Notes under the pieces: model-generated
The model's database searches: none
Told to the model about the DNA's origin: nothing
Seen by the model: the letters and a program-made list of their open reading frames with translations, nothing else
Shown: one piece after another, positions 1-64,000 of the stretch
Layout of the letters: the number at the start of each line of letters is the position of its first letter
Position numbering within the stretch: position 1 is the stretch's first letter
Translations under genes and position numbers: made by a program
Virus record (IMG/VR): IMGVR_UViG_3300021255_003438
Span: 13,508 to 77,507 of that record
Origin: a virus
Taxonomy: Duplodnaviria > Heunggongvirae > Uroviricota > Caudoviricetes
Direction: 5' to 3' (one strand)
DNA: 64,000 nucleotides

Positions 1-209
1 TGAGGAATCTTTCTTTAAAATTTTTCATAACTATTTAAATAAAATTATTCCAATCAAAACTAATGTTATAATAAATAGTGCTAACTGTAAAAAATCTAAT
101 GCCTTATAAATTTTTAAAGGCATATAATTACTTCCCTTGTCATTCATATGCTGCAAATATATAAATAATTTTTTAAATAACCAAATATATAGTTATATTT
201 TAACAAAAA

Positions 210-896
210 TTATTCCAATTTCTTCCACATATCTTCTGGATATGAACTATGCAGCTTATTCAACCACCACTTTGTCTTCGTCTTACACATTGGCAGTCTC
301 TGACCACTCATAAGCGTTGACCTCTTAATTACCACACCTTCCTTAATATTAGGATATTGACAGCCCTTTTCCGTCCAATCATTGTTGTTTACGGAGTTGA
401 TGAAATCCATGTTAAGTTTGCCAATGTATATCACCTCTGGAGTTTCAATCCTATCGTCCTCACAGAAGATGTCAATGAATGTGTTAGGCTCAATATAGCC
501 CTTTTTCTTCAAAAACACGTCAATCAATGCAAGGTGCATTTCATCACCATCTTGGTGGAATCCACAAAAGCTGTGCTCACCGTACCATTCAAAGAACAGT
601 GTAATTTCTTCAATGCCGTTGAAGATGCCTTTCTTTCCAGAGTTATTAATAATGATTTCCCTCAAAACATTTTCATAGTTCTTTTTAAAGAACCTTACAG
701 CATCACCAAACCCATCTGTGTTTTCATCCACTAGGGTTTGACGAGAGCCAAACAATGTAAACTGTTGCTTAGTTGCACCCTTGGGAGTATATTTCACCCT
801 AAAATTTTGGCCATCAAGCTTGTTGAACGCAACTACTTGTTCACCATGTAGTGTTTTGTCATCCCTAAAATTTGGTATGCTTAGATATTCTTTCAT
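210..896 (-). CDS. Putative ATP-dependent RNA ligase-like nucleotidyltransferase (KxDG motif)
   Basis: 228 aa ORF. N-terminal 'AFNKLDGQNFRV' matches covalent nucleotidyltransferase motif I (KxDG). Ends with a TAA stop. Confidence 0.45.
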   Translation of the reverse strand: MKEYLSIPNFRDDKTLHGEQVVAFNKLDGQNFRVKYTPKGATKQQFTLFGSRQTLVDENTDGFGDAVRFFKKNYENVLREIIINNSGKKGIFNGIEEITLFFEWYGEHSFCGFHQDGDEMHLALIDVFLKKKGYIEPNTFIDIFCEDDRIETPEVIYIGKLNMDFINSVNNNDWTEKGCQYPNIKEGVVIKRSTLMSGQRLPMCKTKTKWWLNKLHSSYPEDMWKKLE

Positions 897-899
897 GAT

Positions 900-1457
900 T
901 TAATGCCAACAACTTTTTTTATGTAATACTTTAAGCTTTTGAAGCCAATATGTTTCTATACGCTGTTTTTTATAACTGTTAAAACAATTCCTTACAAGTT
1001 CAAATTGATTTTCACCTATTTGCCATTCCGTTCCAATCGTGCAAGAATAGTACATTTTATCACCAGTTTTAATATAAGGCTTCAATTCAATATAAAACGA
1101 TAGATTAGGAGCATGACTAATTAGAGTTAAACATAATTCTTTGACTTTTTCTTCTATCACAAACTCAAACTCTTCAAAATGAGTTTCCATTTCGTTGTCT
1201 ATGTATATTTTGATAGCTATATCATCTGTAAGATAGTTACTGTCTTCGCAATAATATATCCTACCAACACAAAACTTACCAGTAGAAAAATAGTTTTGCC
1301 TAGTAATTTGTTTATAATAATAATCGCCCAAATAATGTTTATAAGAATCGTCCAAATAGCCGCCAAACATTTTTTGAATGGCATATTCATAGTTTATGGT
1401 ATTTGGCTCAAACGGCAGTTCCTTTGTTAAGATGTAATACTTACCTTTTTCTATCAT
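900..1457 (-). CDS. Hypothetical protein, paralog of the next gene
   Basis: 185 aa ORF. Starts MIEKGKYYILTKELP, similar to MFEKGKYYVCIGKP of the adjacent ORF, so a tandem paralog. Confidence 0.5.
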   Translation of the reverse strand: MIEKGKYYILTKELPFEPNTINYEYAIQKMFGGYLDDSYKHYLGDYYYKQITRQNYFSTGKFCVGRIYYCEDSNYLTDDIAIKIYIDNEMETHFEEFEFVIEEKVKELCLTLISHAPNLSFYIELKPYIKTGDKMYYSCTIGTEWQIGENQFELVRNCFNSYKKQRIETYWLQKLKVLHKKSCWH

Positions 1458-1995
1458 AGAAATATCGTCCTCTAATTGCTTTCAATAGTTTACAGTCTTT
1501 TAACACAGCTATTTTGATTTCTCTGAGCAAAATCTTAGCAGTATCAGTTAGTTCATTGCGGCTTATGCCAGTGTAACGGATATATTCATCAGTGGCATAT
1601 ATGCACTCAATTTTAAATTTCACTTCGTCATTTTTTCTATCTATATAGTCTGGTTTTATACTCAAGTTTCTAACGCATTTAAGTTCATAAATTGGTTTAA
1701 ACATCTTGTCATCAAAAGTCACATCTATTTCTTGAAAATAGTTCTCATCCCTTTCTGAAAGTTTATAATACATACCACAGTCATTTTTCAAAAGACCCCA
1801 TGTCACTACTGGACCATATATCTTATCTTTGGTAAAGTTGAATTCACAGTCCTCAGTATAGAACTCACGGTCTTCAAAGTATATTGTGCTTCTTCTCCTA
1901 AATCTATTGTTTCCAAATACAGATGCAATAAAATCATTCACCTCTTCTGTACTTGGTTTACCTATACACACGTAATATTTCCCCTTTTCAAACAT
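1441..1995 (-). CDS. Hypothetical protein, paralog of 900..1457
   Basis: 184 aa ORF with N-terminal similarity to its neighbour. Confidence 0.5.
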   Translation of the reverse strand: MFEKGKYYVCIGKPSTEEVNDFIASVFGNNRFRRRSTIYFEDREFYTEDCEFNFTKDKIYGPVVTWGLLKNDCGMYYKLSERDENYFQEIDVTFDDKMFKPIYELKCVRNLSIKPDYIDRKNDEVKFKIECIYATDEYIRYTGISRNELTDTAKILLREIKIAVLKDCKLLKAIRGRYFYDRKR

Positions 1996-2001
1996 ACTTT
2001 G

Positions 2002-2361
2002 TTAGCATTTTACGTATTTCAGTTTTATTGTCTTTTTATCCCTATCTATTATACAAGAGTCATCATCTTTATTGGAATGTGGATAAATAATGTTATTTCC
2101 ATATTTTTCTTGGTAAAATACATTTAGCCATTTTCGAAAGGCGTAGTATAATCCTATTTTAAAATCTATGTTTTTTTCATGTTTAAACCAATGGGTTATT
2201 GATGAACAACCAAAATCAACAATAATACTTGAAGAATCAAATGGAATTGTTCGATAATACTTAGTATTTCTTTGATACTCCAAAAATTCATGATAGAATC
2301 CTATTTGTTTAAAGAATCTACATAGTAGTTTATATCCGTCTGAAAATGTTTTAGCAGCCAT
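2002..2361 (-). CDS. Hypothetical protein
   Basis: 119 aa ORF, minus strand, packed with its neighbours. Confidence 0.4.
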   Translation of the reverse strand: MAAKTFSDGYKLLCRFFKQIGFYHEFLEYQRNTKYYRTIPFDSSSIIVDFGCSSITHWFKHEKNIDFKIGLYYAFRKWLNVFYQEKYGNNIIYPHSNKDDDSCIIDRDKKTIKLKYVKC

Positions 2362-2782
2362 AAGCCCTTACTTTTCTCCATGTATATTTCCCAAAAGAAT
2401 CTTCCAAGTATAGTTCTGGAAATATATAACCCCTAATTACAAATGATATTGTTTGTCCGTTTCTTGTGAATTTTATGGTGTTACCATAGTATGAATAGGT
2501 GAATGTCTGTGTATACCAATTAACGTCTCTTGCTTGAGCCATCGTGATGTCGCACGTCCTTTCACTTAGGAACTTTATTTCCTTGAACTCAACGCTTCCA
2601 ACAATGCAGCCGTATTCACACTGCCATGTACCCAAAAGCTTTTCAGCACAGAAATAATCATACTTTTGATGGTAATGTGGTATTCCATAATCATCAAACC
2701 CATCTTCATCATGCCCATAGGGGCAATATTCACAAGATATGAATGATAGTGATAGTATGGTAAATAAAATTATTTTTCTCAT
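2351..2782 (-). CDS. Putative lipoprotein (signal peptide + lipobox-like ...FISC)
   Basis: 143 aa. N-terminal hydrophobic MRKIILFTILSLSFISCEY, Cys-rich. Confidence 0.45.
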   Translation of the reverse strand: MRKIILFTILSLSFISCEYCPYGHDEDGFDDYGIPHYHQKYDYFCAEKLLGTWQCEYGCIVGSVEFKEIKFLSERTCDITMAQARDVNWYTQTFTYSYYGNTIKFTRNGQTISFVIRGYIFPELYLEDSFGKYTWRKVRAYGC

Positions 2783-2985
2783 ATTCGTTTAATCTTATTT
2801 ATGTCTAGATTTACGATACTAGCGTTTAGTCTTTCCTCATTGCCTTTCACATTTGTAATCTTTCCATCCCTAATAATGACTATTGTGCACTGTCCATTCC
2901 CATGTAATGAATATAGATACCACTGTCTGTTCGGTTTCCAATCGTCAACATAGGTCACTACATCGCCAACTTGTAGGTTATCCAT
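2779..2985 (-). CDS. Hypothetical small protein
   Basis: 68 aa ORF with a 4-nt overlap to its neighbours. Confidence 0.35.
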   Translation of the reverse strand: MDNLQVGDVVTYVDDWKPNRQWYLYSLHGNGQCTIVIIRDGKITNVKGNEERLNASIVNLDINKIKRI

Positions 2986-3481
2986 TTTCCTTCAACAGCT
3001 TTTCCCTAACCTCATCTAATGCTTTCCCAAGTAGGTTTAAACCGTTCCAATTGGACTTGTCATCAAGTGCTTCTGTCTCTCCGCATTTGATGCCATAAAT
3101 TCCATCGATGGGTGAAGCCTCCACAAAGTGCTTACCCTTTAGCTCATCATTGAGCAAGTTAGCCTTAAGCTCTTCGTTGTTCTTGAACTTGTGATAACAA
3201 GCATCAACCATGACTTGATAACGCTTTTCATCCCAAACTTTATCGTCATAGTTCTTTACCATGCGCCCAAACGTCTTGGCTTTCTTTGGATTCTTGCCCT
3301 CAAGTAGTATCTTAAGTGCCATTTCTTCGTCACCGAATGTCTTGGCTTTGATGTACATGAAATACTGTTCAGAGTTATAGAATGTATAATTATTACCGTC
3401 AATCTTTACATTGAAAAGACATGGAAACCAGTTTGATGGCCATTCTCCCCAAAAAAATACGTGCTTATCTGTTACTCTCAT
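2978..3481 (-). CDS. NADAR (DUF1768/YbiA-like) domain protein, ADP-ribose/NAD-related N-glycosidase family
   Basis: 167 aa. 'FFWGEWPSNW...YNSEQYFMYIKAKTFGD...KFKNNEELKANLL...EASPIDGIYGIKCGE' matches the NADAR consensus (FxSNf...saEqyfq..Ka..F.D...EaSp.D..WGiG). Confidence 0.7.
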   Translation of the reverse strand: MRVTDKHVFFWGEWPSNWFPCLFNVKIDGNNYTFYNSEQYFMYIKAKTFGDEEMALKILLEGKNPKKAKTFGRMVKNYDDKVWDEKRYQVMVDACYHKFKNNEELKANLLNDELKGKHFVEASPIDGIYGIKCGETEALDDKSNWNGLNLLGKALDEVREKLLKENG

Positions 3482-3842
3482 AATAATGGTTTTTTAAAAT
3501 GGTAATTCTAATGGTGGGTTTTTTATCTATTAATTCCTTGGTTTTCAAATTGTATGTATACCTATTGGTTTCTTTCAATTCTTTGTCCAACATGAGCATG
3601 TTTTCTGCCGTTGGTTTGTCTAATATCCAATCTCCGTTGTCAACTATGAAAAGAATGTCATCTATTTTAAACTCTAAATCAAAATCTGAATGTATAAGGC
3701 AAAATTTATACCTAATTGACATTAGAGGACCGAAAGGAGTAGTTTCATCTGTTTTAGTAAATGTTGGATAAACCAATATCCAATTATATGACTGCCATTT
3801 TGATTTTAGTCTGCATAATTTATTTAATGGTATGTTTAACAT
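3465..3842 (-). CDS. Hypothetical protein
   Basis: 125 aa ORF. Confidence 0.4.
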   Translation of the reverse strand: MLNIPLNKLCRLKSKWQSYNWILVYPTFTKTDETTPFGPLMSIRYKFCLIHSDFDLEFKIDDILFIVDNGDWILDKPTAENMLMLDKELKETNRYTYNLKTKELIDKKPTIRITILKNHYYESNR

Positions 3843-3875
3843 TTTTCAATTCTAATGTTTAATAATTAATTCTCT

Positions 3876-4262
3876 TTAGGATTCTCCTTTAATTTTTAAA
3901 CGACTCCTATTTATTCTTAAATGGTTTTCCCTCATTACGTTTTTCAGCTTCATATACTCTTCAAGTGTCGGTTTTCTGATGACACACCTATTATTACACC
4001 CACAAATGGTATTAAAAGACCATTTATCAGTCATTGAATTATAGTACATATAGCAGTATATTTCGTGCCATCCCATACCGAAACCGTTTAAACTGACTGA
4101 TTTAACTATCCCAATTATTTTTTCTGTTAAAACATTATGGTCGTTTATGCCCCATCGCATATGTTTATACTCTAAAGCGAAAACATCACCAATTTTCAAT
4201 TTGTTGACAAATTCAATATTTGGGTCGTTTTTGCCATATTTTTTAGAACATACTTTCTCCAT
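3876..4262 (-). CDS. Hypothetical Cys-containing protein, paralog of 4243..4620
   Basis: 128 aa. Shares GxGWHxIxCY...W..N..CGC with the neighbour. Confidence 0.45.
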   Translation of the reverse strand: MEKVCSKKYGKNDPNIEFVNKLKIGDVFALEYKHMRWGINDHNVLTEKIIGIVKSVSLNGFGMGWHEIYCYMYYNSMTDKWSFNTICGCNNRCVIRKPTLEEYMKLKNVMRENHLRINRSRLKIKGES

Positions 4263-4620
4263 ATTCGTTAGTAAAATTAATATCTTCTCCTCTTGTTAAT
4301 AAACGTTTGTGGTTTAAAATGGTTTTGTTGCCTTTAAGTATGGAAGCCATTTTAAAATAATCTTCCATCGTTGGCTTTAATATTTTAGTCATTGTATCAC
4401 ATCCGCAAGAACCGTTTATATACCACTTTTTATTGGTTAAATTTATCAAAAAATAACAATTTATCTTATGCCAACCTTGTCCATACACATCTAGTGCACA
4501 AGACTTGAAAATGCCAACTATTTTTATTCTTGAGTTAAAGCTATTAAAAGCTATTTTAAATAAATCACCTTTTTTAAAATTAGCGATTATATCTTTATTT
4601 TTATCTTCTAATTCTATCAT
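4243..4620 (-). CDS. Hypothetical Cys-containing protein (paralog). Start moved to the internal Met downstream of the promoter.
   Basis: The ORF track gives 4243..4683, but a host-type promoter (-7 at 4644-4651) lies inside the 5' end. A Met (MIELEDK...) at 4620 fits. Confidence 0.4.
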   Translation of the reverse strand: MIELEDKNKDIIANFKKGDLFKIAFNSFNSRIKIVGIFKSCALDVYGQGWHKINCYFLINLTNKKWYINGSCGCDTMTKILKPTMEDYFKMASILKGNKTILNHKRLLTRGEDINFTNEYGESMF

Positions 4621-4643
4621 TTTACTATCTGCAATTATATTTG

Positions 4644-4675
4644 CAAATATATAAAAAAACATGGAGAATTCAAAA
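4644..4675 (-). promoter_or_regulatory. Bacteroidetes sigma-A type promoter (TTTG -33 / TAnnTTTG -7)
   Basis: Plus strand reads caaatata at 4644-4651 and caaa at 4671-4674 with a 19-nt spacer. Confidence 0.5.
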
Positions 4676-4703
4676 TCCTCCATGTTAATTTATGTTAACT
4701 GAT

Positions 4704-5927
4704 TTAACCAATCTGTTTAATCAGATAATTGCACTTCTCAGTATTTCCCAAGGTTTTACCCTTATCATTGGAAAGCTTAACGCAATCATGCCATTCACGG
4801 CTCTCTGTAAGCCTCATTCCAATCAATTTGATTACAATGTTGCTATAAGGAAATTTCTCTTTTGTTTCCATGTTGGCAACATCAGCGCAAAGATGTGTTC
4901 CAATGCCATAGGAGTCCTTCATACGTCCGCCAAGCCACTTGTGCAACTCAACAGCCTTGTCAATGGTAAGGGCGTTAGAATATACAATAGACTTGGTTGA
5001 TGGGTCAATACCAAGAGAACGATATTTCTCAATCATCTTCTCAGTTTCCTCATGCTCGTCACCACTGTCAATACGGATACCATCGAACATCTTAGCCATC
5101 TTTTTAGAGAAATTGGAAAGGAACACCTTTGAGCCAAAACAGTCAGGAAGGAATATGCCCAAGTCGCCGTCATACACGTCAGACCATTTCTTCATAACTT
5201 GATAATTGCACTCAAACACGCCACTTACGCACTCTTCGAATGAGCAAATCTGGTGTGACATCGTTCCTATCACTCCAAGGTCAAATTCCTTTGCAAACCA
5301 CACATTAGATGTTCCAACGAATTTTCCATTGTAATGAGGGGTTTTCTTAATCTCTATATCAGCATTTTTTAATGCGTTAATTACATTACGCTGAACGTCA
5401 AATGAAAAGCGTCTACGTGTTCCCATGTCAGAAAGCAGCAGTCCATTTGTAAATGCTTTAGCTCCTTTTGCATACGCTTCTCTGTATACGTCATCCATGT
5501 CAACCTTTTCAATGTCGCCTTTAAGTATATGCATCAACTCTGAAATGGTAGATAGAATTGGCATTTCCCACATAATTGTGGAATACCACTTACCCTCAAT
5601 CATAATTGAGAGATAGCCATCAAGGTCTTGGAAAATGTGAACCTCACTAGGATTGAAACGGAATCCACGAAGGAAATTGTAGTACCACTCTGGAAGGAAA
5701 TAAATCTTTTTCTTCATAAACTCAATCTCTTCTTCAGTGATAATTACATTGGCCATTCCGTTAATCTGCTCTTGTAGCATCTGACCAAATCCTTTTGGAT
5801 AGCGAGTATAGTTTCTGTCAAAGAACGAATACCTTACCTCTGCACGAGGATAAGTGTGTAAAATGTAATACTGACAAGTGTACGTATAGAGGTCGTTATC
5901 AGTAAAATGAGTTACAATTTGTTTCAT
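4704..5927 (-). CDS. pncB: Nicotinate phosphoribosyltransferase
   Basis: 407 aa. Has 'LLSDMGTRRRFS' and the overall NAPRTase layout and length. Confidence 0.8.
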   Translation of the reverse strand: MKQIVTHFTDNDLYTYTCQYYILHTYPRAEVRYSFFDRNYTRYPKGFGQMLQEQINGMANVIITEEEIEFMKKKIYFLPEWYYNFLRGFRFNPSEVHIFQDLDGYLSIMIEGKWYSTIMWEMPILSTISELMHILKGDIEKVDMDDVYREAYAKGAKAFTNGLLLSDMGTRRRFSFDVQRNVINALKNADIEIKKTPHYNGKFVGTSNVWFAKEFDLGVIGTMSHQICSFEECVSGVFECNYQVMKKWSDVYDGDLGIFLPDCFGSKVFLSNFSKKMAKMFDGIRIDSGDEHEETEKMIEKYRSLGIDPSTKSIVYSNALTIDKAVELHKWLGGRMKDSYGIGTHLCADVANMETKEKFPYSNIVIKLIGMRLTESREWHDCVKLSNDKGKTLGNTEKCNYLIKQIG

Positions 5928-5962
5928 GCTTTATATATTTTGGTAATAATATAGGTGTTGAC

Positions 5963-6406
5963 CTATTTTTGAATGCTAATCGAAATATCTGGTTTAACAA
6001 CGAGTTCAAATTGATTAAAGTCTTTACCGCCTTCTTTTTCTTTAATATATCTTTGTTTTAAATCAAAATTTTCGTGTTCCCCTTCATTTATAAACAATTC
6101 AACATCAATAATAGTTGCCAACTTGAATACTGGCATACTTCTAAATAATGTTGTATTCCAATAAATCATATCAATTTTGTTTTTAGCAGCCTTTTTAGTA
6201 TTAAACAATTTCGCATTGTTAATGTTTTGGCTGTAACATTTAAAATAATATGCACCGCCATCGTAATACAATGGCTCTTCTCCTTTCCACCCATCAGCAA
6301 TGAATTTTGGGTCTTCTTCAAGATGATACTTTTTTTTACAATTAAGTAACTCTTGTATACCATCTTTGGACGGAAATAATTTAATAATATATTTTTTCAT
6401 ATTCAA
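5963..6406 (-). CDS. Hypothetical protein
   Basis: 147 aa. Uses a TAG stop. Confidence 0.4.
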   Translation of the reverse strand: MNMKKYIIKLFPSKDGIQELLNCKKKYHLEEDPKFIADGWKGEEPLYYDGGAYYFKCYSQNINNAKLFNTKKAAKNKIDMIYWNTTLFRSMPVFKLATIIDVELFINEGEHENFDLKQRYIKEKEGGKDFNQFELVVKPDISISIQK

Positions 6407-6474
6407 TAATTAAAATTTAAAAATATGTTAATTTTTGCTTGGGTCAACTGATATATCATTGCCTATATTTTTAA

Positions 6475-6846
6475 TTAATGTATACTTTGTACAAAAACAT
6501 TTGATGTTGTGTTTTTACCTCGTCTTATAAGTATGATTTGGTCTTTGGTAGAGTCTTTTAACTCAAATACTATGTGTTGATTAATCCTGTTTTTCAGCAA
6601 AATAAGTGCTTCAAAAGGATAAAGTGCTTTAACAGCTATTATCTTCCACTCACGGCTAACAATACTAGTCGAAGGATATTCTGTATCACTACTACAAGGA
6701 ATGTTTGAACTAACGCCAAAAAAAGTTTTACTAGAATGGAGTTGAAAGCACCATTCGTTAGTATCTAGTGCCACAATATCACCAATATTCGGCACACAAT
6801 CGATGTCTGTGTATATACCTAAACGATTTCTAATGTGTATTGTCAT
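6475..6846 (-). CDS. Hypothetical protein
   Basis: 123 aa ORF. Confidence 0.4.
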   Translation of the reverse strand: MTIHIRNRLGIYTDIDCVPNIGDIVALDTNEWCFQLHSSKTFFGVSSNIPCSSDTEYPSTSIVSREWKIIAVKALYPFEALILLKNRINQHIVFELKDSTKDQIILIRRGKNTTSNVFVQSIH

Positions 6847-7364
6847 CTTCTTGGTAGTTTCAGAACTTTAGGAGTGTTGTTCTTGGGGTTATGCTTCACC
6901 ATTGCAAGTCCATCAACGCCAACCAATATACTTCTTTTCAATTCGTCAATAAGTTGGCATATTATATTATGCCCCCTTTCGTGCATAATCATTCCAGCAA
7001 TGCGCCATTTCTTATTTTGCCAATATTTTTCAGGTGGTATTTCACCATTTGCAACAAATAAGTAGCCTCCAGCGTAATAACGGTTATTAAAATCACTTCT
7101 ACCCATCAATCCATTGGGGTATTGTTCTTCTGCCTTAGAAAAACCATGCCATTTCTTTCCCCATAAAGCTTCCATAGCATCTGAATAGGTTGAATATAAG
7201 CATCCGTAATTTACGCACTTAACTATGTCATTTATGTTAAAGCCGCTATTGTTAATAACCGTTTCCATAGTCGTAATCGTATCTATTGTATCTGTGTTTC
7301 TGATAGCTGTTGCTGCCATCTTTTGCCATATCCCCAAGGTAATAGAAAGATTCACAGCAGCCAA
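6843..7364 (-). CDS. Hypothetical protein with HExxH (MIMHERGHN) motif, possible zinc metallopeptidase
   Basis: 173 aa. The single HExxH motif is the only evidence. Confidence 0.3.
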   Translation of the reverse strand: MAAVNLSITLGIWQKMAATAIRNTDTIDTITTMETVINNSGFNINDIVKCVNYGCLYSTYSDAMEALWGKKWHGFSKAEEQYPNGLMGRSDFNNRYYAGGYLFVANGEIPPEKYWQNKKWRIAGMIMHERGHNIICQLIDELKRSILVGVDGLAMVKHNPKNNTPKVLKLPRR

Positions 7365-7424
7365 CCATCAAGAATATTATTAGAATGAGCCTAATAAACC
7401 ATCTGAAAAAATCTCTTCCCATAA

Positions 7425-8327
7425 CTACTTTGCCTCTACGTTGGTATAGTACCATTTCTCAAACTCGTTAAACTCTTCTTCAGAAAATTCTTTTTTCACA
7501 CGGTCAAGTTCGACATAATCACAATATTTAACTTTTACGATTACCCTATTGCCATTGCCACTGCAAAGAGGTACAACTGGACGTGCGACAATACCCTCTT
7601 CAATCATGGTTGGGTCAGCAGCCTTATCGTACTGAGTCGTAAAACCACTACGAACTTTGCGCTCAATTTCCTCAAGCGTCATTACACCTAGGAATGGAAC
7701 AGTCTCAAGCCCAAGACCCTTACAGAGAGAGTCACGAACATCCTTTGGAGTCCACCAGCCTTGCTGCTGGATGTCGAACACTACGAACCCATTTCCGTTC
7801 TGAATATAACGAGAGCCGCATTTCTGAATGCCAGTTCCGAAATACTCGCCATAGATGTAGATGGGGACTTCCTCAAGACGAACACCATACTGCCCTTCAC
7901 TTGTAGGAACTACAGTTAAAAGGCCAAGATGGTCTGACATATCCCAATACTCAACCTTGTTGGTGCTGCTATCCTTTACAGGGGCAAACCTAGCAGTCTC
8001 TTTTGGGAACATGGCCTTTAACTGAGGCTTGATACGCTCACCTATGGCTTGCAGCATTTCAAACTGACCATGCTGAGAATCAGCCTTATCCGTTTTACCA
8101 CCAACACGAATCTCACCAGTTGATGGGAAGTATGCAATCTTGGAGTTAGTTCCGTCAATCTTGGAATATGCCTCCCAAGGACAATTGAACAGATACTTAG
8201 CCTCTACATTGGAGAAGTTACCAATGATGATTTTGTTCTTGAACTTAAGCCAATCCTTGTTAGGACACTCCTTGCCATCGAAAATGTACCTTTTATATAG
8301 GGTATCAATCTTAGTATATGTATTCAT
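7425..8327 (-). CDS. ATP-dependent RNA ligase-like protein
   Basis: 300 aa. 'EAYSKIDGTNSKIAYF' carries the KxDG(T)N motif I of RNA/DNA ligases. TAG stop at 7425-7427. A host-type promoter lies just upstream at 8348-8379. Confidence 0.6.
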   Translation of the reverse strand: MNTYTKIDTLYKRYIFDGKECPNKDWLKFKNKIIIGNFSNVEAKYLFNCPWEAYSKIDGTNSKIAYFPSTGEIRVGGKTDKADSQHGQFEMLQAIGERIKPQLKAMFPKETARFAPVKDSSTNKVEYWDMSDHLGLLTVVPTSEGQYGVRLEEVPIYIYGEYFGTGIQKCGSRYIQNGNGFVVFDIQQQGWWTPKDVRDSLCKGLGLETVPFLGVMTLEEIERKVRSGFTTQYDKAADPTMIEEGIVARPVVPLCSGNGNRVIVKVKYCDYVELDRVKKEFSEEEFNEFEKWYYTNVEAK

Positions 8328-8347
8328 GTTTTCTAATTTTTTTTTTG

Positions 8348-8379
8348 CAAATATACGATAAACTTACGAAATAGCCAAA
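8348..8379 (-). promoter_or_regulatory. Bacteroidetes-type promoter
   Basis: caaatata at 8348-8355 and ccaaa at 8375-8379, spacer 19 nt. Confidence 0.55.
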
Positions 8380-8397
8380 TATGAAATGTTAAAAATG

Positions 8398-8922
8398 CTA
8401 AATATAGGTTTTATACTCTGCATAAGATATAAACATTCCCAAAACTATTGCCACAAGCAAAAGTGCTTTTATTGGAAGAATTATTGTTAAATAGCAAAAG
8501 AAAATCATCAGTCCAACAGTTGTTGTTATTACACCCCCAACCATTTTGTAGTGAACATCAGTATGCTTTGTTACAATTTCATTAGGATGGCTCTTAAAAT
8601 AGTCTTCGATGAATATGTCTTGCAACGATTCTATTGTCACTGGTTCTTTTACATACTTAATTTTTTTTGTCGGCAAACAATGAATAAGTTTTATCCCTTC
8701 CATGAACTCAGTTGGAGGAACGCTTGTTGTTGGAAATTTGACTTTATTCGTCCGTATTATGTAATCATGCCTTACTAGGAAAGAAAGATTATCATCATAA
8801 TAGTAATCGTAAAGGCTTTTATATGAAAGCATAAAACTTCCAAACAACTTTCTTTTTTTAAGAGACCTAAAAAAAGAAATGAAATGTTTTAAATATGGAC
8901 TAGAATGAATTCTTTTTTTCAT
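8398..8922 (-). CDS. Membrane protein
   Basis: 174 aa with C-terminal hydrophobic segments. Confidence 0.4.
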   Translation of the reverse strand: MKKRIHSSPYLKHFISFFRSLKKRKLFGSFMLSYKSLYDYYYDDNLSFLVRHDYIIRTNKVKFPTTSVPPTEFMEGIKLIHCLPTKKIKYVKEPVTIESLQDIFIEDYFKSHPNEIVTKHTDVHYKMVGGVITTTVGLMIFFCYLTIILPIKALLLVAIVLGMFISYAEYKTYI

Positions 8923-9143
8923 TTATAAAATAGGTTGCTAAATGGTTTTATAACACGTTTCCAATTAAACAATCTGTTAATGAAGCCTTCACTTTTCAAA
9001 TCATCAAACAATTCTTTTGCTTCGTTGAACTTTTGTTTGTATATGATTGTTTGATTTTTCTCTTCAATTAAAGAAGATTCCAAGGACTTAACTTTATCCT
9101 TAAGTCCTTGGTACTCTTCCATTGGAATTTCTATACGAGCCAT
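8919..9143 (-). CDS. Hypothetical small coiled-coil protein
   Basis: 74 aa ORF. Confidence 0.3.
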   Translation of the reverse strand: MARIEIPMEEYQGLKDKVKSLESSLIEEKNQTIIYKQKFNEAKELFDDLKSEGFINRLFNWKRVIKPFSNLFYK

Positions 9144-9742
9144 ACTCTTTCTGAATTTTCAATAAAATTAGTAAAGCTATTTGCTGTGTCTTCGGCTATA
9201 GCTGGGCTATATTCCTTCATCACTGCGAAATTAACATCAGGCATCGCTTTAACGCCATCTTTCACTGAGTCTGCAAGGCAATAGTCATATGCAAGGCCGC
9301 ATACATTAATGACTTGCGGTTTAATATAGTTGCAAAGGTTTACGATGAGGTCATGAGACTTTTCGTTCTTGAACACAGAATATTCCTCATGCTCTTCATT
9401 AAGACCCTTGGTGACTACAACATAATCAGCCTTAATTTCGTTGAGCGCGTCAAGAATCGGCTGATAGATAGCTGCTCCATGAGAGTGCTGAACACAGTGC
9501 ATTGGCCACATGCCGCCATTATCCTTAAACGAACAATGTGTGATAGGATGCCAATCAGCAGTTAGAATGATTTTTTCGTAATCCTTTCCGTGACCTCTGA
9601 TAAAGTCAGCCAAGTTATTCATTGCTCTCTCTGCACCATTTACAGGGAGTGTTCCACCCTCTAAAAAATCATATTGTGGGTCTACTACTAATAAAATTTT
9701 ACTTGTCATATTATTATTTGTTTTATTTTTCTTATAAATCAA
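9131..9742 (-). CDS. pncA: Nicotinamidase/pyrazinamidase (isochorismatase family)
   Basis: 'ILLVVDPQYDFLEGGTLPV', 'ADWHP', and a catalytic Cys context (NVCGLAYDYC). The start may be the internal Met at 9709. Confidence 0.75.
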   Translation of the reverse strand: MIYKKNKTNNNMTSKILLVVDPQYDFLEGGTLPVNGAERAMNNLADFIRGHGKDYEKIILTADWHPITHCSFKDNGGMWPMHCVQHSHGAAIYQPILDALNEIKADYVVVTKGLNEEHEEYSVFKNEKSHDLIVNLCNYIKPQVINVCGLAYDYCLADSVKDGVKAMPDVNFAVMKEYSPAIAEDTANSFTNFIENSERVWLV

Positions 9743-9983
9743 TAGAGTCTTCAGTTATGTCATAGGTGACACAACTGTTATGATACTTTTTCACAAATAG
9801 GTCGGTGCAATGACCATCTTCCTTTTTAGTGCCCTTAAATGGGCATTTCTTACATAATGTTCCCATGATTTATTCCTTTTTTGCAAATATATAAAAAATA
9901 TATTAAATATAAAAATATATTAATATATAATTTATTTATTTAATATAATTTAATAATATATATTAATTAATTAAGAGTCCAAC

Positions 9984-11381
9984 TCAAGTTGTTAGGCTCT
10001 TAATTTTATTCTCTACGACCTCAAAGCATTCATCTTTCGTAATATTTGGATTTTCGAAATAGGCATCTTTGACTGCCTCAAGCAGAACTCCAATTATCGG
10101 CCCACCTTTTAATTTAAATTCTGCCATAATGTCTTTTCCATTTATAGGCAGTTTGATGTTGGCCATCTTATCAATGTCCTCAAGCTCTTCTATTCTGTTA
10201 AGAAGGTCGTACACTTGTCGTTTTTTCTTGTCGTATGTGGAATGTAGGTTATTGGCGTTCATTAGGTCAACCACTGTTCCGATGTCGTTTCCGCATAGAT
10301 TCATGAACTTTCTGATTTTCTTATCTGGAGGTACTACGCCATCCGCATAGATTTTGAAAATCCTATGATATTCTATAGCAGTTTGTACGCTTTTAATGAT
10401 ATGGTTTGGAAACTTCATCATCTTCAAGTCTGCTGCTGCAATCTCTCCGCTAAAGTTATCAGGATTAACTGTTTTGTCCTTATCCGTTATAACCTTTCCA
10501 ACGTCATGGAATAATGCTGCCAATCTGCTTTCAAGGTATGGCTGCGTTTCGTCCAACACATTCATGGTATGGTCAAATGTTGTTACCATTGGGTTTTTAG
10601 ACTCATACGCAAAGTTAGTGTCGTATATATCAGGCATTACCTTGTTCAGCACGCCACAGTAATACATTTTCCTTATGCCAACGCTAGGCTTGCTGCATAA
10701 CAGAATTTTTGAAATTTCATCACTGATTCGTTCTTGTGATACGATTTCCAACCTATTTACGTTTTTAATCATACCAAGCCATGTGTCCTTATCAATACCC
10801 CATCCTAGACGAGTTGAGAAACGAATGACACGCATAATCCTCAATGGGTCATCATTGAACGTTATATCTGGGTCTGTTGGTGTTCGTATGATTTTAGCAC
10901 AAAGGTCAGAATATCCAGTGCCGTTAAAATCGCACAGTTTATCTTGGCTTATGTTGTAATATAAAGAATTGATTGTTAAATCTCTTCTTTTTGCGTCTTC
11001 TTCTATAGTTCCAAATACAGTCTCTGGATTCCTATTTTCTTTATGATACTGCTCCTTACGAGTCTGCACACATTCTATTTCAATGTCCTTAAACTCTTCG
11101 TGTTTATATAATTGGAATTTAGCAGTACCATAGGTCTCAAATATTACAGGATTTGTTGACGTAACAAAACATTGATGTTTCATCGTCATGTATGTGGAGA
11201 ATAGAAGTCCTCCATTTGGTATGTCAATTACCAAATCCAAATCCTTAATTGGAAGCCCTAAGATGCTGTCACGGACAGAGCCACCGACAACGTATACATG
11301 ATTGTCGAAGTGGGTGAACTTAATCGTTTCCCTTATTAGATTTAGAAGCTTTTTTATTTTCTCGTCCTTGAATATTTCCAT
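9984..11381 (-). CDS. cca: tRNA nucleotidyltransferase (CCA-adding enzyme) with HD domain
   Basis: 465 aa. 'VVGGSVRDSILGLPIKDLDLV' is the PolyA-polymerase head motif. 'LFHDVGK' is the HD motif. Confidence 0.8.
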   Translation of the reverse strand: MEIFKDEKIKKLLNLIRETIKFTHFDNHVYVVGGSVRDSILGLPIKDLDLVIDIPNGGLLFSTYMTMKHQCFVTSTNPVIFETYGTAKFQLYKHEEFKDIEIECVQTRKEQYHKENRNPETVFGTIEEDAKRRDLTINSLYYNISQDKLCDFNGTGYSDLCAKIIRTPTDPDITFNDDPLRIMRVIRFSTRLGWGIDKDTWLGMIKNVNRLEIVSQERISDEISKILLCSKPSVGIRKMYYCGVLNKVMPDIYDTNFAYESKNPMVTTFDHTMNVLDETQPYLESRLAALFHDVGKVITDKDKTVNPDNFSGEIAAADLKMMKFPNHIIKSVQTAIEYHRIFKIYADGVVPPDKKIRKFMNLCGNDIGTVVDLMNANNLHSTYDKKKRQVYDLLNRIEELEDIDKMANIKLPINGKDIMAEFKLKGGPIIGVLLEAVKDAYFENPNITKDECFEVVENKIKSLTT

Positions 11382-11622
11382 TATCGTTTAAAGATTTTAA
11401 TCTGTATTTTTTGAATTCTTCTAACAAACAACACATCCATTTCATGTTTATATTTTTCCAATACTTAACCCCTTCCTCAGTTTTATCCCAAGGAATCGAT
11501 GTGACAGCAAAACTATTGTCGTTAAGAGCATATTTCCTATAATAGTAGCAATATTTTATATAACATCCGTTTTCCTTCAAGAATTTGGAAAACAAAGGTG
11601 TTATTCGCGTTTTTTCTTCCAT
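11320..11622 (-). CDS. Hypothetical protein
   Basis: 100 aa. Overlaps the cca start by about 60 nt. Confidence 0.3.
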   Translation of the reverse strand: MEEKTRITPLFSKFLKENGCYIKYCYYYRKYALNDNSFAVTSIPWDKTEEGVKYWKNINMKWMCCLLEEFKKYRLKSLNDNGNIQGRENKKASKSNKGND

Positions 11623-12632
11623 TATGATACTAACTCTAAAGGATATAAAAATCTAGCCAATTCATGCTCATAGTAAAAAACTAAGTCAGAATCAACAATT
11701 TCTATCCCATTGAGTAATTTATACACTTGAGGGTAATAAGTGGCAGGAACGCCCTTTAAAATGCGTCTATTGGCATTTAAATAATCTTCTTTCTCATATA
11801 CAGTTAATATTGAGCTAGATGCTGCTAATTTAAAATTTCTTGCATAAAGTTTAAACTTGCTTCCTTTGTATTCAATTCCTTCAAATACAATAGATGGTAA
11901 TATTTCGCATTTTTCAAATTCTTTTTCATTACCATTCCATTTAAAAATTATTTCGTCTGAATTTATAGAAAATAAAGTGAGCTTTCCAGCCATTATATAA
12001 TCTCTACTATGTTCTTTTGCGAAAATATTAATTATTCCATTGGTAGAAGATACGATTGACTTTGCAACTTCATTTGTAATCCACTTTTCAAGATTAATTG
12101 TTCTTTTTGGATTGAGTTTACCAAAAATTACTTGTCTTGTGTATTTTGACTGTTTTATATAATCAAGGTCAGTGAATTTTCCAATAAAATTTTCATAAGT
12201 ATTAGCATCGCAAACTATAGCTGGATTTGCATATTTCAACGTTTGGAAGTTTGCTTTTTTCATATCATATGATATAAACAAGCATCCATCTTGTTCGTTT
12301 GTGTATAAATTTTTATTTGAACAAATTGGAACTATATTCTTGACAAATTTTTCATTAGATATGAAATCTTTATATGCTTCAGAATTTGTTATACTTGTAA
12401 TAATATTGTCTCTTACTTGATGATAATATTCAAGAAACTTATTTGGATTTCCATCGAATTTTTCATCAATCATAAATAACAAATTTTCGTATAAGGTTTT
12501 CGCCATATATTCTTCCTCTAGCAGTTCTAATCTATCTTCAAAGTATGGCGACTGCACCACTTGAATGGGCAGACTGAAATCGCTCACAAAGCGGTTTCTG
12601 AGTTGTTTAATTTCTAATGATGTTTCTATCAT
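11622..12632 (-). CDS. Hypothetical protein
   Basis: 336 aa ORF. Confidence 0.45.
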   Translation of the reverse strand: MIETSLEIKQLRNRFVSDFSLPIQVVQSPYFEDRLELLEEEYMAKTLYENLLFMIDEKFDGNPNKFLEYYHQVRDNIITSITNSEAYKDFISNEKFVKNIVPICSNKNLYTNEQDGCLFISYDMKKANFQTLKYANPAIVCDANTYENFIGKFTDLDYIKQSKYTRQVIFGKLNPKRTINLEKWITNEVAKSIVSSTNGIINIFAKEHSRDYIMAGKLTLFSINSDEIIFKWNGNEKEFEKCEILPSIVFEGIEYKGSKFKLYARNFKLAASSSILTVYEKEDYLNANRRILKGVPATYYPQVYKLLNGIEIVDSDLVFYYEHELARFLYPLELVS

Positions 12633-12940
12633 ATGTCGTATTTTTCTTTATATTCTTGATGATACACAAATGACTTCCATTCCTCATTTATTTTATGCCA
12701 AAAATCAAGTTTTTTAAAAAACCCATTTATATTTTTTGGATAACTAATACTTGATACACTAGAAAATGAATGAATCAAGTCACGCATTTGGCAATTGTTG
12801 AAAATGTCATTGACATATATTCTGTGCCTTTTTGCCTCAATCATATAGTTACCAATGAAATCCCCTAACAGTTTTTTCTCTTTCAAGAATTTAACCAATA
12901 TCTGTTTTTTTTTCAGTCCAATTTGATGTAAATCTTCCAT
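12629..12940 (-). CDS. Hypothetical protein
   Basis: 103 aa ORF. Confidence 0.4.
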   Translation of the reverse strand: MEDLHQIGLKKKQILVKFLKEKKLLGDFIGNYMIEAKRHRIYVNDIFNNCQMRDLIHSFSSVSSISYPKNINGFFKKLDFWHKINEEWKSFVYHQEYKEKYDI

Positions 12941-13000
12941 AGTGCAAATATATGAAAAAAACGTGAGATACCAAAATATCCCACGTTAAAGTTTATTAAA

Positions 13001-13771
13001 TCAACCATTATTGATTGAACATTCAAATATTGTGACTAATGCATTTGGGTCTAGGTTCTTTATAAACCTATCATAAAACGTACTGACCCATTCAGTTTCA
13101 CTACCTTCAAAGGTATCTACGTCAACCCACCCATCTTTGTCAACAAAGGCATAGTTCCAATAAGAGGTGCTGTAGTTTACATACTCTTCTTCTGATTTGA
13201 ATTTACGGAAATATGCTTCTTTGTCTTTCATGGCGTTATAGATGGCCTCTTCTTCCGTATTTGAAGGTGTTTTACCTTCCATAACCATTTCCCAAGCAGC
13301 TTTATAGACACTTGCGTTTGTGTGTGTCATTGATTCCCAATCCACTTCACTTACATGAGCAGAATAGGCTTCCATACCATTTTTTAATAGCAATGGCATA
13401 GAGAAATTCCTTCCTACCCTACAAGTGTTGAAATGGGCATTAGGATTTTCAGTTGACAAGGCATCACCATCTTCATTGTAATACATTCCATCTGTAAGCT
13501 GTCTGTAATACTCGAATGAAGATTGTTTTTTAAGCTCTTCTAAGCGTGTTTTAAGCGTTTCTTGTGTGGTTGGTGGTATTCCTATCTTATCAGCTTCATC
13601 AAGCAACTTCTCAAGCGTTTTAATAGATGCTTGCTGATACTTCTTAGCCTCAAGATATTTGTACTTGACATATGGTTCGACTTCATAGTCTGCGCCATAT
13701 TTCTCCATCATTTTCTGTGGCTCTTCTCCTACGGCCATTACAGAAAAAAATCTACTATTCGTCTGTGCCAT
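13001..13771 (-). CDS. Hypothetical protein
   Basis: 256 aa ORF. Confidence 0.45.
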   Translation of the reverse strand: MAQTNSRFFSVMAVGEEPQKMMEKYGADYEVEPYVKYKYLEAKKYQQASIKTLEKLLDEADKIGIPPTTQETLKTRLEELKKQSSFEYYRQLTDGMYYNEDGDALSTENPNAHFNTCRVGRNFSMPLLLKNGMEAYSAHVSEVDWESMTHTNASVYKAAWEMVMEGKTPSNTEEEAIYNAMKDKEAYFRKFKSEEEYVNYSTSYWNYAFVDKDGWVDVDTFEGSETEWVSTFYDRFIKNLDPNALVTIFECSINNG

Positions 13772-13774
13772 ACA

Positions 13775-15154
13775 TTATCTGTTTGGGGTCGTTTCACCTA
13801 GATAGTTCGGCATTTCAAAATGCATTCTAACTGGTTCATATTCAATATGAGGTACTTGAATGTCAGCAGTTATAGTTGCTGCGATTTGGTTTACACCGTT
13901 CAGTGCTGTGTTGTCAATGAAATCCCTATCCATTTGTTGGCCAATTCTGCCACCAAATATATCATCAAGGGAATCATCATCGTCATTTGCCGCACCAACA
14001 GCACCTACTCCTTCCATAGGTTCGCCACCTTCTACTTCTTCCTCACCTATAAGCTCACCGTTCTCTACCTCATCCTCTTCAATGTCAAAGGCGTTTGTCA
14101 TTTCACTTCCTATGCTTTCAATTTTTTTAATAAGCTCATCCGTTACTTCTTTATTGTAGGAAATTTTGGTTGAAGAATCAAAATTTACTCCAAAATTAGC
14201 AGACACGCAATCATTGAAAGAATATGTTTCTTGTTTGCCTAGAGATTGGAACAGAATATCATTCACGATATTGTTGTGATTTGTTTTATATCTTGTGTAA
14301 AACCAAGTATATGGTTTTTTGTTTTTGCTAATAATCTTTTCATACACCTTATCCATGAGTCTTCTTTCATTAAGAATGTCCTCAAGGAGTGACTTGTCTT
14401 TCAAGGCCCAAGAACTCTTATTGAAGGAGTTGGTGCCAGGAAATGCAAACGATGGGCATGTGCTAGACACTATGCAAGCGATGTCATAGTCTTCTAATAT
14501 ACTATCAATCGCTTTTTCGTTGTAAACAAAACTTTCATCTTTCCAATACAGTTTCCTACCGATTCTTTCTTGCTGCGCCTTTTTCCATTCCCTATCCAAT
14601 GAAATGCTTCCGCCCAAACATAGGCAGTTGAATGATTCAAACTTAACTATTGAATAATCAGGTACTGTCTTCACATTTGACAGATTGATTTCTTCATTGT
14701 TGAACAAACTAGGGTTGTCGCTGTTTCCTCTGACAAACAGCACATGACAATTGTTATCACTTAAAACTGTATTGAAATTGTTAAACTTAGAAATGTAGAA
14801 AGATGTGTCTTTACTACCCAAACCACAATTTCCGCATACGATTATAATAGTGTCATTTAAGAAACCACGCATACTTGACATCATCTTTTTAAGCGATGGC
14901 CTAGAATGGTCAAATGCATGAGCGTGCAAACCAAAAGGATTGACAAAAGGGTTATTAAGTTGTTCTCTAAGTCTTTCCTCTTCTTTCCTTTTAAGCCTTT
15001 CTTGTCTTTCAACTTCTTTTGGATGAATTTCTTTTGATACGTTCTGTGTATTAGGCAGTTTTCTTATAACGTTTTCGATGAATTTGTCAAGGCCGTTTTC
15101 TATACTGCCACAAAGCACACAGTTATTAATCGGTTCGTAATCATAAATTTTCAT
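13775..15154 (-). CDS. Hypothetical protein with degenerate calcineurin-like phosphoesterase motifs and an acidic C-terminus. Start adjusted.
   Basis: 'IIIVCGNCG' and 'FVRGNSDNP' weakly resemble metallophosphoesterase motifs GDxHG and GNH[DE]. The ORF track gives 13775..15352, but a promoter at 15197-15228 lies inside, so the Met at 15154 (MKIYDYEP) is the likely start. Confidence 0.35.
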   Translation of the reverse strand: MKIYDYEPINNCVLCGSIENGLDKFIENVIRKLPNTQNVSKEIHPKEVERQERLKRKEEERLREQLNNPFVNPFGLHAHAFDHSRPSLKKMMSSMRGFLNDTIIIVCGNCGLGSKDTSFYISKFNNFNTVLSDNNCHVLFVRGNSDNPSLFNNEEINLSNVKTVPDYSIVKFESFNCLCLGGSISLDREWKKAQQERIGRKLYWKDESFVYNEKAIDSILEDYDIACIVSSTCPSFAFPGTNSFNKSSWALKDKSLLEDILNERRLMDKVYEKIISKNKKPYTWFYTRYKTNHNNIVNDILFQSLGKQETYSFNDCVSANFGVNFDSSTKISYNKEVTDELIKKIESIGSEMTNAFDIEEDEVENGELIGEEEVEGGEPMEGVGAVGAANDDDDSLDDIFGGRIGQQMDRDFIDNTALNGVNQIAATITADIQVPHIEYEPVRMHFEMPNYLGETTPNR

Positions 15155-15196
15155 ACTTGTTAGGTTTTTTAAAAATTCGACATATATTTCTTTTTG

Positions 15197-15228
15197 CAAA
15201 GATATGTTTTTTTTTCTTAATTTCCAAA
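15197..15228 (-). promoter_or_regulatory. Bacteroidetes-type promoter
   Basis: caaagata at 15197-15204 and ccaaa at 15224-15228, spacer 19 nt. Confidence 0.5.
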
Positions 15229-15290
15229 ATTTGAACAATAAAAAAATGAGTGATACTTTCAAAATAGCACCACTCATTTCTGTATGTAGT

Positions 15291-17333
15291 TTACATTGCT
15301 CTAGTAAGCTCGTATTCCAATGAGTCCTCCGTCTCAACCTCAACGTTGTCATTGAAGATGTCTTTGTTAGGTTTGATATACTCCTTAAGGTCTATCTTAC
15401 AAGACTTTGCGAGTTTCTTGTCCTCTTCCCTAACCTTAAGGTCAGGTCTCTGACCAATAATCTTCAATGCCTCAAGGTTGTTATTCACGATGCACTGTCC
15501 AAGTGCAGCGCAACCAAAATCATTAACGTTGTTGACGTTGACGTTCTTCTTTGCTGCAAGAACCTTCACAACCCACACTTGGCTTGGGAATTCACATGCC
15601 ACGTTAATAGCCGTATCGTGGTTAAGGTCAAGCGTATTGAAGTCGAATGTCTTGCTAGAAAGAACTGACTTAATCATGGTAGTAAGCAGTTTGTTGTCCT
15701 CCTTAGAAGTGACAATTTCATCACTGCCGTGCAGATAAAGAAGTGACTCAAGAAGTGTCTCGCCAAAGCCGTCTTCAATCTTAGAGTTGAACTTAGGATG
15801 GTTCACAATAGCATCGAAAAGCTTATACATCTTGTTGTTGATGGCAGAGAACACAGGAACTCTTGTGTTAAATTCATAGTTAACGTCAATGTTGTTACCC
15901 TCTTTATTAATAAGCTCAATTGCACCAAGCTCATCGTTCTCGTCAATCAGCTTGTGTAGCAAGATGGATGGGTCAATAGCCTCACGGTTCAGATATGCGT
16001 CACTTGAAATGCCAATCTTTGACAGATAGCCTTGCTTGGTCAAGTCTGCGCCGAATGTTTCAGTCGCACGAACCAAAGATAGTGCACCATATTGGTCTTT
16101 GCGGTACTGCATTGCAATCATGGACATGTCATCGTTGTAGTTGAGGTTGAAGTCCATAAAGAGATACAACTTATTATTGGTATCCACAGAGAAGTTTCCA
16201 CTCTTGATGAAACTGTGACCCACAAGCTTGTCAAATCCATTCTTGTTAAGGATGTTGATAATCAAACGGCCATCACCCTCGTATGCAATTGCATAGTTTG
16301 ATGGTTCTTTCTTTACCATTTCAAGAATGGATGCAATAGTCCAAGTGAAACCAATGTTCCTAGGCAGACGCATGAACTTGCTGGCCTTAACGCCAATCTT
16401 TGCAAGAAGCTTGTGGATGTTAAGAGTTTCACTACCTTGCTTGAAATCTTCCATCATGTCCTTGTTGTCACAAGTCTGAGCAATGATAATTCCACTACCA
16501 CCCTCAACTGTGAATCCAACGTGTGCGAAACAGTCAGTTTCCTTACGGCTGAAATCAAACAAGAAGTATTGGTCACGCTTGCCATCGTAACGTGTCACAT
16601 AATCTGAAAAGAAATGTGCCTCACGAGTAATGCACCACTGTGTACGGCCGCTGCCACAAAGCTTGTGGCTAGAATCGAATGACGGAACGCGAATAATAAC
16701 AACAGACCCTTCGTTGTACACGATTTCACAATCGCTAGCATTATGCTCAAGGTAACAAAGCATATCTTCCTTATCCCATTCATATGTCTCTTCAAGACAG
16801 CTATTGATTGCTGCTAGCAAAGAGTCAGCAGTTTTCAGTGCAGAGCAAGTGCTATAGAACTTGTTCTTGCGACCCATAGGCTTTTTATTGAAGAGTTTGA
16901 ATACATTGTACCATTTCTTAATCGTGGCATCGCTGTAAGCTTCGAGAGCCGTATATTCCTTATCAAGGAGTGCCTTGGTAAGAATCTTCCTTTGGTCAGT
17001 GTTAAAGTGCGAAATGATGTTCTTGATGAATGCCAATCTGTCAAGTCCTTCCATTTCCTTTTTCAACTGAGCAATACCTGATTTATTAGAGTAGGACACA
17101 ATGTTCTTTTTCGCAAGCTTACTGATGAGGTTCTGATTTTCAACAATCCAATCGTGAATCTGCTGTAAGTCCTCAAAAGTTAATGACTGCGAGAAAATCA
17201 TCTTAACAGCCCAATTTTGATAGTTGGTCTGTCCATCGAACATTTCTACTACGCTAATAAACAATTTGTTAGTCTCTGGATTGATTTGATACTTATCAAT
17301 CAAGGGCTGCATCTGTTTTTTGTTGTAAGTCAT
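15291..17333 (-). CDS. Large ankyrin-repeat protein with an N-terminal domain paralogous to 17655..20174
   Basis: 680 aa. The C-terminus has ANK-like repeats (G.TLLESLL..., HDTAINVACEF...NDFGCAALGQC). 'TQWCITREAHFFSDYV...QYFLFDFS...HVGFT' aligns with 'TNWCISKNKSYWNNYI...QYMIFDFS...IVGFT' in the next gene. Confidence 0.5.
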   Translation of the reverse strand: MTYNKKQMQPLIDKYQINPETNKLFISVVEMFDGQTNYQNWAVKMIFSQSLTFEDLQQIHDWIVENQNLISKLAKKNIVSYSNKSGIAQLKKEMEGLDRLAFIKNIISHFNTDQRKILTKALLDKEYTALEAYSDATIKKWYNVFKLFNKKPMGRKNKFYSTCSALKTADSLLAAINSCLEETYEWDKEDMLCYLEHNASDCEIVYNEGSVVIIRVPSFDSSHKLCGSGRTQWCITREAHFFSDYVTRYDGKRDQYFLFDFSRKETDCFAHVGFTVEGGSGIIIAQTCDNKDMMEDFKQGSETLNIHKLLAKIGVKASKFMRLPRNIGFTWTIASILEMVKKEPSNYAIAYEGDGRLIINILNKNGFDKLVGHSFIKSGNFSVDTNNKLYLFMDFNLNYNDDMSMIAMQYRKDQYGALSLVRATETFGADLTKQGYLSKIGISSDAYLNREAIDPSILLHKLIDENDELGAIELINKEGNNIDVNYEFNTRVPVFSAINNKMYKLFDAIVNHPKFNSKIEDGFGETLLESLLYLHGSDEIVTSKEDNKLLTTMIKSVLSSKTFDFNTLDLNHDTAINVACEFPSQVWVVKVLAAKKNVNVNNVNDFGCAALGQCIVNNNLEALKIIGQRPDLKVREEDKKLAKSCKIDLKEYIKPNKDIFNDNVEVETEDSLEYELTRAM

Positions 17334-17368
17334 TGATTATTTAATTTATGTTATTCAACTTTTTTGTG

Positions 17369-17399
17369 CAAATATATAGTTAATTTTCAAAAATGCAAA
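17369..17399 (-). promoter_or_regulatory. Bacteroidetes-type promoter
   Basis: caaatata at 17369-17376 and caaa at 17396-17399, spacer 19 nt. Confidence 0.5.
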
Positions 17400-17418
17400 G
17401 TTTTTCGTGTTAATAAAA

Positions 17419-17604
17419 CTAAAAACATGAAAAATATATTGTCCAAGCTATTATAATGACCATCATCATAATGAAGGAATATATCGCACTACTCTTTGTT
17501 TCGTCTTCACTAAATGCAATTACTCTTACTGCTTTGCTGAATTTATCGTTTATGAAAAACACTGTAAATGCAATTGCAATAAATAAAACTAAGGCTTTTA
17601 TCAT
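17419..17604 (-). CDS. Small membrane protein
   Basis: 61 aa with two hydrophobic helices. Confidence 0.3.
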   Translation of the reverse strand: MIKALVLFIAIAFTVFFINDKFSKAVRVIAFSEDETKSSAIYSFIMMMVIIIAWTIYFSCF

Positions 17605-17654
17605 TTTATGTCTAATATTATGTGGTGTGCCTTAACGGCACACCACTTATTATT

Positions 17655-20174
17655 TTAATCGTTACCCCTACGCAAATAAGGAGGGTTCGCACCAACAGCA
17701 ACTAAGTAGTCATTTAACATGGCGGTAGTTACTGGAGTAACGTTTGACTTAGCAAACTTTTCACTGACTTTGATTTGCTCATACAAATCGTTACACAGTT
17801 TCTTAGCCCATCCATGCTTATTGGAAATGTTTTTAGCAATTTCCTTAAGCTCCTCATCACCGTACATGACAGAGTACCTAATAAAATGGGTAGTTGCATC
17901 GTTTCTCTGATTGAAATCAAGCCTGTTAATCATTGCAAGCAAGAATTCTTTAATCGCATCACCAACCAAGCTAGAAGAAAATATGTTCGTGATAACCCTT
18001 CCGTAATGTCTAGAATACTCTACAGTTGTTTTTTCGTTGGAAACCTCTTTCTCTAACAACATTTTCATAAGTATGTAGTTTCCCACATAAACAGTAAAGT
18101 TTCTGTCTGCTATTGAACGATTATAGAATGCTTCAATGTCTTCTTCCGAAGGTTTCTTAAAGTTGTTGTTCTCAAACACCCTTCTGCCATAGTTTTTCAT
18201 AGTGTTGAACACCATTTTGAACAATTCACTGACATAGCCCTCATCCAAGAATTGTGAAAGTATGTAGCCGTTGTCATAGAATATGTCCAAGTAATCAAAT
18301 GAAAGATAATCGTTAACAGACACCCTAATCAAATGATACAAATGCTCATTGTCTATGTAGTTGTTCAATACAATTTCCATGACCTTTTTGTCTTTCTCTA
18401 GACAATCTTTAATCATAGGCGTATTGAAATTTAAAAACGCATTCTTGAACTTCCTAACATTATCATCCGTTCTTCTGATAATGTCATAAGGCACGCCAAA
18501 TTCAATAAGCTTTGCATCGAAATTGTTTAAAATAGGCGTAGAGGTCTCATTATACATTGCATTGCAATAATCTTCATCAGACCCACCATCGTATATAATA
18601 GCAAACTGGAGCTTGTTTGGGTCGTACTGACTCATTGAAAAGTCAATGAAAATGATGTGCTGTTCACCCCAATCGTCAGAAGAAACATTATCCATGTAGG
18701 CATCACCAAAGAAATACTTGATGTTCTCATCAGTGACAGATAAGACAAGTTTGTCACCATCTGACTTAATAATGTCCACATTTTCAGAATTGACGCATTC
18801 ATATAGATAATCCATGAGTGCTTCCCTATCCCACTTGTAAAGCGGCTTGTCGTAATGGGCAACCAAAGTAATATCTATATTGCAGTCTTGCATTATCTTA
18901 TAGATGTTCTTATTATTGTCAAATCTTGAAACATAAGACGTGAGGTACTGCATGGCATTGTTGTCACTAGCCATAAGGTTGTTGTTAACAAAGTCATGGG
19001 CTGACGTAATACCTTTATTATATGTGGTAGTGAATCCAACAATAGATAATTTTTCATCCTCAAGCTTTGAGAAGTCAAATATCATATACTGGGTTGCCTT
19101 GCCATGATGGTTTTCAATGTAGTTGTTCCAATATGACTTGTTCTTGGAAATACACCAGTTGGTTGTCTTACCCAACTGCTTAATCGTCTCATAATCAGCC
19201 ACTTTCACAAGAACGACATTATCACTCTCGTATATTGTTTCATACTTAATACCCTCAACGTTCCTAATGAAGTCCATAAATGAATCTTTGTTCCATTCAA
19301 AATGAACGCTAGTTATGTGGCGCATTTGCCTCATAAGCTCTTGGAAGTCTTCAATGGTCGAAACTTTTTTGATGAAGTTAATGCGCTTTGTATCAGACAG
19401 CTTTGAGAACCTAGCAAGGGTCTTATTGTCAGTTTCAGACAATTCATTAGTCTTTAACAGCTTTTTCTGTGCGGTGTTGAAAGAGTTAATGGCATCGTTG
19501 ATGCGCTTTCCGTTCCTAAGTTCAGAAAGCTCATCCAACAGTTTGGCAATGGCATCAGGAGTTGTGTATGCCGTAATACTACCTTTGCTAAGATTTTTGG
19601 ACAACTGTTTGTAATATTCGTTCCAAGTCAGTATGTTCTGGATTGTCCTCATTGAAATACCATACTGATAATGGAGATTAACTGCCCACTGGAAAAAGTT
19701 CTTAGAACCATCTGTGTAGATGTAAAGCCTTTTGATTCTTACGTCTCTAGTATTGAAGCCAATCTTATCACTGAGCGTTTTAATCATCTTGGCATTTTCT
19801 TTCAAAAATGCTTCGTAATCCTTGTCAAACGTTTTAGGCAATAAATATATTTCATTGAAAAATGCATTATATTCCGTAAAATTGTCATGGTCATGCCTAG
19901 GCTTGACTTCAAGTATTCTTGAATGCTCAATATCCTTTAGCTCCTTTTTCAATTCTTTGTTATAACTCACAATTGAGCTAAACCCATAATTGTTCTGGTT
20001 ATAATAACTGTTGAAGATAAACATACGTTCACCCATAAGGGGATTATCCTTTTCAGTTTTTACAACCTCGCAAATATCATAGCCATGCTCGTTGCAACGG
20101 GCTAGTATTTTCTGGAGAGAGGTATCAGCTACCCTCCAAAGATGTCTGATACCTCTAATGCTTGTTCCTATCAT
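17655..20174 (-). CDS. Very large hypothetical protein (paralogous domain shared with 15291..17333). Start adjusted.
   Basis: The ORF track extends to 20561, but that 5' extension overlaps the upstream gene in another frame. The Met at 20174 (MIGTSIRG...) abuts the stop of the upstream gene. Confidence 0.5.
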   Translation of the reverse strand: MIGTSIRGIRHLWRVADTSLQKILARCNEHGYDICEVVKTEKDNPLMGERMFIFNSYYNQNNYGFSSIVSYNKELKKELKDIEHSRILEVKPRHDHDNFTEYNAFFNEIYLLPKTFDKDYEAFLKENAKMIKTLSDKIGFNTRDVRIKRLYIYTDGSKNFFQWAVNLHYQYGISMRTIQNILTWNEYYKQLSKNLSKGSITAYTTPDAIAKLLDELSELRNGKRINDAINSFNTAQKKLLKTNELSETDNKTLARFSKLSDTKRINFIKKVSTIEDFQELMRQMRHITSVHFEWNKDSFMDFIRNVEGIKYETIYESDNVVLVKVADYETIKQLGKTTNWCISKNKSYWNNYIENHHGKATQYMIFDFSKLEDEKLSIVGFTTTYNKGITSAHDFVNNNLMASDNNAMQYLTSYVSRFDNNKNIYKIMQDCNIDITLVAHYDKPLYKWDREALMDYLYECVNSENVDIIKSDGDKLVLSVTDENIKYFFGDAYMDNVSSDDWGEQHIIFIDFSMSQYDPNKLQFAIIYDGGSDEDYCNAMYNETSTPILNNFDAKLIEFGVPYDIIRRTDDNVRKFKNAFLNFNTPMIKDCLEKDKKVMEIVLNNYIDNEHLYHLIRVSVNDYLSFDYLDIFYDNGYILSQFLDEGYVSELFKMVFNTMKNYGRRVFENNNFKKPSEEDIEAFYNRSIADRNFTVYVGNYILMKMLLEKEVSNEKTTVEYSRHYGRVITNIFSSSLVGDAIKEFLLAMINRLDFNQRNDATTHFIRYSVMYGDEELKEIAKNISNKHGWAKKLCNDLYEQIKVSEKFAKSNVTPVTTAMLNDYLVAVGANPPYLRRGND

Positions 20175-20184
20175 ATCGTAACTG

Positions 20185-21711
20185 TTAGAATTTAATTTCG
20201 TTATTGAATTTTTCGCTGATAGCAGCTTCAAATACATCGAACAAAACATGATTCTGCACGCACAAGTCCTTAACGGCCTCAAGCACCTCTTCCTTAATCG
20301 AGTTGATGTGACCCTCGTAGCGGTTGACGATATACTTAACCGTTTCAAACTTGATTTCGTCCTCTTTCTTGGTGGTGTACGTTGTGGTAGTATTGGTGTT
20401 CGTGTGCGTTGAACCGCTACCATAACCAAAGTAGTTCTTACGAGTGTTGTCACCAAGGTTTTCAAGCTTTGTAATGTCATCAACGTCAACACGCTTGTAT
20501 GTACCATCGTCATTACGCACGTATGTGCCATTGTTACGGTCAGTCCAAGTGCTGCCGCCATGCTTCAAGTAATGCCTTGTGCAACCAATTGATTCGATAA
20601 GGTCAACGCCCATACCACATGCTTGGTCCATGTCTTCAATGATGCAGTACTCATTTTCAGAGTGAGCATAATAACCACCGTTACCAAAGTTCATACAGAT
20701 AACTTCGACTTTCTCACGAATGTTCTTAACGTCCGTGTAAGGCTCTGAGAAGAAACAGCCTTTGGTAAGACCCCAACGGTCACAAACCTCTTTCATATGT
20801 TTCTCGTAGAACTCATAGCTAAACAACTTTGTTCCACTACAAGCCCATGCAGCACGATAAAGGTCTGGAGAGTCATAACCAATCACATAACCTACATCTT
20901 TAAACCAATCCTTGTCAAGGTTATCACTTCCATGACAACCTGTTTCCTCATCCAAAAAGAAGCAAGCCTTAAGTTTGTCAAGGTGATTAAACAACGAAAG
21001 ACAGATACATACACCGCCCTTGTCATCAGCACCAATACCAATTGAAGAGCCACCGTTTGCATCAACGCTAATCTTATGCAAGCCATCCTTGGTGCGCTCG
21101 GTCTTGAGGTCAAGAGGAACACCTGCATAGATGTATGGGTCATGCTTGGTCTGAACAGTATCAAGGTGTGACGTTACGCAAGGATAGTATTCGCCTTCTG
21201 CAAGTTCACCCTTTGTCAGATACACATTGCCAAAGTCATCAAACTCATATTTGATGCCGTTCTTTCTAGCCCACAAGATGATAAATACGACCATTCTGTA
21301 CTCTAACTTACTGTGAGTAGGAACAGACATACAATCATACACGAAATCCTTGTCAAGATACAAGAGCTTCATGTCATCGTCACGAGGGTTCAAAGGAATT
21401 GTAACAGCCTCAGTAGGCTCGGTAGATGTAGGAGGTATTTCAACAGCATCGTCTTCTGTATAATCCTCTACAGTGGTTTGCGCGTTAGTTTCTGCGCTAT
21501 TTTCCACGTTGTTCTCTTTGATTGACTCATTGGTGCTGTCGTTGGCAACATTAGCGTTAGCAACATTAGCGTTTTCTGCGCTAGTATTCTCTACGTTTTC
21601 GTTAGAGTCAGTCTTTGGTTTTTCAACCTCTGCTGATGGTGTCTGAACCACCTCAGTAGGTGTGTTGGCAACAACATTGCCATTCTCATTTAAAATGTTT
21701 GAGTCAGTCAT
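20185..21711 (-). CDS. M20-family metallopeptidase-like protein with an acidic N-terminal extension
   Basis: 'CVTSHLDTV' and 'IGADDKGGV' resemble the M20/ArgE/DapE metal-binding motifs. The start is moved to the Met at 21711 because a promoter at 21739-21770 overlaps the annotated start. Confidence 0.45.
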   Translation of the reverse strand: MTDSNILNENGNVVANTPTEVVQTPSAEVEKPKTDSNENVENTSAENANVANANVANDSTNESIKENNVENSAETNAQTTVEDYTEDDAVEIPPTSTEPTEAVTIPLNPRDDDMKLLYLDKDFVYDCMSVPTHSKLEYRMVVFIILWARKNGIKYEFDDFGNVYLTKGELAEGEYYPCVTSHLDTVQTKHDPYIYAGVPLDLKTERTKDGLHKISVDANGGSSIGIGADDKGGVCICLSLFNHLDKLKACFFLDEETGCHGSDNLDKDWFKDVGYVIGYDSPDLYRAAWACSGTKLFSYEFYEKHMKEVCDRWGLTKGCFFSEPYTDVKNIREKVEVICMNFGNGGYYAHSENEYCIIEDMDQACGMGVDLIESIGCTRHYLKHGGSTWTDRNNGTYVRNDDGTYKRVDVDDITKLENLGDNTRKNYFGYGSGSTHTNTNTTTTYTTKKEDEIKFETVKYIVNRYEGHINSIKEEVLEAVKDLCVQNHVLFDVFEAAISEKFNNEIKF

Positions 21712-21738
21712 TTCGATTATTGATTTAATTAGTTTTTG

Positions 21739-21770
21739 CAAAGATATGAAATTTTAATCAGTTAAACAAA
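21739..21770 (-). promoter_or_regulatory. Bacteroidetes-type promoter
   Basis: caaagata at 21739-21746 and caaa at 21767-21770, spacer 20 nt. Confidence 0.5.
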
Positions 21771-21802
21771 TAATTGGTATAAATTTTAACATTAATTAAC
21801 TA

Positions 21803-22048
21803 TTACTCCACTATTGCACATGCTACCAACGGTGAAACATTGCTTTTAGGGGCAATCTGTATTCTTATTTCGTTTCTTTTACCTATAGTAATATCTTTCT
21901 CATTACAACCTTGCGTTGTGACATTCACACCAATTTTATAACCCAAAGACTTAATTAAACTTGTCCTTAGTTCAATGTTCTTAACATGGTCAACAAAATA
22001 GTTGATGTCACGAATATCAATTGAAAAATCTTTTTTATTCTTACCCAT
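21803..22048 (-). CDS. Hypothetical protein
   Basis: 81 aa ORF. Confidence 0.35.
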   Translation of the reverse strand: MGKNKKDFSIDIRDINYFVDHVKNIELRTSLIKSLGYKIGVNVTTQGCNEKDITIGKRNEIRIQIAPKSNVSPLVACAIVE

Positions 22049-22403
22049 TATTTAATATTGAGTTTAGCAAGATTTTCTTGTCTTGAGGCGATAGCTTAAA
22101 CCATTTGCTTGCGAAATGAGACAACCCAAACTTCTGTTTTATTCGTGTTTTGTCAATATTCGCTAAAGCGTCATAAGTCCTAATCAATTCTCCTTTGATT
22201 AATATGTTCCTCTGTTGTTTCGTGAGGTTAGAAAAATTGTTAGACCAATCGGTACTAGGTAAGTTGTGCTTAACGAAAATATGCTTGTATTTTAGACTAG
22301 AACGCACTTTTTCACTTGGCGTTTTCCTATTCCATCTTTCGCTAGCCTTGTTTGTGATGCTGCGAGTTGATAAAATGTTTTCAATATTTTCATTCTCTGC
22401 CAT
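22041..22403 (-). CDS. Hypothetical basic protein
   Basis: 120 aa. Its start is in frame immediately after the folA TAA stop. Confidence 0.4.
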   Translation of the reverse strand: MAENENIENILSTRSITNKASERWNRKTPSEKVRSSLKYKHIFVKHNLPSTDWSNNFSNLTKQQRNILIKGELIRTYDALANIDKTRIKQKFGLSHFASKWFKLSPQDKKILLNSILNNG

Positions 22404-22928
22404 TTAAATCTTCTTTTTAAGAACTTCAAAATAGAATGACTTGTCCACACCCTCCCATGAACTCACTTGAGCCATTGACTTGTAATATGAATACCAATCA
22501 TCCTCTGTGTACTCAGGAAAAAACACATCCCCATCGCTCTCGTCTTTAACGATGGTCAGCCTCATTTCGTCAACAAGGTTCTGTTCCATAAACTGACGAT
22601 AAATGCTCTCTCCACCTATGACAAACAATTCTTTATCATAGAAGAAAGCATCGCACAGTTCTACCACGTCATTTACAGAATGAGCAATGTAAACATTCTC
22701 ATACTCTGGACTTACACCAAACTCTTCATCTGACGTAAGAATGACATTAATCCTATCCTTTAACGGTTCTCCGTTGGGCAAACTTTCATAGGTCTTACGA
22801 CCCATGATAACAACATTACCAACTGTCATACGCTTGAAGTTAGCAAGGTCATTACCAATGTGGAAAAGAAGCTTACCATCCTTCCCCAATGCCCTTTTTT
22901 GGTTAATACATGCGATAATTTTAAACAT
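22404..22928 (-). CDS. folA: Dihydrofolate reductase
   Basis: 174 aa. Has 'IIACINQKRALGKDGKLLFHI...DLANFKRMTVGNVVIMGRKTYESLP' and 'LFVIGGESIY', the classic DHFR motifs. Confidence 0.85.
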   Translation of the reverse strand: MFKIIACINQKRALGKDGKLLFHIGNDLANFKRMTVGNVVIMGRKTYESLPNGEPLKDRINVILTSDEEFGVSPEYENVYIAHSVNDVVELCDAFFYDKELFVIGGESIYRQFMEQNLVDEMRLTIVKDESDGDVFFPEYTEDDWYSYYKSMAQVSSWEGVDKSFYFEVLKKKI

Positions 22929-22957
22929 ACTGTTGAAATTTAGTTTTTACTTTTGTG

Positions 22958-22989
22958 CAAAGGTATATAAAAAAATTGAGAAATCAAAA
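22958..22989 (-). promoter_or_regulatory. Bacteroidetes-type promoter upstream of folA
   Basis: caaaggta at 22958-22965 and caaa at 22986-22989, spacer 20 nt. Confidence 0.5.
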
Positions 22990-23019
22990 AATGATTCCTC
23001 AATTCTATATTAAAAAATG

Positions 23020-23370
23020 TTAAAGCGGAACTAATGCTTCCATTAAACTTTTCATAAAGCATGTATTAACCACTTTTTCTAGTAGATAGTCCTTTATAGT
23101 TTCCATTGTAGGATATTTGGCGCAAAGGCAGTCTGGTTTGTCACCAATCCACGCCACTTCGGTAAAGTAAAAGTGCACGCCCTCTTCCCCATATTTGAAC
23201 AACTTTTCATCATCACCGTCTTTGTTATAGTATACGGCAACTTTTCCACGATTATAACAATACTTCTTAAGAAGCTTATCTATGTCTTCGTTTAATAAGT
23301 TAATTTTAATTTCCATATCACTTACATTTTTTTTAATTATGCCAATAGCAATAAATACATTTATGCTCAC
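23020..23370 (-). CDS. Hypothetical protein
   Basis: 116 aa ORF. Confidence 0.4.
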   Translation of the reverse strand: MSINVFIAIGIIKKNVSDMEIKINLLNEDIDKLLKKYCYNRGKVAVYYNKDGDDEKLFKYGEEGVHFYFTEVAWIGDKPDCLCAKYPTMETIKDYLLEKVVNTCFMKSLMEALVPL

Positions 23371-24097
23371 ATTGTTTGGGCTTCACTTTTAATAAAGAAG
23401 TTTTATTGGCTGGACAGCCACAGCTCTTCCTTTGTTCAGCACTTCCGACCAATTCTATTTCATCATTTAAACCCAATATATCAATATCTTTTTGCGATAA
23501 ACATGGAATACTTTCAATTCCTGGTTCACCACATGCTTCAACTGATTCAAATCCGCACTCAAAAGCACACTGCTTAATCTTTTCTAAAGCATCTAGCCTT
23601 TCTGCAAGTGGCGCATGGAAACTACCGTCATATAAAATAGGTATATTTTCCTCTTTAAAACGCTCTTGGACGTGTTTATAGTTGTCCAAGAAGGAAATCC
23701 TCACCCTACGTATTCCAAAGTCTCTAAAAGCCCTTAAAACGCGCATAGCAGTCTCTACACCCTTATGTGTGGGAACAATTGGGTCAACCCTTAACACAAC
23801 GTGGGAAATAGGAAATCCACCTTCAATCAGTTTAACAAACTTATTATGCGTCTCTTCAACTGACGGAACAAACGGTTCAATGCGAGTGCTACCCATTCCT
23901 GTGCATGTTAGATGCAATATTACCTTGTCTTGATGCTCTATGAGTTTTTCAATTAACTTATCAGTTAACCTTTTGGTAATAATTATGTTACCTTTATAAA
24001 GTCTGTCAAAGGCATCTAGGTTATAAGAAATTTCGCCACTTTCAGTAGTACCTATCCTATTTTCTGTGTCTAAAACTAATTTTTTTGTCGAAGCCAT
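23333..24097 (-). CDS. Hypothetical protein with C-terminal CxxxCxxC Fe-S-like motif
   Basis: 254 aa. The C-terminus reads '...KPKQCEHKCIYCYWHN'. Start codon verified at 24095-24097. Confidence 0.4.
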   Translation of the reverse strand: MASTKKLVLDTENRIGTTESGEISYNLDAFDRLYKGNIIITKRLTDKLIEKLIEHQDKVILHLTCTGMGSTRIEPFVPSVEETHNKFVKLIEGGFPISHVVLRVDPIVPTHKGVETAMRVLRAFRDFGIRRVRISFLDNYKHVQERFKEENIPILYDGSFHAPLAERLDALEKIKQCAFECGFESVEACGEPGIESIPCLSQKDIDILGLNDEIELVGSAEQRKSCGCPANKTSLLKVKPKQCEHKCIYCYWHN

Positions 24098-24701
24098 GTG
24101 ATTCTATGTGTTCATCGTTTGTTCTACCATCTACAATTTCTTTATCTCTTAGCGAAGAAATATATTCGTATAAATTATTCCACATTTCTTTTGCATCAAT
24201 GAATTTAGGAATATATGTGTTTTTCAATATAGGGTTTTCAATAATATTTATTGGGTTTTTACTAATAGAAACCTCACCTCTATATCTAGTGTATATAACA
24301 TCAGTGCAAATAGATAGAGGGCAATTGCTTAATTTGTGCTTTTTATCAATTTTCTTTTTTTCTATTAATTGCGGCTCTAATATCAAATTATCATTATCAT
24401 CAAGATACCTCTCAACTTTAAAAAAATAATGATAATATCCACTTTCCACTAGAAAATAAAAAAATCTACCTTCCATGACTGGTACTTTAATTCCGTATCC
24501 TTTAACTAGTCTACGTTTTATATCATATGTTTTATCTTTTTCTTTTTTGAAAATGTTATCAAGACCGTGACCAATATAATAATTATTCAAATCAATTGGG
24601 TATGATTTCCTTCTGTCATAAACCACCAATTCATCAATTCCAAAATAATTTTGGAGATAATCATAATAGTCTTTCTCCCCACGTTTGCATAGGATTTTCA
24701 T
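24057..24701 (-). CDS. Hypothetical protein, dispersed paralog of 42392..43009
   Basis: 214 aa. C-terminus 'HGFDKKISFRHRK' versus 'HGFDLKTSFRKRKES' in the paralog. Confidence 0.45.
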   Translation of the reverse strand: MKILCKRGEKDYYDYLQNYFGIDELVVYDRRKSYPIDLNNYYIGHGLDNIFKKEKDKTYDIKRRLVKGYGIKVPVMEGRFFYFLVESGYYHYFFKVERYLDDNDNLILEPQLIEKKKIDKKHKLSNCPLSICTDVIYTRYRGEVSISKNPINIIENPILKNTYIPKFIDAKEMWNNLYEYISSLRDKEIVDGRTNDEHIESHGFDKKISFRHRK

Positions 24702-24802
24702 AATAACAATTATATTTTTAAATGTTAAACGCTAGATGATAGATGTTTTAAGCACCCACCGTCTAGCGTTATTTAAAATTTTTAATAATCTCTTGTTAGG
24801 GA

Positions 24803-24994
24803 TTACTCAGCAACAACCACTGTATCAGCGGCAGTCTCAACAAGTGAGTCAGCTACAACAACAGTCGTATCTGCACCTGCTACTGCTAGACTATCAGTTC
24901 CGTTTGCTGTAGTGTCGCACTTACTTGTACCATTTCCACAAGATGCGAATGTCATAGCCATCATTGCTACGAATAAAAATGCAATCTTTTTCAT
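24803..24994 (-). CDS. Small secreted lipoprotein
   Basis: 63 aa. Signal peptide 'MKKIAFLFVAMMAMTFASCG' with a lipobox Cys. Ala/Thr/Asp-rich mature part. Confidence 0.5.
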   Translation of the reverse strand: MKKIAFLFVAMMAMTFASCGNGTSKCDTTANGTDSLAVAGADTTVVVADSLVETAADTVVVAE

Positions 24995-25056
24995 TTTTTC
25001 TTTAATTTTGTTTGTTTTATAATTGTTATTTTATAATTGTTATTTTTTTTCGAGTG

Positions 25057-25088
25057 CAAAGATATAATAAATATTTCTAATTTCCAAA
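25057..25088 (-). promoter_or_regulatory. Bacteroidetes-type promoter
   Basis: caaagata at 25057-25064 and ccaaa at 25084-25088, spacer 19 nt. Confidence 0.55.
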
Positions 25089-25092
25089 TTTT

Positions 25093-25566
25093 TCAGCAAT
25101 TTTTTTTCACATTTGAAAGAAAACTACGATAATAATGTTGTTTGTTTGAATATTCTTCTTTAGAAATCTTCCCACTATGAGGATGTTCTGAAAACTCTAA
25201 CACGTCCATCAAATGACATTTAGCATCGTAATAATTATATATCTCATTATACAATTTGGCATGGGTAACTTGGTATTTTCCCCATCGTAGGGCAAGGAAA
25301 TAGAAAAAATCATATCCTTGTGCGGATGCTGACCAAATAACTGCCTTATTGATGGTGTCCATATGCTGGCCTTCTTCAAATTTCTCTAGAATTTTATATT
25401 TTTCACAAGTTGCAACGTCATGCACTTCAAGAAAATTGACTAACGCATCAAATAACTTGAGCAGTTGTTTTTTCTTTTCTCCTTTATAGTGCGCAGACAT
25501 ACGTTTGCGAATTATCTGTATTCGGCTTTCTTCCGTTTCTTTGCATTTTGTAAATTTAAGTTTCAT
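25093..25566 (-). CDS. Hypothetical protein
   Basis: 157 aa ORF. Confidence 0.4.
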   Translation of the reverse strand: MKLKFTKCKETEESRIQIIRKRMSAHYKGEKKKQLLKLFDALVNFLEVHDVATCEKYKILEKFEEGQHMDTINKAVIWSASAQGYDFFYFLALRWGKYQVTHAKLYNEIYNYYDAKCHLMDVLEFSEHPHSGKISKEEYSNKQHYYRSFLSNVKKNC

Positions 25567-25574
25567 TGGCTAAA

Positions 25575-26165
25575 TTAATATAAGTTGGAAAAATAAAGGT
25601 AAATTTCATTAATGCGAGTCTTATGATTAAACGCCCATTCATAATTGTCAATGTCATTCACTTTCACCCATTTAATTTCCCCAACTTCTTTACCCTCGTT
25701 GTTTTTCTTGGAAAACTCAAAATCAGTCGTAACCTTGTCTGTAATCCAAGCGCCAAACCTAAACGTAACGTTCTGTCTGTTGGTGGTAACTGGGTCATCC
25801 TCATAGTTGATGAACGTAAGTTGGGATGGGTCAAGTTTAACACCTGTTTCCTCAAAGCACTCACGAACCGCGCATTCCTTTGTGGTCTCGTCAAAGTCAA
25901 GATAACCACAAGGACAATTCCACATGCCTCTGAAATCAGCAGCCTCTTCACCACGTTCAGATGCTAGCACACACCAATCGCCATCAGCATCCTTACAGAA
26001 TACGAAAATGGCTGTTGCCATAGAACGGCTAAACCAACCAATAAATGCTTGGCTTAACACTACTCCAATATCTCCTTCTGAAATGCCCAAACTACTTAAA
26101 TTGGTTGCAAGCAATTTTATTGCTTTTTCCATGTCCAAACAAGGACGATTTGTCATCTTCTCCAT
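25575..26165 (-). CDS. Nudix hydrolase
   Basis: 'GMWNCPCGYLDFDETTKECAVRECFEETGV' fits the Nudix box Gx5Ex7REUxEExGU. Confidence 0.75.
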   Translation of the reverse strand: MEKMTNRPCLDMEKAIKLLATNLSSLGISEGDIGVVLSQAFIGWFSRSMATAIFVFCKDADGDWCVLASERGEEAADFRGMWNCPCGYLDFDETTKECAVRECFEETGVKLDPSQLTFINYEDDPVTTNRQNVTFRFGAWITDKVTTDFEFSKKNNEGKEVGEIKWVKVNDIDNYEWAFNHKTRINEIYLYFSNLY

Positions 26166-26231
26166 ATGTTTTTAAAACGTTTTTCGTAACTTTTTTGTTC
26201 CAAATTTATTCATTACACACTTTATTTGTTG

Positions 26232-26262
26232 CAAATATATGAAAAATAAATGAAATGTCAAA
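26232..26262 (-). promoter_or_regulatory. Bacteroidetes-type promoter upstream of the Nudix gene
   Basis: caaatata at 26232-26239 and caaa at 26259-26262, spacer 19 nt. Confidence 0.5.
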
Positions 26263-26324
26263 ATCTGAAATATTAAAAAACCATAAAAGAGGTTAGGAAT
26301 CCTTTTTCCCAACCCCTTTTGAAA

Positions 26325-26708
26325 TTATTGGTTTATCTTAGATAAATCAAACCCTCTATTCTGTAGAGTTACATTAAGCAAAGTTAAGTATTTACGGTAC
26401 TGCTCCTTATTAAGGACATAACCCATATACCTAGCATTTTTCTTAACTGCGCTAGCTATGACCTTCATACGAGATTCCTCAGTCTCCATAGATGCTGCAA
26501 ATCTCATGTCGTTTACAAACTCGTTAAAAATGCTTTCAAACATTTCCATCTGGTCTAATGTCATTTCTAGCACGCATGCTAGTCTACGATGGTTAAACTT
26601 GAACTCATATCTTTCGATATTGTCAACCTTTGCTGCATTGCTGTCATCAGCAAATGAATAAACGCTCATACTAAGCATCATAAACATAATTAAAATAAAC
26701 TTCTTCAT
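26325..26708 (-). CDS. Secreted protein (signal peptide)
   Basis: 127 aa. N-terminus 'MKKFILIMFMMLSMSVYSFA'. Confidence 0.45.
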   Translation of the reverse strand: MKKFILIMFMMLSMSVYSFADDSNAAKVDNIERYEFKFNHRRLACVLEMTLDQMEMFESIFNEFVNDMRFAASMETEESRMKVIASAVKKNARYMGYVLNKEQYRKYLTLLNVTLQNRGFDLSKINQ

Positions 26709-27063
26709 AATAAATTTCCCTTTTTTTTTTACACTTACTTATTTTTCACTTACTTTGTTTTTAATTTGGAACTGAATATCGGCTTGATGCCGATACCAAT
26801 TCCATTGCACTTACTTTCATAACCCCCAAGCTGTTGCTTATGGATTCATTCTAGGGTGCGAGGAGGATAATGATGCATACTTCATAATTATTTCCCTTTC
26901 ATTTTTTTAATTTGACACTTACTAACTTACTCACTTCATATAATATATATTATACATTTTTCTTTTGTAAACCATTTTCATGGCCAATTTCACTTAAACC
27001 TATCCATTCTTGATGTACATCAAAGTGTGCTGTGCACGTACACACCGTTTAAATTTAACAATG

Positions 27064-27095
27064 CAAAGATATAAAAAATATATTAGAAAGGCAAA
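27064..27095 (-). promoter_or_regulatory. Bacteroidetes-type promoter with a ~350-nt leader
   Basis: caaagata at 27064-27071 and caaa at 27092-27095. The leader 26709-27060 has a 10-codon uORF and a GGTATCGGC/GCCGATA hairpin. Confidence 0.4.
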
Positions 27096-27298
27096 ATTTT
27101 TCATCAAAAAAGGTATCAAATACACTTATTATTGATATAAATCATTATATAAAAAATGAGCACCCATCGCTGGATGCTCTTGAAAAATCTTATCGCAACA
27201 AGAAAGATTTTAAAAAACAAGGAACAATAATGGTCGGATTCTAACCGACACAAGATTGATTTGCAATCAATTGAGTTAACTTGCTGTATGTTCCTTTG

Positions 27299-27370
27299 TA
27301 GCGAGAGAGAGAATCGAACTCTCACCTAATGAATATGAGTCACTTGTTCTAGCCGTTAGACTATCTCGCT
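27299..27370 (-). tRNA. tRNA-Met/Ile2-type (anticodon CAT)
   Basis: Acceptor AGCGAGA/TCTCGCT. T-arm GAGAG-TTCGATT-CTCTC. Anticodon stem AGTGA/TCATT with loop CTCATAT. Confidence 0.65.
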
Positions 27371-27529
27371 ATGAATTTATTAAATTCTTCTTCTACAAAT
27401 TTGGGGTCATATTTACCCATATCTTTGATTATATATGGAGTGTAACCGCAATTTATAATTTCTTTAATCTTTATTTTATCTCTATTGATATTTTTCCTAA
27501 ACGATTGACCACTCTGCCACCTCGTCATA

Positions 27530-27781
27530 TCAATTAAATATGCTCATAGGGTCTTCATTAACCTTAACAAGCTCAACAGACAATTGGAATCGTGGATTTT
27601 CATCCTTTTCCTTATACTCTTCTGGATGCTCTTCCATCTGTTTCACTTGCTCTTCAAGCCTTTTAATAGCCTCCTTGAGCATTTCAACTTTGTCAGTTCC
27701 AGGATAGTTTAAACCAAACCTAAACTCCTTCCCTTCCATAAGCAACATTTTTGCTTGCAACATTTTTGTAAACTTATCCAT
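27530..27781 (-). CDS. Hypothetical coiled-coil protein. Start uncertain because the 5' end overlaps a tRNA-like element.
   Basis: The ORF track gives 27530..27838. The start is moved to the internal Met (MDKFTKML). Confidence 0.3.
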   Translation of the reverse strand: MDKFTKMLQAKMLLMEGKEFRFGLNYPGTDKVEMLKEAIKRLEEQVKQMEEHPEEYKEKDENPRFQLSVELVKVNEDPMSIFN

Positions 27782-27797
27782 AACCTTAAATAATTTG

Positions 27798-27859
27798 TCG
27801 GTGGTGTTGGACTCGAACCAACCATGCTCTAGAATCATCGCGCCAAAAATTTACCACCG
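27798..27859 (-). ncRNA. Truncated tRNA-like element (no D-arm) with a TTCTAGA loop (anticodon-like CTA)
   Basis: Perfect acceptor CGGTGGT/ACCACCG and T-arm GTTGG-TTCGAGT-CCAAC. Only 62 nt. Weak ATG(A)/(G)CAT stem around a TTCTAGA loop. Confidence 0.3.
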
Positions 27860-27861
27860 TT

Positions 27862-27905
27862 TTGTTAAAAAATGGCTGTTAAGTTAGCTACTCCTAACAG
27901 CCATA
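27862..27905 (-). terminator. Rho-independent terminator-like hairpin (ATGGCTGTTA...TAACAGCCAT + T-tract on the minus strand)
   Basis: 10-bp perfect inverted repeat at 27873-27905, followed on the minus strand by TTTTTTAACAAAA. Confidence 0.4.
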
Positions 27906-28363
27906 AAGCCCATCATATCCCAATCTCCCTCACGTGTTGGGTAGGTGATATGATATAGTCACGAAAGTTTCCATTTTTATAATACAAATATTAATTAATC
28001 AATAAATATAATCTATTTTTTTCCGAGTCATTTTATCTAAAATAGATTCATAATTAACTTCCGTAACTTTTTAAGACTTTTTGTTGTATTCTAATCCGTA
28101 TTTAAAGAACTTCTCACATAGTATCATCACTTGGTTCTGTGACATAAATGATGGCTCACCTAGTAATTCTATTCTCATTTTCTTACGGAAAAATTCTAGT
28201 GCTTCCTTATCCATCATTGTATTCTTTTTAAATAAGTTATTTTCAATAAGTCGTTCTCTCTAGGAACTCGTCATCATCTTCTTCTTTTACAATTATTCCC
28301 ATGTCGAAAATGCAACGTTTTCTTTTGCCACTTGCTTCACACTTCCCATATAACCGACATTTT

Positions 28364-28675
28364 TCATTGCAAGGTATCATGGTCTAATTCTTTTAAAACG
28401 TTATTGGTTAAATCTTTACTTTCTTTTCTGAGGGTTTTAATCTTTTTGTGCGCATTATATTGGTCATATCTGTACGTCCACTTTGTAGCAGTTTTTTTGT
28501 ACTGTTTGACCTTTGAGGATGGGTCAGAGTCAAGTTCTTTCCAATTTTTCGCATTCCTATACCCTCTAGGGGCATTTTTATCTTTAACTATCCAATAGTA
28601 CAAGTTTTTGCTAATGCGAGACACATATTTTGTGTGTGACTTCCACATTCTGAACGCTTTGCCTCTTTTTGTCAT
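28364..28675 (-). CDS. Hypothetical basic protein
   Basis: 103 aa, Lys/Arg-rich. Confidence 0.4.
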   Translation of the reverse strand: MTKRGKAFRMWKSHTKYVSRISKNLYYWIVKDKNAPRGYRNAKNWKELDSDPSSKVKQYKKTATKWTYRYDQYNAHKKIKTLRKESKDLTNNVLKELDHDTLQ

Positions 28676-28771
28676 AGATAAATAGTTTGTAAAGATTATT
28701 TATTCGCTAAATTAATAACGAAATGTTACCAAATGATATGTTTAAAAAGTGTACGAAAAAAACGAACCTTG

Positions 28772-28844
28772 TGATTGGGATGGGACTCAAACCCATATGA
28801 ACAGACTTAGGAGGTCTGTGCCTAATTCTTTCAGCCACCCAACC
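28772..28844 (-). tRNA. tRNA-Arg (anticodon CCT)
   Basis: Acceptor GGTTGGG/CCCAATC (one G-U pair). Anticodon stem CAGAC/GTCTG with loop CTCCTAA. T-arm ATGGG-TTTGAGT-CCCAT. Confidence 0.55.
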
Positions 28845-28898
28845 AAGTAATAAAAAGGCTTACCAACCATTCTCCTAATTGATAAGCCTTAAAAGTGT

Positions 28899-29453
28899 TT
28901 AGTGTCTGCCAAGTCTGAATCTACGATTCATAACTACGCTTGGGTCAGTATCCGCTACCACTGGCGGAGTCTTCCAAGGCTCGTCACTCTCCGTCTTACG
29001 GACGAATCGTCCTCTAGCGTCACGTTTTGCAAGCTCTAGAGCACACGGTGCTTCACGAGGAGCTTCAAAGCGAGGGCAATCTCTACGAACCTCTGGTCTA
29101 CCACACTGAGACTGTCTTGGCTGCACGCAACCGTTAAGCAGTTCAGTAACCACGCAAAGCAATACGGCTGAAGCCACTGGAAGCTCTGGGGTGCTGTCAA
29201 TCAAGTAGACCTCACCACCCTTTACATCGAAAGCAAGGATAGCGTGTACGCCATTCTGTGCATCACGGCTGATTGCGCGTGCCTCTTCGCTACTGAGCTT
29301 ATACTCGCGGTTAGCGTTAGGCGTGGTAGCGCACTCTACATGATTCTCAGAGAGGTGGTAGATTACAAGACGCAGATTTGACTTGTCGCTACACTGTGAC
29401 AGAATTTCAGCCATAGGGCTGTTGTCAGAATGAAGTCTAATGTAATTCCACAT
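28899..29453 (-). CDS. Hypothetical protein, GC-rich compositional outlier
   Basis: 184 aa. Markedly higher GC and Arg/Pro/Ala content than the surrounding AT-rich genes. Confidence 0.4.
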   Translation of the reverse strand: MWNYIRLHSDNSPMAEILSQCSDKSNLRLVIYHLSENHVECATTPNANREYKLSSEEARAISRDAQNGVHAILAFDVKGGEVYLIDSTPELPVASAVLLCVVTELLNGCVQPRQSQCGRPEVRRDCPRFEAPREAPCALELAKRDARGRFVRKTESDEPWKTPPVVADTDPSVVMNRRFRLGRH

Positions 29454-29477
29454 AAATTTCTCTTGTTAGCTAATTAA

Positions 29478-29530
29478 TACTCGTTTGTTTTAAAAAAAAT
29501 AGGTGGGTAGCTTGGTGGCCACCCACCTTT
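29478..29530 (-). terminator. Rho-independent terminator (AGGTGGGT...ACCCACCT hairpin + T-tract on the minus strand)
   Basis: 8-bp stem. The minus strand continues with ATTTTTTTTAAAA. Lies downstream of 29549..29893. Confidence 0.5.
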
Positions 29531-29548
29531 AAAAGAGAGATACAACGA

Positions 29549-29893
29549 TTAATCTGCGTCAGCAGTCTCCTCATCGTCATCGAAGAACTCGTCAAAGGTT
29601 GCCTGAGCAATCTTGAGTTCAACGTTCAGCTCGTAGAGACGAGTCTTAGCGTCCTGCAAGTCAGCAGCCCACTTGGTTGGATTCCAACCCTTCACACCAG
29701 GACGGAGTGAATCAGTGGTGTCTGGAGCGAAATCGGTCAGACCCTGAATCTGCATTTCCACGTTGGTCTTCTCAATCTTAAGCTTGTGGATGATTTCCTC
29801 TTGGGCAATCTTTGCCTGAGTGTTAATCTGTGAAGCACGTGCTACAAGAGCCTTAGAGTCATTCTGACTCATCATCTGTAAAAACTTTCCCAT
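29549..29893 (-). CDS. Hypothetical coiled-coil protein
   Basis: 114 aa. Tandem promoters upstream at 29975-30006 and 30082-30113. Confidence 0.45.
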   Translation of the reverse strand: MGKFLQMMSQNDSKALVARASQINTQAKIAQEEIIHKLKIEKTNVEMQIQGLTDFAPDTTDSLRPGVKGWNPTKWAADLQDAKTRLYELNVELKIAQATFDEFFDDDEETADAD

Positions 29894-29974
29894 TGTTGTT
29901 TAAGTTTTAAAAGGTTTATAAAATGTGAACTATAAATAATTGTTTTACAACTTGTTGTTGTCTTTTTTACAGTG

Positions 29975-30006
29975 CAAAGATATATTTTTTATTTGTAATT
30001 TCCAAA
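29975..30006 (-). promoter_or_regulatory. Bacteroidetes-type promoter (first of a tandem pair)
   Basis: caaagata at 29975-29982 and ccaaa at 30002-30006, spacer 19 nt. Confidence 0.5.
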
Positions 30007-30081
30007 TTTTTTTGGATTAATTTTTCAAAAAAATTACCTTTGTTTTTTTGATGTTGTTTTCATCGTTTCTTTTTAACAATG

Positions 30082-30113
30082 CAAAGATATATCTTTTTTT
30101 CGTAATTTCCAAA
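30082..30113 (-). promoter_or_regulatory. Bacteroidetes-type promoter (second of a tandem pair)
   Basis: caaagata at 30082-30089 and ccaaa at 30109-30113, spacer 19 nt. Confidence 0.5.
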
Positions 30114-30123
30114 ATTTTCAGTG

Positions 30124-31110
30124 TTAATGCTTGTTAAAAGTTTTAAAAGCCTCATCTGCAAGTTGTGATACTAGGTCTATCTGAGCAGTTGCTAACGCAC
30201 TTCTGAACATTCTAGGGTTAATGCGCCTTTTAGAGTCTTTCTTGCCCTTTCTAGAAGCTATTACCTTGTCTACAAGCTCTTTGGAGGGTTTCAACTGTTC
30301 TTTCTCTGACGAATAACCAACGTGGGTAAACCCAAGGAAAGAACCGCTTTTTTCAATCTTACAAAGCTCAACATGGTTTTCGCCATATTTAAACTCTCCA
30401 GTGCGAACTTTAATCTGCTTGATGTACCTAATGGTTGGGTCTTTAATGCTTGCGCCAATTGCAAACATGGCGTCAAAGAAATTGGTCAGCTTTTTACTGC
30501 CACTAAGACTGTTCTGCGTTAAAGGAGTGCCCAAGTTACGCTTTGGAGTATGGGAAAGCACAAGAATGCTTATATCATATTTCTTCTTCAATGTACAAAG
30601 GTTTTTCATGAGCTTTCCAGCAGTAGTTGCGGTGTCTTTCATATTCACCAACCAACTGAGGTTGTCAACAATGATTACCTTTGAGTTGTATTTGTTAATG
30701 TTGGCCTCAATGCCGCCAATAATAACCTCGTCAAAGCTTTGCTTGGAGGCATCACAATAATCCCTCACTTTGTCACTGTCAAGCTCAACACGAATAAACT
30801 TGTCGTTGAACTTGAAAGTGCTCTTATTCTTCTCGTCAGTATAACGTAGTTCAAATTGCTTCTTGCTCAACTCAAAGTCATAATACAAAACAGTTTCATC
30901 CTTACCCAACTTATCAGCAATCATATTGCTAATCTGAACGGCAAGGATGCTCTTACCAACATTGGCATCAGCAAAAAGGCAACATACCTCATTCTCAATC
31001 CAAAACTCTTTCCAAAGTTTCTTCGGATTCTTCTGCACCTTTGCAGCCTCGATTGTCTCATTGGCTGTCATTGCGCTAAAGATGTCTGTTAAATTTGGTT
31101 TGTTTGCCAT
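30124..31110 (-). CDS. RecA-like P-loop ATPase (DnaB/RepA-family C-terminal-like, AAA_25-type)
   Basis: 328 aa. Walker A 'ADANVGKS'. Walker B 'VIIVDNLSWL'. Confidence 0.45.
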   Translation of the reverse strand: MANKPNLTDIFSAMTANETIEAAKVQKNPKKLWKEFWIENEVCCLFADANVGKSILAVQISNMIADKLGKDETVLYYDFELSKKQFELRYTDEKNKSTFKFNDKFIRVELDSDKVRDYCDASKQSFDEVIIGGIEANINKYNSKVIIVDNLSWLVNMKDTATTAGKLMKNLCTLKKKYDISILVLSHTPKRNLGTPLTQNSLSGSKKLTNFFDAMFAIGASIKDPTIRYIKQIKVRTGEFKYGENHVELCKIEKSGSFLGFTHVGYSSEKEQLKPSKELVDKVIASRKGKKDSKRRINPRMFRSALATAQIDLVSQLADEAFKTFNKH

Positions 31111-31297
31111 ATATAAAAATTAAATTGATTTCTAAAAAAAAAAAATAAAAATTAGCTGCTAGGGGCAGGCTACGTTCTAACGATTATCCCCTCTTAACTG
31201 AGTACGCCCATAGGTATTATTACGTAATTATCCCCTATTGCTTTCTCTGCCCTGTGGTAGACCTTTATCAAATTACGTCCGCAACAGCTAATTATTG

Positions 31298-31368
31298 TAC
31301 CCCCTCAAGGAATCGAACCTCGTTGTTACAGCACTACGCCAAATGTCCTACCATTAGACGAAAGGGGT
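31298..31368 (-). ncRNA. tRNA-like element with a non-canonical anticodon region
   Basis: Acceptor ACCCCTT/AGGGGGT. D-arm GTC-TAATGGTAG-GAC. T-arm CGAGG-TTCGATT-CCTTG. No clean anticodon stem found. Confidence 0.35.
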
Positions 31369-31454
31369 ATAGACGAGAAATGATTTTGCTAGCGTTGCTC
31401 ATTTCTCGCAAAAGCAACAGTTGTACTCAACCAACGAGACGGTTTAAAAGACAC

Positions 31455-31540
31455 CCACATGACTCGAAATCCGACAACCCAGTCAGTTGCTTGAGAGCAA
31501 CCACTCTACAACCTTATGCGTCATACCATTACGCAATATA
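31455..31540 (-). ncRNA. tRNA-like hairpin element. Perfect GTTGC/GCAAC stem with loop TCTCAAG (anticodon-like TCA).
   Basis: Hairpin at 31485-31502 and a T-loop-like GACTCGAAATCC at 31461-31472. No acceptor pairing found. Confidence 0.25.
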
Positions 31541-31568
31541 AAAGGGAAGGTTGTATACCCTTAGTTCG

Positions 31569-32390
31569 TTATTTTATTGGATACATCATTGTTGTACCTC
31601 CACCGACAACTACGTCAACGTTAGCATCCTTCTTCTTTTCAATGACTTCCCACTTACGTAACTCAATATACTGAGGCACAGTAAGATTCAATGCTGTCAT
31701 ATATGCTTTATCAGCAATAGCCCTCTGACGTTCAGCCTTTTCACGAGCCAACTGTACCTCTGCTTCACGCTCTTGCGTCTGCTTTGCTTGCACAGCCCTA
31801 GCAGTTTTGTTCATTTCAGCCAACTGTTCCTCATTAGGTGTAGCCTTACCAATCGTCACTTGGCGAATGGTCACTGGAAATTCCTTGTCCTTTGACAGCT
31901 CTGCCACATAATCTTGCATCTGTTTCAATACCCTATCGTCAATCTCATTCAGAATCGCACGATTGGACATAAGGTCAAACGGACTATGCTGTGAAATATG
32001 GTCTCGCACTAGGTTACAGTAGTAGTTATAAATGTTGGTATTAAACCAATCCTCGCCATAATTCTGCAATAGTACTGGAGACTTTCCCTTCTGAATCTGA
32101 GTGATAATCACGGTATGGAAATCCAACGGTGTATTGTCATCAGAGAACAAATCGTTCATATCCACTTGATGCTTCACTGGAACAATCTTGAACGTAACCG
32201 CATCAGTTGTCCACACACACCAAGTAAGACCACTCTCCACTGGAGTCATGTCAATACCACCATGACCAAAGAACCAAGGCTTGTAAATCAGCACAGCCTC
32301 CTCGTCTGCGTTAGGTTTAACGCCATGACATGAACATGTCATCACTAGCGTAAGAAACGCCATCAAACTAAGAACTAAATATTTCTTCAT
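31569..32390 (-). CDS. Lipoprotein (signal peptide + Cys)
   Basis: 273 aa. N-terminus 'MKKYLVLSLMAFLTLVMTCSC'. Confidence 0.45.
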   Translation of the reverse strand: MKKYLVLSLMAFLTLVMTCSCHGVKPNADEEAVLIYKPWFFGHGGIDMTPVESGLTWCVWTTDAVTFKIVPVKHQVDMNDLFSDDNTPLDFHTVIITQIQKGKSPVLLQNYGEDWFNTNIYNYYCNLVRDHISQHSPFDLMSNRAILNEIDDRVLKQMQDYVAELSKDKEFPVTIRQVTIGKATPNEEQLAEMNKTARAVQAKQTQEREAEVQLAREKAERQRAIADKAYMTALNLTVPQYIELRKWEVIEKKKDANVDVVVGGGTTMMYPIK

Positions 32391-32415
32391 GTTCTTTTGT
32401 TTTTTAAAGTTAAAA

Positions 32416-32778
32416 TCAATAGAAACTGCTTATCTTTACCTCAAGAGAAGACACGGTATCTGCTGTAGCGGCCTCTTTCTCTACGATGTTGATTTCTGCA
32501 TAACCGCAGTCACCACCTTGAATGAAGATGCTACCATCCTTTTTACGTTCAACATTCTCGTTCTCCCACTCTTTAAGGTGGTCATCATCGCGGAAAGTGC
32601 AGTTATCAAGAATCTTCTCGTAAACTTTTTCCACTACAGCTTTTGCTGTTTCTTTACTGTCGCAAGGGATGACCTCAGTATTTACGTAAAAGTCATCACT
32701 GTTGAAAAACATTGTTTCTACTACTACCATTGTTTTTTGTTTTTTAAAGTTAATAATGTTGTTGCTAAATTTTGGCAA
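32416..32778 (-). CDS. Hypothetical protein
   Basis: 120 aa ORF. Confidence 0.4.
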   Translation of the reverse strand: MPKFSNNIINFKKQKTMVVVETMFFNSDDFYVNTEVIPCDSKETAKAVVEKVYEKILDNCTFRDDDHLKEWENENVERKKDGSIFIQGGDCGYAEINIVEKEAATADTVSSLEVKISSFY

Positions 32779-32987
32779 TTATATAGTACTTGACCCAAAT
32801 AGTTAATCTACTATTGCGTACATATATTCTTCGCCATTTGCTTCTTTATCCATTATGGATTTAATCTCCTCTTTGCTTTTTTTAGCAGTTTTGTTCCAAT
32901 AAATAAAATGTTTCATACGTTATTAATATAAATTATTTTTTTTTTTTCTAAAATGTCTAATTGTATATAGTTACCTAAATTTTTGTG

Positions 32988-33019
32988 CAAATATATGAAA
33001 AACAAATGGAATAACCAAA
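32988..33019 (-). promoter_or_regulatory. Bacteroidetes-type promoter
   Basis: caaatata at 32988-32995 and ccaaa at 33015-33019. Drives a 37-codon ORF at about 32808-32921 (-). Confidence 0.45.
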
Positions 33020-33046
33020 TATTTTAACATTTATTATGCATTTTGT

Positions 33047-33119
33047 TGCGGAGAAAGGACTCGAACCTCTAACCTCCCCATTATACGTGGGGTGAGCTTC
33101 CCAACTTGCTCTACTCCGC
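33047..33119 (-). tRNA. tRNA (anticodon TAT, Ile-like)
   Basis: Acceptor GCGGAGT/TCTCCGC. D-arm GAGC-AAGTTGGGAA-GCTC. Anticodon stem CCCCA/TGGGG with loop CGTATAA. T-arm AGAGG-TTCGAGT-CCTTT. Confidence 0.5.
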
Positions 33120-33216
33120 GAAACTAAGTATACCTAGAACACCTTTCAACATTGATGAACTTCATAACAGTAACGGCCTATTACCGTTATGCTCTATCAA
33201 CATCTAATCAATGTTG

Positions 33217-33293
33217 TGGGTCTAGAGGGGTTTGAACCCACGTGTAACCAACTACGGTTTCAACTGCTTATGAGGCAGAGCCGATATAGACCC
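33217..33293 (-). ncRNA. Non-canonical tRNA-like gene: no recognizable D-arm, CTCATAA (CAT) anticodon loop, extra hairpin in the variable region
   Basis: Acceptor GGGTCTA/TAGACCC is perfect. Hairpin TCTGC-CTCATAA-GCAGT. Extra AACC-GTAGTT-GGTT hairpin. T-arm GTGGG-TTCAAAC-CCCTC. Confidence 0.4.
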
Positions 33294-33446
33294 AAATTGC
33301 CAAAGGAACTTTCAATTTAATTCTATCATGTATGCTGCGCCTTACGCCCAGACTCTGACGCATTAATTAAATAAGATAAGTACTCCTGCCGTAACAAATC
33401 ACATACATGAATCCTATGTTAGACTCTCTTTGGCTATATGGTTTAT

Positions 33447-33713
33447 TCAATAATAATCGTCTTCGTCATAAAACTCGTCATCATAAACATCATAGTCTTC
33501 GTAATCATCGTATTCATTATAATCCTCGTAGTCTTCGTCTTCATACTCTTCGTCCTCGTAGCCCTCATCTTCGTAGCCCTCGTCATAGTCCTCTTCGTCT
33601 TCATCACCGTTTTCTATGATGTCCATTACGTCCTCTTCGGAGATTCCTAACTCATCGGCTATGTCTTCTACTGTATAGCCATCTTCAATCATGTTGTAAA
33701 TTTCTTCTTCCAT
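33447..33713 (-). CDS. Highly acidic small protein (HTH-like N-terminus + D/E/Y-rich tail)
   Basis: 88 aa. 'YTVEDIADELGISEEDVMDII' followed by a tail of about 55 residues made almost only of D/E/Y. Confidence 0.5.
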   Translation of the reverse strand: MEEEIYNMIEDGYTVEDIADELGISEEDVMDIIENGDEDEEDYDEGYEDEGYEDEEYEDEDYEDYNEYDDYEDYDVYDDEFYDEDDYY

Positions 33714-33726
33714 AGTGATTTTTTTG

Positions 33727-33758
33727 CAAATATATGATTTTTATTTTTAATAACCAAA
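33727..33758 (-). promoter_or_regulatory. Bacteroidetes-type promoter
   Basis: caaatata at 33727-33734 and ccaaa at 33754-33758, spacer 19 nt. Confidence 0.55.
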
Positions 33759-33762
33759 TATT

Positions 33763-34026
33763 TTAACATTTATTAATGCTATACATCCAATAAATTAAAA
33801 AAAATATCCAACCAACCAAAAACACGATACCATAAGATACGGCCATACAAACATACACATAAACAACATCAAGCAAATTCATAAGGCTTTTGGCGAGCAT
33901 TTCCTTAGTTGGTATGTCACTCACATCACTAGGCACTATGCTATCTTTGAATATAAGAAAACTAGTTAAACAGAATAATGCGATGAGCAATATGATTTTG
34001 AATCTATTTTTATTTTTCATAATCAA
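33763..34026 (-). CDS. Small membrane protein
   Basis: 87 aa with two TM helices. Confidence 0.4.
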   Translation of the reverse strand: MIMKNKNRFKIILLIALFCLTSFLIFKDSIVPSDVSDIPTKEMLAKSLMNLLDVVYVYVCMAVSYGIVFLVGWIFFLIYWMYSINKC

Positions 34027-34048
34027 TTATAACAGAAATAAAAACTAA

Positions 34049-34456
34049 CTAGTAATTCATACGTGAGGGTATAACACCTCTTACGCCACCTCTAGGGTTT
34101 TCAACGTCACCCTCATATCTAGGAATTATGTGTATGTGACAATGATGAATGGTTTGCCCAGCAACCTCTCCACAGTTAATACCAATATTATAACCTTGGG
34201 GATGGTATCTTTCGTCTAATATTTTTTTGGCATTCTCTATCGCATAATGCAATGACTCCTTTTGAGAATCTGATAAATCAAAATATGTTTCAACGTGTTC
34301 CTTTGGTATAATAAGTGTGTGACCTTTAGATACTGGATATTCATCTAATACGGCTTTCCATATAGTTCTGTCGAACAACACATTCTCTTCCTTTTGATTT
34401 TCACAAAAAACACACTTATCCATTGTTCTGCTGCCCATTCTCTCTAATGTGTTCAA
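34049..34456 (-). CDS. HIT-family (histidine triad) nucleotide hydrolase/transferase
   Basis: 135 aa. 'IHHCHIHIIPR' is the HxHxHxx motif. Confidence 0.75.
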   Translation of the reverse strand: MNTLERMGSRTMDKCVFCENQKEENVLFDRTIWKAVLDEYPVSKGHTLIIPKEHVETYFDLSDSQKESLHYAIENAKKILDERYHPQGYNIGINCGEVAGQTIHHCHIHIIPRYEGDVENPRGGVRGVIPSRMNY

Positions 34457-34934
34457 CTGCGCTCTTAAGTGCTACCGAAATGGCTTTTTCAATATTATTG
34501 CTTCTAGAAGAATCAGCTTCAATCTTTACATACTTGAAAGTGACTCTTCCATTTATTTTCTTGCACACACAAATCCATATTGTACCATTTTCACTGTCCT
34601 CATGGATAAATGCGTCACCAATAACACTAATACATACATCTACGTTAAACATATAAGACGCACATAATGCAGTTTTCATTGCCACTTGAGAACTGTATAA
34701 GCCATTCGCCTTTATAACATCTTCACCTATTCCCATCAACGTTTTAAGGGCATCGTCATTGAAATAGTTAAGAGTGCCCTTATATATTGTTGGAACGGCA
34801 CATACGCTTCCTATGGTTGCTCCAAGCAGTCCACAAGTACAATTTTCAACCGTTGCTATCGTTAGACCTCTGTTGAGGATTTCTAGGGCTAATTCTTTCA
34901 ATTCTTCACTCATCGAAATAAACGTTTTTGTCAA
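34416..34934 (-). CDS. pncC: CinA C-terminal domain protein (PncC-like NMN deamidase)
   Basis: 172 aa. 'TIATVENCTCGLLGATIGSV...YSSQVAMKTA...DVCISVIGDA...GTIWI' matches the CinA_C/PncC consensus (ESCTGGLLA...SNE.K...GAVS...MA.GA...ISVTGIAGP...GTV). Confidence 0.6.
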   Translation of the reverse strand: MTKTFISMSEELKELALEILNRGLTIATVENCTCGLLGATIGSVCAVPTIYKGTLNYFNDDALKTLMGIGEDVIKANGLYSSQVAMKTALCASYMFNVDVCISVIGDAFIHEDSENGTIWICVCKKINGRVTFKYVKIEADSSRSNNIEKAISVALKSAVEHIRENGQQNNG

Positions 34935-35286
34935 TATTAAACTCTCTAAACACGTCCATGATTTTTTTGTTGATGTCTTGTTTCTGCTTTTTCAATTTGG
35001 CTATGATGCACCTTAAAGCTTCTTCCTTGTTAAGGAAATATACATTATTTACAGATGATTTTTTCATATCATCAGAATGCCAAATACTGAATTGGCAGCT
35101 ATCACCCCACCAATCATGCGTTTGCCTACCTAGCTTATCCACGAAGAGGCAAAGTAATCGCCCTTGGTCTCTACCATCAATTATGCCATTGGTAGGCTTA
35201 ATTCTTTTGGTTTCAACCTTATTCCCTTTTATTACGTATATTGGATAAATCTCTCCAATAGTTAAATCTTTAAATGTAAGTGCCAT
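34906..35286 (-). CDS. Hypothetical protein. Start moved to the Met downstream of the promoter.
   Basis: The ORF track gives 34906..35361, but a promoter at 35318-35349 lies inside. The Met at 35286 (MALTFKDL) fits. Confidence 0.4.
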   Translation of the reverse strand: MALTFKDLTIGEIYPIYVIKGNKVETKRIKPTNGIIDGRDQGRLLCLFVDKLGRQTHDWWGDSCQFSIWHSDDMKKSSVNNVYFLNKEEALRCIIAKLKKQKQDINKKIMDVFREFNIDKNVYFDE

Positions 35287-35398
35287 TCCATATATTTTTT
35301 TTTTATTAAACTTTTTGCAAATATATAAAAAAAAATTGGAAGATACAAATATATCTCCCAACTTTAATTTTGTTTAACAATTTGCCTATATGGATGTG

Positions 35399-35472
35399 TG
35401 AGCGTAGTGGGATTCGAACCCACGAACAACGGTTTTAGAGACCGCCCCAATAGACCACTCTAGCATACGCCC
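35399..35472 (-). tRNA. Candidate suppressor tRNA (anticodon CTA, would read UAG)
   Basis: Acceptor GGGCGTA/TACGCTC. T-arm GTGGG-TTCGAAT-CCCAC. Anticodon stem (G)CGGT/ACCG(T) with loop CTCTAAA (U33, CUA, A37). The D-arm is irregular. Own promoter at 35481-35511. Confidence 0.45.
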
Positions 35473-35480
35473 TTATGTTG

Positions 35481-35511
35481 CAAATATATGAAAAATAATT
35501 TGCATAGCAAA
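35481..35511 (-). promoter_or_regulatory. Bacteroidetes-type promoter driving the CUA tRNA
   Basis: caaatata at 35481-35488 and caaa at 35508-35511, spacer 19 nt. Confidence 0.5.
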
Positions 35512-35576
35512 ATAATTTAAAGAATTTTAATAAAAAAGCACCATAAGCAAGAGCCTATAGTGCTTTTTATATTGTA

Positions 35577-35936
35577 TTAGTCTTCGGTAACAATATCTAA
35601 ATTCTTAAATAGCTCTTCATGACCGTGTACCGCGATTGCAGTAATTCTATCGTCCAAGTCAGGTTCTCTGAACTCAGAATAATCAACGCCTAGAAGGTCT
35701 AACTTCCTTCTCCACTTTATTATGTCAGCTCTTAAGTAAATCAGATATTCGTTATCCCATAGGTGGGTATTTTTATGCTCTAGCATCCATTGCGCTACGG
35801 CATGACCCCCTTGGACACAACCATATACTGGTTTCAACGTCTTGTCAATCAAGACATAAAGTTTATTCTTCTCCATCAGTTGATGCATATTTGTTGTAAG
35901 TGTTAATAACACGGTTTTTAAATGCTGGAACCACAT
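35577..35936 (-). CDS. Hypothetical protein
   Basis: 119 aa ORF. Confidence 0.4.
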   Translation of the reverse strand: MWFQHLKTVLLTLTTNMHQLMEKNKLYVLIDKTLKPVYGCVQGGHAVAQWMLEHKNTHLWDNEYLIYLRADIIKWRRKLDLLGVDYSEFREPDLDDRITAIAVHGHEELFKNLDIVTED

Positions 35937-36177
35937 AGCTTTCGGTCATTTCACCTCCGCTTACTCCCCAACGGCCACTGTATAACATCTTCCAACAACG
36001 ATGTCTTATTTCATCCTCAAGATACTTGTCACGCTCCTCACCTTCAATACGATGCTTAAAAATGTAATAAGCAACATAATCAGAATGGTCTTTTTCTGCG
36101 TCTGACTTAATAAACTCTTTAAACTTAAGATACTGTTCCTTAGTGGTGGCTTCGTTTGTAAAAATTTTCTTTTCCAT
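35863..36177 (-). CDS. Hypothetical protein
   Basis: 104 aa ORF. Overlaps the downstream gene. Confidence 0.35.
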   Translation of the reverse strand: MEKKIFTNEATTKEQYLKFKEFIKSDAEKDHSDYVAYYIFKHRIEGEERDKYLEDEIRHRCWKMLYSGRWGVSGGEMTESYVVPAFKNRVINTYNKYASTDGEE

Positions 36178-36429
36178 ATGATATATTTTTTAATTTGTTT
36201 GTTATTATTAATGAATTTAAATTACTTCACTTATATTTCCCATTCAAACTAAAATATATCAGGACCACGAATCTTTTTCAGCTACCAGAATTCGTCAGAA
36301 ATCTACCAAAAACTGTTCTTTTTCATAATGTTAATTAATTTAATTTGTTATTAAAAAACGGAAGCTCTTTTTCTAGAATAAATTGATTACAAGTCAAGCC
36401 CTATTAGAAATTGCTGTAAGCTTCCTTAC

Positions 36430-36456
36430 GATAAAAATAAGGAGATTATTCTCCCA
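36430..36456 (-). terminator. Rho-independent terminator after tRNA-Met (GGAGA-ATAA-TCTCC + TTATTTTTAT on the minus strand)
   Basis: Hairpin at 36441-36454, followed on the minus strand by a T-tract. Confidence 0.5.
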
Positions 36457-36462
36457 CTCTAG

Positions 36463-36535
36463 TAGCGACCCTTGGAGTCGAACCAAGTGTTACAAGGTTA
36501 TGAGCCTTGTGTGTAAGCCGTTTCACTCGGTCACT
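36463..36535 (-). tRNA. tRNA-Met/fMet/Ile2-type (anticodon CAT)
   Basis: Acceptor AGTGACC/GGTCGCT. Anticodon stem CAAGG/CCTTG with loop CTCATAA. T-arm CTTGG-TTCGACT-CCAAG. Confidence 0.65.
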
Positions 36536-36564
36536 ATTAAATCTTCACCCTTCCGCAATGTTAA

Positions 36565-36650
36565 AACTCAATATATAGGATTCAAACCCATGTATTCCAA
36601 TGCTAGTGTCTATCTGTTGCTCTACTCAAATCCATTTAAGGTTAGTTAGC
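36565..36650 (-). ncRNA. tRNA-like element (type-II-like length). Structure unresolved.
   Basis: T-arm ATGGG-TTTGAAT-CCTAT and acceptor-like GCTCAAT/ATTGAGT pairing. Inconsistent internal arms. Confidence 0.25.
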
Positions 36651-37076
36651 GATTGAGCTAATATTGAGTTATATTAAAACTTACGGATATACTTTATCAG
36701 GAATCTGGCTTTCTCTGCTGAAGACTTATTTTTACCCATCCACTCATAGGAACTTCACAGAGTGCTTCACACACCATTAGGTAGCATCGAATGAGATAGT
36801 ATTCCATACGCTAGTGGAACTATATAGACATTGTTACATACCTCAATCTACATTCTTCTTAGTGTGTACCCTTGCGACAAATGTACCCACGCTTGTATAT
36901 CTACGCCTCTATCGTAAGTTTTGTGTTGAAGGGAACTTTTTTTTTCGGTATTCGTTTCAAGCAAATTCCATATAGTCATTGCTGTAAGTTCCCGCTATTG
37001 GTTAAGGAATTGGAAACGGTAGAGCCACACTACGAAACTCTCTACCTACTCATCGTAGCATTATCCAAAACCTTAG

Positions 37077-37149
37077 TGGAGGTAGAGAGACTCGAACTCT
37101 CAAATATAGCTTGCAGAGCTATCAGTTTAGCCTGTTAGCCTATACCCCC
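37077..37149 (-). tRNA. tRNA-Ala (anticodon TGC)
   Basis: Acceptor GGGGGTA/TACCTCC with the G3:U70 Ala identity pair. Anticodon stem ATAGC/GCTAT with loop TCTGCAA. T-arm GAGAG-TTCGAGT-CTCTC. Confidence 0.65.
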
Positions 37150-37193
37150 AATGTTAGTCAGAAGGAATCGAACCTTCATACAACCATTTGACC

Positions 37194-37520
37194 TTAAAGT
37201 TTCTCTACGACCTTTCCGTAGATTTGGTTTCTACCTATCCATCCATTCATGTGACCGTGAGTATTGCCTATTAGGTATTCACTATCATTCTTTATGGCAT
37301 GGATTAGATGCAAATAATGATGACCTCTAACCTTACATAATACAATGTCCTTTTTGTTAAGTTTAGTGTCATCTTTCACAGGTTCACATATTACTGCTTG
37401 CCTTGATTTCAAAAGTGGTAACATAGAATTGCCTATTCCAGTCACCTTACATGTCTCACCTCCTCTGAGGTGGTTGCATGTCTCTTGGTTTTCAAAACCA
37501 CTATAAGTAAAATCTCTCAT
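37194..37520 (-). CDS. S24-family (LexA/UmuD-like) peptidase domain protein
   Basis: 108 aa. 'GNSMLPLL' is the G(D/N)SMxP motif, with a downstream Lys (CKVRG). Confidence 0.5.
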   Translation of the reverse strand: MRDFTYSGFENQETCNHLRGGETCKVTGIGNSMLPLLKSRQAVICEPVKDDTKLNKKDIVLCKVRGHHYLHLIHAIKNDSEYLIGNTHGHMNGWIGRNQIYGKVVEKL

Positions 37521-37686
37521 ATATTGTTAAGTTTTAGATTCACTTACCTAAAAAGATTGAGATTCTTGCAAGCTACATAGTAGTATCTCCTCATTTATGT
37601 CCAGCCCACCGATGAAGGCTTCTACTAGAACTGGTTACCTCCGATTCACACGTGCTTCGCTTTTCTACTATGTAAATCTCAATTTG

Positions 37687-37811
37687 CAGGGACTGATGGA
37701 CTCGAACCACCATTTTTCATTAACAGTTAAAGGCGTAATCTGTTCCGCAGTCGAGACTACGTTAATTCCTTAAATCGTAACAAACCACTCTTACCCTTGA
37801 GCTAAATCCCT
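37687..37811 (-). ncRNA. Long tRNA-like gene (~125 nt) with acceptor + D-arm + T-arm and ~50 extra nt
   Basis: Acceptor AGGGATT/AGTCCCT. D-arm GCTC-AAGGGTAA-GAGT. T-arm GGTGG-TTCGAGT-CCATC. Extra internal hairpins, including AACAG...CTGTT. Confidence 0.35.
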
Positions 37812-38612
37812 ATATAAATATACAAAAGACTGAGAATGTTGTCTTATGTTGATGCCGTCACACAACGGTTGGACGTTGCTCTTCACACGCTGCCTTACAG
37901 CAGACGTAGACACCATGCACGATGATTTTGCGAAAACCACCAAAAAACTTACTAGTTTAAACCTCTCGGTGCAGCATCATAGCTTTCAGTTCTTCGCCAA
38001 GCTCTTGCGGATTCATAGGATGCCTCCTATTAACTCAGGCGAGTACTTTTACACGCTCATTGAATTCCTTGCGAGTCCTCAATGTCTTCATATTGCAGAA
38101 GAATAAGTGCATTTTAGCTGCCTAGTGTCGCGCACTTTTGCTAATATAAAACCGTTTGAATCAACATTTCAAAATTTTATTGCCCATGACCTTGGAAGAC
38201 GAGGCGCGACCCATCGCATTCGTACCTTTTGAGTACGACCCACGAAATCGCCTTCCTACAAAGACTCACCACAAGTCCAATTGCTGTTATGCACTATCAG
38301 CCTTACGGTTCTCACGCCTTTCAGCGCAAGACTAGCGAATAACTAAACCCAACACGCCAACTGGTGATTATTGCATCGAGTTCAGCACAGTAATCTATTG
38401 TGTCACCACTCATCCAAAGACTCTTCGCCCTTGGAAACCTACACCTATGGTGTTACCCACGATGTAGACCGTACTATGCTCTTTTCAGTGAAATGCCTCA
38501 GTCAGCCAAGGCATCTGCAACGCTACTTGGTCAATTTCACGCCACATTTATCCTATCACTAGATTATCCTTAATGGCTACGAAAGCTAGCCAAAACCCCT
38601 TGCGAGATTCGT
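37800..38612 (-). ncRNA. GC-richer ~0.8 kb region with no ORFs: candidate large structured RNA or degenerate tRNA-like array
   Basis: No ORF over 90 codons on either strand. GC visibly higher than its flanks. Long-range complementarity (for example GGAAGACGAGGCG...CGCCTTCC, TTCGTAC...GTACGA). Embedded between tRNA genes on the transcribed strand. Confidence 0.3.
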
Positions 38613-38722
38613 TGGTAAGAAGAGATTTGCACTCTTGAAGCCTCCGAAGAGGCACATCAAGCACGAACTTGATGCCCATTTGTCTACATCAGTCTCTCGA
38701 CTGTTCTCCTCTGGTACTTACC
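38613..38722 (-). ncRNA. Long tRNA-like gene A (~110 nt), tandem paralog of 38760..38866
   Basis: Acceptor GGTAAGT/TCTTACC. T-arm AAGAG-TGCAAAT-CTCTT. Internal hairpins (GCATCAAG...CTTGATGTGC, GCCTC-TTCG-GAGGC). Conserved 5' blocks AGAGGAGAACA and GATGTAGACAAAT shared with its neighbour. Confidence 0.4.
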
Positions 38723-38759
38723 AAAAGGTGGTTTTTCAATTTGTCCACCACAAAATAGT

Positions 38760-38866
38760 TGGTAGAGCTAGATTTGCACTAGCGAAGCCACCTAAGTAGC
38801 ACAATACTTACCGTATTGCCGATTTGTCTACATCACCATCACTGGTGTTCTCCTCTCGTATCTACC
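38760..38866 (-). ncRNA. Long tRNA-like gene B (~107 nt), tandem paralog
   Basis: Acceptor GGTAGAT/CTCTACC. T-arm CTAG(A)-TGCAAAT-CTAG. Shares the 5' conserved blocks with gene A. Confidence 0.4.
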
Positions 38867-38875
38867 AAATGTAGT

Positions 38876-38954
38876 TGCGGAAGTGGGATTTGCACCCACG
38901 AACCTTACGGACTAGCTTATGAAACTAGCGAGATTGACTACTCCTCCATTCCGC
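38876..38954 (-). tRNA. tRNA (anticodon CAT) with an extended variable region
   Basis: Acceptor GCGGAAT/(C)TTCCGC. Anticodon stem CTAGT/GCTAG with loop TTCATAA. T-arm GTGGG-TGCAAAT-CCCAC. Confidence 0.5.
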
Positions 38955-39067
38955 TATGTTAAAAATAAGGAAACGTTTTTGTTTTTTCAAGAAACATTTA
39001 CATACTTAAGCTAGTTGCTGTGCGTTTCCACTATTCTATGAATTTTATTATCTTTTTTCCAACTGCG

Positions 39068-39099
39068 CAAAGATATAAAAAATATTTTTAATATCCAAA
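39068..39099 (-). promoter_or_regulatory. Bacteroidetes-type promoter upstream of the tRNA cluster unit
   Basis: caaagata at 39068-39075 and ccaaa at 39095-39099, spacer 19 nt. Confidence 0.55.
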
Positions 39100-39103
39100 T
39101 TTT

Positions 39104-39370
39104 TTACGAACTTTTTTCAGCTTTTTTGAAAAATTCTTTCAACTTGGCCAATTCTGCAAGTTGGAAAGTGTATTCATCAGCACTGATTATCAATTCATCT
39201 TTATCTTCTTCAATGTTAACAATCTGTGCCTTTAGCTTTTCAATAAGGCTTGCTTTTAATGCATCACGATACTTGACGCTAACTATATTAGTAGCTTCGC
39301 CTTTACTGTACCCAGCATCACATAAGTTCTTATACAACTCGTTTCTAAACTCTTTGTCTAATATTTTCAT
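39104..39370 (-). CDS. Hypothetical protein
   Basis: 88 aa. Promoter at 39393-39424. Confidence 0.4.
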   Translation of the reverse strand: MKILDKEFRNELYKNLCDAGYSKGEATNIVSVKYRDALKASLIEKLKAQIVNIEEDKDELIISADEYTFQLAELAKLKEFFKKAEKSS

Positions 39371-39392
39371 AACCGTTTTGTTTTTAACAGTG

Positions 39393-39424
39393 CAAAGATA
39401 TATAAAATTTTTGAAACTTCCAAA
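39393..39424 (-). promoter_or_regulatory. Bacteroidetes-type promoter
   Basis: caaagata at 39393-39400 and ccaaa at 39420-39424, spacer 19 nt. Confidence 0.55.
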
Positions 39425-39427
39425 TTT

Positions 39428-39676
39428 TTATGAACCTTTTTTCTTAAAAATCACAATTTCTTTTGATTTTTCCCATATCAGCCATCCAATCATCACAAAA
39501 AAGGCAAATATCATAAATAGTACCACAAACCAAGATAATGTACAACATATCAAAGCTGCAATAATGTCAGATAGCCTAATTTCATCAATTCGGAATTTTT
39601 CGCTTCTGTCACATCTTACTAGTAGAACTAATAGAAATGCAACAAAGCACCCAATAAGATAAATTGTCATAACCAT
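39428..39676 (-). CDS. Small membrane protein
   Basis: 82 aa with two TM helices. Confidence 0.4.
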   Translation of the reverse strand: MVMTIYLIGCFVAFLLVLLVRCDRSEKFRIDEIRLSDIIAALICCTLSWFVVLFMIFAFFVMIGWLIWEKSKEIVIFKKKGS

Positions 39677-39690
39677 TTGTCCATCAATTT

Positions 39691-40391
39691 GTTAAGTGGA
39701 GCTAGAGTGAAATAAATCTCATTAAACTCCGTACTTTTCCACATTTGTAAATATTTATATTAAAATCAATATTACTATGTCAAAAAAATATAACTTTAAT
39801 CGTAAACTAGGTACAGTTAAATGTGATAATTGCGGCAAAGAATTCCAAAAGCCCCAATCAGAAATTAACCGTAACGCTAAACTCAATAGAAATAACTACT
39901 GCTGTAGAGAATGTTCTGCTGAAGGGGTTAGAAAAACTAGATTGAATTTACCTTATAAACCAGCATCTAAAAAAATGTTAGAACATTTAAAAGATATTTG
40001 TGGAAATCATCGTGATGATTACACTCCATTCAGATATTCTTTAAGATGCGCTAAAAGACGTTTTAAAGACGTTAATGTAACTTTGGAAGACTTAAAAGAA
40101 ATATGGGAAAAACAAAATGGTGTTTGCCCATACACTGGTTTTAAACTAATTCTTCCTGAAAACTCTAATGTGAATAAAATCGATTTTTTTCATAGAGCAT
40201 CTTTAGATAGAATAGATTCTTCACTTGGTTACATTAAAGGTAACATTCAATTTATTTCTACACCTATTAACTTGATGAAACAAACACAAAGTGATGCAAG
40301 CGTTAAACAATTCCTAAAAGAAATTTCAAGTTATACATCAAAACTTTTATAAGTGTCTGATTTTCAAGTAGTTAAGTGGAGCTAGAGTGAA
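39691..40391 (+). mobile_element. Free-standing HNH homing endonuclease insertion flanked by a 21-bp direct repeat derived from a tRNA 3' end
   Basis: Identical gttaagtggagctagagtgaa at 39691-39711 and 40371-40391. The right copy continues into an intact T-arm (GAGTG-TTCGATT-CACTC). The only sizeable plus-strand gene in the window. Confidence 0.55.
39777..40352 (+). CDS. HNH homing endonuclease
   Basis: 191 aa. 'FFHRASLDRIDSSLGYIKGNIQFIS...N' matches the HNH_3 motif. N-terminal Cys pairs (CDNCGK...CCREC). Confidence 0.65.
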   Translation: MSKKYNFNRKLGTVKCDNCGKEFQKPQSEINRNAKLNRNNYCCRECSAEGVRKTRLNLPYKPASKKMLEHLKDICGNHRDDYTPFRYSLRCAKRRFKDVNVTLEDLKEIWEKQNGVCPYTGFKLILPENSNVNKIDFFHRASLDRIDSSLGYIKGNIQFISTPINLMKQTQSDASVKQFLKEISSYTSKLL

Positions 40392-40762
40392 TCGAACACT
40401 CGTCCATACTACCATCCCATAAGAGATTATACAAGCTTTAAAATTGGAAAGTTGACATTGCTGTCCTCACCGCCACCTCATTTTGCGAAAACGAGGAAAA
40501 CTAGGGGGATGACTAGAGTCATCAGTCCACCATTCGGTTTTAAGAAACCGACAAAAAGTTGCTAGGATGTTCTGTTCCTAAGAGCCTAGCCTCTCGGCTT
40601 ACATTACGCAGCTATTGCGTACTCGTAAGCAGGAGTATCAATATACTCGCCGTTTATTTTTTTCTTGCTATTTCTAGTGTATGCCCACTGCTTGTCTCTT
40701 ACCAAATGCATAGCTGTCTATACCATTGTAGCCCCATTGTGTCAAAGAACTCTTTCTTGTTG

Positions 40763-40839
40763 TCGAGACGGCAGGAGTTGAACCTGCGTGTGACCTACTA
40801 CACTTTCTACTCCTTATCAGGGAGAGGTGATACGTCTCG
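40763..40839 (-). ncRNA. Non-canonical tRNA-like gene (no clear D-arm, CTGATAA/GAT Ile-like loop, extra variable hairpin)
   Basis: Acceptor CGAGACG/CGTCTCG is perfect. CTCC-CTGATAA-GGAG hairpin. GTGT-AGTAGGTC-ACAC hairpin. T-arm GCAGG-TTCAACT-CCTGC. Confidence 0.4.
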
Positions 40840-40842
40840 CTG

Positions 40843-41052
40843 TTATAAAAATACTGTTTTAGCTTTATTTAAAACTTCATCTACCCTACCATCAAAAGTA
40901 AAACTATTACCATCTACTCTAATGCAAGTTTTTTCTTCACCTTCGTTGGTTGTGTAATCATAAATATTCTTTATGTCAGTTTTTCTAATCAATATTTTAT
41001 GACCATCTTGATTAGTTATTTCCAAAAACGCATTCGTATAATCGTAATTCAT
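40843..41052 (-). CDS. Hypothetical protein
   Basis: 69 aa ORF. Confidence 0.35.
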   Translation of the reverse strand: MNYDYTNAFLEITNQDGHKILIRKTDIKNIYDYTTNEGEEKTCIRVDGNSFTFDGRVDEVLNKAKTVFL

Positions 41053-41123
41053 ATTTTTATTTTTAAAAAACGGAAACGATTCAATTTAAAGTTGAACTAT
41101 TAGAAATTGCTGTATGTTTCCTT

Positions 41124-41191
41124 GGTGCTTGCGATAGGATTTGAACCTACTGTACCCCACTATAAGATGGCGTGTGTCTGCCAATATATCA
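41124..41191 (-). ncRNA. tRNA-like element with encoded CCA. Internal structure unresolved.
   Basis: T-arm GTAGG-TTCAAAT-CCTAT. 3' end ...CGCAAGC-A-CCA. 5' GCTTGAG pairs 6/7. No clean anticodon stem. Confidence 0.3.
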
Positions 41192-41390
41192 CCCCTCAAG
41201 CATGTTCGCACTCTGTACTCTTTCAAGCCATCGAGCACTTGTCTTGCATTATCGTAGTTAAGACCAATATACGGCATTCTTGACCTAAAGTATGCTTACG
41301 ATGGAGTTAAATGTGTGTCCTCTGTTTTAAGTCCGCGCAATTTCCTCATAGCTCCCAAGAGACTTATGCGCTTGACTGATACTCAAGTAG

Positions 41391-41466
41391 TTGGAGGTAA
41401 CGGATTCGAACCGATGACCTTCTGCTTGTAAGGCAGACGCTGCTGAACCAACTGAGCTAACCTCCA
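41391..41466 (-). tRNA. tRNA-Val (anticodon TAC)
   Basis: Acceptor TGGAGGT/ACCTCCA. Anticodon stem TCTGC/GCAGA with loop CTTACAA. T-loop TTCGAAT. Confidence 0.6.
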
Positions 41467-41678
41467 ATTTGGGAGCGTTTGTTTTACGTGTGACTCGCCC
41501 TTTCAACAAGACCTGAGGTTTCCGAAGATTCCACTATTACAGTTCTCTTGTTCCACAATCCCTATTGTCTGTTTACTTGTCCATCAGAAACTTATATCCG
41601 AAAACTCCACAAACAGCACCAACAATAAATGTAAGCATAATGATTTTTTTTATTAGTTAGACATTTGAATTAACAGTG

Positions 41679-41710
41679 CAAAGATATATAAAATATTTGA
41701 AACTTCCAAA
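41679..41710 (-). promoter_or_regulatory. Bacteroidetes-type promoter
   Basis: caaagata at 41679-41686 and ccaaa at 41706-41710, spacer 19 nt. Confidence 0.55.
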
Positions 41711-41729
41711 TTTTATTCCTTAAAAAATG

Positions 41730-42395
41730 TTACCATTTGTCTATATTGTCAGCTACCCATTGTTTTGCCGCTTTCTTTTCGTATTCCTCTTGGATTGCGT
41801 CAGTAGCATCAAACTCATCTTCCAATTCGCTTTCGTCAAACTGAACATGCAACCCATATTTTTTCTTACGAGGTTTCTTGCAAGTTTCTTGTTTGCAAAT
41901 CACTGCATTCTTGCCATCACCCCAACGGTATTGTAGCCACCCTTCGTATTCTCCAGTGTCAAATAAATATCCTTTTGGAATTTCATCATCACCTCTAAAG
42001 AAATCATCAAGCATTTCCAACCCCATGCGTACAGTTCCACGACATATTTTCATGACATTGCCATGATATTTGTAAATGCCATCACCACCTGTTTTTAATA
42101 TCTTGTTTTTTTCAAAATCAAGAACCAAATACCCCCAAAAGCGGCTTTCAATTTTAAACTCCCAAATTTCTTCATGCCTTTTGGAACGCAAATTGGGAAC
42201 TTTATATGGCCTTGGCGTGTCTGCGTAAACCTCTTCTATAAGTTTAACCTCTTCTTTCCATTCAGCTTCGGTATTAAATTCTGTCTCAGAATGAGAATAT
42301 TCTTTCAACTGATACAAATCTTGCATATCCCTAGCTGTAGGGGATTTACCCCACATGGAAAAAATCACCATATATCTTTTTGTATGCTTTTTCAT
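41730..42395 (-). CDS. Hypothetical protein
   Basis: 221 aa ORF. Confidence 0.45.
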   Translation of the reverse strand: MKKHTKRYMVIFSMWGKSPTARDMQDLYQLKEYSHSETEFNTEAEWKEEVKLIEEVYADTPRPYKVPNLRSKRHEEIWEFKIESRFWGYLVLDFEKNKILKTGGDGIYKYHGNVMKICRGTVRMGLEMLDDFFRGDDEIPKGYLFDTGEYEGWLQYRWGDGKNAVICKQETCKKPRKKKYGLHVQFDESELEDEFDATDAIQEEYEKKAAKQWVADNIDKW

Positions 42396-43009
42396 GATTC
42401 TTTTCTTTTTCTAAAAGATGTCTTCAAATCAAAACCGTGAGCTAATATTTTACCTTCGTTGGTTTGTGTTTTCACACCCTCTGGAGAACCAAATAAATCA
42501 CAGAAACAGTCATGTTTAAACTCATTTATTTTTTTCTCATCATATTTGTTTTCATATAAAAAAGTAACGATGTTATTCATTACCTTTTCCAAATCACTAA
42601 TGAGGTGGTCTTCAATTCCGTTTCCAATCAAATCCCAAGGTCTAATTTCATAGCCTATGGAAGTGTTATTCCTATTTGTTAAATAACTTATGTCATAGTA
42701 GCCACCTTGAAACTCTATCCTATACACCTTTCTAATACCTTCCTCTTGGTATTTTTTCTTATTGTTTAAAGAACTTTCGCTTTTGTAGTAGTAAAAGCCC
42801 AAAGGAGAGAGACATTTCAATTTCCTTCCACCTTTACCTACACGGCTAACAACTCTTTCATCACGAACAATTTCTTCTCCTTTTTGAAAGGTAATGGTGT
42901 TGCTATATATAAATTGAGCATTAATTGCGGGGTTTTCTACTTTCTGTACAATAACCTCACATTTACTGAACAATATCTTCCTTTTTTCTCTTACCTTATT
43001 GTCTTTCAT
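42392..43009 (-). CDS. Hypothetical protein, dispersed paralog of 24057..24701
   Basis: 205 aa with a conserved C-terminus HGFDLKTSFRKRKES. Confidence 0.45.
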   Translation of the reverse strand: MKDNKVREKRKILFSKCEVIVQKVENPAINAQFIYSNTITFQKGEEIVRDERVVSRVGKGGRKLKCLSPLGFYYYKSESSLNNKKKYQEEGIRKVYRIEFQGGYYDISYLTNRNNTSIGYEIRPWDLIGNGIEDHLISDLEKVMNNIVTFLYENKYDEKKINEFKHDCFCDLFGSPEGVKTQTNEGKILAHGFDLKTSFRKRKES

Positions 43010-43218
43010 GACGCGAAACTTTCAAACCAATTTTTAATAAGTTTTACAGGCCAAAAGAACATAAGGAAAACTATAAGCAGAACAGCCATAGACTCTTCAA
43101 CCTCGTCAGCGTCTTTCTCATATTCGTACTCTGGTTTATATTCATCATTCCACCACACTAGTGCTAGAACCAAGCCTATTACAAAATAAGCTATTAATAT
43201 AACTTGACCTACACTCAT
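43006..43218 (-). CDS. Small membrane protein. Start adjusted to avoid the tRNA overlap.
   Basis: The ORF track gives 43006..43266, but its first 16 codons overlap the tRNA 3' end. The Met at 43218 (MSVGQVIL) fits. Confidence 0.35.
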   Translation of the reverse strand: MSVGQVILIAYFVIGLVLALVWWNDEYKPEYEYEKDADEVEESMAVLLIVFLMFFWPVKLIKNWFESFAS

Positions 43219-43241
43219 AACAATAAAAATTAAATTAACAG

Positions 43242-43330
43242 CTCGCAGGGTGCGATTCGAACACACGGTAGGATTTTAAACCTACGGCAGTTTTGGAGAC
43301 TGCTGGGTTAAACCACTCCCCCACCTGCGA
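43242..43330 (-). tRNA. tRNA with a Trp anticodon (CCA) but a type-II-like long variable arm
   Basis: Acceptor TCGCAGG/CCTGCGA is perfect. Anticodon stem GCAGT/ACTGC with loop CTCCAAA. Variable hairpin GTAGG-TTTAAAAT-CCTAC. T-arm GTGTG-TTCGAAT-CGCAC. Confidence 0.5.
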
Positions 43331-43386
43331 ATATATACCTAAATTCCTAGATATGTTTTTAACTCCTTTTTAGATGTTGGTAAATT

Positions 43387-43644
43387 TTAGTTCAAATACC
43401 CATGTTCAATAAGGTATTTCTCGCCTTTCTTTGTGCAACGATACCGCGTTTTCACGATACTTCCATACCGATACTTCTTACGGGCAACCTTTTCAATGAT
43501 AAAGTTTTTTTTAATCAGCATTTCGATTGAAAAACTAATACCATAATAAGAAATTGTCTTTAAATATGGGAGTTGTTCTATTTCCCCATAAGACATCGGC
43601 ATCGCATATATGCTAGCTAATATTTTTTCAGTCACTTCTAACAT
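43387..43644 (-). CDS. Small hypothetical protein (possible winged-helix regulator)
   Basis: Start moved from 43665 to the Met at 43644, downstream of the promoter at 43663-43694. Confidence 0.3.
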   Translation of the reverse strand: MLEVTEKILASIYAMPMSYGEIEQLPYLKTISYYGISFSIEMLIKKNFIIEKVARKKYRYGSIVKTRYRCTKKGEKYLIEHGYLN

Positions 43645-43662
43645 ATTCTGTAGTTTTTTTTG

Positions 43663-43694
43663 CAAATATACGAAAAAAAATTCATATAGCCAAA
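43663..43694 (-). promoter_or_regulatory. Bacteroidetes-type promoter
   Basis: caaatata at 43663-43670 and ccaaa at 43690-43694, spacer 19 nt. Confidence 0.55.
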
Positions 43695-43698
43695 TCCT

Positions 43699-44274
43699 TT
43701 AACGTATATTAACAAAATCTATTGCCAATATGTCTTTATCCGTTCCCTTTTTAAGTGTTTTTTTGTTATTCAACTTAGCAAATAACCAAGGAAACCAATC
43801 ATCTATTATCTTAGGACTTTGAACTGACGAATATACAGCCTCCTCAGTTGGCTCATACTCATACTTATAGTCAAATTCCCAATTGTAAAGATTCCTACCA
43901 CAATAGAATTTTATATTAGGAAACCTAATTTCCATTGCTTGACAGAAATCCTTGAATCTTTCAACACTTTCTTTAGTATATTGTTTTTTGTTCCTTGCCT
44001 CATGCAATACTCTAACAATGCACCCATTATCATTCATGAACTCCAAATGCTTCATTAAAGTCATGTAGTTAATGCCAAATTGAAAGAATCCATGAGCAAT
44101 TACAATTCTGCCCTTCTTGTCGAATCTTATCCTCAAATCAAAACTTCTAACACCATAATCATAATATTGATGATATATTGAAGCTTTTTGGCATCTAGCC
44201 ATAAATCTAAATGGCCTTAACCACCATTTCTCTGGCCTTAAATATGACCACGAATTGTGAGATTGTAATATCAT
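43699..44274 (-). CDS. PI-PLC X-domain-like phosphodiesterase
   Basis: 'YDYGVRSFDLRIRFDKKGRIVIAHG' resembles the PLC-like phosphodiesterase motif (GiR.fDlRv...v.HG). The N-terminal part of the ORF-track ORF (to 44460) is a read-through of two tRNA genes. The start is set at the Met at 44274 and is uncertain. Confidence 0.4.
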   Translation of the reverse strand: MILQSHNSWSYLRPEKWWLRPFRFMARCQKASIYHQYYDYGVRSFDLRIRFDKKGRIVIAHGFFQFGINYMTLMKHLEFMNDNGCIVRVLHEARNKKQYTKESVERFKDFCQAMEIRFPNIKFYCGRNLYNWEFDYKYEYEPTEEAVYSSVQSPKIIDDWFPWLFAKLNNKKTLKKGTDKDILAIDFVNIR

Positions 44275-44281
44275 TTGCTTT

Positions 44282-44354
44282 CCATTTTTTGAGCCTTGTG
44301 TCGGAATCGAACCAACGACATTCACGTTACGAAGGTGACGCTCTACCGTCTGAG
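44282..44354 (-). tRNA. tRNA-Thr (anticodon CGT)
   Basis: Acceptor GCCTTGT/ACAAGGC is perfect. D-arm GCTC-AGACGGTA-GAGC. Anticodon loop TTCGTAA. T-arm GTTGG-TTCGATT-CCGAC. Confidence 0.7.
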
Positions 44355-44361
44355 CTAACAA

Positions 44362-44445
44362 GGCATTACCTTTAATGTCCTCCGTGTTGGAGTCGAACCA
44401 ACGTTGCGTTTCCGCACAGATTAAGAGTCTGTTGCATGACCTCTC
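44362..44445 (-). ncRNA. tRNA-like element with a Lys-type anticodon arm (ACAGA-CTCTTAA-TCTGT, CTT). Acceptor pairing not found.
   Basis: Perfect T-arm GTTGG-TTCGACT-CCAAC and anticodon hairpin. No complementary 5' acceptor strand. Confidence 0.3.
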
Positions 44446-44460
44446 TGCCAGGTGCATCAT

Positions 44461-45306
44461 TTATTGTATGTCCTTCTTTCTATATGGTAAACCGTAGTAT
44501 TTACACCATTTTCTTACAGCGTTGTCTGATACCCCATAAGTCCTTCCTATTGCACTGAAATTGCTCTCTTGCAGCAGCATACTAAGTTCTTCCTTACTTG
44601 GTCTCTCAACTTTTCTCTGAAGTTTCTTATTACATTCATCACATCTAGTACTATGCGAATCTATATGTTTACCACAATTAATGCACACGCCATAATATCT
44701 AACTCTTGGATGTGGCATTATACTGTTTGTTTTTAATTCACCATTGACCATCTTCTTATAACATTCATCGCAAAGTCCTGTCTGAGTCTTGTTTATTTCC
44801 TTTCCACAGCATTTACAATAATGTTTCTTATCTACACCATTGTGATGATTATTAGCGCCACAATAGTTATCTGTTTGTGAATGGCAATTGGGGCATAGTA
44901 TTTGTAAATTTTCTAGCCTATTGTCTGTATTATCCCCATTTATATGGTGTAGTTGTAAACTTATTTGTTCACCATTCCAATGAATTATACCGCATTTCTC
45001 GCATTTATATTCTTTTAGTCCACTAGAAAATAGTTTCCATTTAAGTCTATCAGCCTTAATATATGAGTTAGTAGTAAGGTAATCTTCTACTTTTTTCTCG
45101 TTGTGTTTAACACCACTATTGGACTTTCCTTTCATTGTGAAATGACTAGTATCAAGCTCTAACTCATTTATGTATTTTTTGACATATCTGTAGTTACCGC
45201 CTTGTGGCTTCCATCCAATCTTTCTACATACATCAGCGTATGTGTGGCTCTCTTCAACGAACCTTTTAAAATCCTCGTTACTAATTCTTTTCATATGCAA
45301 AATCAT
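44461..45306 (-). CDS. HNH homing endonuclease-like protein with a C-terminal HTH
   Basis: 281 aa. 'LQLHHINGDNTDNRLENLQILCPNCH' is the HNH motif. Several CxxC pairs. Confidence 0.6.
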   Translation of the reverse strand: MILHMKRISNEDFKRFVEESHTYADVCRKIGWKPQGGNYRYVKKYINELELDTSHFTMKGKSNSGVKHNEKKVEDYLTTNSYIKADRLKWKLFSSGLKEYKCEKCGIIHWNGEQISLQLHHINGDNTDNRLENLQILCPNCHSQTDNYCGANNHHNGVDKKHYCKCCGKEINKTQTGLCDECYKKMVNGELKTNSIMPHPRVRYYGVCINCGKHIDSHSTRCDECNKKLQRKVERPSKEELSMLLQESNFSAIGRTYGVSDNAVRKWCKYYGLPYRKKDIQ

Positions 45307-45370
45307 TTCCTATATAAATAAATAGTTAACGACTTGCAAAAATCAAGTCTTAGTTCGATTTTTTTTTTTG

Positions 45371-45442
45371 TGCCCCCAGAGAATTTTGCAATCTCGACCC
45401 CATGTTTAAGAGACACGTGCTCTACTTCTGAGCTATGGAAGC
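45371..45442 (-). tRNA. tRNA-Lys (anticodon CTT)
   Basis: Acceptor GCTTCCA/TGGGGGC (two G-U pairs). D-arm GCTC-AGAAGTA-GAGC. Anticodon stem CGTGT/ACATG with loop CTCTTAA. T-loop-like TTGCAAAAT. Confidence 0.5.
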
Positions 45443-45452
45443 ATATGAACTG

Positions 45453-45527
45453 TACGCCTGGTGGGATTCGAACCCACGTAGTCACAGATTAAAAGTCTGG
45501 TGCATAAAGCCACTCTGCCACAAGCGC
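45453..45527 (-). tRNA. tRNA-Lys-like (anticodon TTT)
   Basis: Acceptor GCGCTTG/CAGGCGT (two G-U pairs). Anticodon stem (C)CAGA/TCTG(T) with loop CTTTTAA. T-arm GTGGG-TTCGAAT-CCCAC. Confidence 0.45.
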
Positions 45528-45535
45528 AAATATTG

Positions 45536-45607
45536 TGCGCCCAGAGGATTCTGCCACCTCGACTCCTAGTTTAAAAGACTAGTGCTCTACTTCTGAGCTA
45601 TGAGCGC
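45536..45607 (-). tRNA. tRNA-Lys (anticodon TTT)
   Basis: Acceptor GCGCTCA/TGGGCGC. D-arm GCTC-AGAAGTA-GAGC. Anticodon stem CTAGT/ACTAG with loop CTTTTAA. Confidence 0.55.
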
Positions 45608-45609
45608 AA

Positions 45610-45680
45610 TTTCTACTATTTTACCTATAGTTAAAAGAGGCCGCAGCTCTACCGTTAAGCTATAGGAGCAATTATCTATA
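45610..45680 (-). ncRNA. tRNA 5'-fragment-like element (acceptor + D-arm, no T-arm)
   Basis: The sense strand reads GCTCCTA-TA-GCTT-AACGGTA-GAGC..., then closes on itself (CCTATAG...CTATAGG) without a T-arm. Confidence 0.3.
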
Positions 45681-45775
45681 TCTTATTCATAACGCTCCTA
45701 GTCCAACGGTGTTGGTACTCGACAGAGCATTACATCTGTTTACGTTTTATACACTTTATCTTTCTCATACGTTTT

Positions 45776-46084
45776 TTACTTCTTTTTCTTATACTTATTA
45801 AGTTCATTTAAGAACATTTCTTTAGTGTTTAAATTATCCAATTCATACTCTTTCTTTCTTTCGCTGTACATATTTAAATCAAATACACCTATAACAAAGT
45901 TAATTGCTGCCAATACGTAACGACCGTGTAAAAGACACCCAATTCCATTGCAAATGATACCTATGGCCATAAACAACAAACCAAGAACAACCTTTTTTTT
46001 GTCAACATTCATCGTAAGAGACATACCCCAAAGAATGAACACTAGACATAATATTGAAAAAATTGAACTAATAATTGAAATCAT
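45776..46084 (-). CDS. Small membrane protein
   Basis: 102 aa with three hydrophobic helices. Confidence 0.4.
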   Translation of the reverse strand: MISIISSIFSILCLVFILWGMSLTMNVDKKKVVLGLLFMAIGIICNGIGCLLHGRYVLAAINFVIGVFDLNMYSERKKEYELDNLNTKEMFLNELNKYKKKK

Positions 46085-46106
46085 AACACTTAGTTTTAAA
46101 ATTATG

Positions 46107-46192
46107 CGGAGGGGCAGGAATTCGAATCCTATACCCTAATGGGTACGTTCTGATTAGCAGTCAGACCCAGTTCCTTTCTGGTTGCGCCCTCC
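46107..46192 (-). tRNA. tRNA-Ser (anticodon GCT), type II
   Basis: Acceptor GGAGGGC/CCCCTCC. D-stem CCAG/CTGG. Anticodon stem TCTGA/TCAGA with loop CTGCTAA. Variable-arm hairpin TACCC-ATTA-GGGTA. T-loop TTCGAAT. Confidence 0.6.
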
Positions 46193-46339
46193 TTCATATC
46201 TTCTACTATTATACGCCACTATTTAAATACTTACATTCCACTATCTCGTACAACTGTAAAGAATACCTTGATAAATGATATATTCCATCGTTGCCTACGA
46301 TAACTTCTTCAAGTAATTAGCTTGATGTTTCCTTCAGTA

Positions 46340-46633
46340 TTATAATGTTCCATTAAATTCTATACTTTTAATATTAGCCCTTTCTAGTGTCACATAAAGA
46401 TTTTCCTTGTGCAAATGACTTGGCGAACTAATTACCCATCTATGTTGTTCAATTACTAAATCAACTGAATCATTATTGAATTTTGCCTTTATTATTTTAT
46501 CGTCAGCAAATGAATGGCATAACAAATTCCACCTATTATAGAATTCTCCATTAACTTCTACAGATTCAAACAAATCAATTCGATAAGTTTCATTAATTCT
46601 TCTCTTCCAGTCATTCCAAAATTTTTTAGTCAT
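46340..46633 (-). CDS. Hypothetical protein
   Basis: 97 aa ORF. Confidence 0.4.
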   Translation of the reverse strand: MTKKFWNDWKRRINETYRIDLFESVEVNGEFYNRWNLLCHSFADDKIIKAKFNNDSVDLVIEQHRWVISSPSHLHKENLYVTLERANIKSIEFNGTL

Positions 46634-46662
46634 TTTATATCAACCGCCACCAACTATATTTG

Positions 46663-47037
46663 TTACTCCCCTAATGTTGGAAGGGATGCTTTTCTTATCA
46701 TTGTCGGCATAAGTGGGTCATCAGTTCTTTCAAACCCAAATTTCTTATAGAAAGCAACCAAACCGCTTACAGTTCTATGATTAATACTTTCATCCACTCT
46801 TGGCATAGGTACTACGTTTAGACGTAATTCATAACCTTTAAAGTCTTCAATCATCTTGTTCAACATAGAGGTTGCTATACCATTTCCACAAGCTGATAGG
46901 TTAGTTATGACATATATAATTTTAGCAACTTTTCCATCGACATATACGCCCAACTTGCCTATTCTGTTGTCGTTATTGTCAAAAGCATTAACATAATAAT
47001 AGTCTTTGCCTCTTTTAACTTGTAGTTTATACTCCAT
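46663..47037 (-). CDS. GNAT-family acetyltransferase-like protein
   Basis: 124 aa. C-terminal 'LVAFYKKFGFER' resembles the GNAT motif. Confidence 0.4.
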   Translation of the reverse strand: MEYKLQVKRGKDYYYVNAFDNNDNRIGKLGVYVDGKVAKIIYVITNLSACGNGIATSMLNKMIEDFKGYELRLNVVPMPRVDESINHRTVSGLVAFYKKFGFERTDDPLMPTMIRKASLPTLGE

Positions 47038-47043
47038 AACTGT

Positions 47044-47844
47044 TTAAATATTTTGCAAATTGTTTAATATATGTTCTTTCCAATAATTTCTTCTAGTGCT
47101 GTTTTTATTTTTTGACTTAAATGTGTCTAACTGACTATCACAATTAGGACATATCATCCGCAAATTTTCTCTTTTGTTGTTAGAAGCATCACCATCAATA
47201 TGGTCTAGTACAAATACTAACGGTTTACCATTATGTTCTGGTTTACCTCCACATATTGGGCATATACCACCTTGTTCCTTTAAGAATTCTTTTTTAAAAG
47301 CTTTTGGTGTATAATTTCCTCTACAGTATTTATTGTTATTTTCTAGAAAATCTTTATAAGATTCTCTATGCCTATGTTCTGCAACACATTTTTCAGAACA
47401 ATATTTAGCATCTTTTACTGTAGTTTCAAAATATTTTCCACAAACAACACATTTTTTTGTATATTTAATTAATTTCTTTTCTTTTTTAATGTGTTCTTTT
47501 TTCGTTTTCTTTAACTTACTAGCAATACCATCATAAACAGATTTATCCCTATGTTCATTGTTATACTTCGCAGCACAAGAACGGCAACAAAATTCCTTAC
47601 CCCATTTATTAGTAATTTCTTTTCCGCATTGCTTACAATATTTAATTATTTTTTTCTTTTTATAAGTATCTAAATCAAATCCAACTGACGTTGCAATTTC
47701 TTTCAAATATTCAGAACCTTGTTTATTATCGCTTATTCCGAAATATTCATGTGCTTGATTTTTGCTAGTAAAACTATCAAATTTATCAAAGACCTCTTTC
47801 TTTTTTTCTTCTGTACTAATGTCAATAATCTTTCTTTTCCTCAT
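47044..47844 (-). CDS. HNH homing endonuclease-like protein
   Basis: 266 aa. 'VLDHIDGDASNNKRENLRMICPNCDSQ' is the HNH motif. Many CxxC pairs. Confidence 0.6.
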   Translation of the reverse strand: MRKRKIIDISTEEKKKEVFDKFDSFTSKNQAHEYFGISDNKQGSEYLKEIATSVGFDLDTYKKKKIIKYCKQCGKEITNKWGKEFCCRSCAAKYNNEHRDKSVYDGIASKLKKTKKEHIKKEKKLIKYTKKCVVCGKYFETTVKDAKYCSEKCVAEHRHRESYKDFLENNNKYCRGNYTPKAFKKEFLKEQGGICPICGGKPEHNGKPLVFVLDHIDGDASNNKRENLRMICPNCDSQLDTFKSKNKNSTRRNYWKEHILNNLQNI

Positions 47845-47933
47845 AATTAAATGTATTATATATAATATATAATACTTTTTGCGGAAAAATCAAGGTTTTG
47901 ACCAAACTTTTTTTTGTTTTTTTTTTTGAAATG

Positions 47934-48028
47934 CGGTGGGAGTAGGATTCGAACCCACGCTCCGATATATCTCAACCGAACTAAGAGATTTCAAGTCTCC
48001 CCCCTTATAACCACTTGGGTATCCCACC
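47934..48028 (-). tRNA. tRNA-Ser (anticodon TGA), type II
   Basis: Acceptor GGTGGGA/TCCCACC. D-stem CCC/GGG with a long loop. Anticodon stem GGAGA/TCTCT with loop CTTGAAA. Long variable region. T-arm GTGGG-TTCGAAT-CCTAC. Confidence 0.55.
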
Positions 48029-48299
48029 AAAATAAAGGAATATACTAGCGAATCGTGTGTTGTATTTCACTCCACGTCTTTGACCACTACCATTTCATCA
48101 ATCCATTTCGTCTACCATACTTTCACATGTTTGGAATAATTAGATAATCAGTAATAACGACTATAGTCTCCTGAAGTTTGTCCATCTAATCCATGTTATT
48201 CATACAGCCTATTCTTTCATTTGTAATTTAATACAGATGATACTCTATGCATCACGAACTTACTGTTCTTCCGACCTTTATTCCTTTGTGGAGCTGAAG

Positions 48300-48372
48300 A
48301 GAATCGAACTCTCCCACGAACCTTGCAAAAGTCCATCGCCAGCCTTGGAACATGCAACCCCAAGCAATGCAC
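48300..48372 (-). ncRNA. tRNA-like element (acceptor with G3:U70, canonical T-arm, no clean anticodon stem)
   Basis: Acceptor GGGGTTG/CAGCTCC. T-arm GAGAG-TTCGATT-CTCTT. A palindromic TTTTGCAA sits where the anticodon arm should be. Confidence 0.3.
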
Positions 48373-48500
48373 AGCAGCAGTATCGTTGGCTTAGTGCGTC
48401 CTTACGGCTAGGTAAAAACCAATCCATCATGGGGGGAACAACCCTAGCCACTCATATGTACATCTTTGAGTGTTGTTTTAGACCCACGTCTGGGTGCGTT

Positions 48501-49571
48501 CTATTTCTTGTCAAATATCACCCCATCTGGTAAATCATTGTCTACCACTTTCTTCTCCTTGTAGTAGTCCAAATAGGCATTTCCATCGTCATTGATGATG
48601 TATTCGATGCCTCTTGAATATTCATAGGTAGATGCAACACCTTGCAGCATAAAGAAGAAAAATCCATCCTTATCTACTAGTCGCAACCAATGGGAATCAT
48701 TTGTATTTTCCTCTTGTATGATTTTGTACTTGTCCGTTGCCTTTACCTTTTCTATGTATTTGTTGAAAGTTGGGGCAAACTTACCAGTTGCACAATCACC
48801 TCTGAAACGAACAGATTCAAACCCTATTTTCTTAGCCCATTCGACAAAATTCTCAACGAATGTAGGAAAGTTCTCAATTTCCTTATACACAACACTCACT
48901 GCTGATGTTGTTATGTTTCTGTCAAGAAGCTGTACTATCAAGCTAGTAAGCTCTTCGTCTGTCGGAATTCTCCAAGTGTTAAATATCTCTCTTCGTGCAT
49001 CTAAATTATAATGATGGATTGAAATATTTACATAGTTAACCACGCCAATTAATGAATCTAAAACTTCATTCAGCTTATATCCATTTGTGGTAAGGGTCAC
49101 TCTGTTAATTTTATCCAACCATTTAGAGTTTTTTAGCCTCCTTAACACTTTCCTTAACAAGTCTGGATTGAACGTTGGTTCATTTCCAGTTATGTCAAGA
49201 CTAATTGGCTGTTTGCCGTATACTCTATCAACCACATCGCCAAGAGAATCAATAAATCTGCTCAAGAATAAGTCATAGTCATGCTCCATGTTCTTATATC
49301 CGTTCATAAAACAAAACTCACACTTTGCTTGGCAGAAAGATGGGATTATCAACTTAATTGAAACCACATTCTCATAGTCAACTCTTACGTTGTAATTGTC
49401 AAGTACCCATAAATGCCATTTTGCAGCATTCACAACATTTTCATTCTCATGCTTTAGAAGAGATTCAACATAACCTCTGTCCAAGGTAAAATCCTTTTTC
49501 AGCTTATGGTATATGTCTGTCCATTTCTCCCTTTTGTGTTCTAAAATTGTCTTTTTGACATCTTTCCACAT
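48501..49571 (-). CDS. Radical SAM domain protein
   Basis: 356 aa. N-terminal 'CQAKCEFCF' is the CxxxCxxC motif. Confidence 0.6.
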   Translation of the reverse strand: MWKDVKKTILEHKREKWTDIYHKLKKDFTLDRGYVESLLKHENENVVNAAKWHLWVLDNYNVRVDYENVVSIKLIIPSFCQAKCEFCFMNGYKNMEHDYDLFLSRFIDSLGDVVDRVYGKQPISLDITGNEPTFNPDLLRKVLRRLKNSKWLDKINRVTLTTNGYKLNEVLDSLIGVVNYVNISIHHYNLDARREIFNTWRIPTDEELTSLIVQLLDRNITTSAVSVVYKEIENFPTFVENFVEWAKKIGFESVRFRGDCATGKFAPTFNKYIEKVKATDKYKIIQEENTNDSHWLRLVDKDGFFFFMLQGVASTYEYSRGIEYIINDDGNAYLDYYKEKKVVDNDLPDGVIFDKK

Positions 49572-49599
49572 ACTACTGAGTTATTAATTGATGAAACAT

Positions 49600-49670
49600 T
49601 GCGGAGGTAGAGGGAATCGAACCCACACCTAATGGTTAACAGCCACTTGCTCGACCTTCGAGCTACACCT
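49600..49670 (-). tRNA. tRNA-Asn (anticodon GTT)
   Basis: Acceptor GGAGGTG/TACCTCC. D-arm GCTC-GAAGGTC-GAGC. Anticodon stem AGTGG/CCATT with loop CTGTTAA. Confidence 0.6.
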
Positions 49671-49677
49671 CCAATTT

Positions 49678-49748
49678 TGTGGATGCAATAGGATTCGAAC
49701 CTATGTTTTTTTACCATTGTATATGGTCACTCCCCAGAGGAGTCCTTA
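49678..49748 (-). ncRNA. tRNA-like element (good acceptor/T-arm, aberrant D/anticodon region)
   Basis: Acceptor GGATGCG/TGCATCC. T-arm ATAGG-TTCGAAT-CCTAT. ACCA-TATACAA-TGGT hairpin. Confidence 0.35.
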
Positions 49749-49761
49749 CACGCATCCATAT

Positions 49762-49953
49762 TTAGTCATTACAAAAATGTACCCAATAGGTATCATCTTT
49801 AATATCCTTTAAAACTTTTTTCCTATCCCAATTATGTAGTATACATAATTTCCATAACATTTTTTTAGATAAAGGATTTATACACCCAAAAGGTGTAGTT
49901 CCAATAAGAGAATTTAACACCTCAATATGCTTTGTGTTACGTATTTTATGCAT
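49762..49953 (-). CDS. Small hypothetical protein. Start adjusted because the annotated 5' end overlaps tRNA-Asp.
   Basis: The ORF track gives 49762..50022. Its first 23 codons translate tRNA-Asp. The Met at 49953 (MHKIRNTK) fits. Confidence 0.25.
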   Translation of the reverse strand: MHKIRNTKHIEVLNSLIGTTPFGCINPLSKKMLWKLCILHNWDRKKVLKDIKDDTYWVHFCND

Positions 49954-49975
49954 AGTTATTATAATTTCAATTTTG

Positions 49976-50047
49976 CAGTGACGATGGGATTCGAACCCAC
50001 GACTTTTGGTTAGACAGACCAACGCTCTACCACTGAACTACGCCACT
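49976..50047 (-). tRNA. tRNA-Asp (anticodon GTC)
   Basis: Acceptor AGTGGCG/CGTCACT. D-arm GTTC-AGTGGTA-GAGC. Anticodon stem TTGGT/ACCAA with loop CTGTCTA. T-loop TTCGAAT. Confidence 0.65.
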
Positions 50048-50065
50048 ATTTGAACTAATTTTTTG

Positions 50066-50138
50066 AGCCGTGTGAGGGATTCGAACCCACGACATTCACA
50101 TTACAAGGGTGACGCTCTACCAACTGAGCTAACACGGC
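50066..50138 (-). tRNA. tRNA-Thr (anticodon TGT)
   Basis: Acceptor GCCGTGT/ACACGGC is perfect. D-arm GCTC-AGTTGGTA-GAGC. Anticodon loop CTTGTAA. T-loop TTCGAAT. Confidence 0.7.
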
Positions 50139-50220
50139 ATTGTTAAACTAGGTCTGCACTCCCCTCGCATGCTACGTGTCGGAGTTACTTGCATTGCTGC
50201 ATTTGTTGTTACCTAGTTTG

Positions 50221-50293
50221 TGGGGCTGGGTGGAGTTGAACCACCGACACGAGGATTTTCAGTCCTCTGCTCTACCACCTGAGCTACAGCCCC
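50221..50293 (-). tRNA. tRNA-Phe (anticodon GAA)
   Basis: Acceptor GGGGCTG/CAGCCCC. D-arm GCTC-AGGTGGTA-GAGC. Anticodon stem GAGGA/TCCTC with loop CTGAAAA. T-arm GGTGG-TTCAACT-CCACC. Confidence 0.75.
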
Positions 50294-50298
50294 AATAT

Positions 50299-50589
50299 TC
50301 ATTTGTCAATTTTATCAAGAATCTCTTGAGCCAAATTTATCATCTTTCCTAATGTCTGTAGATGCTCATGTAAAAGCAAACAGCTTGGTGCTTCGGCTGC
50401 ATTCTCTTTAGTTAAATGAGAGTTTTCTTTCCACCACTTTTTAAACACCCTCGGATGTACGTCACAATGATGCTCTATTACCTTTGTTATTGGCACTAGC
50501 ACCATGCCGTTACATTCCTCTTTGTACCCATCTACCACCTCTTTTTGTGGACAGTAGTTTTGGCAATCTAAGCAACTATACTTTCCCAT
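50299..50589 (-). CDS. Cys-rich small protein
   Basis: 96 aa. 'CLDCQNYC...HHCDVH'. Promoter at 50598-50629. Confidence 0.4.
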   Translation of the reverse strand: MGKYSCLDCQNYCPQKEVVDGYKEECNGMVLVPITKVIEHHCDVHPRVFKKWWKENSHLTKENAAEAPSCLLLHEHLQTLGKMINLAQEILDKIDK

Positions 50590-50597
50590 TTTTTTTG

Positions 50598-50629
50598 CAA
50601 ATATATGATTTTTTTTTCAAATAGCCAAA
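50598..50629 (-). promoter_or_regulatory. Bacteroidetes-type promoter
   Basis: caaatata at 50598-50605 and ccaaa at 50625-50629, spacer 19 nt. Confidence 0.55.
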
Positions 50630-50960
50630 TTTTTTCTCCACTTTAACATACCTTAACTATAGGCACATAAAAAAGCTGCTGAATACTTTTTTGAGAGTTC
50701 TTCAACAGCTTGGGAAATATATAGTGAAGTAAGTGCCTACATTAAACCTTTCATACCTCTATATCACCGTCTAGCTGTCCTAGAACTGCGTCTGAATTAA
50801 ACACAACTGTATCATTCCATTTACTATTCGCAAATGAATCAGATGTCTTAATGATATTTTTAATAGTTGTGTTCATGATATAAAAGTTTAATTGATTTTT
50901 CTATAATTATATATTAACTCTCAAAAAGTTCTATTTTTCGTGAATTTTTTTTTAATTTTT

Positions 50961-51392
50961 TTATTTAAGTATATTTCCCACTTCTTTACACTTAGCTTTC
51001 AATGCCTCAAGGTGTTGCATGGCACTTTCATTGTCTTTAAAATATTGTGTATTGTTAAGCCTACATTCAACACAGTTAACCCTAACCTTGGCTTTATCGT
51101 ACACATCATTACCTTTCAAAAAGGTATTCCCCCAAGGGAAGTTAATATCATACGCTTTCTGTAAATCACTAAACCTATAGAATGGGTTATTCGATGTCCT
51201 ATAAAGGTCTTTTTTAGCTACCAATGGAATCAGTGGAATAAAGCCCCAAAGTCTCCAAAAATATAGCTTGCCTTTACGCACTTTAGGATTAAGAGTTATG
51301 CGTTTCTCAACTGGAGTAAAGCTAATATTTGTTATATTCTTATAATAAGCTTCTCCTTCCAATTTAATTGGTGTATAATTTTTACCTTCCAT
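50961..51392 (-). CDS. Hypothetical protein
   Basis: 143 aa. Promoter at 51430-51461. Confidence 0.45.
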   Translation of the reverse strand: MEGKNYTPIKLEGEAYYKNITNISFTPVEKRITLNPKVRKGKLYFWRLWGFIPLIPLVAKKDLYRTSNNPFYRFSDLQKAYDINFPWGNTFLKGNDVYDKAKVRVNCVECRLNNTQYFKDNESAMQHLEALKAKCKEVGNILK

Positions 51393-51429
51393 TTATATGG
51401 TTATTTAAAGTTTCACAATGCAAAGATAT

Positions 51430-51461
51430 ATATTTTTTTTATAAATTCCAAATTTTTAGAA
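51430..51461 (-). promoter_or_regulatory. Bacteroidetes-type promoter
   Basis: caaagata at 51430-51437 and ccaaa at 51457-51461, spacer 19 nt. Confidence 0.55.
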
Positions 51462-51523
51462 AACTTTTTTCAAAAAAAATTGCCTTTTTTTTATGTATAA
51501 AGTTCCATATTTTAAGTCTCTTT

Positions 51524-51871
51524 TTAATGATATTTATAAGTAATCGTATGAACGTTTAACCCATATCGTTCATAATCTTCAACAATAACATTACTGATTG
51601 GGCAATTTTCTTTTCGTTCTGCCATTCTATATCCACACACAGCATTATCGTATACTTCATTTGCTCTCTTTTTATTCTCTACGATATAGATGTTTCTTCT
51701 TTCATTTGAATTGGGTTTGAAACAAGTCATAAGGTGACAGCCACAAATAGTGTTAATAGAAAAACCGCCATCACGATGATAACCACATCCAAATTCAAGC
51801 CAAATGGGAATGTGCTTTTTTTTAGAAACTCCACTTTCATTCAGATAACTGTAATTAATTTCTTTGTCCAT
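51524..51871 (-). CDS. Hypothetical Cys-containing protein
   Basis: 115 aa ORF. Confidence 0.4.
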   Translation of the reverse strand: MDKEINYSYLNESGVSKKKHIPIWLEFGCGYHRDGGFSINTICGCHLMTCFKPNSNERRNIYIVENKKRANEVYDNAVCGYRMAERKENCPISNVIVEDYERYGLNVHTITYKYH

Positions 51872-51924
51872 TATACATTATTCTATTTTAAAAGTTAAAC
51901 ATGAAACCATTGAAAAGAAAATTT

Positions 51925-51960
51925 TGTATAGGGGGTGGGAGTCGAACCCACAACTACCTT
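51925..51960 (-). ncRNA. Orphan tRNA 3' half (T-arm + acceptor 3' strand) directly downstream of tRNA-Arg
   Basis: GTGGG-TTCGACT-CCCAC then CCCCTAT. No 5' partner strand within 100 nt. Confidence 0.35.
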
Positions 51961-51965
51961 ATTCG

Positions 51966-52040
51966 TTGCTCGTCTGGGACTCAAACCCAGGACCCTATCT
52001 TTCGTAGAGATATGCTCTAATTCAACTGAGCTAACGAGCA
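51966..52040 (-). tRNA. tRNA-Arg (anticodon ACG)
   Basis: Acceptor TGCTCGT/ACGAGCA. D-arm GCTC-AGTTGAATTA-GAGC. Anticodon stem TATCT/AGATA with loop CTACGAA. T-arm CTGGG-TTTGAGT-CCCAG. Confidence 0.65.
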
Positions 52041-52459
52041 ATAAAAAGGAAACGTAGGTTTTCGAGCTTGCTTATTCTGCTATTACTATGAGGGTGGTAT
52101 TTCAAGATTGACTCCACACATCCTAGCGAATATGCTTCAACGTCTCCCACCTATCCTACACTCATATGCCATTGCTACTGTTATTCACAAGAGTAACACG
52201 TTATGCAGCCCTAGCCTTATCTTTTGGAATTGTAACGAGTTAAGATTTCATATGCTGTACGTTTCCGATATATTGTGTCAATTGCGACAAAAGAAAAAAG
52301 GAACGACCAATTTTATGTCTTGGCTCGACATTCGCCCCGAAGAGCATAGGTAAGTGCCTCGCAATGATGATTTAACGCTTCTCTTACCTTCGTCTAGTCT
52401 GAATTAAAAATGTGTTCTTATAAATTTATTTTAATCAAACTGCTGTACGTTCCTACTTG

Positions 52460-52533
52460 TACATCCGCTGGGACTCGAACCCAGAACCTACGGCTTAGAA
52501 GGCCGTTGCTCTAATCCATTGAGCTACGGATGC
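52460..52533 (-). tRNA. tRNA-Arg (anticodon TCT)
   Basis: Acceptor GCATCCG/CGGATGT. D-arm GCTC-AATGGATTA-GAGC. Anticodon stem ACGGC/GCCGT with loop CTTCTAA. T-arm CTGGG-TTCGAGT-CCCAG. Confidence 0.7.
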
Positions 52534-52867
52534 ATTTACATTAACTCAACGTTGGGTCATTTTTTGGGTCGTAGTCATCGTGCAAGAAAGGCTCTGTTGA
52601 TGGAACTTCTACTGCATTGCGAAATTCATACACCATTATGCCTATAAATGCTACTAAAAACGCCAATACGATTATTCCAATTATTCTCATTTTATTTATT
52701 TCTTTTTTTAGAATATTTTTCCAACTCTTCTTTAAAGGATTTCATTTTTTCCTTTTTACTTGGACGTTTCTTAGGGAAACTACAAACTAGCATAATAAGC
52801 ATGTATCCCCATATAAACGAAAGTAAAATAAATAGTAACCTTCCCATAGCATTTTCTATTTACGTTG

Positions 52868-52899
52868 CAAATATATGAAAAAAAATTGAAATAGCCAAA
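52868..52899 (-). promoter_or_regulatory. Bacteroidetes-type promoter (drives two small TM-peptide ORFs at about 52536-52851, then tRNA-Arg)
   Basis: caaatata at 52868-52875 and ccaaa at 52895-52899, spacer 19 nt. Confidence 0.5.
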
Positions 52900-53922
52900 T
52901 TATTTTGACCTTTTTAACTTATTTCTATACCAATTTTTCAAAATATCATAAATTCCTTTATTTCTTTTAACAAATATATCACCTTGTGGAATCTCCTTTG
53001 ATGAATATTTTTTGAAACTACCTCTAGCAGTACCATTTTCCTCATTCCATCTTCCAATGACCCTTCTCATTTTCTTAATCAAATAAGAAATGTTGGCATC
53101 GCATAATTTAAAATAGTTTTTTGGTTCATCTATTCTCCTAATAGATGCATCAATATATTCTTTTGTGTTATCTTTTGTGTAATAATCATCTTTTGAAACA
53201 TACACTCGTTTCAACAATTTGTAGTCTTTAATTGTACCAGATAGCATTTTATAGGTCTTAGTGTCTCTGATGTCATTTTCATATTGTGACTCCATATACA
53301 TTTCTTGAACCCATGCATCTATCTCGTCTCTATCTAATCTATAGTATATCCAAGGTATTGTAAAATCTACAATTTGTTTCATAGGAGTATTCGCGCTTGG
53401 ATTGAAGCCAAATTTATTCCTCATTTCGCTTTGCGCTTTGGAGTATTGAGGTGTAATATTAGTGCCACCTCTTTTATACGATTGGTAAGCATGTTTTACT
53501 TCATGATTGATTGTAGATACGATATAGTTTTTTTCCCTATGAGGTATGACATCTGTCATTGTCCATACAAATGAAAATGTTATTACTCTATTACTAGGAG
53601 AAAAATTATTTTTTAAATAGCCATTACTAGAAATAAAATCCATAACATCATCAAACGTTTCATTCTGTGGGTTATAGTAGTATAGGTTAACAGTGATTCC
53701 ATTCAAAAAAGACAATATTTGAATATTATTAATATCTAAATTAAATGTTTTACCATATATTTTTTTACCCCCAATCTGGAACATTTGACCTCTATATTCT
53801 CTATGATGCTCATATATCAAATTAAAAATGGTCATAGATATTTGCATAATATCATTTGACACACCGCCATATTCTAATATTACTTCTTTTACTATGGATT
53901 CTATGAGATTATTTTTAATCAT
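52900..53922 (-). CDS. Hypothetical protein with HExxH (INHEVKHAY) motif, possible metalloprotease
   Basis: 340 aa with a single zincin-like motif. Confidence 0.35.
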   Translation of the reverse strand: MIKNNLIESIVKEVILEYGGVSNDIMQISMTIFNLIYEHHREYRGQMFQIGGKKIYGKTFNLDINNIQILSFLNGITVNLYYYNPQNETFDDVMDFISSNGYLKNNFSPSNRVITFSFVWTMTDVIPHREKNYIVSTINHEVKHAYQSYKRGGTNITPQYSKAQSEMRNKFGFNPSANTPMKQIVDFTIPWIYYRLDRDEIDAWVQEMYMESQYENDIRDTKTYKMLSGTIKDYKLLKRVYVSKDDYYTKDNTKEYIDASIRRIDEPKNYFKLCDANISYLIKKMRRVIGRWNEENGTARGSFKKYSSKEIPQGDIFVKRNKGIYDILKNWYRNKLKRSK

Positions 53923-54299
53923 AACAAAAAATGATATTTTATTATTTTAACTAATAATAAATATCATTTTAAGCTAAAAATAACTGAATGTGTTGTTACA
54001 CCAAAGACAACGCTTGTACTTTACGTCTCACGATTTACGTTTACATTCGACTAAGAATCCAGCAGCGGCTTTAAAGGTTCTCCAACTTGACTTCACGAGC
54101 CTCATTCGGTCTTATATTTCAGATTCTCAGACTTCGACCTCTCGTCTCTCGCCAATTAGGGATTTGCAACTCCCACGTTATTTGGATGCACCTAGGGTTT
54201 TTATATGAGGTGTAAACCCATAAAACATTCTACCTCACCACTTACTGAGTACTGTCACTCCTTAGAAGATGGACACTACCAATCCCACTTTTTCAGTTA

Positions 54300-54340
54300 T
54301 CTATGTAGGGTAGAAGGGATTCGAACCCCCCACAAACCTT
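54300..54340 (-). ncRNA. Orphan tRNA 3' half downstream of the 54343..54420 tRNA
   Basis: GGGGG-TTCGAAT-CCCTT then CTACCCT-A. No partner 5' strand. Confidence 0.35.
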
Positions 54341-54342
54341 TG

Positions 54343-54420
54343 TACCGCTGGTGGGAGTCGAACCCACAAAATGACGCTACCCCTAAAATAGCCGACTTTA
54401 CCTAATTTGCCCACAGCGGT
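54343..54420 (-). tRNA. tRNA (anticodon TAG, Leu-like) with an irregular D region
   Basis: Acceptor ACCGCTG/CAGCGGT is perfect. Hairpin GCTAT-TTTAGGG-GTAGC. T-arm GTGGG-TTCGACT-CCCAC. Confidence 0.4.
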
Positions 54421-54547
54421 ATTATTTAGACAGATTGAATTTTTGACTCCATTTATGTATTGCTTTATCACTAACCTCAAAATATTTTCCAGTTTTTGTT
54501 TTGTTCCAATTGCGATTAGCGGTTTTGAACAAATATTGCTGTTTGTT

Positions 54548-54621
54548 TCCTTACAAGTGGACTCGGAGGGAATTGAACCCACGACCTTCAGATTATGAGT
54601 CTGCTGCTCTAACCAACTGAG
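54548..54621 (-). tRNA. tRNA-Met/Ile2-type (anticodon CAT)
   Basis: Acceptor GGACTTG/CGAGTCC. D-arm GCTC-AGTTGGTTA-GAGC. Anticodon stem (G)CAGA/TCTG(A) with loop CTCATAA. Confidence 0.6.
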
Positions 54622-54825
54622 CTACAAGTCCTTACACCAATATGGATAATTCCTCTTTTCAGATTCTGGTGTATCTGTCAACTCATACCTTGCGCCACAG
54701 TAAGGACAATGGGCATAAGTCACCATTGCATCGTCTTCTTCACTCAAATCTTCTCCGTTGATTTCACTGAGCATAAAGTTTCCCTCTAGAATTAGGTCAT
54801 GCTCACAACGCATACATTTTTCCAT
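54622..54825 (-). CDS. Small zinc-ribbon protein
   Basis: 67 aa. CxxC...CxxC. Confidence 0.35.
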   Translation of the reverse strand: MEKCMRCEHDLILEGNFMLSEINGEDLSEEDDAMVTYAHCPYCGARYELTDTPESEKRNYPYWCKDL

Positions 54826-54843
54826 ATTGAATTAGTTTTACTG

Positions 54844-54957
54844 AGCCGTGTGCTGGATTCGAACCAACGTTTGTACTTAAACACCCCTTGTGCATATGCT
54901 GGTACCTACTGGGGTCGCCTCGTTTGCGCTGTGCTGACCGTCTTACACTAACACGGC
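54844..54957 (-). ncRNA. Long tRNA-like gene (~114 nt) sharing the acceptor stem with tRNA-Thr(TGT)
   Basis: Acceptor GCCGTGT/ACACGGC. T-arm GTTGG-TTCGAAT-CCAGC. About 85 nt internal with GGTACC/GCATATGC palindromes. Confidence 0.35.
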
Positions 54958-55231
54958 AATTTCTTGAGCAGTGTAGGAGATTCGAACTCCCTCCTTGACC
55001 TTGGCAAGGTTATATGCTACCATTAACACCAACACTGCAAAGTCAGTTTTTATAACCGTAAAACTGAAAAACTTCCTCCACCTACGATGAGGCAATAGTT
55101 TGAATCCCTTCAGGGACTACTGACGTTACGTTGAGCCTCAAATCTCTTTTGATAGTCTTTTTTAACGTGCAGATAATCTAGCAAGTAGTATGTACACGAT
55201 ATTTTAAGGAAACGTTTGTTGTTTATTTTTT

Positions 55232-55320
55232 AGTGCTCTAACCAACTGAGCTACCACGCTATGTTATTATGATTTAGTAGCGTGGACAGGATTCGAACCT
55301 GTGACCCCTAGCTTGAAATG
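55232..55320 (-). ncRNA. Permuted/split tRNA-like unit A: 3' half then 17-nt linker then 5' half
   Basis: On the sense strand: ...GGGTC-ACAGG-TTCGAAT-CCTGT-CCACGCT-A, then CTAAATCATAATAACAT, then AGCGTGG-TA-GCTC-AGTTGGTTA-GAGC-A, then an A-rich tail. The acceptor strands are perfectly complementary (7/7). Confidence 0.45.
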
Positions 55321-55358
55321 CTTTTTAAACGATGTACTTTGCTGTACGTTTCCACTTG

Positions 55359-55430
55359 AGCGAGTAAAGGGAATCGAACCCTCATCAGAAGATTGGAAAT
55401 CTCCTACACTAACCGTTGTGCTATACTCGC
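55359..55430 (-). tRNA. tRNA-Gly (anticodon TCC)
   Basis: Acceptor GCGAGTA/TACTCGC. D-arm GCAC-AACGGTTA-GTGT. Anticodon stem GGAGA/TCTTC with loop TTTCCAA. T-loop TTCGATT. Confidence 0.65.
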
Positions 55431-55666
55431 AACGATGAACTAACTTAGTGATACTTCGATTTATTATCGGAAAATGAACAAATGAAAATAGTATCTAGTT
55501 TGGTATTAGTCCGTGAGCTGTTTACTTTTCGCAGCAACCGTTTATCTAACTATCTTTACCATCATAATAGCAGAAAGGAGAATGTAGACAACTTGATAGT
55601 TGATAAACTTGCGGTTTTAACGATTTACCGCCAACGCCTTACTTTTTAGTATTCTCCTAAAACTTT

Positions 55667-56689
55667 TTACTGAGCAGTAGTTGGCTTAACGATTACCAAA
55701 CGGTTAAGCTTAACGCCCTCACCTACGGACTTGTTAACTCTTACACCACGAGCCTTAAGGTACTCTGCAACAGCATCTGCTCTGCGCTGTGAAAGCTCCT
55801 TGTTATAAGCTTCACTACCCTCTGGTGATGCATATCCGAACACGTCAACGATACCATCTTGTCCGATTGTGTTAAGAACTGCCTTTGCATCACTTGTAAG
55901 CTCTGCGCTATTGAAAGCGAACTCAACCATCCACTCGTTAGTCTTTTCAACAGCACGGAAGATAGGCTTCTCAACAACAACTTGCGTTACAACCGTATCA
56001 ACTGGATGTTGTCTTTGACACTCATCAAGTGCGCCACGAAGTCTATTAATCTCATCATTCATAGCACCAATATCCCATGTCTTGAAGTGATGTGTACCGT
56101 TGCTAGTCTTGAAGTGGTATACATAACTTACGTTAAGTGCCAACTGTGAACCACGCTTATCAAACTGAATATCGCCAAACTTGTGGAGATTCCAATAGAT
56201 TGCTGGAGTCAAGACCAACGAATGAGCTTTTTTCTTACCAATGTTCCAAGCAAAGTCAAGACCTGTCTTAGAACTTAGATAGTTGTTACTTGTGTTCCAT
56301 GTATGAAGCCAACCGATACCTGCAATTGCACTAACTTCAAACTTCCTAGGAGTACCTTGGTATCCACCAAATACATTTGACAAATTGAGTGCGCCATTAA
56401 GACCTACGTTTGTTGCCTTTACTGATGTCTTGATGTCAGTGAAATGGTTGTCATTCAAAAATGCCAAACCTTCTACTTGGAAACCGAATGCTGGAGTGAA
56501 ATCCTTAGTGAACTTAAGACCAACATTTGTGTTGAGAGGGAAAACTGAGTTGAAGTCAAGCGGAGTTGAAACGCCACCAGTGATACCGATGCCAATGTTA
56601 TCAAGTGCTGAACTGTTCTCAGTTGCAATCTGTGCCTTTGCACCAACTACGGCACTAAAAAGTGCCAACATTAAAATTAATTTTCTCAT
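55667..56689 (-). CDS. OmpA-family outer membrane protein (signal peptide + beta-barrel + OmpA_C peptidoglycan-binding domain)
   Basis: 340 aa. 'MRKLILMLALFSAVVGAKAQ'. C-terminal 'FAFNSAELTSDAKAVL...GYASPEGSEAYNKELSQRRADAVAEYL'. Confidence 0.7.
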   Translation of the reverse strand: MRKLILMLALFSAVVGAKAQIATENSSALDNIGIGITGGVSTPLDFNSVFPLNTNVGLKFTKDFTPAFGFQVEGLAFLNDNHFTDIKTSVKATNVGLNGALNLSNVFGGYQGTPRKFEVSAIAGIGWLHTWNTSNNYLSSKTGLDFAWNIGKKKAHSLVLTPAIYWNLHKFGDIQFDKRGSQLALNVSYVYHFKTSNGTHHFKTWDIGAMNDEINRLRGALDECQRQHPVDTVVTQVVVEKPIFRAVEKTNEWMVEFAFNSAELTSDAKAVLNTIGQDGIVDVFGYASPEGSEAYNKELSQRRADAVAEYLKARGVRVNKSVGEGVKLNRLVIVKPTTAQ

Positions 56690-56734
56690 AACTTTTTTTT
56701 AATTGTGCTATTTTTAATAATGTTATTTCAAATG

Positions 56735-56766
56735 CAAAGATATACAAAAAAATTGTAAATTCCAAA
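56735..56766 (-). promoter_or_regulatory. Bacteroidetes-type promoter upstream of the OmpA-like gene
   Basis: caaagata at 56735-56742 and ccaaa at 56762-56766, spacer 19 nt. Confidence 0.55.
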
Positions 56767-56768
56767 TT

Positions 56769-57074
56769 TTAGAATGGCAATTTATCAATTTTTTTTAATT
56801 TCCATTTGTACGTATACGTTCTAACCCCATTGTTCTTAACCATTTTATATGTTGGAGTGCTCACATAAAAACTTTTTCTTGTGAACGCTTTTATTATCAA
56901 CGTAAATGCATCAGAACAATAAGGATGACTAGATGTTTCTATCGTAACCTCTATTTCATCACCGACATTTTTGATGTCATATTCATCAATGCTGTCTTGA
57001 ATTTCCTTAATGAAGAAATAGCAATACCTTGGAAAATCAATATACTCTTTTGTTATTTTCTTATATTCACCCAT
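56769..57074 (-). CDS. Hypothetical protein
   Basis: 101 aa ORF. Confidence 0.4.
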   Translation of the reverse strand: MGEYKKITKEYIDFPRYCYFFIKEIQDSIDEYDIKNVGDEIEVTIETSSHPYCSDAFTLIIKAFTRKSFYVSTPTYKMVKNNGVRTYTYKWKLKKIDKLPF

Positions 57075-57100
57075 AACATTACCTTAAAAAACGGATACTT

Positions 57101-57165
57101 TTGTTTAATATACCAATACCCACGAATGGGTGCTTAAACCATTTGTTTAGGTTTAGCTTGGATTC
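57101..57165 (-). ncRNA. Permuted/split tRNA-like unit C (3' half then 8-nt linker then 5' half)
   Basis: On the sense strand: CTTGG-TTCGAAT-CCAAG-CTAAACC-T, then AAACAAAT, then GGTTTAA-GC-ACCC-ATTCGTG-GGT. Acceptor strands pair 6/7. Confidence 0.4.
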
Positions 57166-57359
57166 GAACCAAGAAATTGTAACAAAATTACATTGCTGTA
57201 AGTATCCTTGCGTTAATTATATCAACTATCACGTTTGGACTGCTACTAGAGACCTTACCCCCATCCATACCTCTCTAGGAAGATAACCTAGCACATTCTT
57301 TCAATTTCCATGACCCCACAGTTTATTGGACTTACGTGGCACGATTATTTGATATATAG

Positions 57360-57432
57360 TCTAGGTGAAGGGACTTGAACCCCCGACCACAGCCGCCCAA
57401 GGGCCGCATTCTACCTACTGAACTACACCTAG
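57360..57432 (-). tRNA. tRNA-Pro (anticodon TGG)
   Basis: Acceptor CTAGGTG/CACCTAG is perfect. D-arm GTTC-AGTAGGTA-GAAT. Anticodon stem CGGCC/GGCTG with loop CTTGGGC. T-loop TTCAAGT. Confidence 0.6.
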
Positions 57433-57460
57433 ATTTTTCGGAAACATTTTTTATTTTTTA

Positions 57461-57530
57461 CATTGCTCTACCAACTGAGCTACAACGAGCTATTGCCCAT
57501 TGAAGAGACTCGAACTCTTGACCTACGGAT
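57461..57530 (-). ncRNA. Permuted/split tRNA-like unit B (3' half then 5-nt linker then 5' half)
   Basis: On the sense strand: AAGAG-TTCGAGT-CTCTT-CAATGGG-C, then AATAG, then CTCGTTG-TA-GCTC-AGTTGGTA-GAGC-A, then an A-rich tail. Acceptor strands pair 7/7 with two G-U. Confidence 0.4.
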
Positions 57531-57732
57531 TACAAATCATAATAAAAACGTTTGCATTGCTGTATGTTTCCTTTTATGTTTTATGAAACTGTTTTGGCTC
57601 TATGCTTTCTGTTCTATCACGTTCCAATACGTAATCCCTAAGAAGGGTTAGGCTTAACGAATTATTCTTTTACATTTCATTCGCCCTCTTGCTACGATAG
57701 CAAGACTGTGATTACTCACCGTTCAGTCTCAT

Positions 57733-57810
57733 TGAGCAAGCCTATGGAATCGAACCATTCTTTCCCTCGGATGAGGGCTGTGCTAGCCATTACACCAAAG
57801 CCGCATTTTA
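57733..57810 (-). ncRNA. tRNA-like element (T-arm AATGG-TTCGATT-CCATA). Anticodon region is a tetraloop hairpin.
   Basis: T-arm present. CCCTC-ATCC-GAGGG hairpin. Poor acceptor pairing. Confidence 0.25.
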
Positions 57811-57821
57811 TTTTAACGATG

Positions 57822-57853
57822 CAAAGATATAAAAAATATTTGAGAACTCCAAA
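57822..57853 (-). promoter_or_regulatory. Bacteroidetes-type promoter
   Basis: caaagata at 57822-57829 and ccaaa at 57849-57853, spacer 19 nt. Confidence 0.55.
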
Positions 57854-58016
57854 TTTTTTACCATTTTTTGGCATTAAAATCCCATTTCTTCCTTAGTTGG
57901 TTCTTCTGAACCGCCTATTCTTATACCTTCTGCCAATAGTTTCAGCATTTCCCTATCTTTTTCGTTTGGGAATCTTTTTTCAGCTAGCCTATAATATTTT
58001 CTTTTTTTCATATTTG

Positions 58017-58090
58017 GGTGTACGACAGGATTCAAACCTGCGTATACAAGTGCCACAAACTTGCGCCTAAGTCTCTCGGCCACGTACACC
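58017..58090 (-). tRNA. tRNA-His (anticodon GTG) with encoded G-1
   Basis: G-1 pairs with C73. Acceptor GTGTACG/CGTACAC is perfect. Anticodon stem CAAGT/ACTTG with loop TTGTGGC. T-arm GCAGG-TTTGAAT-CCTGT. Confidence 0.65.
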
Positions 58091-58242
58091 ATGTTTAAAA
58101 CTAGGTGTTGCAACATTAGAAATGGGCTTACAATATTCGACATTCGGCTCAACCGCTCTAGATTTCGGTATCATAGCCTCCTCCTCGTAGCCTCTTACTG
58201 CCATTCTAAACCTAGTTTTATGAAAACGGAATCTATAAACTT

Positions 58243-58313
58243 TCGGTAGGTTGAGACTCGAACTCAAATCTCTTAGTAAAAGCCAAGGCTCTAACCCATT
58301 GAGCTACCCATCG
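58243..58313 (-). ncRNA. tRNA-like gene (canonical D- and T-arms, unresolved anticodon stem)
   Basis: D-arm GCTC-AATGGGTTA-GAGC. T-arm TTGAG-TTCGAGT-CTCAA. Acceptor pairs 6/7. Confidence 0.4.
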
Positions 58314-58340
58314 CGTTACCTTATGCTGTTAGATTCCTTT

Positions 58341-58421
58341 GTCGGAAGGGTAGGATTCAAACCTACGAACTCTGCTATATCAACACGGCTAGTTTGCAGA
58401 ACTGCTGCCGTTTCCTTCCGA
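58341..58421 (-). ncRNA. tRNA-like gene (perfect acceptor TCGGAAG/CTTCCGA, T-arm GTAGG-TTTGAAT-CCTAC), internal arms unresolved
   Basis: 81 nt. GCAG-TT-CTGC hairpin inside. Confidence 0.35.
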
Positions 58422-58426
58422 TTTTG

Positions 58427-58499
58427 TCAGGGTACTTGGACTCGAACCAAGAACAGCGTGTCTCCAAAGCACGTCGTCTACCTATTGACGTACACCCTG
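58427..58499 (-). tRNA. tRNA-Pro-like (anticodon TGG), second copy
   Basis: Acceptor CAGGGTG/TACCCTG. D-arm CGTC-AATAGGTA-GACG. Anticodon stem CGTG(C)/(A)CACG with loop TTTGGAG. T-arm CTTGG-TTCGAGT-CCAAG. Confidence 0.5.
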
Positions 58500-58593
58500 A
58501 GTTAAAATGCCAACACGTTAGAATTCTTGCATTATTACCTCTATAGTCTTATGCTGCTCTTAGAGAGGTTGCCTAAAGACTTGTGTTAGCTTG

Positions 58594-58679
58594 TCGGAGG
58601 AGAGGGATTCGAACCCCCTGCGTATCTTACGTGCTAGATTTACAGTCTAGTGCCCATCCACCATCTGAGCAGCCCTCCG
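58594..58679 (-). tRNA. tRNA-Tyr (anticodon GTA), type II
   Basis: Acceptor CGGAGGG/TCCTCCG. D-arm GCTC-AGATGGTGGAT-GGGC. Anticodon stem CTAGA/TCTAG with loop CTGTAAA. Variable-arm hairpin CGTA-AGA-TACG. T-loop TTCGAAT. Confidence 0.65.
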
Positions 58680-58902
58680 ATTTTAAAGCATAGGTTTCTC
58701 AACCACAATCCTTTCGAATTGACCACAGTGGTGAACTGTGTATGCTTTTATGTTTATTTAATTTTTCTATTTCATTTATTTATTATCGTCATAACAACAC
58801 GGATATGGACATTTCACCCTTAATGCTCTATCACGCCCATCACAAGGATTGCAAGAACATGCGTCACAACGTTTTTTCCACTTTTCTTCGTATTCGTTCA
58901 TG

Positions 58903-59340
58903 TTACTTAAACTTACCCAATCGTATACTTTCCACTAAATAATCGTATAATATTTCCCAATCTGTTTCAGCATCAAATCCAAATTTATCATCAATGCCTA
59001 CATTGAAATATGTTTTTTCATCGAAACAAGACAACGATGTATTTTTTGTTTCAATGTTTCGGTTAATATAATCAAACCGAATGCCATTAGCTTTAAAATA
59101 TCCAATATACTCATCTATTATGTTTTTATAAGTTGATGTCCAAAGAATTAAAGAAATTTGTTGCGCATGGCTCATAATATCCAATGCTTCTTTCGCAAAG
59201 GGATACCATTTATATTCTTCCTTGTTGTGATAGCACGCTTCAAACACTGTATCGTGTATATCCACAAGGACATAGATTTTCTCCCAATTACGTTCTTTCA
59301 TTCTTTTGAAAGCGCCTTCGAAACTCTTAGTTATACTCAT
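58903..59340 (-). CDS. HAD-superfamily 5'(3')-deoxyribonucleotidase-like (NT5C family)
   Basis: 145 aa. 'IYVLVDIHDTV' is the DxDxT motif at the N-terminus. Size fits NT5C. Confidence 0.45.
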   Translation of the reverse strand: MSITKSFEGAFKRMKERNWEKIYVLVDIHDTVFEACYHNKEEYKWYPFAKEALDIMSHAQQISLILWTSTYKNIIDEYIGYFKANGIRFDYINRNIETKNTSLSCFDEKTYFNVGIDDKFGFDAETDWEILYDYLVESIRLGKFK

Positions 59341-59775
59341 ACTTATAATTTCATTTTAGAAAAGATTCCTACATCTGTCATAGAGCAATTAACTCAAAGG
59401 CAAATAGACTTCATATTCGATGTAAAATTGCTTCTACAAGTTTTCAATCCATCACCACTTTTATTTACCTGGAAGTGCAGATTCTCACTGCTTTTCTCTT
59501 ACACAGTCTCCATCTGGTTGCTTTACCAATCACACTGGCCTCAATCACGTGTTTGCCACTACAAGGTCTTCCAACTGTCAATTCAGTATCCCCATTGAAA
59601 TAAATTATTTCGCCCTCGGAATCTTTTGTTAAAAAAAGGATAGTAGTCTCAAATCAAGCAAACAAACCAAAGTACCCTCTATGGCTGTTATGACATTCTC
59701 ATATGCCTTGGGTAATCTGCATCAAATGACATATCTCGAAAGACTTGCTATCCTACAAGGCTTACATACCCATTT

Positions 59776-59800
59776 TGTCAGCCAAGGTAGATTCGAACTA
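59776..59800 (-). ncRNA. Orphan T-arm/acceptor 3' fragment (GGTAG-TTCGAAT-CTACC + TTGGCTG)
   Basis: No complementary 5' strand found. Confidence 0.25.
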
Positions 59801-60101
59801 CCACCGTTATTTCTAACGCCATCAAGTCTTCCCAATTGCACTATAACTTGAAACCTCCTAGCCCAATGTAGGTGTGCTACCATTACTCCATTGACTGAAT
59901 TTGCTACATCGGTGGGATTCGAACCCAACGTAGAAACGAAAATGTTTCGACTCATATCTAACAAGGATGCACTTTTAAGGTCTTTGCTAGCAATTGACCT
60001 CCTAGTTTCATTGACTGTTTGTCTCATTTGTCCCAGATGTGGCATTAAGACTTGCAATTTTCTTAAAAATCCATATCCATTCCTCTGATACGATGCAGTT
60101 G

Positions 60102-60174
60102 TTGGGATTAAGGGAATCGAACCCCTACAGACCAAGAGTCAGAGTCTTGCGTACTACCATTATACTAAACCCCA
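60102..60174 (-). tRNA. tRNA-Gln (anticodon CTG)
   Basis: Acceptor TGGGGTT/AATCCCA. D-arm GTA-TAATGGTAG-TAC. Anticodon stem CAAGA/TCTTG with loop CTCTGAC. T-arm AGGGG-TTCGATT-CCCTT. Confidence 0.55.
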
Positions 60175-60262
60175 AAGTAAAGGGAACATTTTTAACCGTA
60201 TTCTTAAAACCCAAATTTAATTACTTGTTAATTCAATAATACTTGCTGTAAGTTCCCACTTG

Positions 60263-60334
60263 TAGCGCATAGGAGAGTCGAACTCCTCTTTAGAGAATGA
60301 AAATCTCTCGTCCTAGCCGATAGACGAATGCGCC
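60263..60334 (-). tRNA. tRNA-Glu (anticodon TTC)
   Basis: Acceptor GGCGCAT/ATGCGCT. D-stem GTCT/GGAC. Anticodon stem AGAGA/TCTCT with loop TTTTCAT. T-arm AGGAG-TTCGACT-CTCCT. Confidence 0.6.
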
Positions 60335-60484
60335 ATTAAAGAAAGATGCTGTGTTGGAGGCGTGAATCTCTCGCCCACTATTCTCATACTACGGATGGAA
60401 AACACCAGTGCATGTAGGGTACGACTTTCCACATTTAATATACTTCGGTGCATTTCGAACTACACCTTTTCTAACATCTTTTTG

Positions 60485-60557
60485 TAGTCGTAGGGAGGCT
60501 CGAACTCCCATTCTCTGCGTGAGAGGCAGTACTCCTAACCTTTTAGAGGATACGACC
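60485..60557 (-). tRNA. tRNA-Glu (anticodon CTC)
   Basis: Acceptor GGTCGTA/TACGACT. D-arm CTCT-AAAAGGTTA-GGAG. Anticodon stem (A)CTGC/GCAG(A) with loop CTCTCAC. T-arm GGGAG-TTCGAGC-CTCCC. Confidence 0.55.
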
Positions 60558-60576
60558 ATTTTCAAATTTCACGTTG

Positions 60577-60608
60577 CAAATATATGAAAAAAAATCGGAA
60601 TATCCAAA
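60577..60608 (-). promoter_or_regulatory. Bacteroidetes-type promoter at the head of the tRNA island
   Basis: caaatata at 60577-60584 and ccaaa at 60604-60608, spacer 19 nt. tRNA-Glu 5' end at 60557. Confidence 0.55.
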
Positions 60609-60892
60609 TTTTTAGCCAATTTTTAACGTATTTAAACAATTTAAGGTGGATAATCCGTAGACTACCCACCTATACATTATATTTTACCGATGTAAGAAAT
60701 CTTGTTTAAATATAATAATAAAATGATTGAGTCTACACTTAACATATGGACATACCGCCTAGTCTTGGGTATTCATATCCAAGCTCTCTAGGCTGTTCTA
60801 TATGTAGACTAAAAGTAATCATATTATTATTAACTGTTTATTATAAATATAATGTATTTCAAAAAAATTTAAATGGAAAATGAAAAATATTT

Positions 60893-61321
60893 TTATTCCC
60901 CATTATGTTCTTCCCAAGAGGTTCTTATTTCGTCAGTAACCTTTTGGTATATGTCCGTGCCCTTTGCAAGGCCATAGACTTTCTTTGTCCATCCGAAAAC
61001 GGACGTTCCAGTGCTACCAATCTTAAACCAAAGTTCATGATTGTGGCTTGAACTTGATATTTCCCACACTTGGTGCACCATAGGATATTCGTTGCCGTAT
61101 CCGTCATCAATAAGGCAGAATACACAATCGCCTCTTTTAATGTCAATAGGAACACAAGGTTTAATCTTGCAGTATTCCATGTGGTTAATCAATGGACGAA
61201 GTGATGTTCCAGCTTCCCAATGATATACGGTTTCACCATGTTTAAGGGCTTCTTCAATTTCCTTATAGTCTTGAACTACCCTTATTCCATCTATTTCTTT
61301 TGGTTCATTTACTATCCTCAT
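60893..61321 (-). CDS. Hypothetical protein
   Basis: 142 aa ORF. Confidence 0.4.
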   Translation of the reverse strand: MRIVNEPKEIDGIRVVQDYKEIEEALKHGETVYHWEAGTSLRPLINHMEYCKIKPCVPIDIKRGDCVFCLIDDGYGNEYPMVHQVWEISSSSHNHELWFKIGSTGTSVFGWTKKVYGLAKGTDIYQKVTDEIRTSWEEHNGE

Positions 61322-62787
61322 AACATTTCAAATAATTTATAAAGTTCGTTTGTGTCATCATCGACTGCTGTTTTTCTCTTCTTTTTTACGCCACTGAGTT
61401 TACACATTGTGTCCAAGTCTTCTTTCATAATTGCAATAGAAGAGTTAAGAGACTTTACATAGTTGTTCAGAGAGTTGACCATCATGTCAACTGATGCCAC
61501 ACTACCATTGAAATTCATTCGTGGCAAAGAAGGAATTGTGGGCATTTTAATGTTGTAGTTTTTCATTCTGAAAACTGCTGCTTCTGCCCTTTTCCTTTGT
61601 TCTTTGATTCTTCTTTCCTCTGCTTCTATTCTTTTACGTTTTTCTTCCTCTTCTCTTCTAGCCCTTTCAGCAGCTTCTTTAGCTTTCCTTTCCTTTTCAG
61701 CTTCGTACTCTTCAATGGTAATTGCGCCTAGTTCATCCCAACTAATTGTGAAATATTCATTTGGGTTAACGCCATCGAAATAAGCTCTATCAACACCAAA
61801 ACATCTATCAATTGAGTCTTCTACACCTTTTTTCGTTAATTTGATTAGAATGTAAATAGTATCCTCAGATGATATAAAATTGCCATGATTGAACAGCATA
61901 CCTTTTGGATAAACAATTTGAATATCCAAATTTGTTTTATCTTTGGTGATATAACCGTTGCCATATACTAATGGTTCAATTGTCTGAATCCTTACACTCT
62001 TCTCAAACTGCTTTTCGGTAATAAGATGACCACTAGGAGTTAGGACATACCCATCAAAGTAATCCTTAAACCCATCAAGTCTTATAAGTATGTTCCTAAC
62101 GGTGTTATCAATGTCTGACAATGGAGTAGTACCTAAGTTGTTCTTATCAAATGGTATAATGTCTTTAACTCTTTTCCAAGCTAGTTTCTTAGGAAAAAGC
62201 TGCAAACCAGTCTGATATTCAATTCCAAGCTGTGCACAGTCATTTTTGGATAATGTAAATATTAATCCTTTTTCTCCACCCACTTGTTTTACGATGACAG
62301 AATCAACTTTAACTCCATGAAACTCATCAACCATACCAACAAGTTCATAGACTTTCTCTTCCATCTTAAACCCATCGCAAGCTACACCCCTTAAAGCATA
62401 CTTCTCACCTTCAATAAACTTAGGTATCATATGCTTTGGTTCATTTACCACGCTCATGTCGGTAAAGTCAACAGCTTCAAACAACTCTTTAGGCTGAGAA
62501 AATAGCTTCTCAACCTTTGGCGTGCTGCGTTTGCGAGGACAGCCTATAGCTTCCAAAGCAGCGTTGTTAATTTCGTCTACCACCTTAAAAACGGTGCTAT
62601 TACTATTCCACAAACTCATTATATTAGTATCTACTATATCAGTCAACGGAAAAACTATTCCATCATCTGTGCTTTTTAATAAAAGGTTATTACCTTGCGC
62701 ATCTGTTACTATCTTAACAACACCTAACCCACTAGGCAGTTTAGTCCTAGTGGGAGGTGGTATTCTAGATGGAGTTATTTTTGCCAT
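61318..62787 (-). CDS. Hypothetical protein with a charged coiled-coil segment
   Basis: 489 aa. 'EAEKERKAKEAAERARREEEEKRKRIEAEERRIKEQRKRAE'. Confidence 0.45.
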   Translation of the reverse strand: MAKITPSRIPPPTRTKLPSGLGVVKIVTDAQGNNLLLKSTDDGIVFPLTDIVDTNIMSLWNSNSTVFKVVDEINNAALEAIGCPRKRSTPKVEKLFSQPKELFEAVDFTDMSVVNEPKHMIPKFIEGEKYALRGVACDGFKMEEKVYELVGMVDEFHGVKVDSVIVKQVGGEKGLIFTLSKNDCAQLGIEYQTGLQLFPKKLAWKRVKDIIPFDKNNLGTTPLSDIDNTVRNILIRLDGFKDYFDGYVLTPSGHLITEKQFEKSVRIQTIEPLVYGNGYITKDKTNLDIQIVYPKGMLFNHGNFISSEDTIYILIKLTKKGVEDSIDRCFGVDRAYFDGVNPNEYFTISWDELGAITIEEYEAEKERKAKEAAERARREEEEKRKRIEAEERRIKEQRKRAEAAVFRMKNYNIKMPTIPSLPRMNFNGSVASVDMMVNSLNNYVKSLNSSIAIMKEDLDTMCKLSGVKKKRKTAVDDDTNELYKLFEML

Positions 62788-63971
62788 TACTTCTCAAGCA
62801 TTCTTATGCCATCATTTTGAAGCTCCTTGGCAATAACACGCTGTGTCGATTCAGCAACACCAAGTGCTGTCTGAGACATCTGCTTCTCCAACTTGGCAAT
62901 TTCAGCCTCGGCAGCAGCACGCTTCTGAGCACCCTCTTGCTGGGCTTTCTGCACGCCCTCAACCGTAGCCAACAAATCTGTCGTAGTCTTACGAAGCGTT
63001 TCAATGTCAATTACTGTACGCTGATTCTGCTTTGCAACCTCAATTGCTTGGGTCTTCATCATTTCAGAATTCTTTCTGAAGATTTCATTGGTTGCATTTG
63101 CAACCTTACTACTAACTTCAAGACTCTGCTTCTGATTATACAAAGCCACTGCAAGTGAAAGCTGATTCTTCCAAAGAGGAATTGTCATGGCAATCTGAGA
63201 CTCTGTATTGTTGGCATCCATAATATTGGTGCGCTGAATAATGCGAATCTGCGTGAGAGACTGCTTAAACGCATAGCGAAGCATTGTAAGGTCTGTGAGA
63301 CGCTTATCCAAAGAATTTTTGTACTCTTCGATGTCGCTAATCTGATAGTCCTCATACTCGCCAACCCTAGACTTCATGTCTTCAATCAGTGTTCCAAGCT
63401 CATCGGACTTAATCTTACCTGCAATGATAAGGTCTTCAAGTTGGTCTACATAATCACAGTTGTTTTCAAACTGCTTCTGCAAAAGGTTGTTGTCACGAAT
63501 TGCAATCTGACGAGTGGCCTCAAGCTTATTGACAATACCATCAATGTTCTTCTGAATGGTGTTGTACTTGGCTTTAATCTGCTCAACAGATACCACAAGT
63601 TTGCGCAGCATAGGAATCTTACGCAAAAACCTCTTCATCTTACTAGGTGCTTCAAGGTCATCAATGTTGACCTCATGCAGTTCACCCAAAAGATTGGAAA
63701 TAAGCTCTGCTGATTCGATGCTTGTACGAGAGTCCATCTGCTGAGACAAAAAGTCATTGGAATAGGTGTCCATAGCCCTCTGTAGGTCAGAGCCATAGCT
63801 AGAGATACTTGTCAAGTCCTTTTCGTCAAGAACCTTTGCAATTTCAGCATAATAAGCTTTCTTTTGAGCTGGCAAGTTTTCCGTGTTAATCGTGCCATCA
63901 TCAGATACTCTCTTCTGAGGCAGATTTCCACTAATGTTCTCGCCATTAAGCTCTGCTTCTGCTTCTTCCAC
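62787..63971 (-). CDS. TelA-like (toxic anion resistance family) protein
   Basis: 394 aa. Mostly helical/coiled-coil. Length and sequence character fit the TelA/KlaB family. The start lies close to the window end. Confidence 0.4.
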   Translation of the reverse strand: MEEAEAELNGENISGNLPQKRVSDDGTINTENLPAQKKAYYAEIAKVLDEKDLTSISSYGSDLQRAMDTYSNDFLSQQMDSRTSIESAELISNLLGELHEVNIDDLEAPSKMKRFLRKIPMLRKLVVSVEQIKAKYNTIQKNIDGIVNKLEATRQIAIRDNNLLQKQFENNCDYVDQLEDLIIAGKIKSDELGTLIEDMKSRVGEYEDYQISDIEEYKNSLDKRLTDLTMLRYAFKQSLTQIRIIQRTNIMDANNTESQIAMTIPLWKNQLSLAVALYNQKQSLEVSSKVANATNEIFRKNSEMMKTQAIEVAKQNQRTVIDIETLRKTTTDLLATVEGVQKAQQEGAQKRAAAEAEIAKLEKQMSQTALGVAESTQRVIAKELQNDGIRMLEK

Positions 63972-64000
63972 AATAGTTTCAGCTACTTTCTTAGCCTTAC

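Follow-up and report, generated by a model that had tools for sequence, protein, structure and literature searches.

Why should a phage devote tens of kilobases to tRNA and tRNA-like genes, and are those that cannot decode simply decayed copies of those that can? We addressed this question in a window of 64,000 nucleotides, the whole stretch of DNA analysed. It comes from a 201-kb contig of a jumbo phage whose genome is thus at least 201 kb (relatives reach 428 kb) and for which a Bacteroidota host is the best explanation. In a 33-kb stretch of this window, all RNA genes lie on the minus strand, with ARAGORN calls spanning 27298-60557. The upstream boundary, placed at 60608 in a preliminary description, is the end of a promoter motif (60577-60608). 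Besides 33-35 decodable tRNA genes, the island contains a tmRNA, a GOLLD-like RNA and conserved tRNA-like RNAs, of which there are more than 20. All share one strand and alternate with some 38 small ORFs and with 17 promoter motifs of the host type. Searching for T-arms combined with a 7-bp acceptor stem gave 39 sites on the minus strand versus 1 on the plus strand, so the density of tRNA-like structures is far beyond chance. These results confirm the tRNA island seen in the preliminary description and support its interpretation. To call such an array exceptional for a phage was nevertheless an overstatement for a 201-kb jumbo phage, since tmRNA and GOLLD together with large tRNA arrays are known from jumbo phages and phage-derived arrays (PMC12286853, PMC6582537).

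Default ARAGORN called 31 tRNA-type genes and 1 tmRNA, on the minus strand only, and 34 matches to Rfam RF00005 exceeded the gathering score; both counts are above 20. The ARAGORN set, together with two Lys tRNAs found by Rfam only and a Ser(GCU) tRNA found only at a lower ARAGORN threshold, makes 33 decodable tRNAs, all on the minus strand, in line with the approximately 32 first proposed. Including two elements with intact anticodon loops and rearranged D-arms (33217-33293, CAU; 40763-40839, GAU) gives 35. From the upstream end, the genes called by both ARAGORN and Rfam were tRNA-Glu(CUC) (60484-60557, Rfam 48.8 bits), Glu(UUC) (60262-60334, 52.6 bits), Gln(CUG) (60101-60174, 58.6 bits), a class II Tyr(GUA) (58593-58679), Pro(UGG) (58426-58499, 50.2 bits), His(GUG) (58016-58089), another Pro(UGG) (57359-57432, 60.6 bits), Gly(UCC) (55358-55430, 65.9 bits), Gly(GCC) (54966-55038), Met(CAU) (54557-54631, 69.9 bits), Leu(UAG) (54342-54420, 43.2 bits), Arg(UCU) (52459-52533, 73.2 bits), Arg(ACG) (51965-52040), Phe(GAA) (50220-50293), Thr(UGU) (50065-50138), Asp(GUC) (49975-50047), Asn(GUU) (49601-49672), Ser(UGA) (47933-48028), Lys(UUU) (45452-45527), Thr(CGU) (44291-44364), Val(UAC) (41390-41466), Ala(UGC) (37076-37149), an amber suppressor tRNA(CUA) (35398-35472, 57.1 bits), Ile(UAU) (33045-33120), a weakly scoring Leu(UAG) (31297-31368, 35.5 bits), Arg(CCU) (28771-28844) and Met(CAU) (27298-27370). 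ARAGORN also called a 90-nt Trp(CCA) with G73 and a variable arm of 5 bp (43241-43330), a further Met(CAU) (36462-36535) and an 82-nt tRNA(CAU) that has a variable arm, the T-loop UGCAAAU and a mismatch at 1:72 (38874-38955, 44.2 bits). The Ser(GCU) gene lies at 46106-46191. Two of the three tRNA-Lys genes, the pair found by Rfam only, have altered, non-canonical T-loops: Lys(UUU) at 45536-45607 (UGGCAGAAU, 50.6 bits) and Lys(CUU) at 45371-45442 (47.8 bits). The anticodons listed in the preliminary description were almost exactly right; Gly(GCC) and the second Leu(UAG) had been missed. Together the decodable tRNAs cover 19 amino acids plus the amber suppressor, Cys being absent, with a preference for codons that are rare or end in A or U (AUA, AGA, AGG, CUA). 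None of the island tRNAs encodes CCA.

The Bacteroidetes promoter motif TTTG-N18-22-TAnnTTTG was matched 30 times against 3.8 expected, a number reached in 0 of 100 shuffles. All but two of the matches (28/30) were on the minus strand; 17 of these lie inside the island and an 18th just downstream of it (27064-27095). The enrichment of sigma-A promoter motifs on the tRNA strand is as proposed, but they probably do not drive multiple independent tRNA units. An RNA gene lies 9-39 nt downstream of only 4 of the 17: tRNA-Glu(CUC) at a distance of 20 nt from the motif at the island's upstream edge, the tRNA-like element at 57804 at 18 nt (motif at 57822-57853), the first cassette of the tRNA(CAU)/110-nt/GOLLD unit at 39 nt (39068-39099) and the suppressor tRNA at 9 nt (35481-35512). 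One motif precedes an OmpA-like ORF (56735-56766); the others are at 52868-52899, 51421-51452, 50598-50629, 43663-43694, 41679-41710, 39393-39424, 35318-35349, 33848-33877 (a weaker match), 33727-33758, 32988-33019, 30082-30113 and 29975-30006. Since most island tRNAs sit behind ORFs, they are probably co-transcribed with mRNAs.

The preliminary description also counted at least 15 non-canonical tRNA-like genes. At least 20 such elements are present beyond the decodable tRNAs; aberrant elements thus exist as described, but they are not of one kind, being several conserved RNA families and a few true fragments. Across phages that are 75-95% identical, base pairs covary in a compensatory manner and loops are invariant in four element types: the 110-nt family, the permuted-tRNA cassettes, a 125-nt element and the tRNAs with rearranged D-arms. 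Most of the non-canonical elements are conserved structured RNAs rather than decayed genes. The 110-nt RNAs are tRNA-shaped and anticodon-less, with compensatory changes in 20 of 33 pairs; copy 1 (38613-38723) and copy 2 (38760-38867) were detected by the T-arm/acceptor scan. The tRNA(GAU) at 40763-40839 (Rfam 32.3 bits) has a 3-bp stem around its anticodon arm and a D-loop-like AGUAGGUC 3' of that arm, and the tRNA(CAU) at 33217-33293 (31.1 bits) shares this architecture. The T-arm/acceptor scan also yielded a 119-nt RNA (59779-59897; 94% identity in L014) with a 7-bp acceptor stem, D-arm and T-arm, in which an insert of about 50 nt replaces the anticodon arm, and, together with ARAGORN at lowered threshold, a 113-nt RNA (54845-54957) with a perfect 7-bp acceptor stem, both arms and an insert of about 50 nt at the anticodon position. 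Lowering the ARAGORN threshold also uncovered a non-decodable element with a T-arm (59903-59971; kept in L013 and L014) and an RNA with a 6-nt anticodon loop (57734-57804; kept in L014).

Thirteen of the unusual elements share a motif. These ACAGCA cassettes are closed by a covarying 7-8-bp stem beside an invariant ACAGCA, with the layout 5'-GGrAnnnU-ACAGCAA-[cargo]-A-rich-nnnUyCC-U-run-3'. They usually start 4-7 nt 3' of a tRNA, and their 3' ends read GUUUUUU or UUUUUAU. What varies is the cargo: some have none, others a T-arm, an L1 stalk, an entire odd tRNA or a tRNA domain that is circularly permuted (YrlA-like). The cargo-less cassette at 60179-60257 (GGGAACUU-ACAGCAA ... GUUCCC-UUU) follows tRNA-Glu by 5 nt, and that at 58228-58337 (GGAAUCUA/UAGAUUCC) surrounds an odd tRNA with a 6-nt anticodon loop (58243-58313; ARAGORN, Rfam 44.2 bits). 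Like YrlA, two cassettes contain a permuted tRNA-like domain: one at 57440-57571 (YrlA 34 bits), comprising a T-arm, a loop-closed 7-bp acceptor stem and a D-arm, and one at 55208-55353 (GGAAACGU/ACGUUUCC; 39.8 bits, gathering score 69), which begins 5 nt after tRNA-Gly. All YrlA matches of the cassettes were below the gathering score, and unlike YrlA, the cassettes do not contain the Ro-binding motif GNCGAAN0-1G. A T-arm and two hairpins form the cargo at 57093-57207 (GGAUACUU/AAGUAUCC, G+U6 tail). At 52048-52266 (GGAAACGUA/UACGUUUCC, 9 bp, U5 tail) the cargo is a copy of the L1 stalk of 23S rRNA (52087-52166; LSU model positions 2131-2210; Rfam 63.1 bits, gathering score 50). Two motifs had no clean 3' partner in the window copy, GGAAACAA-ACAGCAA (54421-54550), 7 nt after tRNA-Met, and AGGAACGU-ACAGCAG (52330-52454), 5 nt after tRNA-Arg. 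Short cassettes lie at 41069-41121 and 36360-36425 (GGAAGCUU/AGCUUCC), both of which combine a G+U6 tail with a hairpin resembling an anticodon loop, at 36931-36993 (GGGAACUU/AAGUUCCC) and at 38966-39029, where the cassette heads the unit of tRNA(CAU), 110-nt RNAs and GOLLD. The last, at 27215-27295 (AGGAACA/UGUUCCU; tRNA 25.3 bits), carries a T-arm and an anticodon-like loop that reads GCA; its discriminator base is U and its tail is U6. Anticodon-like loops of 7 nt at the tRNA-like offset 28-42 occurred in about 45% of cassettes versus 16% of control windows; the CU-NNN-AA loops include GUA, GUC, UUU, GCA and UGA.

A candidate protein partner is encoded about 9 kb upstream on the source contig, 9.5 kb from the nearest cassette and hence not adjacent. 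The structure of this DUF2828/vWA protein, predicted with moderate confidence (pLDDT 70, pTM 0.54), matches Ro60 best; a PDB sequence search gave no match. In five cultured phage lineages, stem-plus-ACAGCAA RNAs are neighbours of DUF2828 genes and of tRNA clusters, and genes for Ro60-like proteins have the motif next to them in cultured phages from four further bacterial phyla. In the five lineages the RNAs form tandem arrays with a 3' flank of GUU or GAU, not a U-run. Aeromonas phage phiAS5 has a DUF2828 protein, yet the 13 kb of it that were examined contain no ACAGCA motif with a pairing partner. Outside the island, the window encodes a CCA-adding enzyme with a PolyA_pol head, RNA-binding and HD domains (9984-11381, minus strand), an RNA ligase (PF09414; 7425-8327, minus strand) and a second RNA ligase (210-896).

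We consider it fairly probable that the locus is a translation-takeover and tRNA quality-control island whose cassettes are Y-RNA-like partners of the Ro60-like DUF2828/vWA protein. Host RNA polymerase would transcribe mixed mRNA-tRNA units, from which RNase P and RNase Z would free the tRNAs; the phage CCA-adding enzyme, needed because none encodes CCA, would then complete them. As their bias towards A/U-ending and rare codons suggests, the tRNAs would spare phage translation any reliance on a host pool that is depleted or cleaved. The non-canonical elements would mostly be functional tRNA mimics. In each cassette, the stem plus ACAGCA would bind the protein, and the cargo (anticodon-like hairpin, T-arm, permuted tRNA domain or L1 stalk) would be the adaptor module. 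With the DUF2828 protein and the two RNA ligases, the cassettes may form a system for the quality control or repair of tRNAs and ribosomes, countering host defences that target tRNA. Alternatively, the cassettes could act only in cis, as transcript architecture with no protein partner, the closing stem and U-run serving each tRNA unit as terminator or 3'-end protector and the tRNA-like shapes as RNase P/Z "punctuation" for cutting the mixed transcripts. The island shows no enrichment of classic GC-rich intrinsic terminators (12 versus 8.5), so stem and U-run could simply replace them; the position of the cassettes right after tRNAs and their U-rich ends fit this, and processing signals are needed because most tRNAs follow ORFs and few promoters directly precede RNA genes. 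A terminator, however, requires neither an invariant ACAGCA beside the stem nor an L1-stalk or permuted-tRNA cargo, 7-8-bp stems closing 50-200-nt loops terminate poorly, and one would not expect terminators to occur in tandem, and with no U-run, next to the DUF2828 genes of five unrelated lineages. We therefore think an exclusively cis-acting role unlikely.

Could the aberrant elements instead be neutral debris, that is, decaying tRNA duplicates and recombination scars left by homing endonucleases and mosaic evolution? Three HNH homing endonuclease genes lie in the island, and the 94-98% relative differs by many block replacements. Orphan T-arms with a 3' acceptor strand, found by the T-arm/acceptor scan, follow tRNA-Leu directly (54307-54341, probably a fragment or scar) and tRNA-Arg (51928-51964, probably a fragment), and a tRNA-Lys(CUU) with a long variable arm, complete in relatives, is truncated here (44386-44450, Rfam). 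Three elements had no homologue among the related-phage loci compared: 48288-48361 (7-bp acceptor stem, T-arm and weak D-arm; Ala(UGC) at low threshold only), 49679-49757 (7-bp acceptor stem, T-arm and aberrant interior; T-arm/acceptor scan) and 41123-41201 (T-arm and 8-nt anticodon loop; scan and lowered ARAGORN threshold). Decay is likely for about 5 elements, but the extensive covariation and invariant loops of four element types and the conservation of the cassette motif across phyla largely refute it for the main families, and as a general account it is highly improbable. It is known that phages use tRNAs against defences that cleave tRNA. The 110-nt RNAs, together with those cassettes that have anticodon-like loops, might likewise be decoys that soak up host tRNA-targeting nucleases or toxins (PrrC/RloC-type anticodon nucleases, PARIS AriB, retron or HEPN effectors) without a Ro60-like protein. 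The anticodon-like loops, the two altered T-loops among three tRNA-Lys genes and the nearby RNA ligases and CCA-adding enzyme are consistent with this; yet the loop enrichment is only about 3-fold, no host nuclease was identified, and the invariant ACAGCA and L1-stalk cargo are left unexplained. We give decoys of this kind little credence.

Finally, the island encodes a tmRNA (40376-40735; tag GEYIDTPAYEYAIAA; ARAGORN, and Rfam 57.9 bits against a gathering score of 47) and the conserved 3' domain of a GOLLD-like RNA (37827-38256; 73.2 bits, E 1e-17, gathering score 150), whose 5' domain may be the 356 nt upstream, to 38612. These two RNAs and the L1-stalk copy were absent from the preliminary description. 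The 125-nt tRNA-like RNA (37687-37811, Rfam 35.3 bits) follows the GOLLD-like RNA, as it always does in relatives.

Taken as a tRNA cluster, the island is large but recognisable and of a type already known. What is new are its conserved tRNA-mimic families, its ACAGCA cassettes (a closing stem, ACAGCA(A), a variable cargo, the complementary strand and a U-run), which are linked across phyla to a candidate Ro60-like protein, and an L1-stalk cargo. The window is 99.99% identical to ENA ERZ12302814 NODE_38 (201,037 bp) and shows a mosaic 94-98% identity to IMG/VR contig 3300021399_003927 (129 kb); syntenic islands lie on viral contigs of 93-413 kb. Since a megablast search with 10 kb of the island against INPHARED returned no cultured-phage DNA match, the genome is that of a jumbo phage of an uncultured clade. 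One relative found via the radical-SAM protein (L002) carries no tRNAs and was uninformative for covariation. The G+C content of the window is 31-41%, and the minus strand holds all genes but one. Three HNH-type endonuclease genes lie in the island (39777-40352 on the plus strand, 44461-45306 and 47044-47844 on the minus strand), and these endonucleases are the probable cause of the mosaic pattern that sets the phage apart from its 94-98% relative. The first of them is the sole convincing plus-strand gene of the window and adjoins the tmRNA. Genes for RNA repair and NAD metabolism form a module that flanks the island, with two RNA ligases, a CCA-adding enzyme and the NAD-salvage and associated proteins NADAR, NAPRTase, an isochorismatase-type nicotinamidase, NUDIX, HIT and CinA/PncC (210-896, 2978-3481, 4704-5927, 7425-8327, 9131-9742, 9984-11381, 25575-26165 and 34049-34934). 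Radical-SAM, Band 7, OmpA-like and TelA proteins are also encoded in or around the island, and genes for a sigma factor, TyrRS, NAD synthase, SSB and the DUF2828/vWA protein lie just upstream of the window.

ARAGORN with default settings called 31 tRNA-type genes and one tmRNA gene between 27298 and 60557, all on the minus strand, and 30 of the 31 tRNA calls had a 3-nt anticodon. The island holds tRNAs that combine a score of at least 29 bits against RF00005 with a cloverleaf and a 7-nt anticodon loop; this Rfam model gave 34 matches at or above 29 bits, its gathering score. Lys CUU (45371-45442) and Lys UUU (45536-45607) were found by Rfam only, and Ser(GCU) (46106-46191) was called solely at a lowered ARAGORN threshold. 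Combining the three sources, we count 33 decodable tRNAs: Met/CAU (four), Arg CCU, ACG and UCU, Leu UAG (two), Ile UAU, Ala UGC, Val UAC, Trp CCA, Thr CGU and UGU, Lys UUU (two) and CUU, Ser UGA and GCU, Asn, Asp, Phe, Gly GCC and UCC, Pro UGG (two), His, Tyr, Gln CUG, Glu UUC and CUC, and an amber suppressor CUA. They cover 19 amino acids, Cys being absent, and their anticodons fit the phage-preferred codons AUA, AGA/AGG, GCA, CCA and ACA. A scan for a T-arm with a 7-bp acceptor stem found 39 sites on the minus strand and one on the plus strand. The preliminary description, made from the sequence alone, had listed about 32 tRNAs with anticodons that prove nearly exact against this set; its estimate of at least 15 non-canonical tRNA-like elements stands as well, since more than 20 are present.

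The same description proposed transcription from host-type promoters. Scanned as TTTG-N18-22-TAnnTTTG, the Bacteroidetes sigma-A motif (-33 TTTG and -7 TAnnTTTG, spaced by about 19-21 nt) occurs 30 times against 3.8 expected, a count reached by no shuffle. No fewer than 28 of the 30 lie on the minus strand, in the direction of the tRNA genes, 17 of them inside the island and an eighteenth just downstream (27064-27095), and the same strand-specificity is seen in nine related loci. Together with the tRNA set and the mimic elements, this enrichment supports the earlier reading. Taken by itself, the -7 box shows no enrichment (94 against 89 expected). E. coli-type sigma-70 promoters and GC-rich terminators were considered as expression signals and rejected, since neither is enriched. 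Within the island, only four putative promoters lie 9-39 nt before an RNA gene, namely tRNA-Glu(CUC), the 57804 element, the cassette heading the GOLLD unit and the suppressor tRNA; the remaining tRNAs are positioned behind ORFs. Mixed mRNA-tRNA transcripts that require processing are therefore likely to be the rule. CCA is encoded by no tRNA gene of the island (27298-60557), and at the 3' end of most tRNAs the sequence runs from N73 through C into an A-rich trailer (typically CAA or CAAG), which may be a shared processing signal; the N73-C trailers without encoded CCA fit the presence of a phage CCA-adding enzyme. In the scheme we envisage, host RNA polymerase would transcribe the island, and RNase P and RNase Z would release the tRNAs before CCA addition. 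The usual explanations for phage tRNA clusters are codon usage or escape from defences that cleave tRNAs, and the tRNA supply here could both serve the AT-rich genome and counter tRNA-targeting defence. In this island, the tRNAs are accompanied by a large conserved set of tRNA mimics.

Two large RNAs lie among the tRNAs. The tmRNA (40376-40735) scores 57.9 bits against RF00023 (gathering score 47) over model positions 1-374; it has a tRNA-like domain and a tag frame ending in AA-stop (tag GEYIDTPAYEYAIAA, by ARAGORN), and orthologues are present in all relatives at 53-74 bits. A GOLLD-like RNA (37827-38256, possibly extending to 38612) aligns full-length to RF02032, positions 1-416, at 73.2 bits (E 1e-17), which falls far short of the gathering score of 150 bits. 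The alignment covers the conserved 3'-domain motifs UCAAAAG, AGCAAAAGU, CUCGCAAGG and UCUCAG-CU, and six relatives have the RNA at 45-75 bits. It is preceded by tRNA(CAU) and one to three copies of a 110-nt RNA family and followed in all relatives by a tRNA-like RNA of about 125 nt (37687-37811 in the window); in two relatives (L004 and L011) a tRNA is embedded in it. Its phage location, adjacent tRNAs and attached pseudo-tRNA agree with the published pattern, in which GOLLD follows a tRNA-Met close to a phage tRNA island and has tRNAs attached to it (PMC12286853, PMC6582537); GOLLD and ROOL are described as "often near tRNA islands" (PMC12286853). Phage-derived tRNA arrays of Mycobacterium likewise carry GOLLD and HNH genes (PMC6582537). 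The island resembles such arrays and those of jumbo and huge phages in its dozens of co-oriented tRNAs with interspersed HNH genes, a tmRNA and near-complete amino-acid coverage, and in the GOLLD-type RNA downstream of tRNA(CAU) with pseudo-tRNAs attached. Unlike in those arrays, the tRNAs are not packed but scattered singly among about 38 ORFs over 33 kb, and more than 20 additional tRNA-like RNAs from conserved families stand alongside them.

One of these families is the 110-nt family, with two copies in the window (38613-38723 and 38760-38867). Its 5' part has a 7-bp acceptor stem, U8-A9 and a 3-bp D-like stem, whose loop consists of a conserved GAGGAGAAC, a hairpin with a cap usually of 4 nt (GNRA-type in many copies) and GAUGUAGACAAAU; the T-arm loop is UGCAAAU and is followed by discriminator A. 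Since the arms at the anticodon and variable positions are capped by short loops, usually tetraloops, these RNAs have no anticodon loop. In an alignment of 21 distinct copies, compensatory double changes were found at 20 of 33 pairs. An exact-pattern scan found the family at 10 viral loci and in no bacterial genome, always between an 82-85-nt tRNA(CAU) with the same odd T-loop and the GOLLD-like RNA. In a second group (33217-33293, CAU; 40763-40839, GAU) the D-arm is rearranged, such that a 3-bp stem encloses the anticodon arm, covarying as CGG/CCG, CAC/GUG and CUC/GAG, and is followed by the D-loop-like AGUUGGUUA. Elements of 113-125 nt at 54845, 59779 and 37687 combine perfect acceptor, D- and T-arms with an insert of about 50 nt and are kept in relatives. 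A few other elements, at 51928, 54307 and 44386, are probably fragments. Non-canonical cloverleaf tRNAs, the 8/4 and 9/3 allo-tRNAs, include phage examples (PMC5389517). The RNAs described here share with them unusual arms in phage clusters, including long variable arms on non-Ser/non-Leu anticodons, but their acceptor/T branch remains 7/5, and their oddities are variable arms on Trp/CAU tRNAs, a D-arm enclosing the anticodon arm and the 50-nt inserts.

The ACAGCA cassettes are defined by the motif GGAAACGUACAGCA, which, with up to three mismatches, occurs 17 times against 4 expected, with 14 occurrences on the minus strand, 13 of these inside the island. An nnnUyCC that lies downstream and is followed by a U-run pairs with the first 7-8 nt of the motif, and the stem partners covary among paralogues (GGAAGCUU/AGCUUCC, GGGAACUU/AAGUUCCC, GGAUACUU/AAGUAUCC, GGAAUCUA/UAGAUUCC, GGAAACAU/AUGUUUCC, GGAAACGU/ACGUUUCC), while ACAGCA itself is invariant in all 13 window cassettes. 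A perfect 8-bp partner lies downstream in 17 of 41 distinct instances from the clade, against 0.71 expected, and upstream in none. The cargo ranges from none (short forms of 53-79 nt) through a T-arm, a whole odd tRNA or a circularly permuted tRNA-like domain to an L1 stalk; the short forms often have an anticodon-like 7-nt loop at a tRNA-like offset, a feature of about 45% of cassettes against 16% of control windows. Minimum free energy folding told little when applied to cassettes one at a time (z-scores -1.5 and -2.8), and when viral contigs were scanned for the 14-base cassette motif, most matches were due to chance. We considered GGAAAC as a possible -35 box through which the phage sigma factor would recognise an ECF-type promoter; this was rejected because no conserved -10 follows it and because the 8-mer has a complementary downstream partner far above chance. 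Reading the inverted repeats as integron attC sites or MITEs was likewise rejected, since their orientation is strictly that of transcription, the elements adjoin tRNA 3' ends and pairing is maintained across differing stem sequences.

One cassette (52048-52266) contains, at 52087-52166, the L1 stalk of 23S rRNA (H76-H78; RF02541 positions 2131-2210). The match scores 63.1 bits (gathering score 50; E 3e-16), and its flanks are cassette sequence rather than rRNA. The 219-nt cassette is 94% identical in contig 3300028833_002293. Further copies were found in loci fetched for comparison (L014 13257-13476, L019 2484-2566, L021 479-544, L022 1239-1305 and L024 10-76); at least three other, unrelated lineages of viral contigs encode the stalk on its own between non-rRNA flanks. 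The L019/L021 copy lies 530 nt before a tRNA array and spans rRNA positions 2129-2212, with near-identical boundaries. A pattern scan of genomes with the L1 stalk as a host clue matched 23S rRNA of many phyla and was uninformative. Since the conserved H76/H77 sequences are intact in the phage copy, the cargo should, by analogy with its native counterpart, bind uL1 and possibly tRNA elbows; a free L1 stalk may act as a uL1 or tRNA-elbow decoy. The 23S L1 stalk H76-H78 is the native binding site of L1, and the known rRNA mimic that binds L1 is the autoregulatory site in the L11 operon mRNA. The phage copy differs from that operator in being not a minimal mRNA site but a complete stalk domain, predicted to be a free RNA within an ACAGCA cassette. 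A phage-encoded stand-alone L1 stalk was not described in the literature that we searched, and its independent presence in several phage lineages hints at a new route to manipulation of the ribosome or of ribosomal-protein regulation.

On the source contig, a 557-aa DUF2828/DUF7788/VWA_2 protein (L015 1394-3067, plus strand of that locus) is encoded outside the window. Its gene shares the strand of the cassettes and precedes the island by about 9.5 kb, at a distance of 9.5 kb or more from the cassettes. A structure prediction of moderate confidence suggests that the protein is Ro60-like. We found 1,423 DUF2828 homologues, on contigs of up to 428 kb, and loci L262-L267 carry homologues too; at least 563 cultured phage records contain one, typically adjoining a tRNA cluster, as in E. 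coli phage wV8, Bacillus phage Skywalker and Enterococcus phage EfV12-phi1. Mycobacteriophage annotators call the homologues "Ro-like", and PHROG 850, to which the protein belongs, is labelled merely "RNA-binding protein", a widespread protein to which the Ro60-like reading may give a function. The 830-nt gap before the DUF2828 gene of EfV12-phi1 holds four tandem RNAs, three of them YrlA-like (45, 34 and 28 bits) and all four of the form nnnnnnnn-ACAGC(A/G)A ... complementary strand-UUG. We counted ACAGC(A/G)A motifs whose upstream 10-mer finds at least 7 contiguous Watson-Crick pairs within 300 nt, with expectations from shuffles. Partners were present for 34 of 71 motifs in the rumen-type clade of the window and its relatives (4.3 expected), 4 of 7 in EfV12-phi1 (0.54), 3 of 4 in wV8 (0.18), 3 of 4 in the Mycobacterium phage Whirlwind (0.34), 5 of 7 in Leptolyngbya phage Lbo-JY46 (0.48) and 6 of 7 in Skywalker (0.36), against none of 5 in phiAS5 (0.4) and none in the control loci L002 (0 of 8; 0.48) and L019 (0 of 3; 0.2). 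Nearly all partnered motifs of the cultured phages lie on the DUF2828 strand and within 3 kb of the gene, one Skywalker match being about 3.9 kb away. Stem-ACAGCAA RNAs thus adjoin the DUF2828 gene (at most 3 kb) in five cultured phages, and the stem sequences are wholly different between and within phages, ACAGCAA being constant. Beside Ro60-like genes and tRNA clusters, the family extends over Felix O1-like phages, Herelleviridae, Cluster L mycobacteriophages, Bacillus phages and a cyanophage. In phiAS5 (L262), a cultured Aeromonas phage of the Straboviridae, two Rfam tRNA matches of about 118 nt with large inserts (9757-9874 and 10025-10142) lie 2.3-2.7 kb downstream of the DUF2828 gene.

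Two cassettes (55208-55353 and 57440-57571) carry the permuted tRNA-like domain, and the YrlA model RF02553 covers only this module of them (about 40 and 34 bits); the window matches, at 39.8, 34.1 and 24.3 bits, do not reach its gathering score of 69. An alignment of seven orthologues and paralogues has pairing in 97.5% of its cells (30-49% in slid controls) and double changes in 11 of 24 pairs. Both cassettes have a T-arm, a D-arm and a loop-closed acceptor stem, the first and last of which covary. The halves of the domain stand in swapped order, and the ends are a GGAAAC/GUUUCC stem with A-rich and ACAGCAA linkers. In the permuted tRNA genes of Cyanidioschyzon, the 3' half comes first and circularised ends restore the anticodon stem-loop; we rejected true permuted tRNA genes because here the joined ends rebuild no anticodon arm. 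The Ro-binding motif of YrlA is GNCGAAN0-1G near the 5' end (PMC4201824). This motif is absent from 12 of the 13 cassettes, its lone match being chance-like, and ACAGCA stands invariant in its place; the architecture is therefore YrlA-like, but the RNAs are not YrlA. They share with Ro60-Y RNA (YrlA) RNPs a modular RNA with paired 5' and 3' ends and an adjacent conserved single-stranded motif, the tRNA-like domain with its T-arm, D-arm and loop-closed acceptor stem, a same-strand gene for a protein of predicted helical ring and vWA fold, and a link to RNA ligases. TROVE proteins occur with RNA ligases in jumbo phages (PMC7824862), and Thermus phage phiLo has a Ro60 (PMC12135203). In contrast to Ro60, however, the phage protein is DUF2828/DUF7788 and not Pfam TROVE, and unlike YrlA the cassettes bear ACAGCAA instead of GNCGAAN0-1G, occur in up to 13 copies with varied cargo and mostly without a tRNA-like domain, and are dispersed over the tRNA island, not within 4 kb of the protein gene.

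The gene content, motif enrichments and covariation of the island are direct observations, and so is the co-location, across phyla, of stem-ACAGCAA RNAs with DUF2828 genes and tRNA clusters. With slightly less than even confidence, we put forward one joint reading: the stem-ACAGCAA RNAs would form an undescribed, cross-phylum class of phage Y-RNA-like adaptors, steered by their cargo and with DUF2828 proteins as cognate partners, and the 110-nt family and the L1-stalk copies of phages would add further new classes of RNA to the same translation-hijack toolkit. The cassettes would bind the Ro60-like protein and, together with it and the ligases, belong to a system for RNA repair or quality control (compare PMC7824862). 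During infection their cargo, whether an anticodon-like hairpin, a permuted tRNA domain or the complete L1 stalk of this clade, would direct the RNP towards tRNAs, tRNA enzymes or the L1/E-site region of the ribosome. Because the family is present in tractable cultured phages, a phage Ro60-like/Y-like RNP supervising the phage tRNA pool is a directly testable hypothesis.

Three other explanations were weighed against this adaptor reading. The cassettes might be terminators or elements of transcript punctuation only, as their closing stem and U-run would allow; neither the invariant ACAGCA nor the varied cargo would be called for in a terminator. The non-canonical elements might be neutral debris, which is likely for about five of them and is excluded for the main families, where pairing is kept by compensatory change. 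Finally, the tRNA mimics might act as free decoys; the anticodon-like loops of the cassettes speak for this, and the invariant ACAGCA and the L1-stalk cargo speak against it. The T4 tRNA cluster, with its species 1 and 2 RNAs, and the 3'-ETS sRNAs offer an analogy for small stable non-tRNA RNAs accompanying tRNAs: T4 species 1 and 2 and bacterial 3'-ETS-derived sRNAs are co-transcribed with tRNAs and freed by tRNA-processing enzymes. The analogy is one of context, with no resemblance in sequence or motif noted. To our knowledge, the T4 species have no Ro-like protein association.

Several decodable tRNAs also have unusual features, and the Trp/CAU tRNAs with variable arms, those with a D-arm enclosing the anticodon arm and the amber suppressor are candidates for recoding. 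tRNA-Trp(CCA) (43241-43330) is 90 nt long, with a 5-bp variable arm and G73, and Lys, Thr, Met, Asn, Arg and Asp tRNAs with long variable arms are present in relatives (L004, L011, L012, L013 and L014). Since a long variable arm and G73 are SerRS identity elements, mischarging or recoding of such tRNAs is conceivable. The amber suppressor tRNA(CUA) (35398-35472) has its own putative promoter motif 9 nt before it (35481-35512); its counterparts in relatives are class II, 86-92 nt long, with A73. TAG still terminates 8 of the 74 window ORFs, so any recoding must affect genes elsewhere, perhaps late ones. In the tandem tRNA-Lys trio (45371-45607; CUU, UUU, UUU), the outer pair has the non-canonical T-loops UUGCAAAAU and UGGCAGAAU. 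As anticodon nucleases often target tRNA-Lys, these altered copies could be cleavage-resistant variants. Lastly, the cassette at 27215-27295, directly after a tRNA-Met, has a GCA anticodon-like loop, a T-arm and a U discriminator, and scores only 25 bits against the Rfam tRNA model. A GCA anticodon and a U discriminator are tRNA-Cys identity elements, and Cys is the sole amino acid without a normal tRNA here.

What the first reader, a model, noticed from the sequence alone, without database searches (positions are those of the whole stretch)
35399..35472. Candidate amber-suppressor tRNA (anticodon CUA) with its own promoter. Related CTA-loop and TCA-loop tRNA-like elements at 27798-27859 and 31455-31540.
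The hand-folded anticodon loop is CU-CUA-AA (U33, A37) on a 4-5 bp stem, with good acceptor and T-arms. A D-armless tRNA-like element carries a TTCTAGA loop. A perfect 5-bp hairpin carries a TCTCAAG loop (UCA, an opal-reading anticodon). Phages of Bacteroidota, including crAss-like phages, are known to reassign TAG or TGA in late genes and to carry suppressor tRNAs. However, TAG is used as a true stop for at least two genes in this window (7425..8327 and 5963..6406). Any recoding would therefore be restricted to genes outside the window, or the tRNA may have another role.
Basis: partly seen in the sequence, partly recalled or inferred. Interest (0 to 1): 0.75.

Follow-up and report, generated by a model that had tools for sequence, protein, structure and literature searches.

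The report
Amber-suppressor tRNA in standard-code huge phage
A large gut/rumen phage of Bacteroidota carries a real, evolutionarily conserved tRNA that reads the UAG stop codon, yet every part of the phage and its relatives that could be examined, including tail and baseplate genes, still uses UAG as an ordinary stop.

Summary
The main observation is correct. Window 35399-35472 (minus strand) is a canonical 74-nt tRNA with anticodon CUA (ARAGORN; Rfam 57 bits). It has its own Bacteroidota-type promoter and an intrinsic terminator. Syntenic orthologues occur in three related huge phages. Across the four copies, seven base pairs carry compensatory changes and the CUCUAAA loop is invariant, so the gene is under selection and is not a pseudogene.

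Its body derives from a type II tRNA-Ser (supD-like), not from the Gln type reported for TAG-recoded phages. It has A73 and G2·U71, and the window lineage has lost the long variable arm. The amino acid it carries is unresolved.

The recoding interpretation is not supported. About 112 kb of this phage (contig at least 201 kb) shows no TAG-interrupted genes. That stretch includes a Peptidase_S74 tail-fibre gene. The same holds for about 667 kb of sequence fetched from the clade (with overlaps), including gp25/gp6 baseplate genes. TAG ends about 9% of genes. A positive control (Gln-type suppressor phages) shows clear recoding with the same metric. About 89 kb of the contig remains unseen.

The two "related" elements (27798-27859 and 31455-31540) are not tRNAs by covariance-model or folding tests.

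Verdict: a new member of a known kind (phage suppressor tRNA), in an unusual standard-code context.

The parts
35399..35472 (-). tRNA gene with anticodon CUA (amber suppressor). 74 nt, class-I-like with a 5-nt variable loop, A73, G2.U71, no encoded CCA.
   Evidence: ARAGORN. Rfam RF00005 57.1 bits. Four-sequence orthologue alignment A1: 98.8% of cells paired, 7 pairs with changes on both sides, loop CUCUAAA invariant. The same gene is present in three assemblies.
35481..35511 (-). Bacteroidota-type promoter (TTTG-N19-TATATTTG) that ends 8 nt upstream of the tRNA 5' end.
   Evidence: Motif TTTGN{17,21}TANNTTTG: 31 hits in the window (28 on the minus strand) against 3.65 expected, 0 of 100 shuffles reach 31. 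The motif is conserved in the close relative (L008 about 7950-7982). That this is the Bacteroidetes sigma-A consensus is from my own knowledge (Bayley et al. 2000).
35322..35365 (-). Terminator-like hairpin plus T-run downstream of the tRNA. It overlaps the -33 box of the next promoter (35349-35318).
   Evidence: Terminator scan, stem 35365-35332 with 15 pairs (3 G-C), followed by TTTTTATATA. Next promoter hit at 35318-35349(-).
35520..35560 (-). Hairpin plus T-run directly after the stop of the upstream ORF (35577..35936). It would insulate the tRNA unit from read-in transcription.
   Evidence: Read directly from the sequence (AAAAAGCACTATAGGCTCTTGCTTATGGTGCTTTTTT on the minus strand). The simple scan did not call it, so this is inference.
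9984..11381 (-). Phage CCA-adding tRNA nucleotidyltransferase. It is the likely maturation partner, because none of the phage tRNAs, including the CUA tRNA, encodes CCA.
   Evidence: Pfam PolyA_pol 8e-25 with the RNA-binding and tRNA_NucTran2_2 domains; PHROG 2244 1.5e-61; NCBIfam CCA models. The functional link to this tRNA is inferred.
40374..40735 (-). Phage tmRNA (tag GEYIDTPAYEYAIAA), 5 kb upstream in the same island. It co-occurs with the CUA tRNA in both relatives whose region was read. This is context and a possible functional partner.
   Evidence: ARAGORN and Rfam RF00023 57.9 bits. L008 3565-3925 and L044 3945-4302. Any functional link is speculative.
27798..27859 (-). tRNA-like minihelix (7-bp acceptor-like stem, canonical T arm, weak 3-bp hairpin with loop UUCUAGA). 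Not a validated tRNA; status unresolved.
   Evidence: Best covariance-model hit is tRNA-Sec at 16.8 bits, E 2.3. Fold z-score -1.09. The close relative shows one G-C to A-U compensatory change and one U-A to U.G change in the acceptor-like stem.
31455..31540 (-). Hairpin with loop UCUCAAG. Not a tRNA and not part of the suppressor system.
   Evidence: No tRNA hit at E<=10. Fold z-score -0.29. C at position 33. The relative has a loop substitution and gives no covariation information.

Best explanation
SHOWN. The locus is a functional, independently transcribed tRNA gene whose anticodon CUA pairs with the UAG stop codon. It is a phage-encoded amber suppressor. It is transcribed from a Bacteroidota-type promoter almost at +1, ends at an intrinsic terminator and does not encode its 3' CCA.

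It sits in a 33-kb 'translation island' with about 35 tRNAs and a tmRNA. A CCA-adding enzyme and two RNA ligases lie further along in the window. TyrRS and IF3 lie just outside it.

The gene is orthologous and syntenic in at least three related huge phages. Selection has kept the cloverleaf and the exact CUCUAAA loop while the stems changed by compensatory substitutions. The family descends from a type II tRNA-Ser body (supD-like) that acquired A73 and G2.U71. In this lineage the long variable arm was deleted.

Everything that could be read of this phage and its clade is written in the standard code, with UAG ending about 9% of genes. This includes tail-fibre and baseplate genes.

INFERRED. 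CCA is added by the phage's own CCA-adding enzyme. The tRNA is charged by a host synthetase that does not read the anticodon strictly. Candidates are Ser or Leu for the long-arm relatives; for this copy the candidates are Leu, Lys or Gln, and this is unresolved. During infection it competes with RF1 and causes partial UAG read-through.

The tRNA therefore most likely works as a leaky suppressor in a standard-code phage. This is either the 'suppressor acquired before or without recoding' state described for relatives of recoded phages, or a device aimed at a few still unseen UAG sites or at host termination. It is not the decoder of a wholesale TAG-recoded late-gene set.
For: Genuine tRNA with CUA.

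Own promoter and terminator.

Orthologues in synteny: the close relative (L008/L009, neighbouring proteins 68-97% identical, most above 90%); the 412-kb phage (L044) and L125, where it follows homologues of ORFs 35863 and 35577 at 69-79% identity.

Covariation: 98.8% of cells paired, 7 pairs changed on both sides, 0 of 500 shuffles reach the observed score, slid controls at most 60% paired.

Ser-type ancestry: the nearest GenBank phage tRNAs are tRNA-Ser. The D-arm 20-mer occurs in more than 120 bacterial genomes, and 111 of 113 tRNAs called there are tRNA-Ser. Nearest-neighbour isotype is Ser for the long-arm copies.

Standard code: stops in database gene calls of this phage are TAA 80, TGA 29, TAG 11. 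TAG-terminated genes continue only 2-20 codons to the next stop. ORF coverage does not rise specifically when TAG is read as sense in any locus of the phage or clade, whereas positive-control loci rise from 0.44-0.55 to 0.83-0.96. The phage's own 805-aa Peptidase_S74 tail-fibre gene is intact. The gp25-like and gp6-like baseplate genes and the 2100-2235-aa ORFs are intact in four relatives. All of the top 120 of 2091 gp6 homologues are 665-798 aa. Same-frame ORF pairs bridged by a TAG are not enriched (24, against 38 for TGA and 81 for TAA, in 667 kb). No release-factor domain was found among the 78 window ORFs or in the flank gene calls.

Precedent: standard-code relatives of recoded phages that carry suppressor tRNAs (bioRxiv 10.1101/2021.08.26.457843), and phage G, which carries a Sup-UUA tRNA (PMC12484599).
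Against: Only about 112 kb of the 201-kb contig could be read. Record positions 1-72,756 and about 184,600-201,037 of this phage itself are unseen. The capsid, portal, terminase and lysis genes of the clade were never located, and a small set of recoded late or lysis genes could be hidden there.

The relatives whose baseplate genes were read are not shown to carry the CUA tRNA, because their contigs do not reach that region.

Strong purifying selection on a suppressor is easier to explain if some essential phage gene needs it.

In published surveys Sup-CUA tRNAs are strongly associated with TAG recoding: 40-52% of code-15 phages carry one.

Aminoacylation, expression and suppression were not tested and cannot be tested here.
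Confidence: 0.6

Rival explanations
1. Code-switch model. Late, structural or lysis genes in the unsampled part of the genome contain in-frame TAG. The suppressor tRNA, made from the standard-code island, switches the infected cell to a TAG-sense code late in infection, as in Lak, crAss-like, Jade and Sapphire phages.
For: Sup-CUA tRNAs are strongly enriched in TAG-recoded phages. In large recoded phages the suppressor sits in standard-code regions and the recoded modules are scattered. The tRNA is under clear selection. The phage is distantly related to the TAG-recoded Lak phages of Prevotella (24-33% protein identity). About 89 kb of the contig is unseen.
Against: No TAG-interrupted gene was found in about 112 kb of this phage's own sequence, in the loci sampled from the 129-kb contig of the close relative that carries the tRNA, or in about 667 kb of clade loci. 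The phage's own tail-fibre gene and the clade's baseplate and giant fibre genes are intact, and one gp6-like gene even ends in TAG. These are exactly the gene classes reported as most heavily recoded. TAG is a normal stop at about 9%. No RF2 was found. The tRNA is not Gln-type, whereas only TAG-to-Gln has been reported.
Confidence: 0.2
2. The suppressor targets host or competitor translation rather than phage genes. Read-through of UAG-terminated host mRNAs helps host shut-off, possibly coupled to the phage tmRNA 5 kb away, which would tag ribosomes that run to mRNA ends. Alternatively it buffers amber mutations, or interferes with or cooperates with co-infecting recoded phages.
For: The clade is written in the standard code, yet the suppressor is conserved. 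The suppressor and tmRNA co-occur in all three phages where the region was read. The island is rich in translation-takeover genes, including IF3, TyrRS, a CCA-adding enzyme and RNA ligases.
Against: This is purely inferential. There is no direct link between the tmRNA and the suppressor. tmRNAs are common in huge phages that have no suppressor (PMC7162821). No experimental precedent is known to me.
Confidence: 0.12
3. The gene is a decaying or non-translational tRNA-like element, for example a pseudogene, a decoy for an anticodon nuclease, or a mis-called sense tRNA whose C34 is modified to read another codon.
For: The window contains several aberrant tRNA-like genes (note 5). The variable arm was lost in this lineage. 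Isotype assignment of this copy is ambiguous.
Against: The cloverleaf is fully canonical, with a high covariance-model score. Stems changed by compensatory substitutions while the loop stayed invariant in four lineages. It has its own promoter and terminator. It is present unchanged in three assemblies.
Confidence: 0.06
4. It is a pyrrolysine tRNA, as ARAGORN's label says.
For: ARAGORN prints 'tRNA-Pyl' for any CUA anticodon.
Against: It lacks the tRNA-Pyl hallmarks known to me: a 6-bp anticodon stem, a 3-nt variable loop, a small D loop and a non-canonical T loop. Here the anticodon stem is 5 bp, the D loop is a normal G18G19 loop and the T loop is UUCGAAU. No PylS, PylB, PylC or PylD domains appear in the window or flanks. 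The body is tRNA-Ser-derived.
Confidence: 0.01

Closest known systems
Phage-encoded Sup-CUA tRNAs of TAG-recoded (code 15) gut phages: crAss-like, Lak, and the TAG-recoded 'gemstone' clades such as Sapphire, Garnet and Amethyst (Borges et al., bioRxiv 10.1101/2021.08.26.457843; Cook et al., PMC11210395)
   Same: A phage-borne tRNA with anticodon CUA, encoded in a standard-code region of a large phage that infects a standard-code Bacteroidota host. Huge-phage context with many tRNAs and translation genes. The anticodon arm GUCUCUAAAAC is shared with more than 119 IMG/VR phage contigs.
   Different: No in-frame TAG was found in any sampled gene, including tail-fibre and baseplate genes, and TAG is a normal stop. 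The tRNA body is tRNA-Ser-derived with A73, not the Gln-like type (U1, G73) seen in the clearly recoded control loci. No RF2 or matching synthetase module was found.
Standard-code relatives of recoded phages that have acquired a suppressor tRNA (Agate clade example, Borges et al. Fig. 3A), and phage G with a Sup-UUA tRNA (PMC12484599)
   Same: A suppressor tRNA present in a phage whose genes are written in the standard code.
   Different: Those cases concern TGA or TAA suppressors and are single observations. Here the CUA tRNA is conserved with covariation across lineages whose flanking proteins are only about 70-79% identical. That argues for a maintained function rather than a transient intermediate.
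E. coli supD (serU) amber suppressor, a tRNA-Ser(CGA) with anticodon mutated to CUA (my own knowledge)
   Same: The relatives' copies (L125, L044, L009) have a tRNA-Ser D arm, a tRNA-Ser anticodon stem and loop context (CUNNNAA, U31-A39) and a long variable arm. They differ from tRNA-Ser(CGA) in the loop by G35 to U.
   Different: The discriminator is A73 (Ser has G73). The acceptor stem is not Ser-like and has a conserved G2.U71. The window copy has lost the long variable arm, which is the main SerRS determinant, so Ser identity is doubtful for this copy.
tRNA-Pyl
   Same: Anticodon CUA only.
   Different: The architecture is that of a canonical elongator tRNA and no pyl genes are present.

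Membership tests
Canonical bacterial-type elongator tRNA (Rfam RF00005) | Covariance-model score above the gathering threshold over the full model | tested here: met
   57.1 bits against 29, model positions 1-71 of 71.
Canonical bacterial-type elongator tRNA (Rfam RF00005) | Cloverleaf with 7-bp acceptor stem, D arm with G18G19, 5-bp anticodon stem, 7-nt loop with U33 and purine 37, and a T-psi-C loop | tested here: met
   ARAGORN drawing. Pairs supported by covariation in four orthologues.
Amber suppressor tRNA (Sup-CUA) | Anticodon 5'-CUA-3' at positions 34-36 of a functional tRNA | tested here: met
   The loop is invariant in orthologues.
Amber suppressor tRNA (Sup-CUA) | Aminoacylated, and inserts an amino acid at UAG in vivo | not testable with these tools
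   Needs a reporter assay, acid-gel northern blot or proteomics.
Phage stop-codon recoding system (code 15, TAG to Gln) | In-frame TAG codons in phage genes, especially structural and lysis genes; coding density rises when TAG is read as sense | tested here: not met
   Not met in about 112 kb of this phage's own contig, in the close relative, or in clade baseplate and fibre genes. The positive control works. About 89 kb of the contig, and the capsid, terminase and lysis genes, were not seen, so the test is incomplete.
Phage stop-codon recoding system (code 15, TAG to Gln) | TAG avoided as a terminator | tested here: not met
   TAG ends 11 of 120 database gene calls, including an RNA ligase and a HIT protein.
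Phage stop-codon recoding system (code 15, TAG to Gln) | Suppressor of tRNA-Gln type (U1-A72, G73) | tested here: not met
   G1-C72 and A73, with a Ser-derived body.
Phage stop-codon recoding system (code 15, TAG to Gln) | Accessory code-change genes (RF2, a cognate aaRS) next to the suppressor; this feature is optional | tested here: not met
   No RF domain in the window or flanks. The only aaRS is a TyrRS about 34 kb away.
Type II tRNA-Ser | Long variable arm | tested here: not met
   The window copy has a 5-nt variable loop. The orthologues have 16-22 nt arms.
Type II tRNA-Ser | Ser-type D arm and anticodon stem | tested here: met
   Met clearly for the orthologue L125, whose 20-mer is found in tRNA-Ser in 111 of 113 cases. 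Met only partly for the window copy.
Type II tRNA-Ser | Discriminator G73 | tested here: not met
   A73 in all four copies. The bacterial tRNA-Ser examples printed all have G73.
tRNA-Pyl | Pyl-specific architecture and pylS/pylBCD genes | tested here: not met

The most novel reading that the evidence does not exclude
A whole clade of Bacteroidota huge phages (contigs 170-425 kb) that writes its genes in the standard code nevertheless keeps, under purifying selection, a tRNA-Ser-derived amber suppressor with a remodelled acceptor end (A73, G2.U71). In this lineage the variable arm has also been deleted, which would imply a change of amino-acid identity. The tRNA would then serve something other than decoding recoded phage genes. 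One possibility is deliberate UAG read-through on host messages, working together with the neighbouring phage tmRNA. Another is decoding of UAG as a non-Gln amino acid at a handful of regulatory sites.
Probability: 0.3. Interest if true: 0.65.

Novelty: new member of a known kind. Interest (0 to 1): 0.42.

Why it matters
Phage suppressor tRNAs are currently read almost automatically as markers of stop-codon recoding, and TAG reassignment in phages has only been reported as TAG to Gln.

This case shows a conserved, clearly selected Sup-CUA tRNA of tRNA-Ser ancestry in a phage clade whose structural genes, as far as they could be seen, are standard-coded. If the unseen part of the genome is also standard-coded, two things follow. 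First, suppressor tRNAs cannot be used on their own to infer genetic code when annotating phages. Second, there is an unexplained selective role for UAG read-through in infected Bacteroidota cells.

If instead a few hidden genes carry TAG, this would be the first candidate for a non-Gln TAG reassignment in phages.

Either way the immediate finding is a moderate one: a well-supported new example of a known class.

Tried and rejected
(1) Megablast and tblastn against GenBank phages found no close relative. Only weak hits at 24-33% identity appeared, to Lak phages, phage G and huge-phage records LR745206 and LR7565xx. Whole-genome reading through annotated records was therefore impossible.

(2) An exact 40-mer of the tRNA has no match in IMG/VR. 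The 5' 24-mer matches only the close relative.

(3) Walking along the source contig was limited by caps. Chimeric queries to the search for homologous proteins worked once. They failed once with a Cys/Thr-rich BACON protein, which wasted a search. The third search returned the gp6 family but not the NODE_38 orthologue.

(4) Ids from the listing of cluster members turned out to be accepted by the look-up of encoding contigs. This allowed two further steps on NODE_38. These steps reached auxiliary genes, not the baseplate.

(5) The region upstream of 'gene A' is hypervariable between relatives, so homology walking there was unreliable.

(6) I looked for programmed read-through extensions after TAG stops. 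Only 2-20 codons follow, and no conserved downstream ORF was found.

(7) The tRNA-Pyl label was rejected.

(8) The TyrRS and tRNA-Tyr lead was considered because the tRNA has A73, G1-C72, U35 and a long arm in relatives, like supF. It was set aside because the body matches tRNA-Ser far better than tRNA-Tyr. It is not excluded.

(9) Isotype assignment of the window copy by nearest neighbours is ambiguous: Ser 6, Lys 4, Trp 3, Cys 3, Leu 3 and Tyr 2 among the 25 nearest.

(10) The LSU-fragment hit was not found in L007. It may lie outside that locus.
Full report
**Observation**

ARAGORN finds 32 tRNA and tmRNA genes in the window, all on the minus strand. One of them is a 75-nt gene at 35398-35472 with anticodon CUA. 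Rfam's tRNA model matches 35399-35472 over its full length at 57.1 bits (gathering score 29). That score is typical of the other tRNAs in the window.

The drawn structure is fully canonical:
- acceptor stem GGGCGUA/UACGCUC, with G2.U71
- a 4-bp D stem, and a D loop containing GG
- anticodon stem GCGGU/ACCGU
- loop C-U-CUA-A-A
- a 5-nt variable loop
- T arm GUGGG-UUCGAAU-CCCAC
- discriminator A73
- no encoded CCA

The identical gene is present in three separate assemblies: NODE_38 of ERZ12302814, SHIW14-1 scaffold_473 and NODE_14649 of ERZ12302818. It is therefore not an assembly artefact.

**Transcription unit**

The Bacteroidota promoter consensus is TTTG-N17-21-TAnnTTTG; that this is the consensus is my own knowledge (Bayley et al. 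2000). The motif occurs 31 times in the window, 28 of them on the coding strand, against 3.65 expected. One copy at 35511-35481 ends 8 nt before the tRNA 5' end.

A hairpin of 15 pairs (3 of them G-C) with a T-run follows the tRNA at 35365-35332. A hairpin with a T-run after the upstream ORF precedes the promoter; this was read from the sequence. The motif also argues for a Bacteroidota host, as do BACON and BspA-LRR domains in neighbouring proteins.

In the close relative, a 104-aa ORF is inserted between the same promoter and the tRNA.

**Genomic context**

The window is the reverse complement of positions about 110,617-174,616 of ENA contig NODE_38_length_201037. It is an auxiliary and translation island:
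- about 35 tRNAs, a tmRNA and an 80-nt 23S-like fragment
- a CCA-adding enzyme, two RNA ligases, DHFR and a radical-SAM protein
- NAD-salvage enzymes: NAPRTase, NADAR, CinA and NUDIX

TyrRS, NAD synthase, SSB, sigma-70, IF3, DnaK, DnaJ and a PARG lie in the flanks. No release factor and no structural gene lies in the window.

GenBank phages contain no close relative, only weak similarity to Lak megaphages and other huge phages. IMG/VR, ENA and Logan hold a large clade of relatives on contigs of 170-425 kb, mostly from rumen and gut samples.

**Conservation of the tRNA**

The closest relative is IMGVR_UViG_3300021399_003927. Its neighbouring proteins are 68-97% identical to those of the window, most above 90%. 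It carries a CUA tRNA with identical acceptor, D and T arms. Its anticodon stem is AUAGU/ACUAU instead of GCGGU/ACCGU, and it has a 16-nt variable arm.

A pattern search found two further orthologues. L044 comes from a 412,753-bp contig, and L125 is a second. Both lie directly after homologues of window ORFs 35863 and 35577, which are 69-79% identical.

On the four-sequence alignment, 98.8% of cells form standard pairs. Seven pairs changed on both sides, no shuffle reaches the observed covariation, and slid controls drop to 37-60% paired. The loop CUCUAAA, A73 and G2.U71 are invariant. This is the signature of a tRNA maintained by selection for its structure and for this anticodon. It excludes a pseudogene.

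**Ancestry and amino-acid identity**

- The nearest annotated phage tRNAs to the long-arm orthologue are genuine type II tRNA-Ser genes, for example S-WAM2 tRNA-Ser-TGA. Their core identity to the orthologue is 79-81%.
- The orthologue's D-arm 20-mer occurs in more than 120 bacterial genomes, and 111 of 113 tRNAs called at those sites are tRNA-Ser.
- Nearest-neighbour analysis gives Ser for L125, L009 and L044. The pool is Ser-enriched, so the result is strongest for L009, whose D arm differs from the search pattern.

The family is therefore a supD-like derivative of tRNA-Ser. Its acceptor end is not Ser-like: A73 instead of G73.

The window copy has lost the long variable arm, which is the main SerRS determinant (established knowledge). 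Its nearest-neighbour isotype is ambiguous. By its acceptor end it is not Gln-like: it lacks U1-A72 and G73. The clearly recoded IMG/VR phages, by contrast, carry U1/G73 suppressors. Which amino acid this copy carries cannot be decided here.

**Is TAG recoded?**

The window itself is not recoded. Solid ORFs end in TAG and continue only 2-20 codons to the next stop.

- On the phage's own contig I read record 72,757 to about 184,600 (L290, L284, L010, L001, the window and L004). The database gene calls there are dense. Stops are TAA 80, TGA 29 and TAG 11.
- Among those genes are an 805-aa protein with a Peptidase_S74 domain and large neighbouring ORFs of 477, 586 and 569 aa. Peptidase_S74 is the auto-chaperone domain of tail fibres and tail spikes.
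- The close relative adds an uninterrupted BACON-domain ORF of at least 1699 aa, and a convergent module of 270-880-aa ORFs.
- In a further relative (Ga0247610_10000061, 171 kb) I reached a gp25-like and a gp6-like baseplate wedge gene. They are followed by ORFs of 2235, 943, 995 and 890 aa. All are uninterrupted, and the gp6-like gene ends in TAG.
- The gp6-like protein has 2091 homologues. All of the 120 best are 665-798 aa, and four more loci show the same intact module.

A coverage metric (the fraction of DNA in stop-free stretches of at least 100 codons) does not rise specifically when TAG is read as sense in any locus of the clade. The same metric jumps from 0.44-0.55 to 0.83-0.96 in control IMG/VR loci that carry Gln-type suppressors.

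Same-frame ORF pairs bridged by a single TAG are not enriched: 24, against 38 for TGA and 81 for TAA, in 667 kb of fetched clade sequence, some of it overlapping.

**Limits**

Record positions 1-72,756 and the last 16 kb or so of NODE_38 could not be fetched. The last 16 kb are partly covered by the close relative. Capsid, portal, terminase and lysis genes were never located. The relatives in which baseplate genes were read do not extend to the tRNA region, so it is not shown that those particular genomes carry the suppressor.

**Interpretation**

The published picture is as follows (bioRxiv 10.1101/2021.08.26.457843; PMC11210395):
- Sup-CUA tRNAs are found in 40-52% of TAG-recoded phages.
- Recoding concentrates in structural and lysis genes.
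- Only TAG to Gln has been seen.
- Standard-code relatives occasionally carry suppressor tRNAs, possibly as a step preceding recoding.

Phage G, which uses the standard code, carries a Sup-UUA tRNA (PMC12484599).

Against that background the most likely reading (about 0.6) is a functional amber suppressor in a standard-code huge phage. It would produce partial UAG read-through, and its selected targets are still unknown. The code-switch model retains about 0.2 because of the unseen DNA. A host-directed role, possibly coupled to the conserved neighbouring tmRNA, is an attractive but untested variant.

**The two side elements**

*27798-27859.* This element has a 7-bp acceptor-like stem and a canonical T arm. 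Its 'anticodon' stem is only 3 bp. It gets no significant covariance-model hit; the best is the tRNA-Sec model at 16.8 bits, E 2.3. Its fold is not unusually stable (z = -1.09). In the close relative, one acceptor pair changed G-C to A-U and another U-A to U.G. This hints at a structured tRNA-derived minihelix, but not at a working suppressor tRNA.

*31455-31540.* This element has no tRNA signal at all (z = -0.29), and it has C at position 33.

**Verdict**

The core observation is right. The recoding interpretation is not supported by any sequence that could be reached. The object is a new member of the known class of phage suppressor tRNAs. Its unusual features are tRNA-Ser ancestry, A73, loss of the variable arm, and a standard-code context.

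Noticed in passing
window 52087-52166 (-): A free-standing 80-nt match to the bacterial 23S rRNA model (RF02541 positions 2131-2210, 63 bits, E 2.7e-16). From my own knowledge of 23S numbering this is roughly the L1-stalk region. It lies between tRNA-Arg(ACG) and tRNA-Arg(UCU) and could be an L1-binding mimic. It was not detected in L007 of the close relative, but it may lie outside that locus.
   Followed up: partly
window 40374-40735 (-); L008 3565-3925; L044 3945-4302: A phage-encoded tmRNA with tag GEYIDTPAYEYAIAA (GENVDSPAYEYAVAA in the close relative). It is conserved in both relatives whose region was read, always about 4.5-5 kb upstream of the CUA tRNA.
   Followed up: partly
window 33217-33293, 40763-40839, 37687-37811, 44386-44450, 45371-45442, 45536-45607, 58243-58313, 31297-31368 (all -): A set of aberrant tRNA-like genes. 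Two have CAU or GAU loops and no normal D arm, and only Rfam finds them. One is 125 nt long with a large insertion. Two are Lys-like (CUU and UUU) with odd T loops. One has an irregular anticodon loop (ARAGORN '???'). One is a 72-nt 'tRNA-Leu(UAG)' with G33.
   Followed up: no
window 43241-43330 (-) and 58593-58679 (-); L001 3406-4677: The phage tRNA-Trp(CCA) is 90 nt long, with a long variable arm and the same D loop (GAGUGGUUUAA) as the Ser-type suppressor orthologue. The phage tRNA-Tyr(GUA) has C1-G72, which is the archaeal/eukaryal-type identity pair, yet the phage encodes a bacterial-type TyrRS (TIGR00234, 373 bits). This may be a phage-private Tyr pair.
   Followed up: partly
IMG/VR loci L068, L075, L102, L071, L045, L087 and others: Many unrelated phage Sup-CUA tRNAs with Gln-like bodies (U1, G73) carry 20-nt insertions in the variable region (89-93 nt in total). 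Long variable arms on non-type-II suppressor tRNAs seem to recur in phages.
   Followed up: no
window, 28 sites on the minus strand (e.g. 30082-30113, 39393-39424, 41679-41710, 51421-51452): The promoter motif falls into two sub-classes: '...CATATATTTG', and a longer conserved 'TTTGGAAnTTnnAAA...ATATATCTTTG'. These may be different temporal classes or different sigma factors. The phage encodes a sigma-70 homologue (L010 10001-10900).
   Followed up: no
window 27798-27859 (-); L008 about 16955-17015: A tRNA-like minihelix (acceptor-like stem plus T arm) with a compensatory G-C to A-U change in the relative. It overlaps the 5' end of ORF 27530-27838. It could be a tRNA-derived structured RNA or a relic of a tRNA 3' half.
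   Followed up: partly
window 2978-3481, 4704-5927, 9131-9709, 34416-34913; L001 6028-6936; L004 19997-20687: A near-complete NAD+ salvage and ADP-ribose toolkit: NADAR, NAPRTase, a nicotinamidase-like isochorismatase, CinA, a NUDIX protein, NAD synthase and PARG. This suggests counter-defence against NAD-depleting or ADP-ribosylating host systems.
   Followed up: no
about 26.4 kb to the left of window position 1 (NODE_38 record 201,037; the end of SHIW14-1 scaffold_473; near the start of the contig of IMGVR_UViG_3300021399_003927): Two separate assemblies end at the same base, and the relative's contig starts close by. This is either a physical genome terminus or a repeat. Several relatives' contigs are about 400-425 kb, roughly twice the 190-240 kb of others, so they may be concatemer artefacts.
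   Followed up: no
L013 99-5198; L283 3625-7695; L014, L018, L020 and L022 upstream of 'gene A': There is a hypervariable block of giant Cys/Thr-rich surface proteins (BACON domain, 1200 to more than 1700 aa) upstream of a conserved 283-aa gene. This phage has different genes there: 569 aa, 805 aa with Peptidase_S74, and 586 aa. It is probably a host-range cassette, and it breaks many assemblies.
   Followed up: partly
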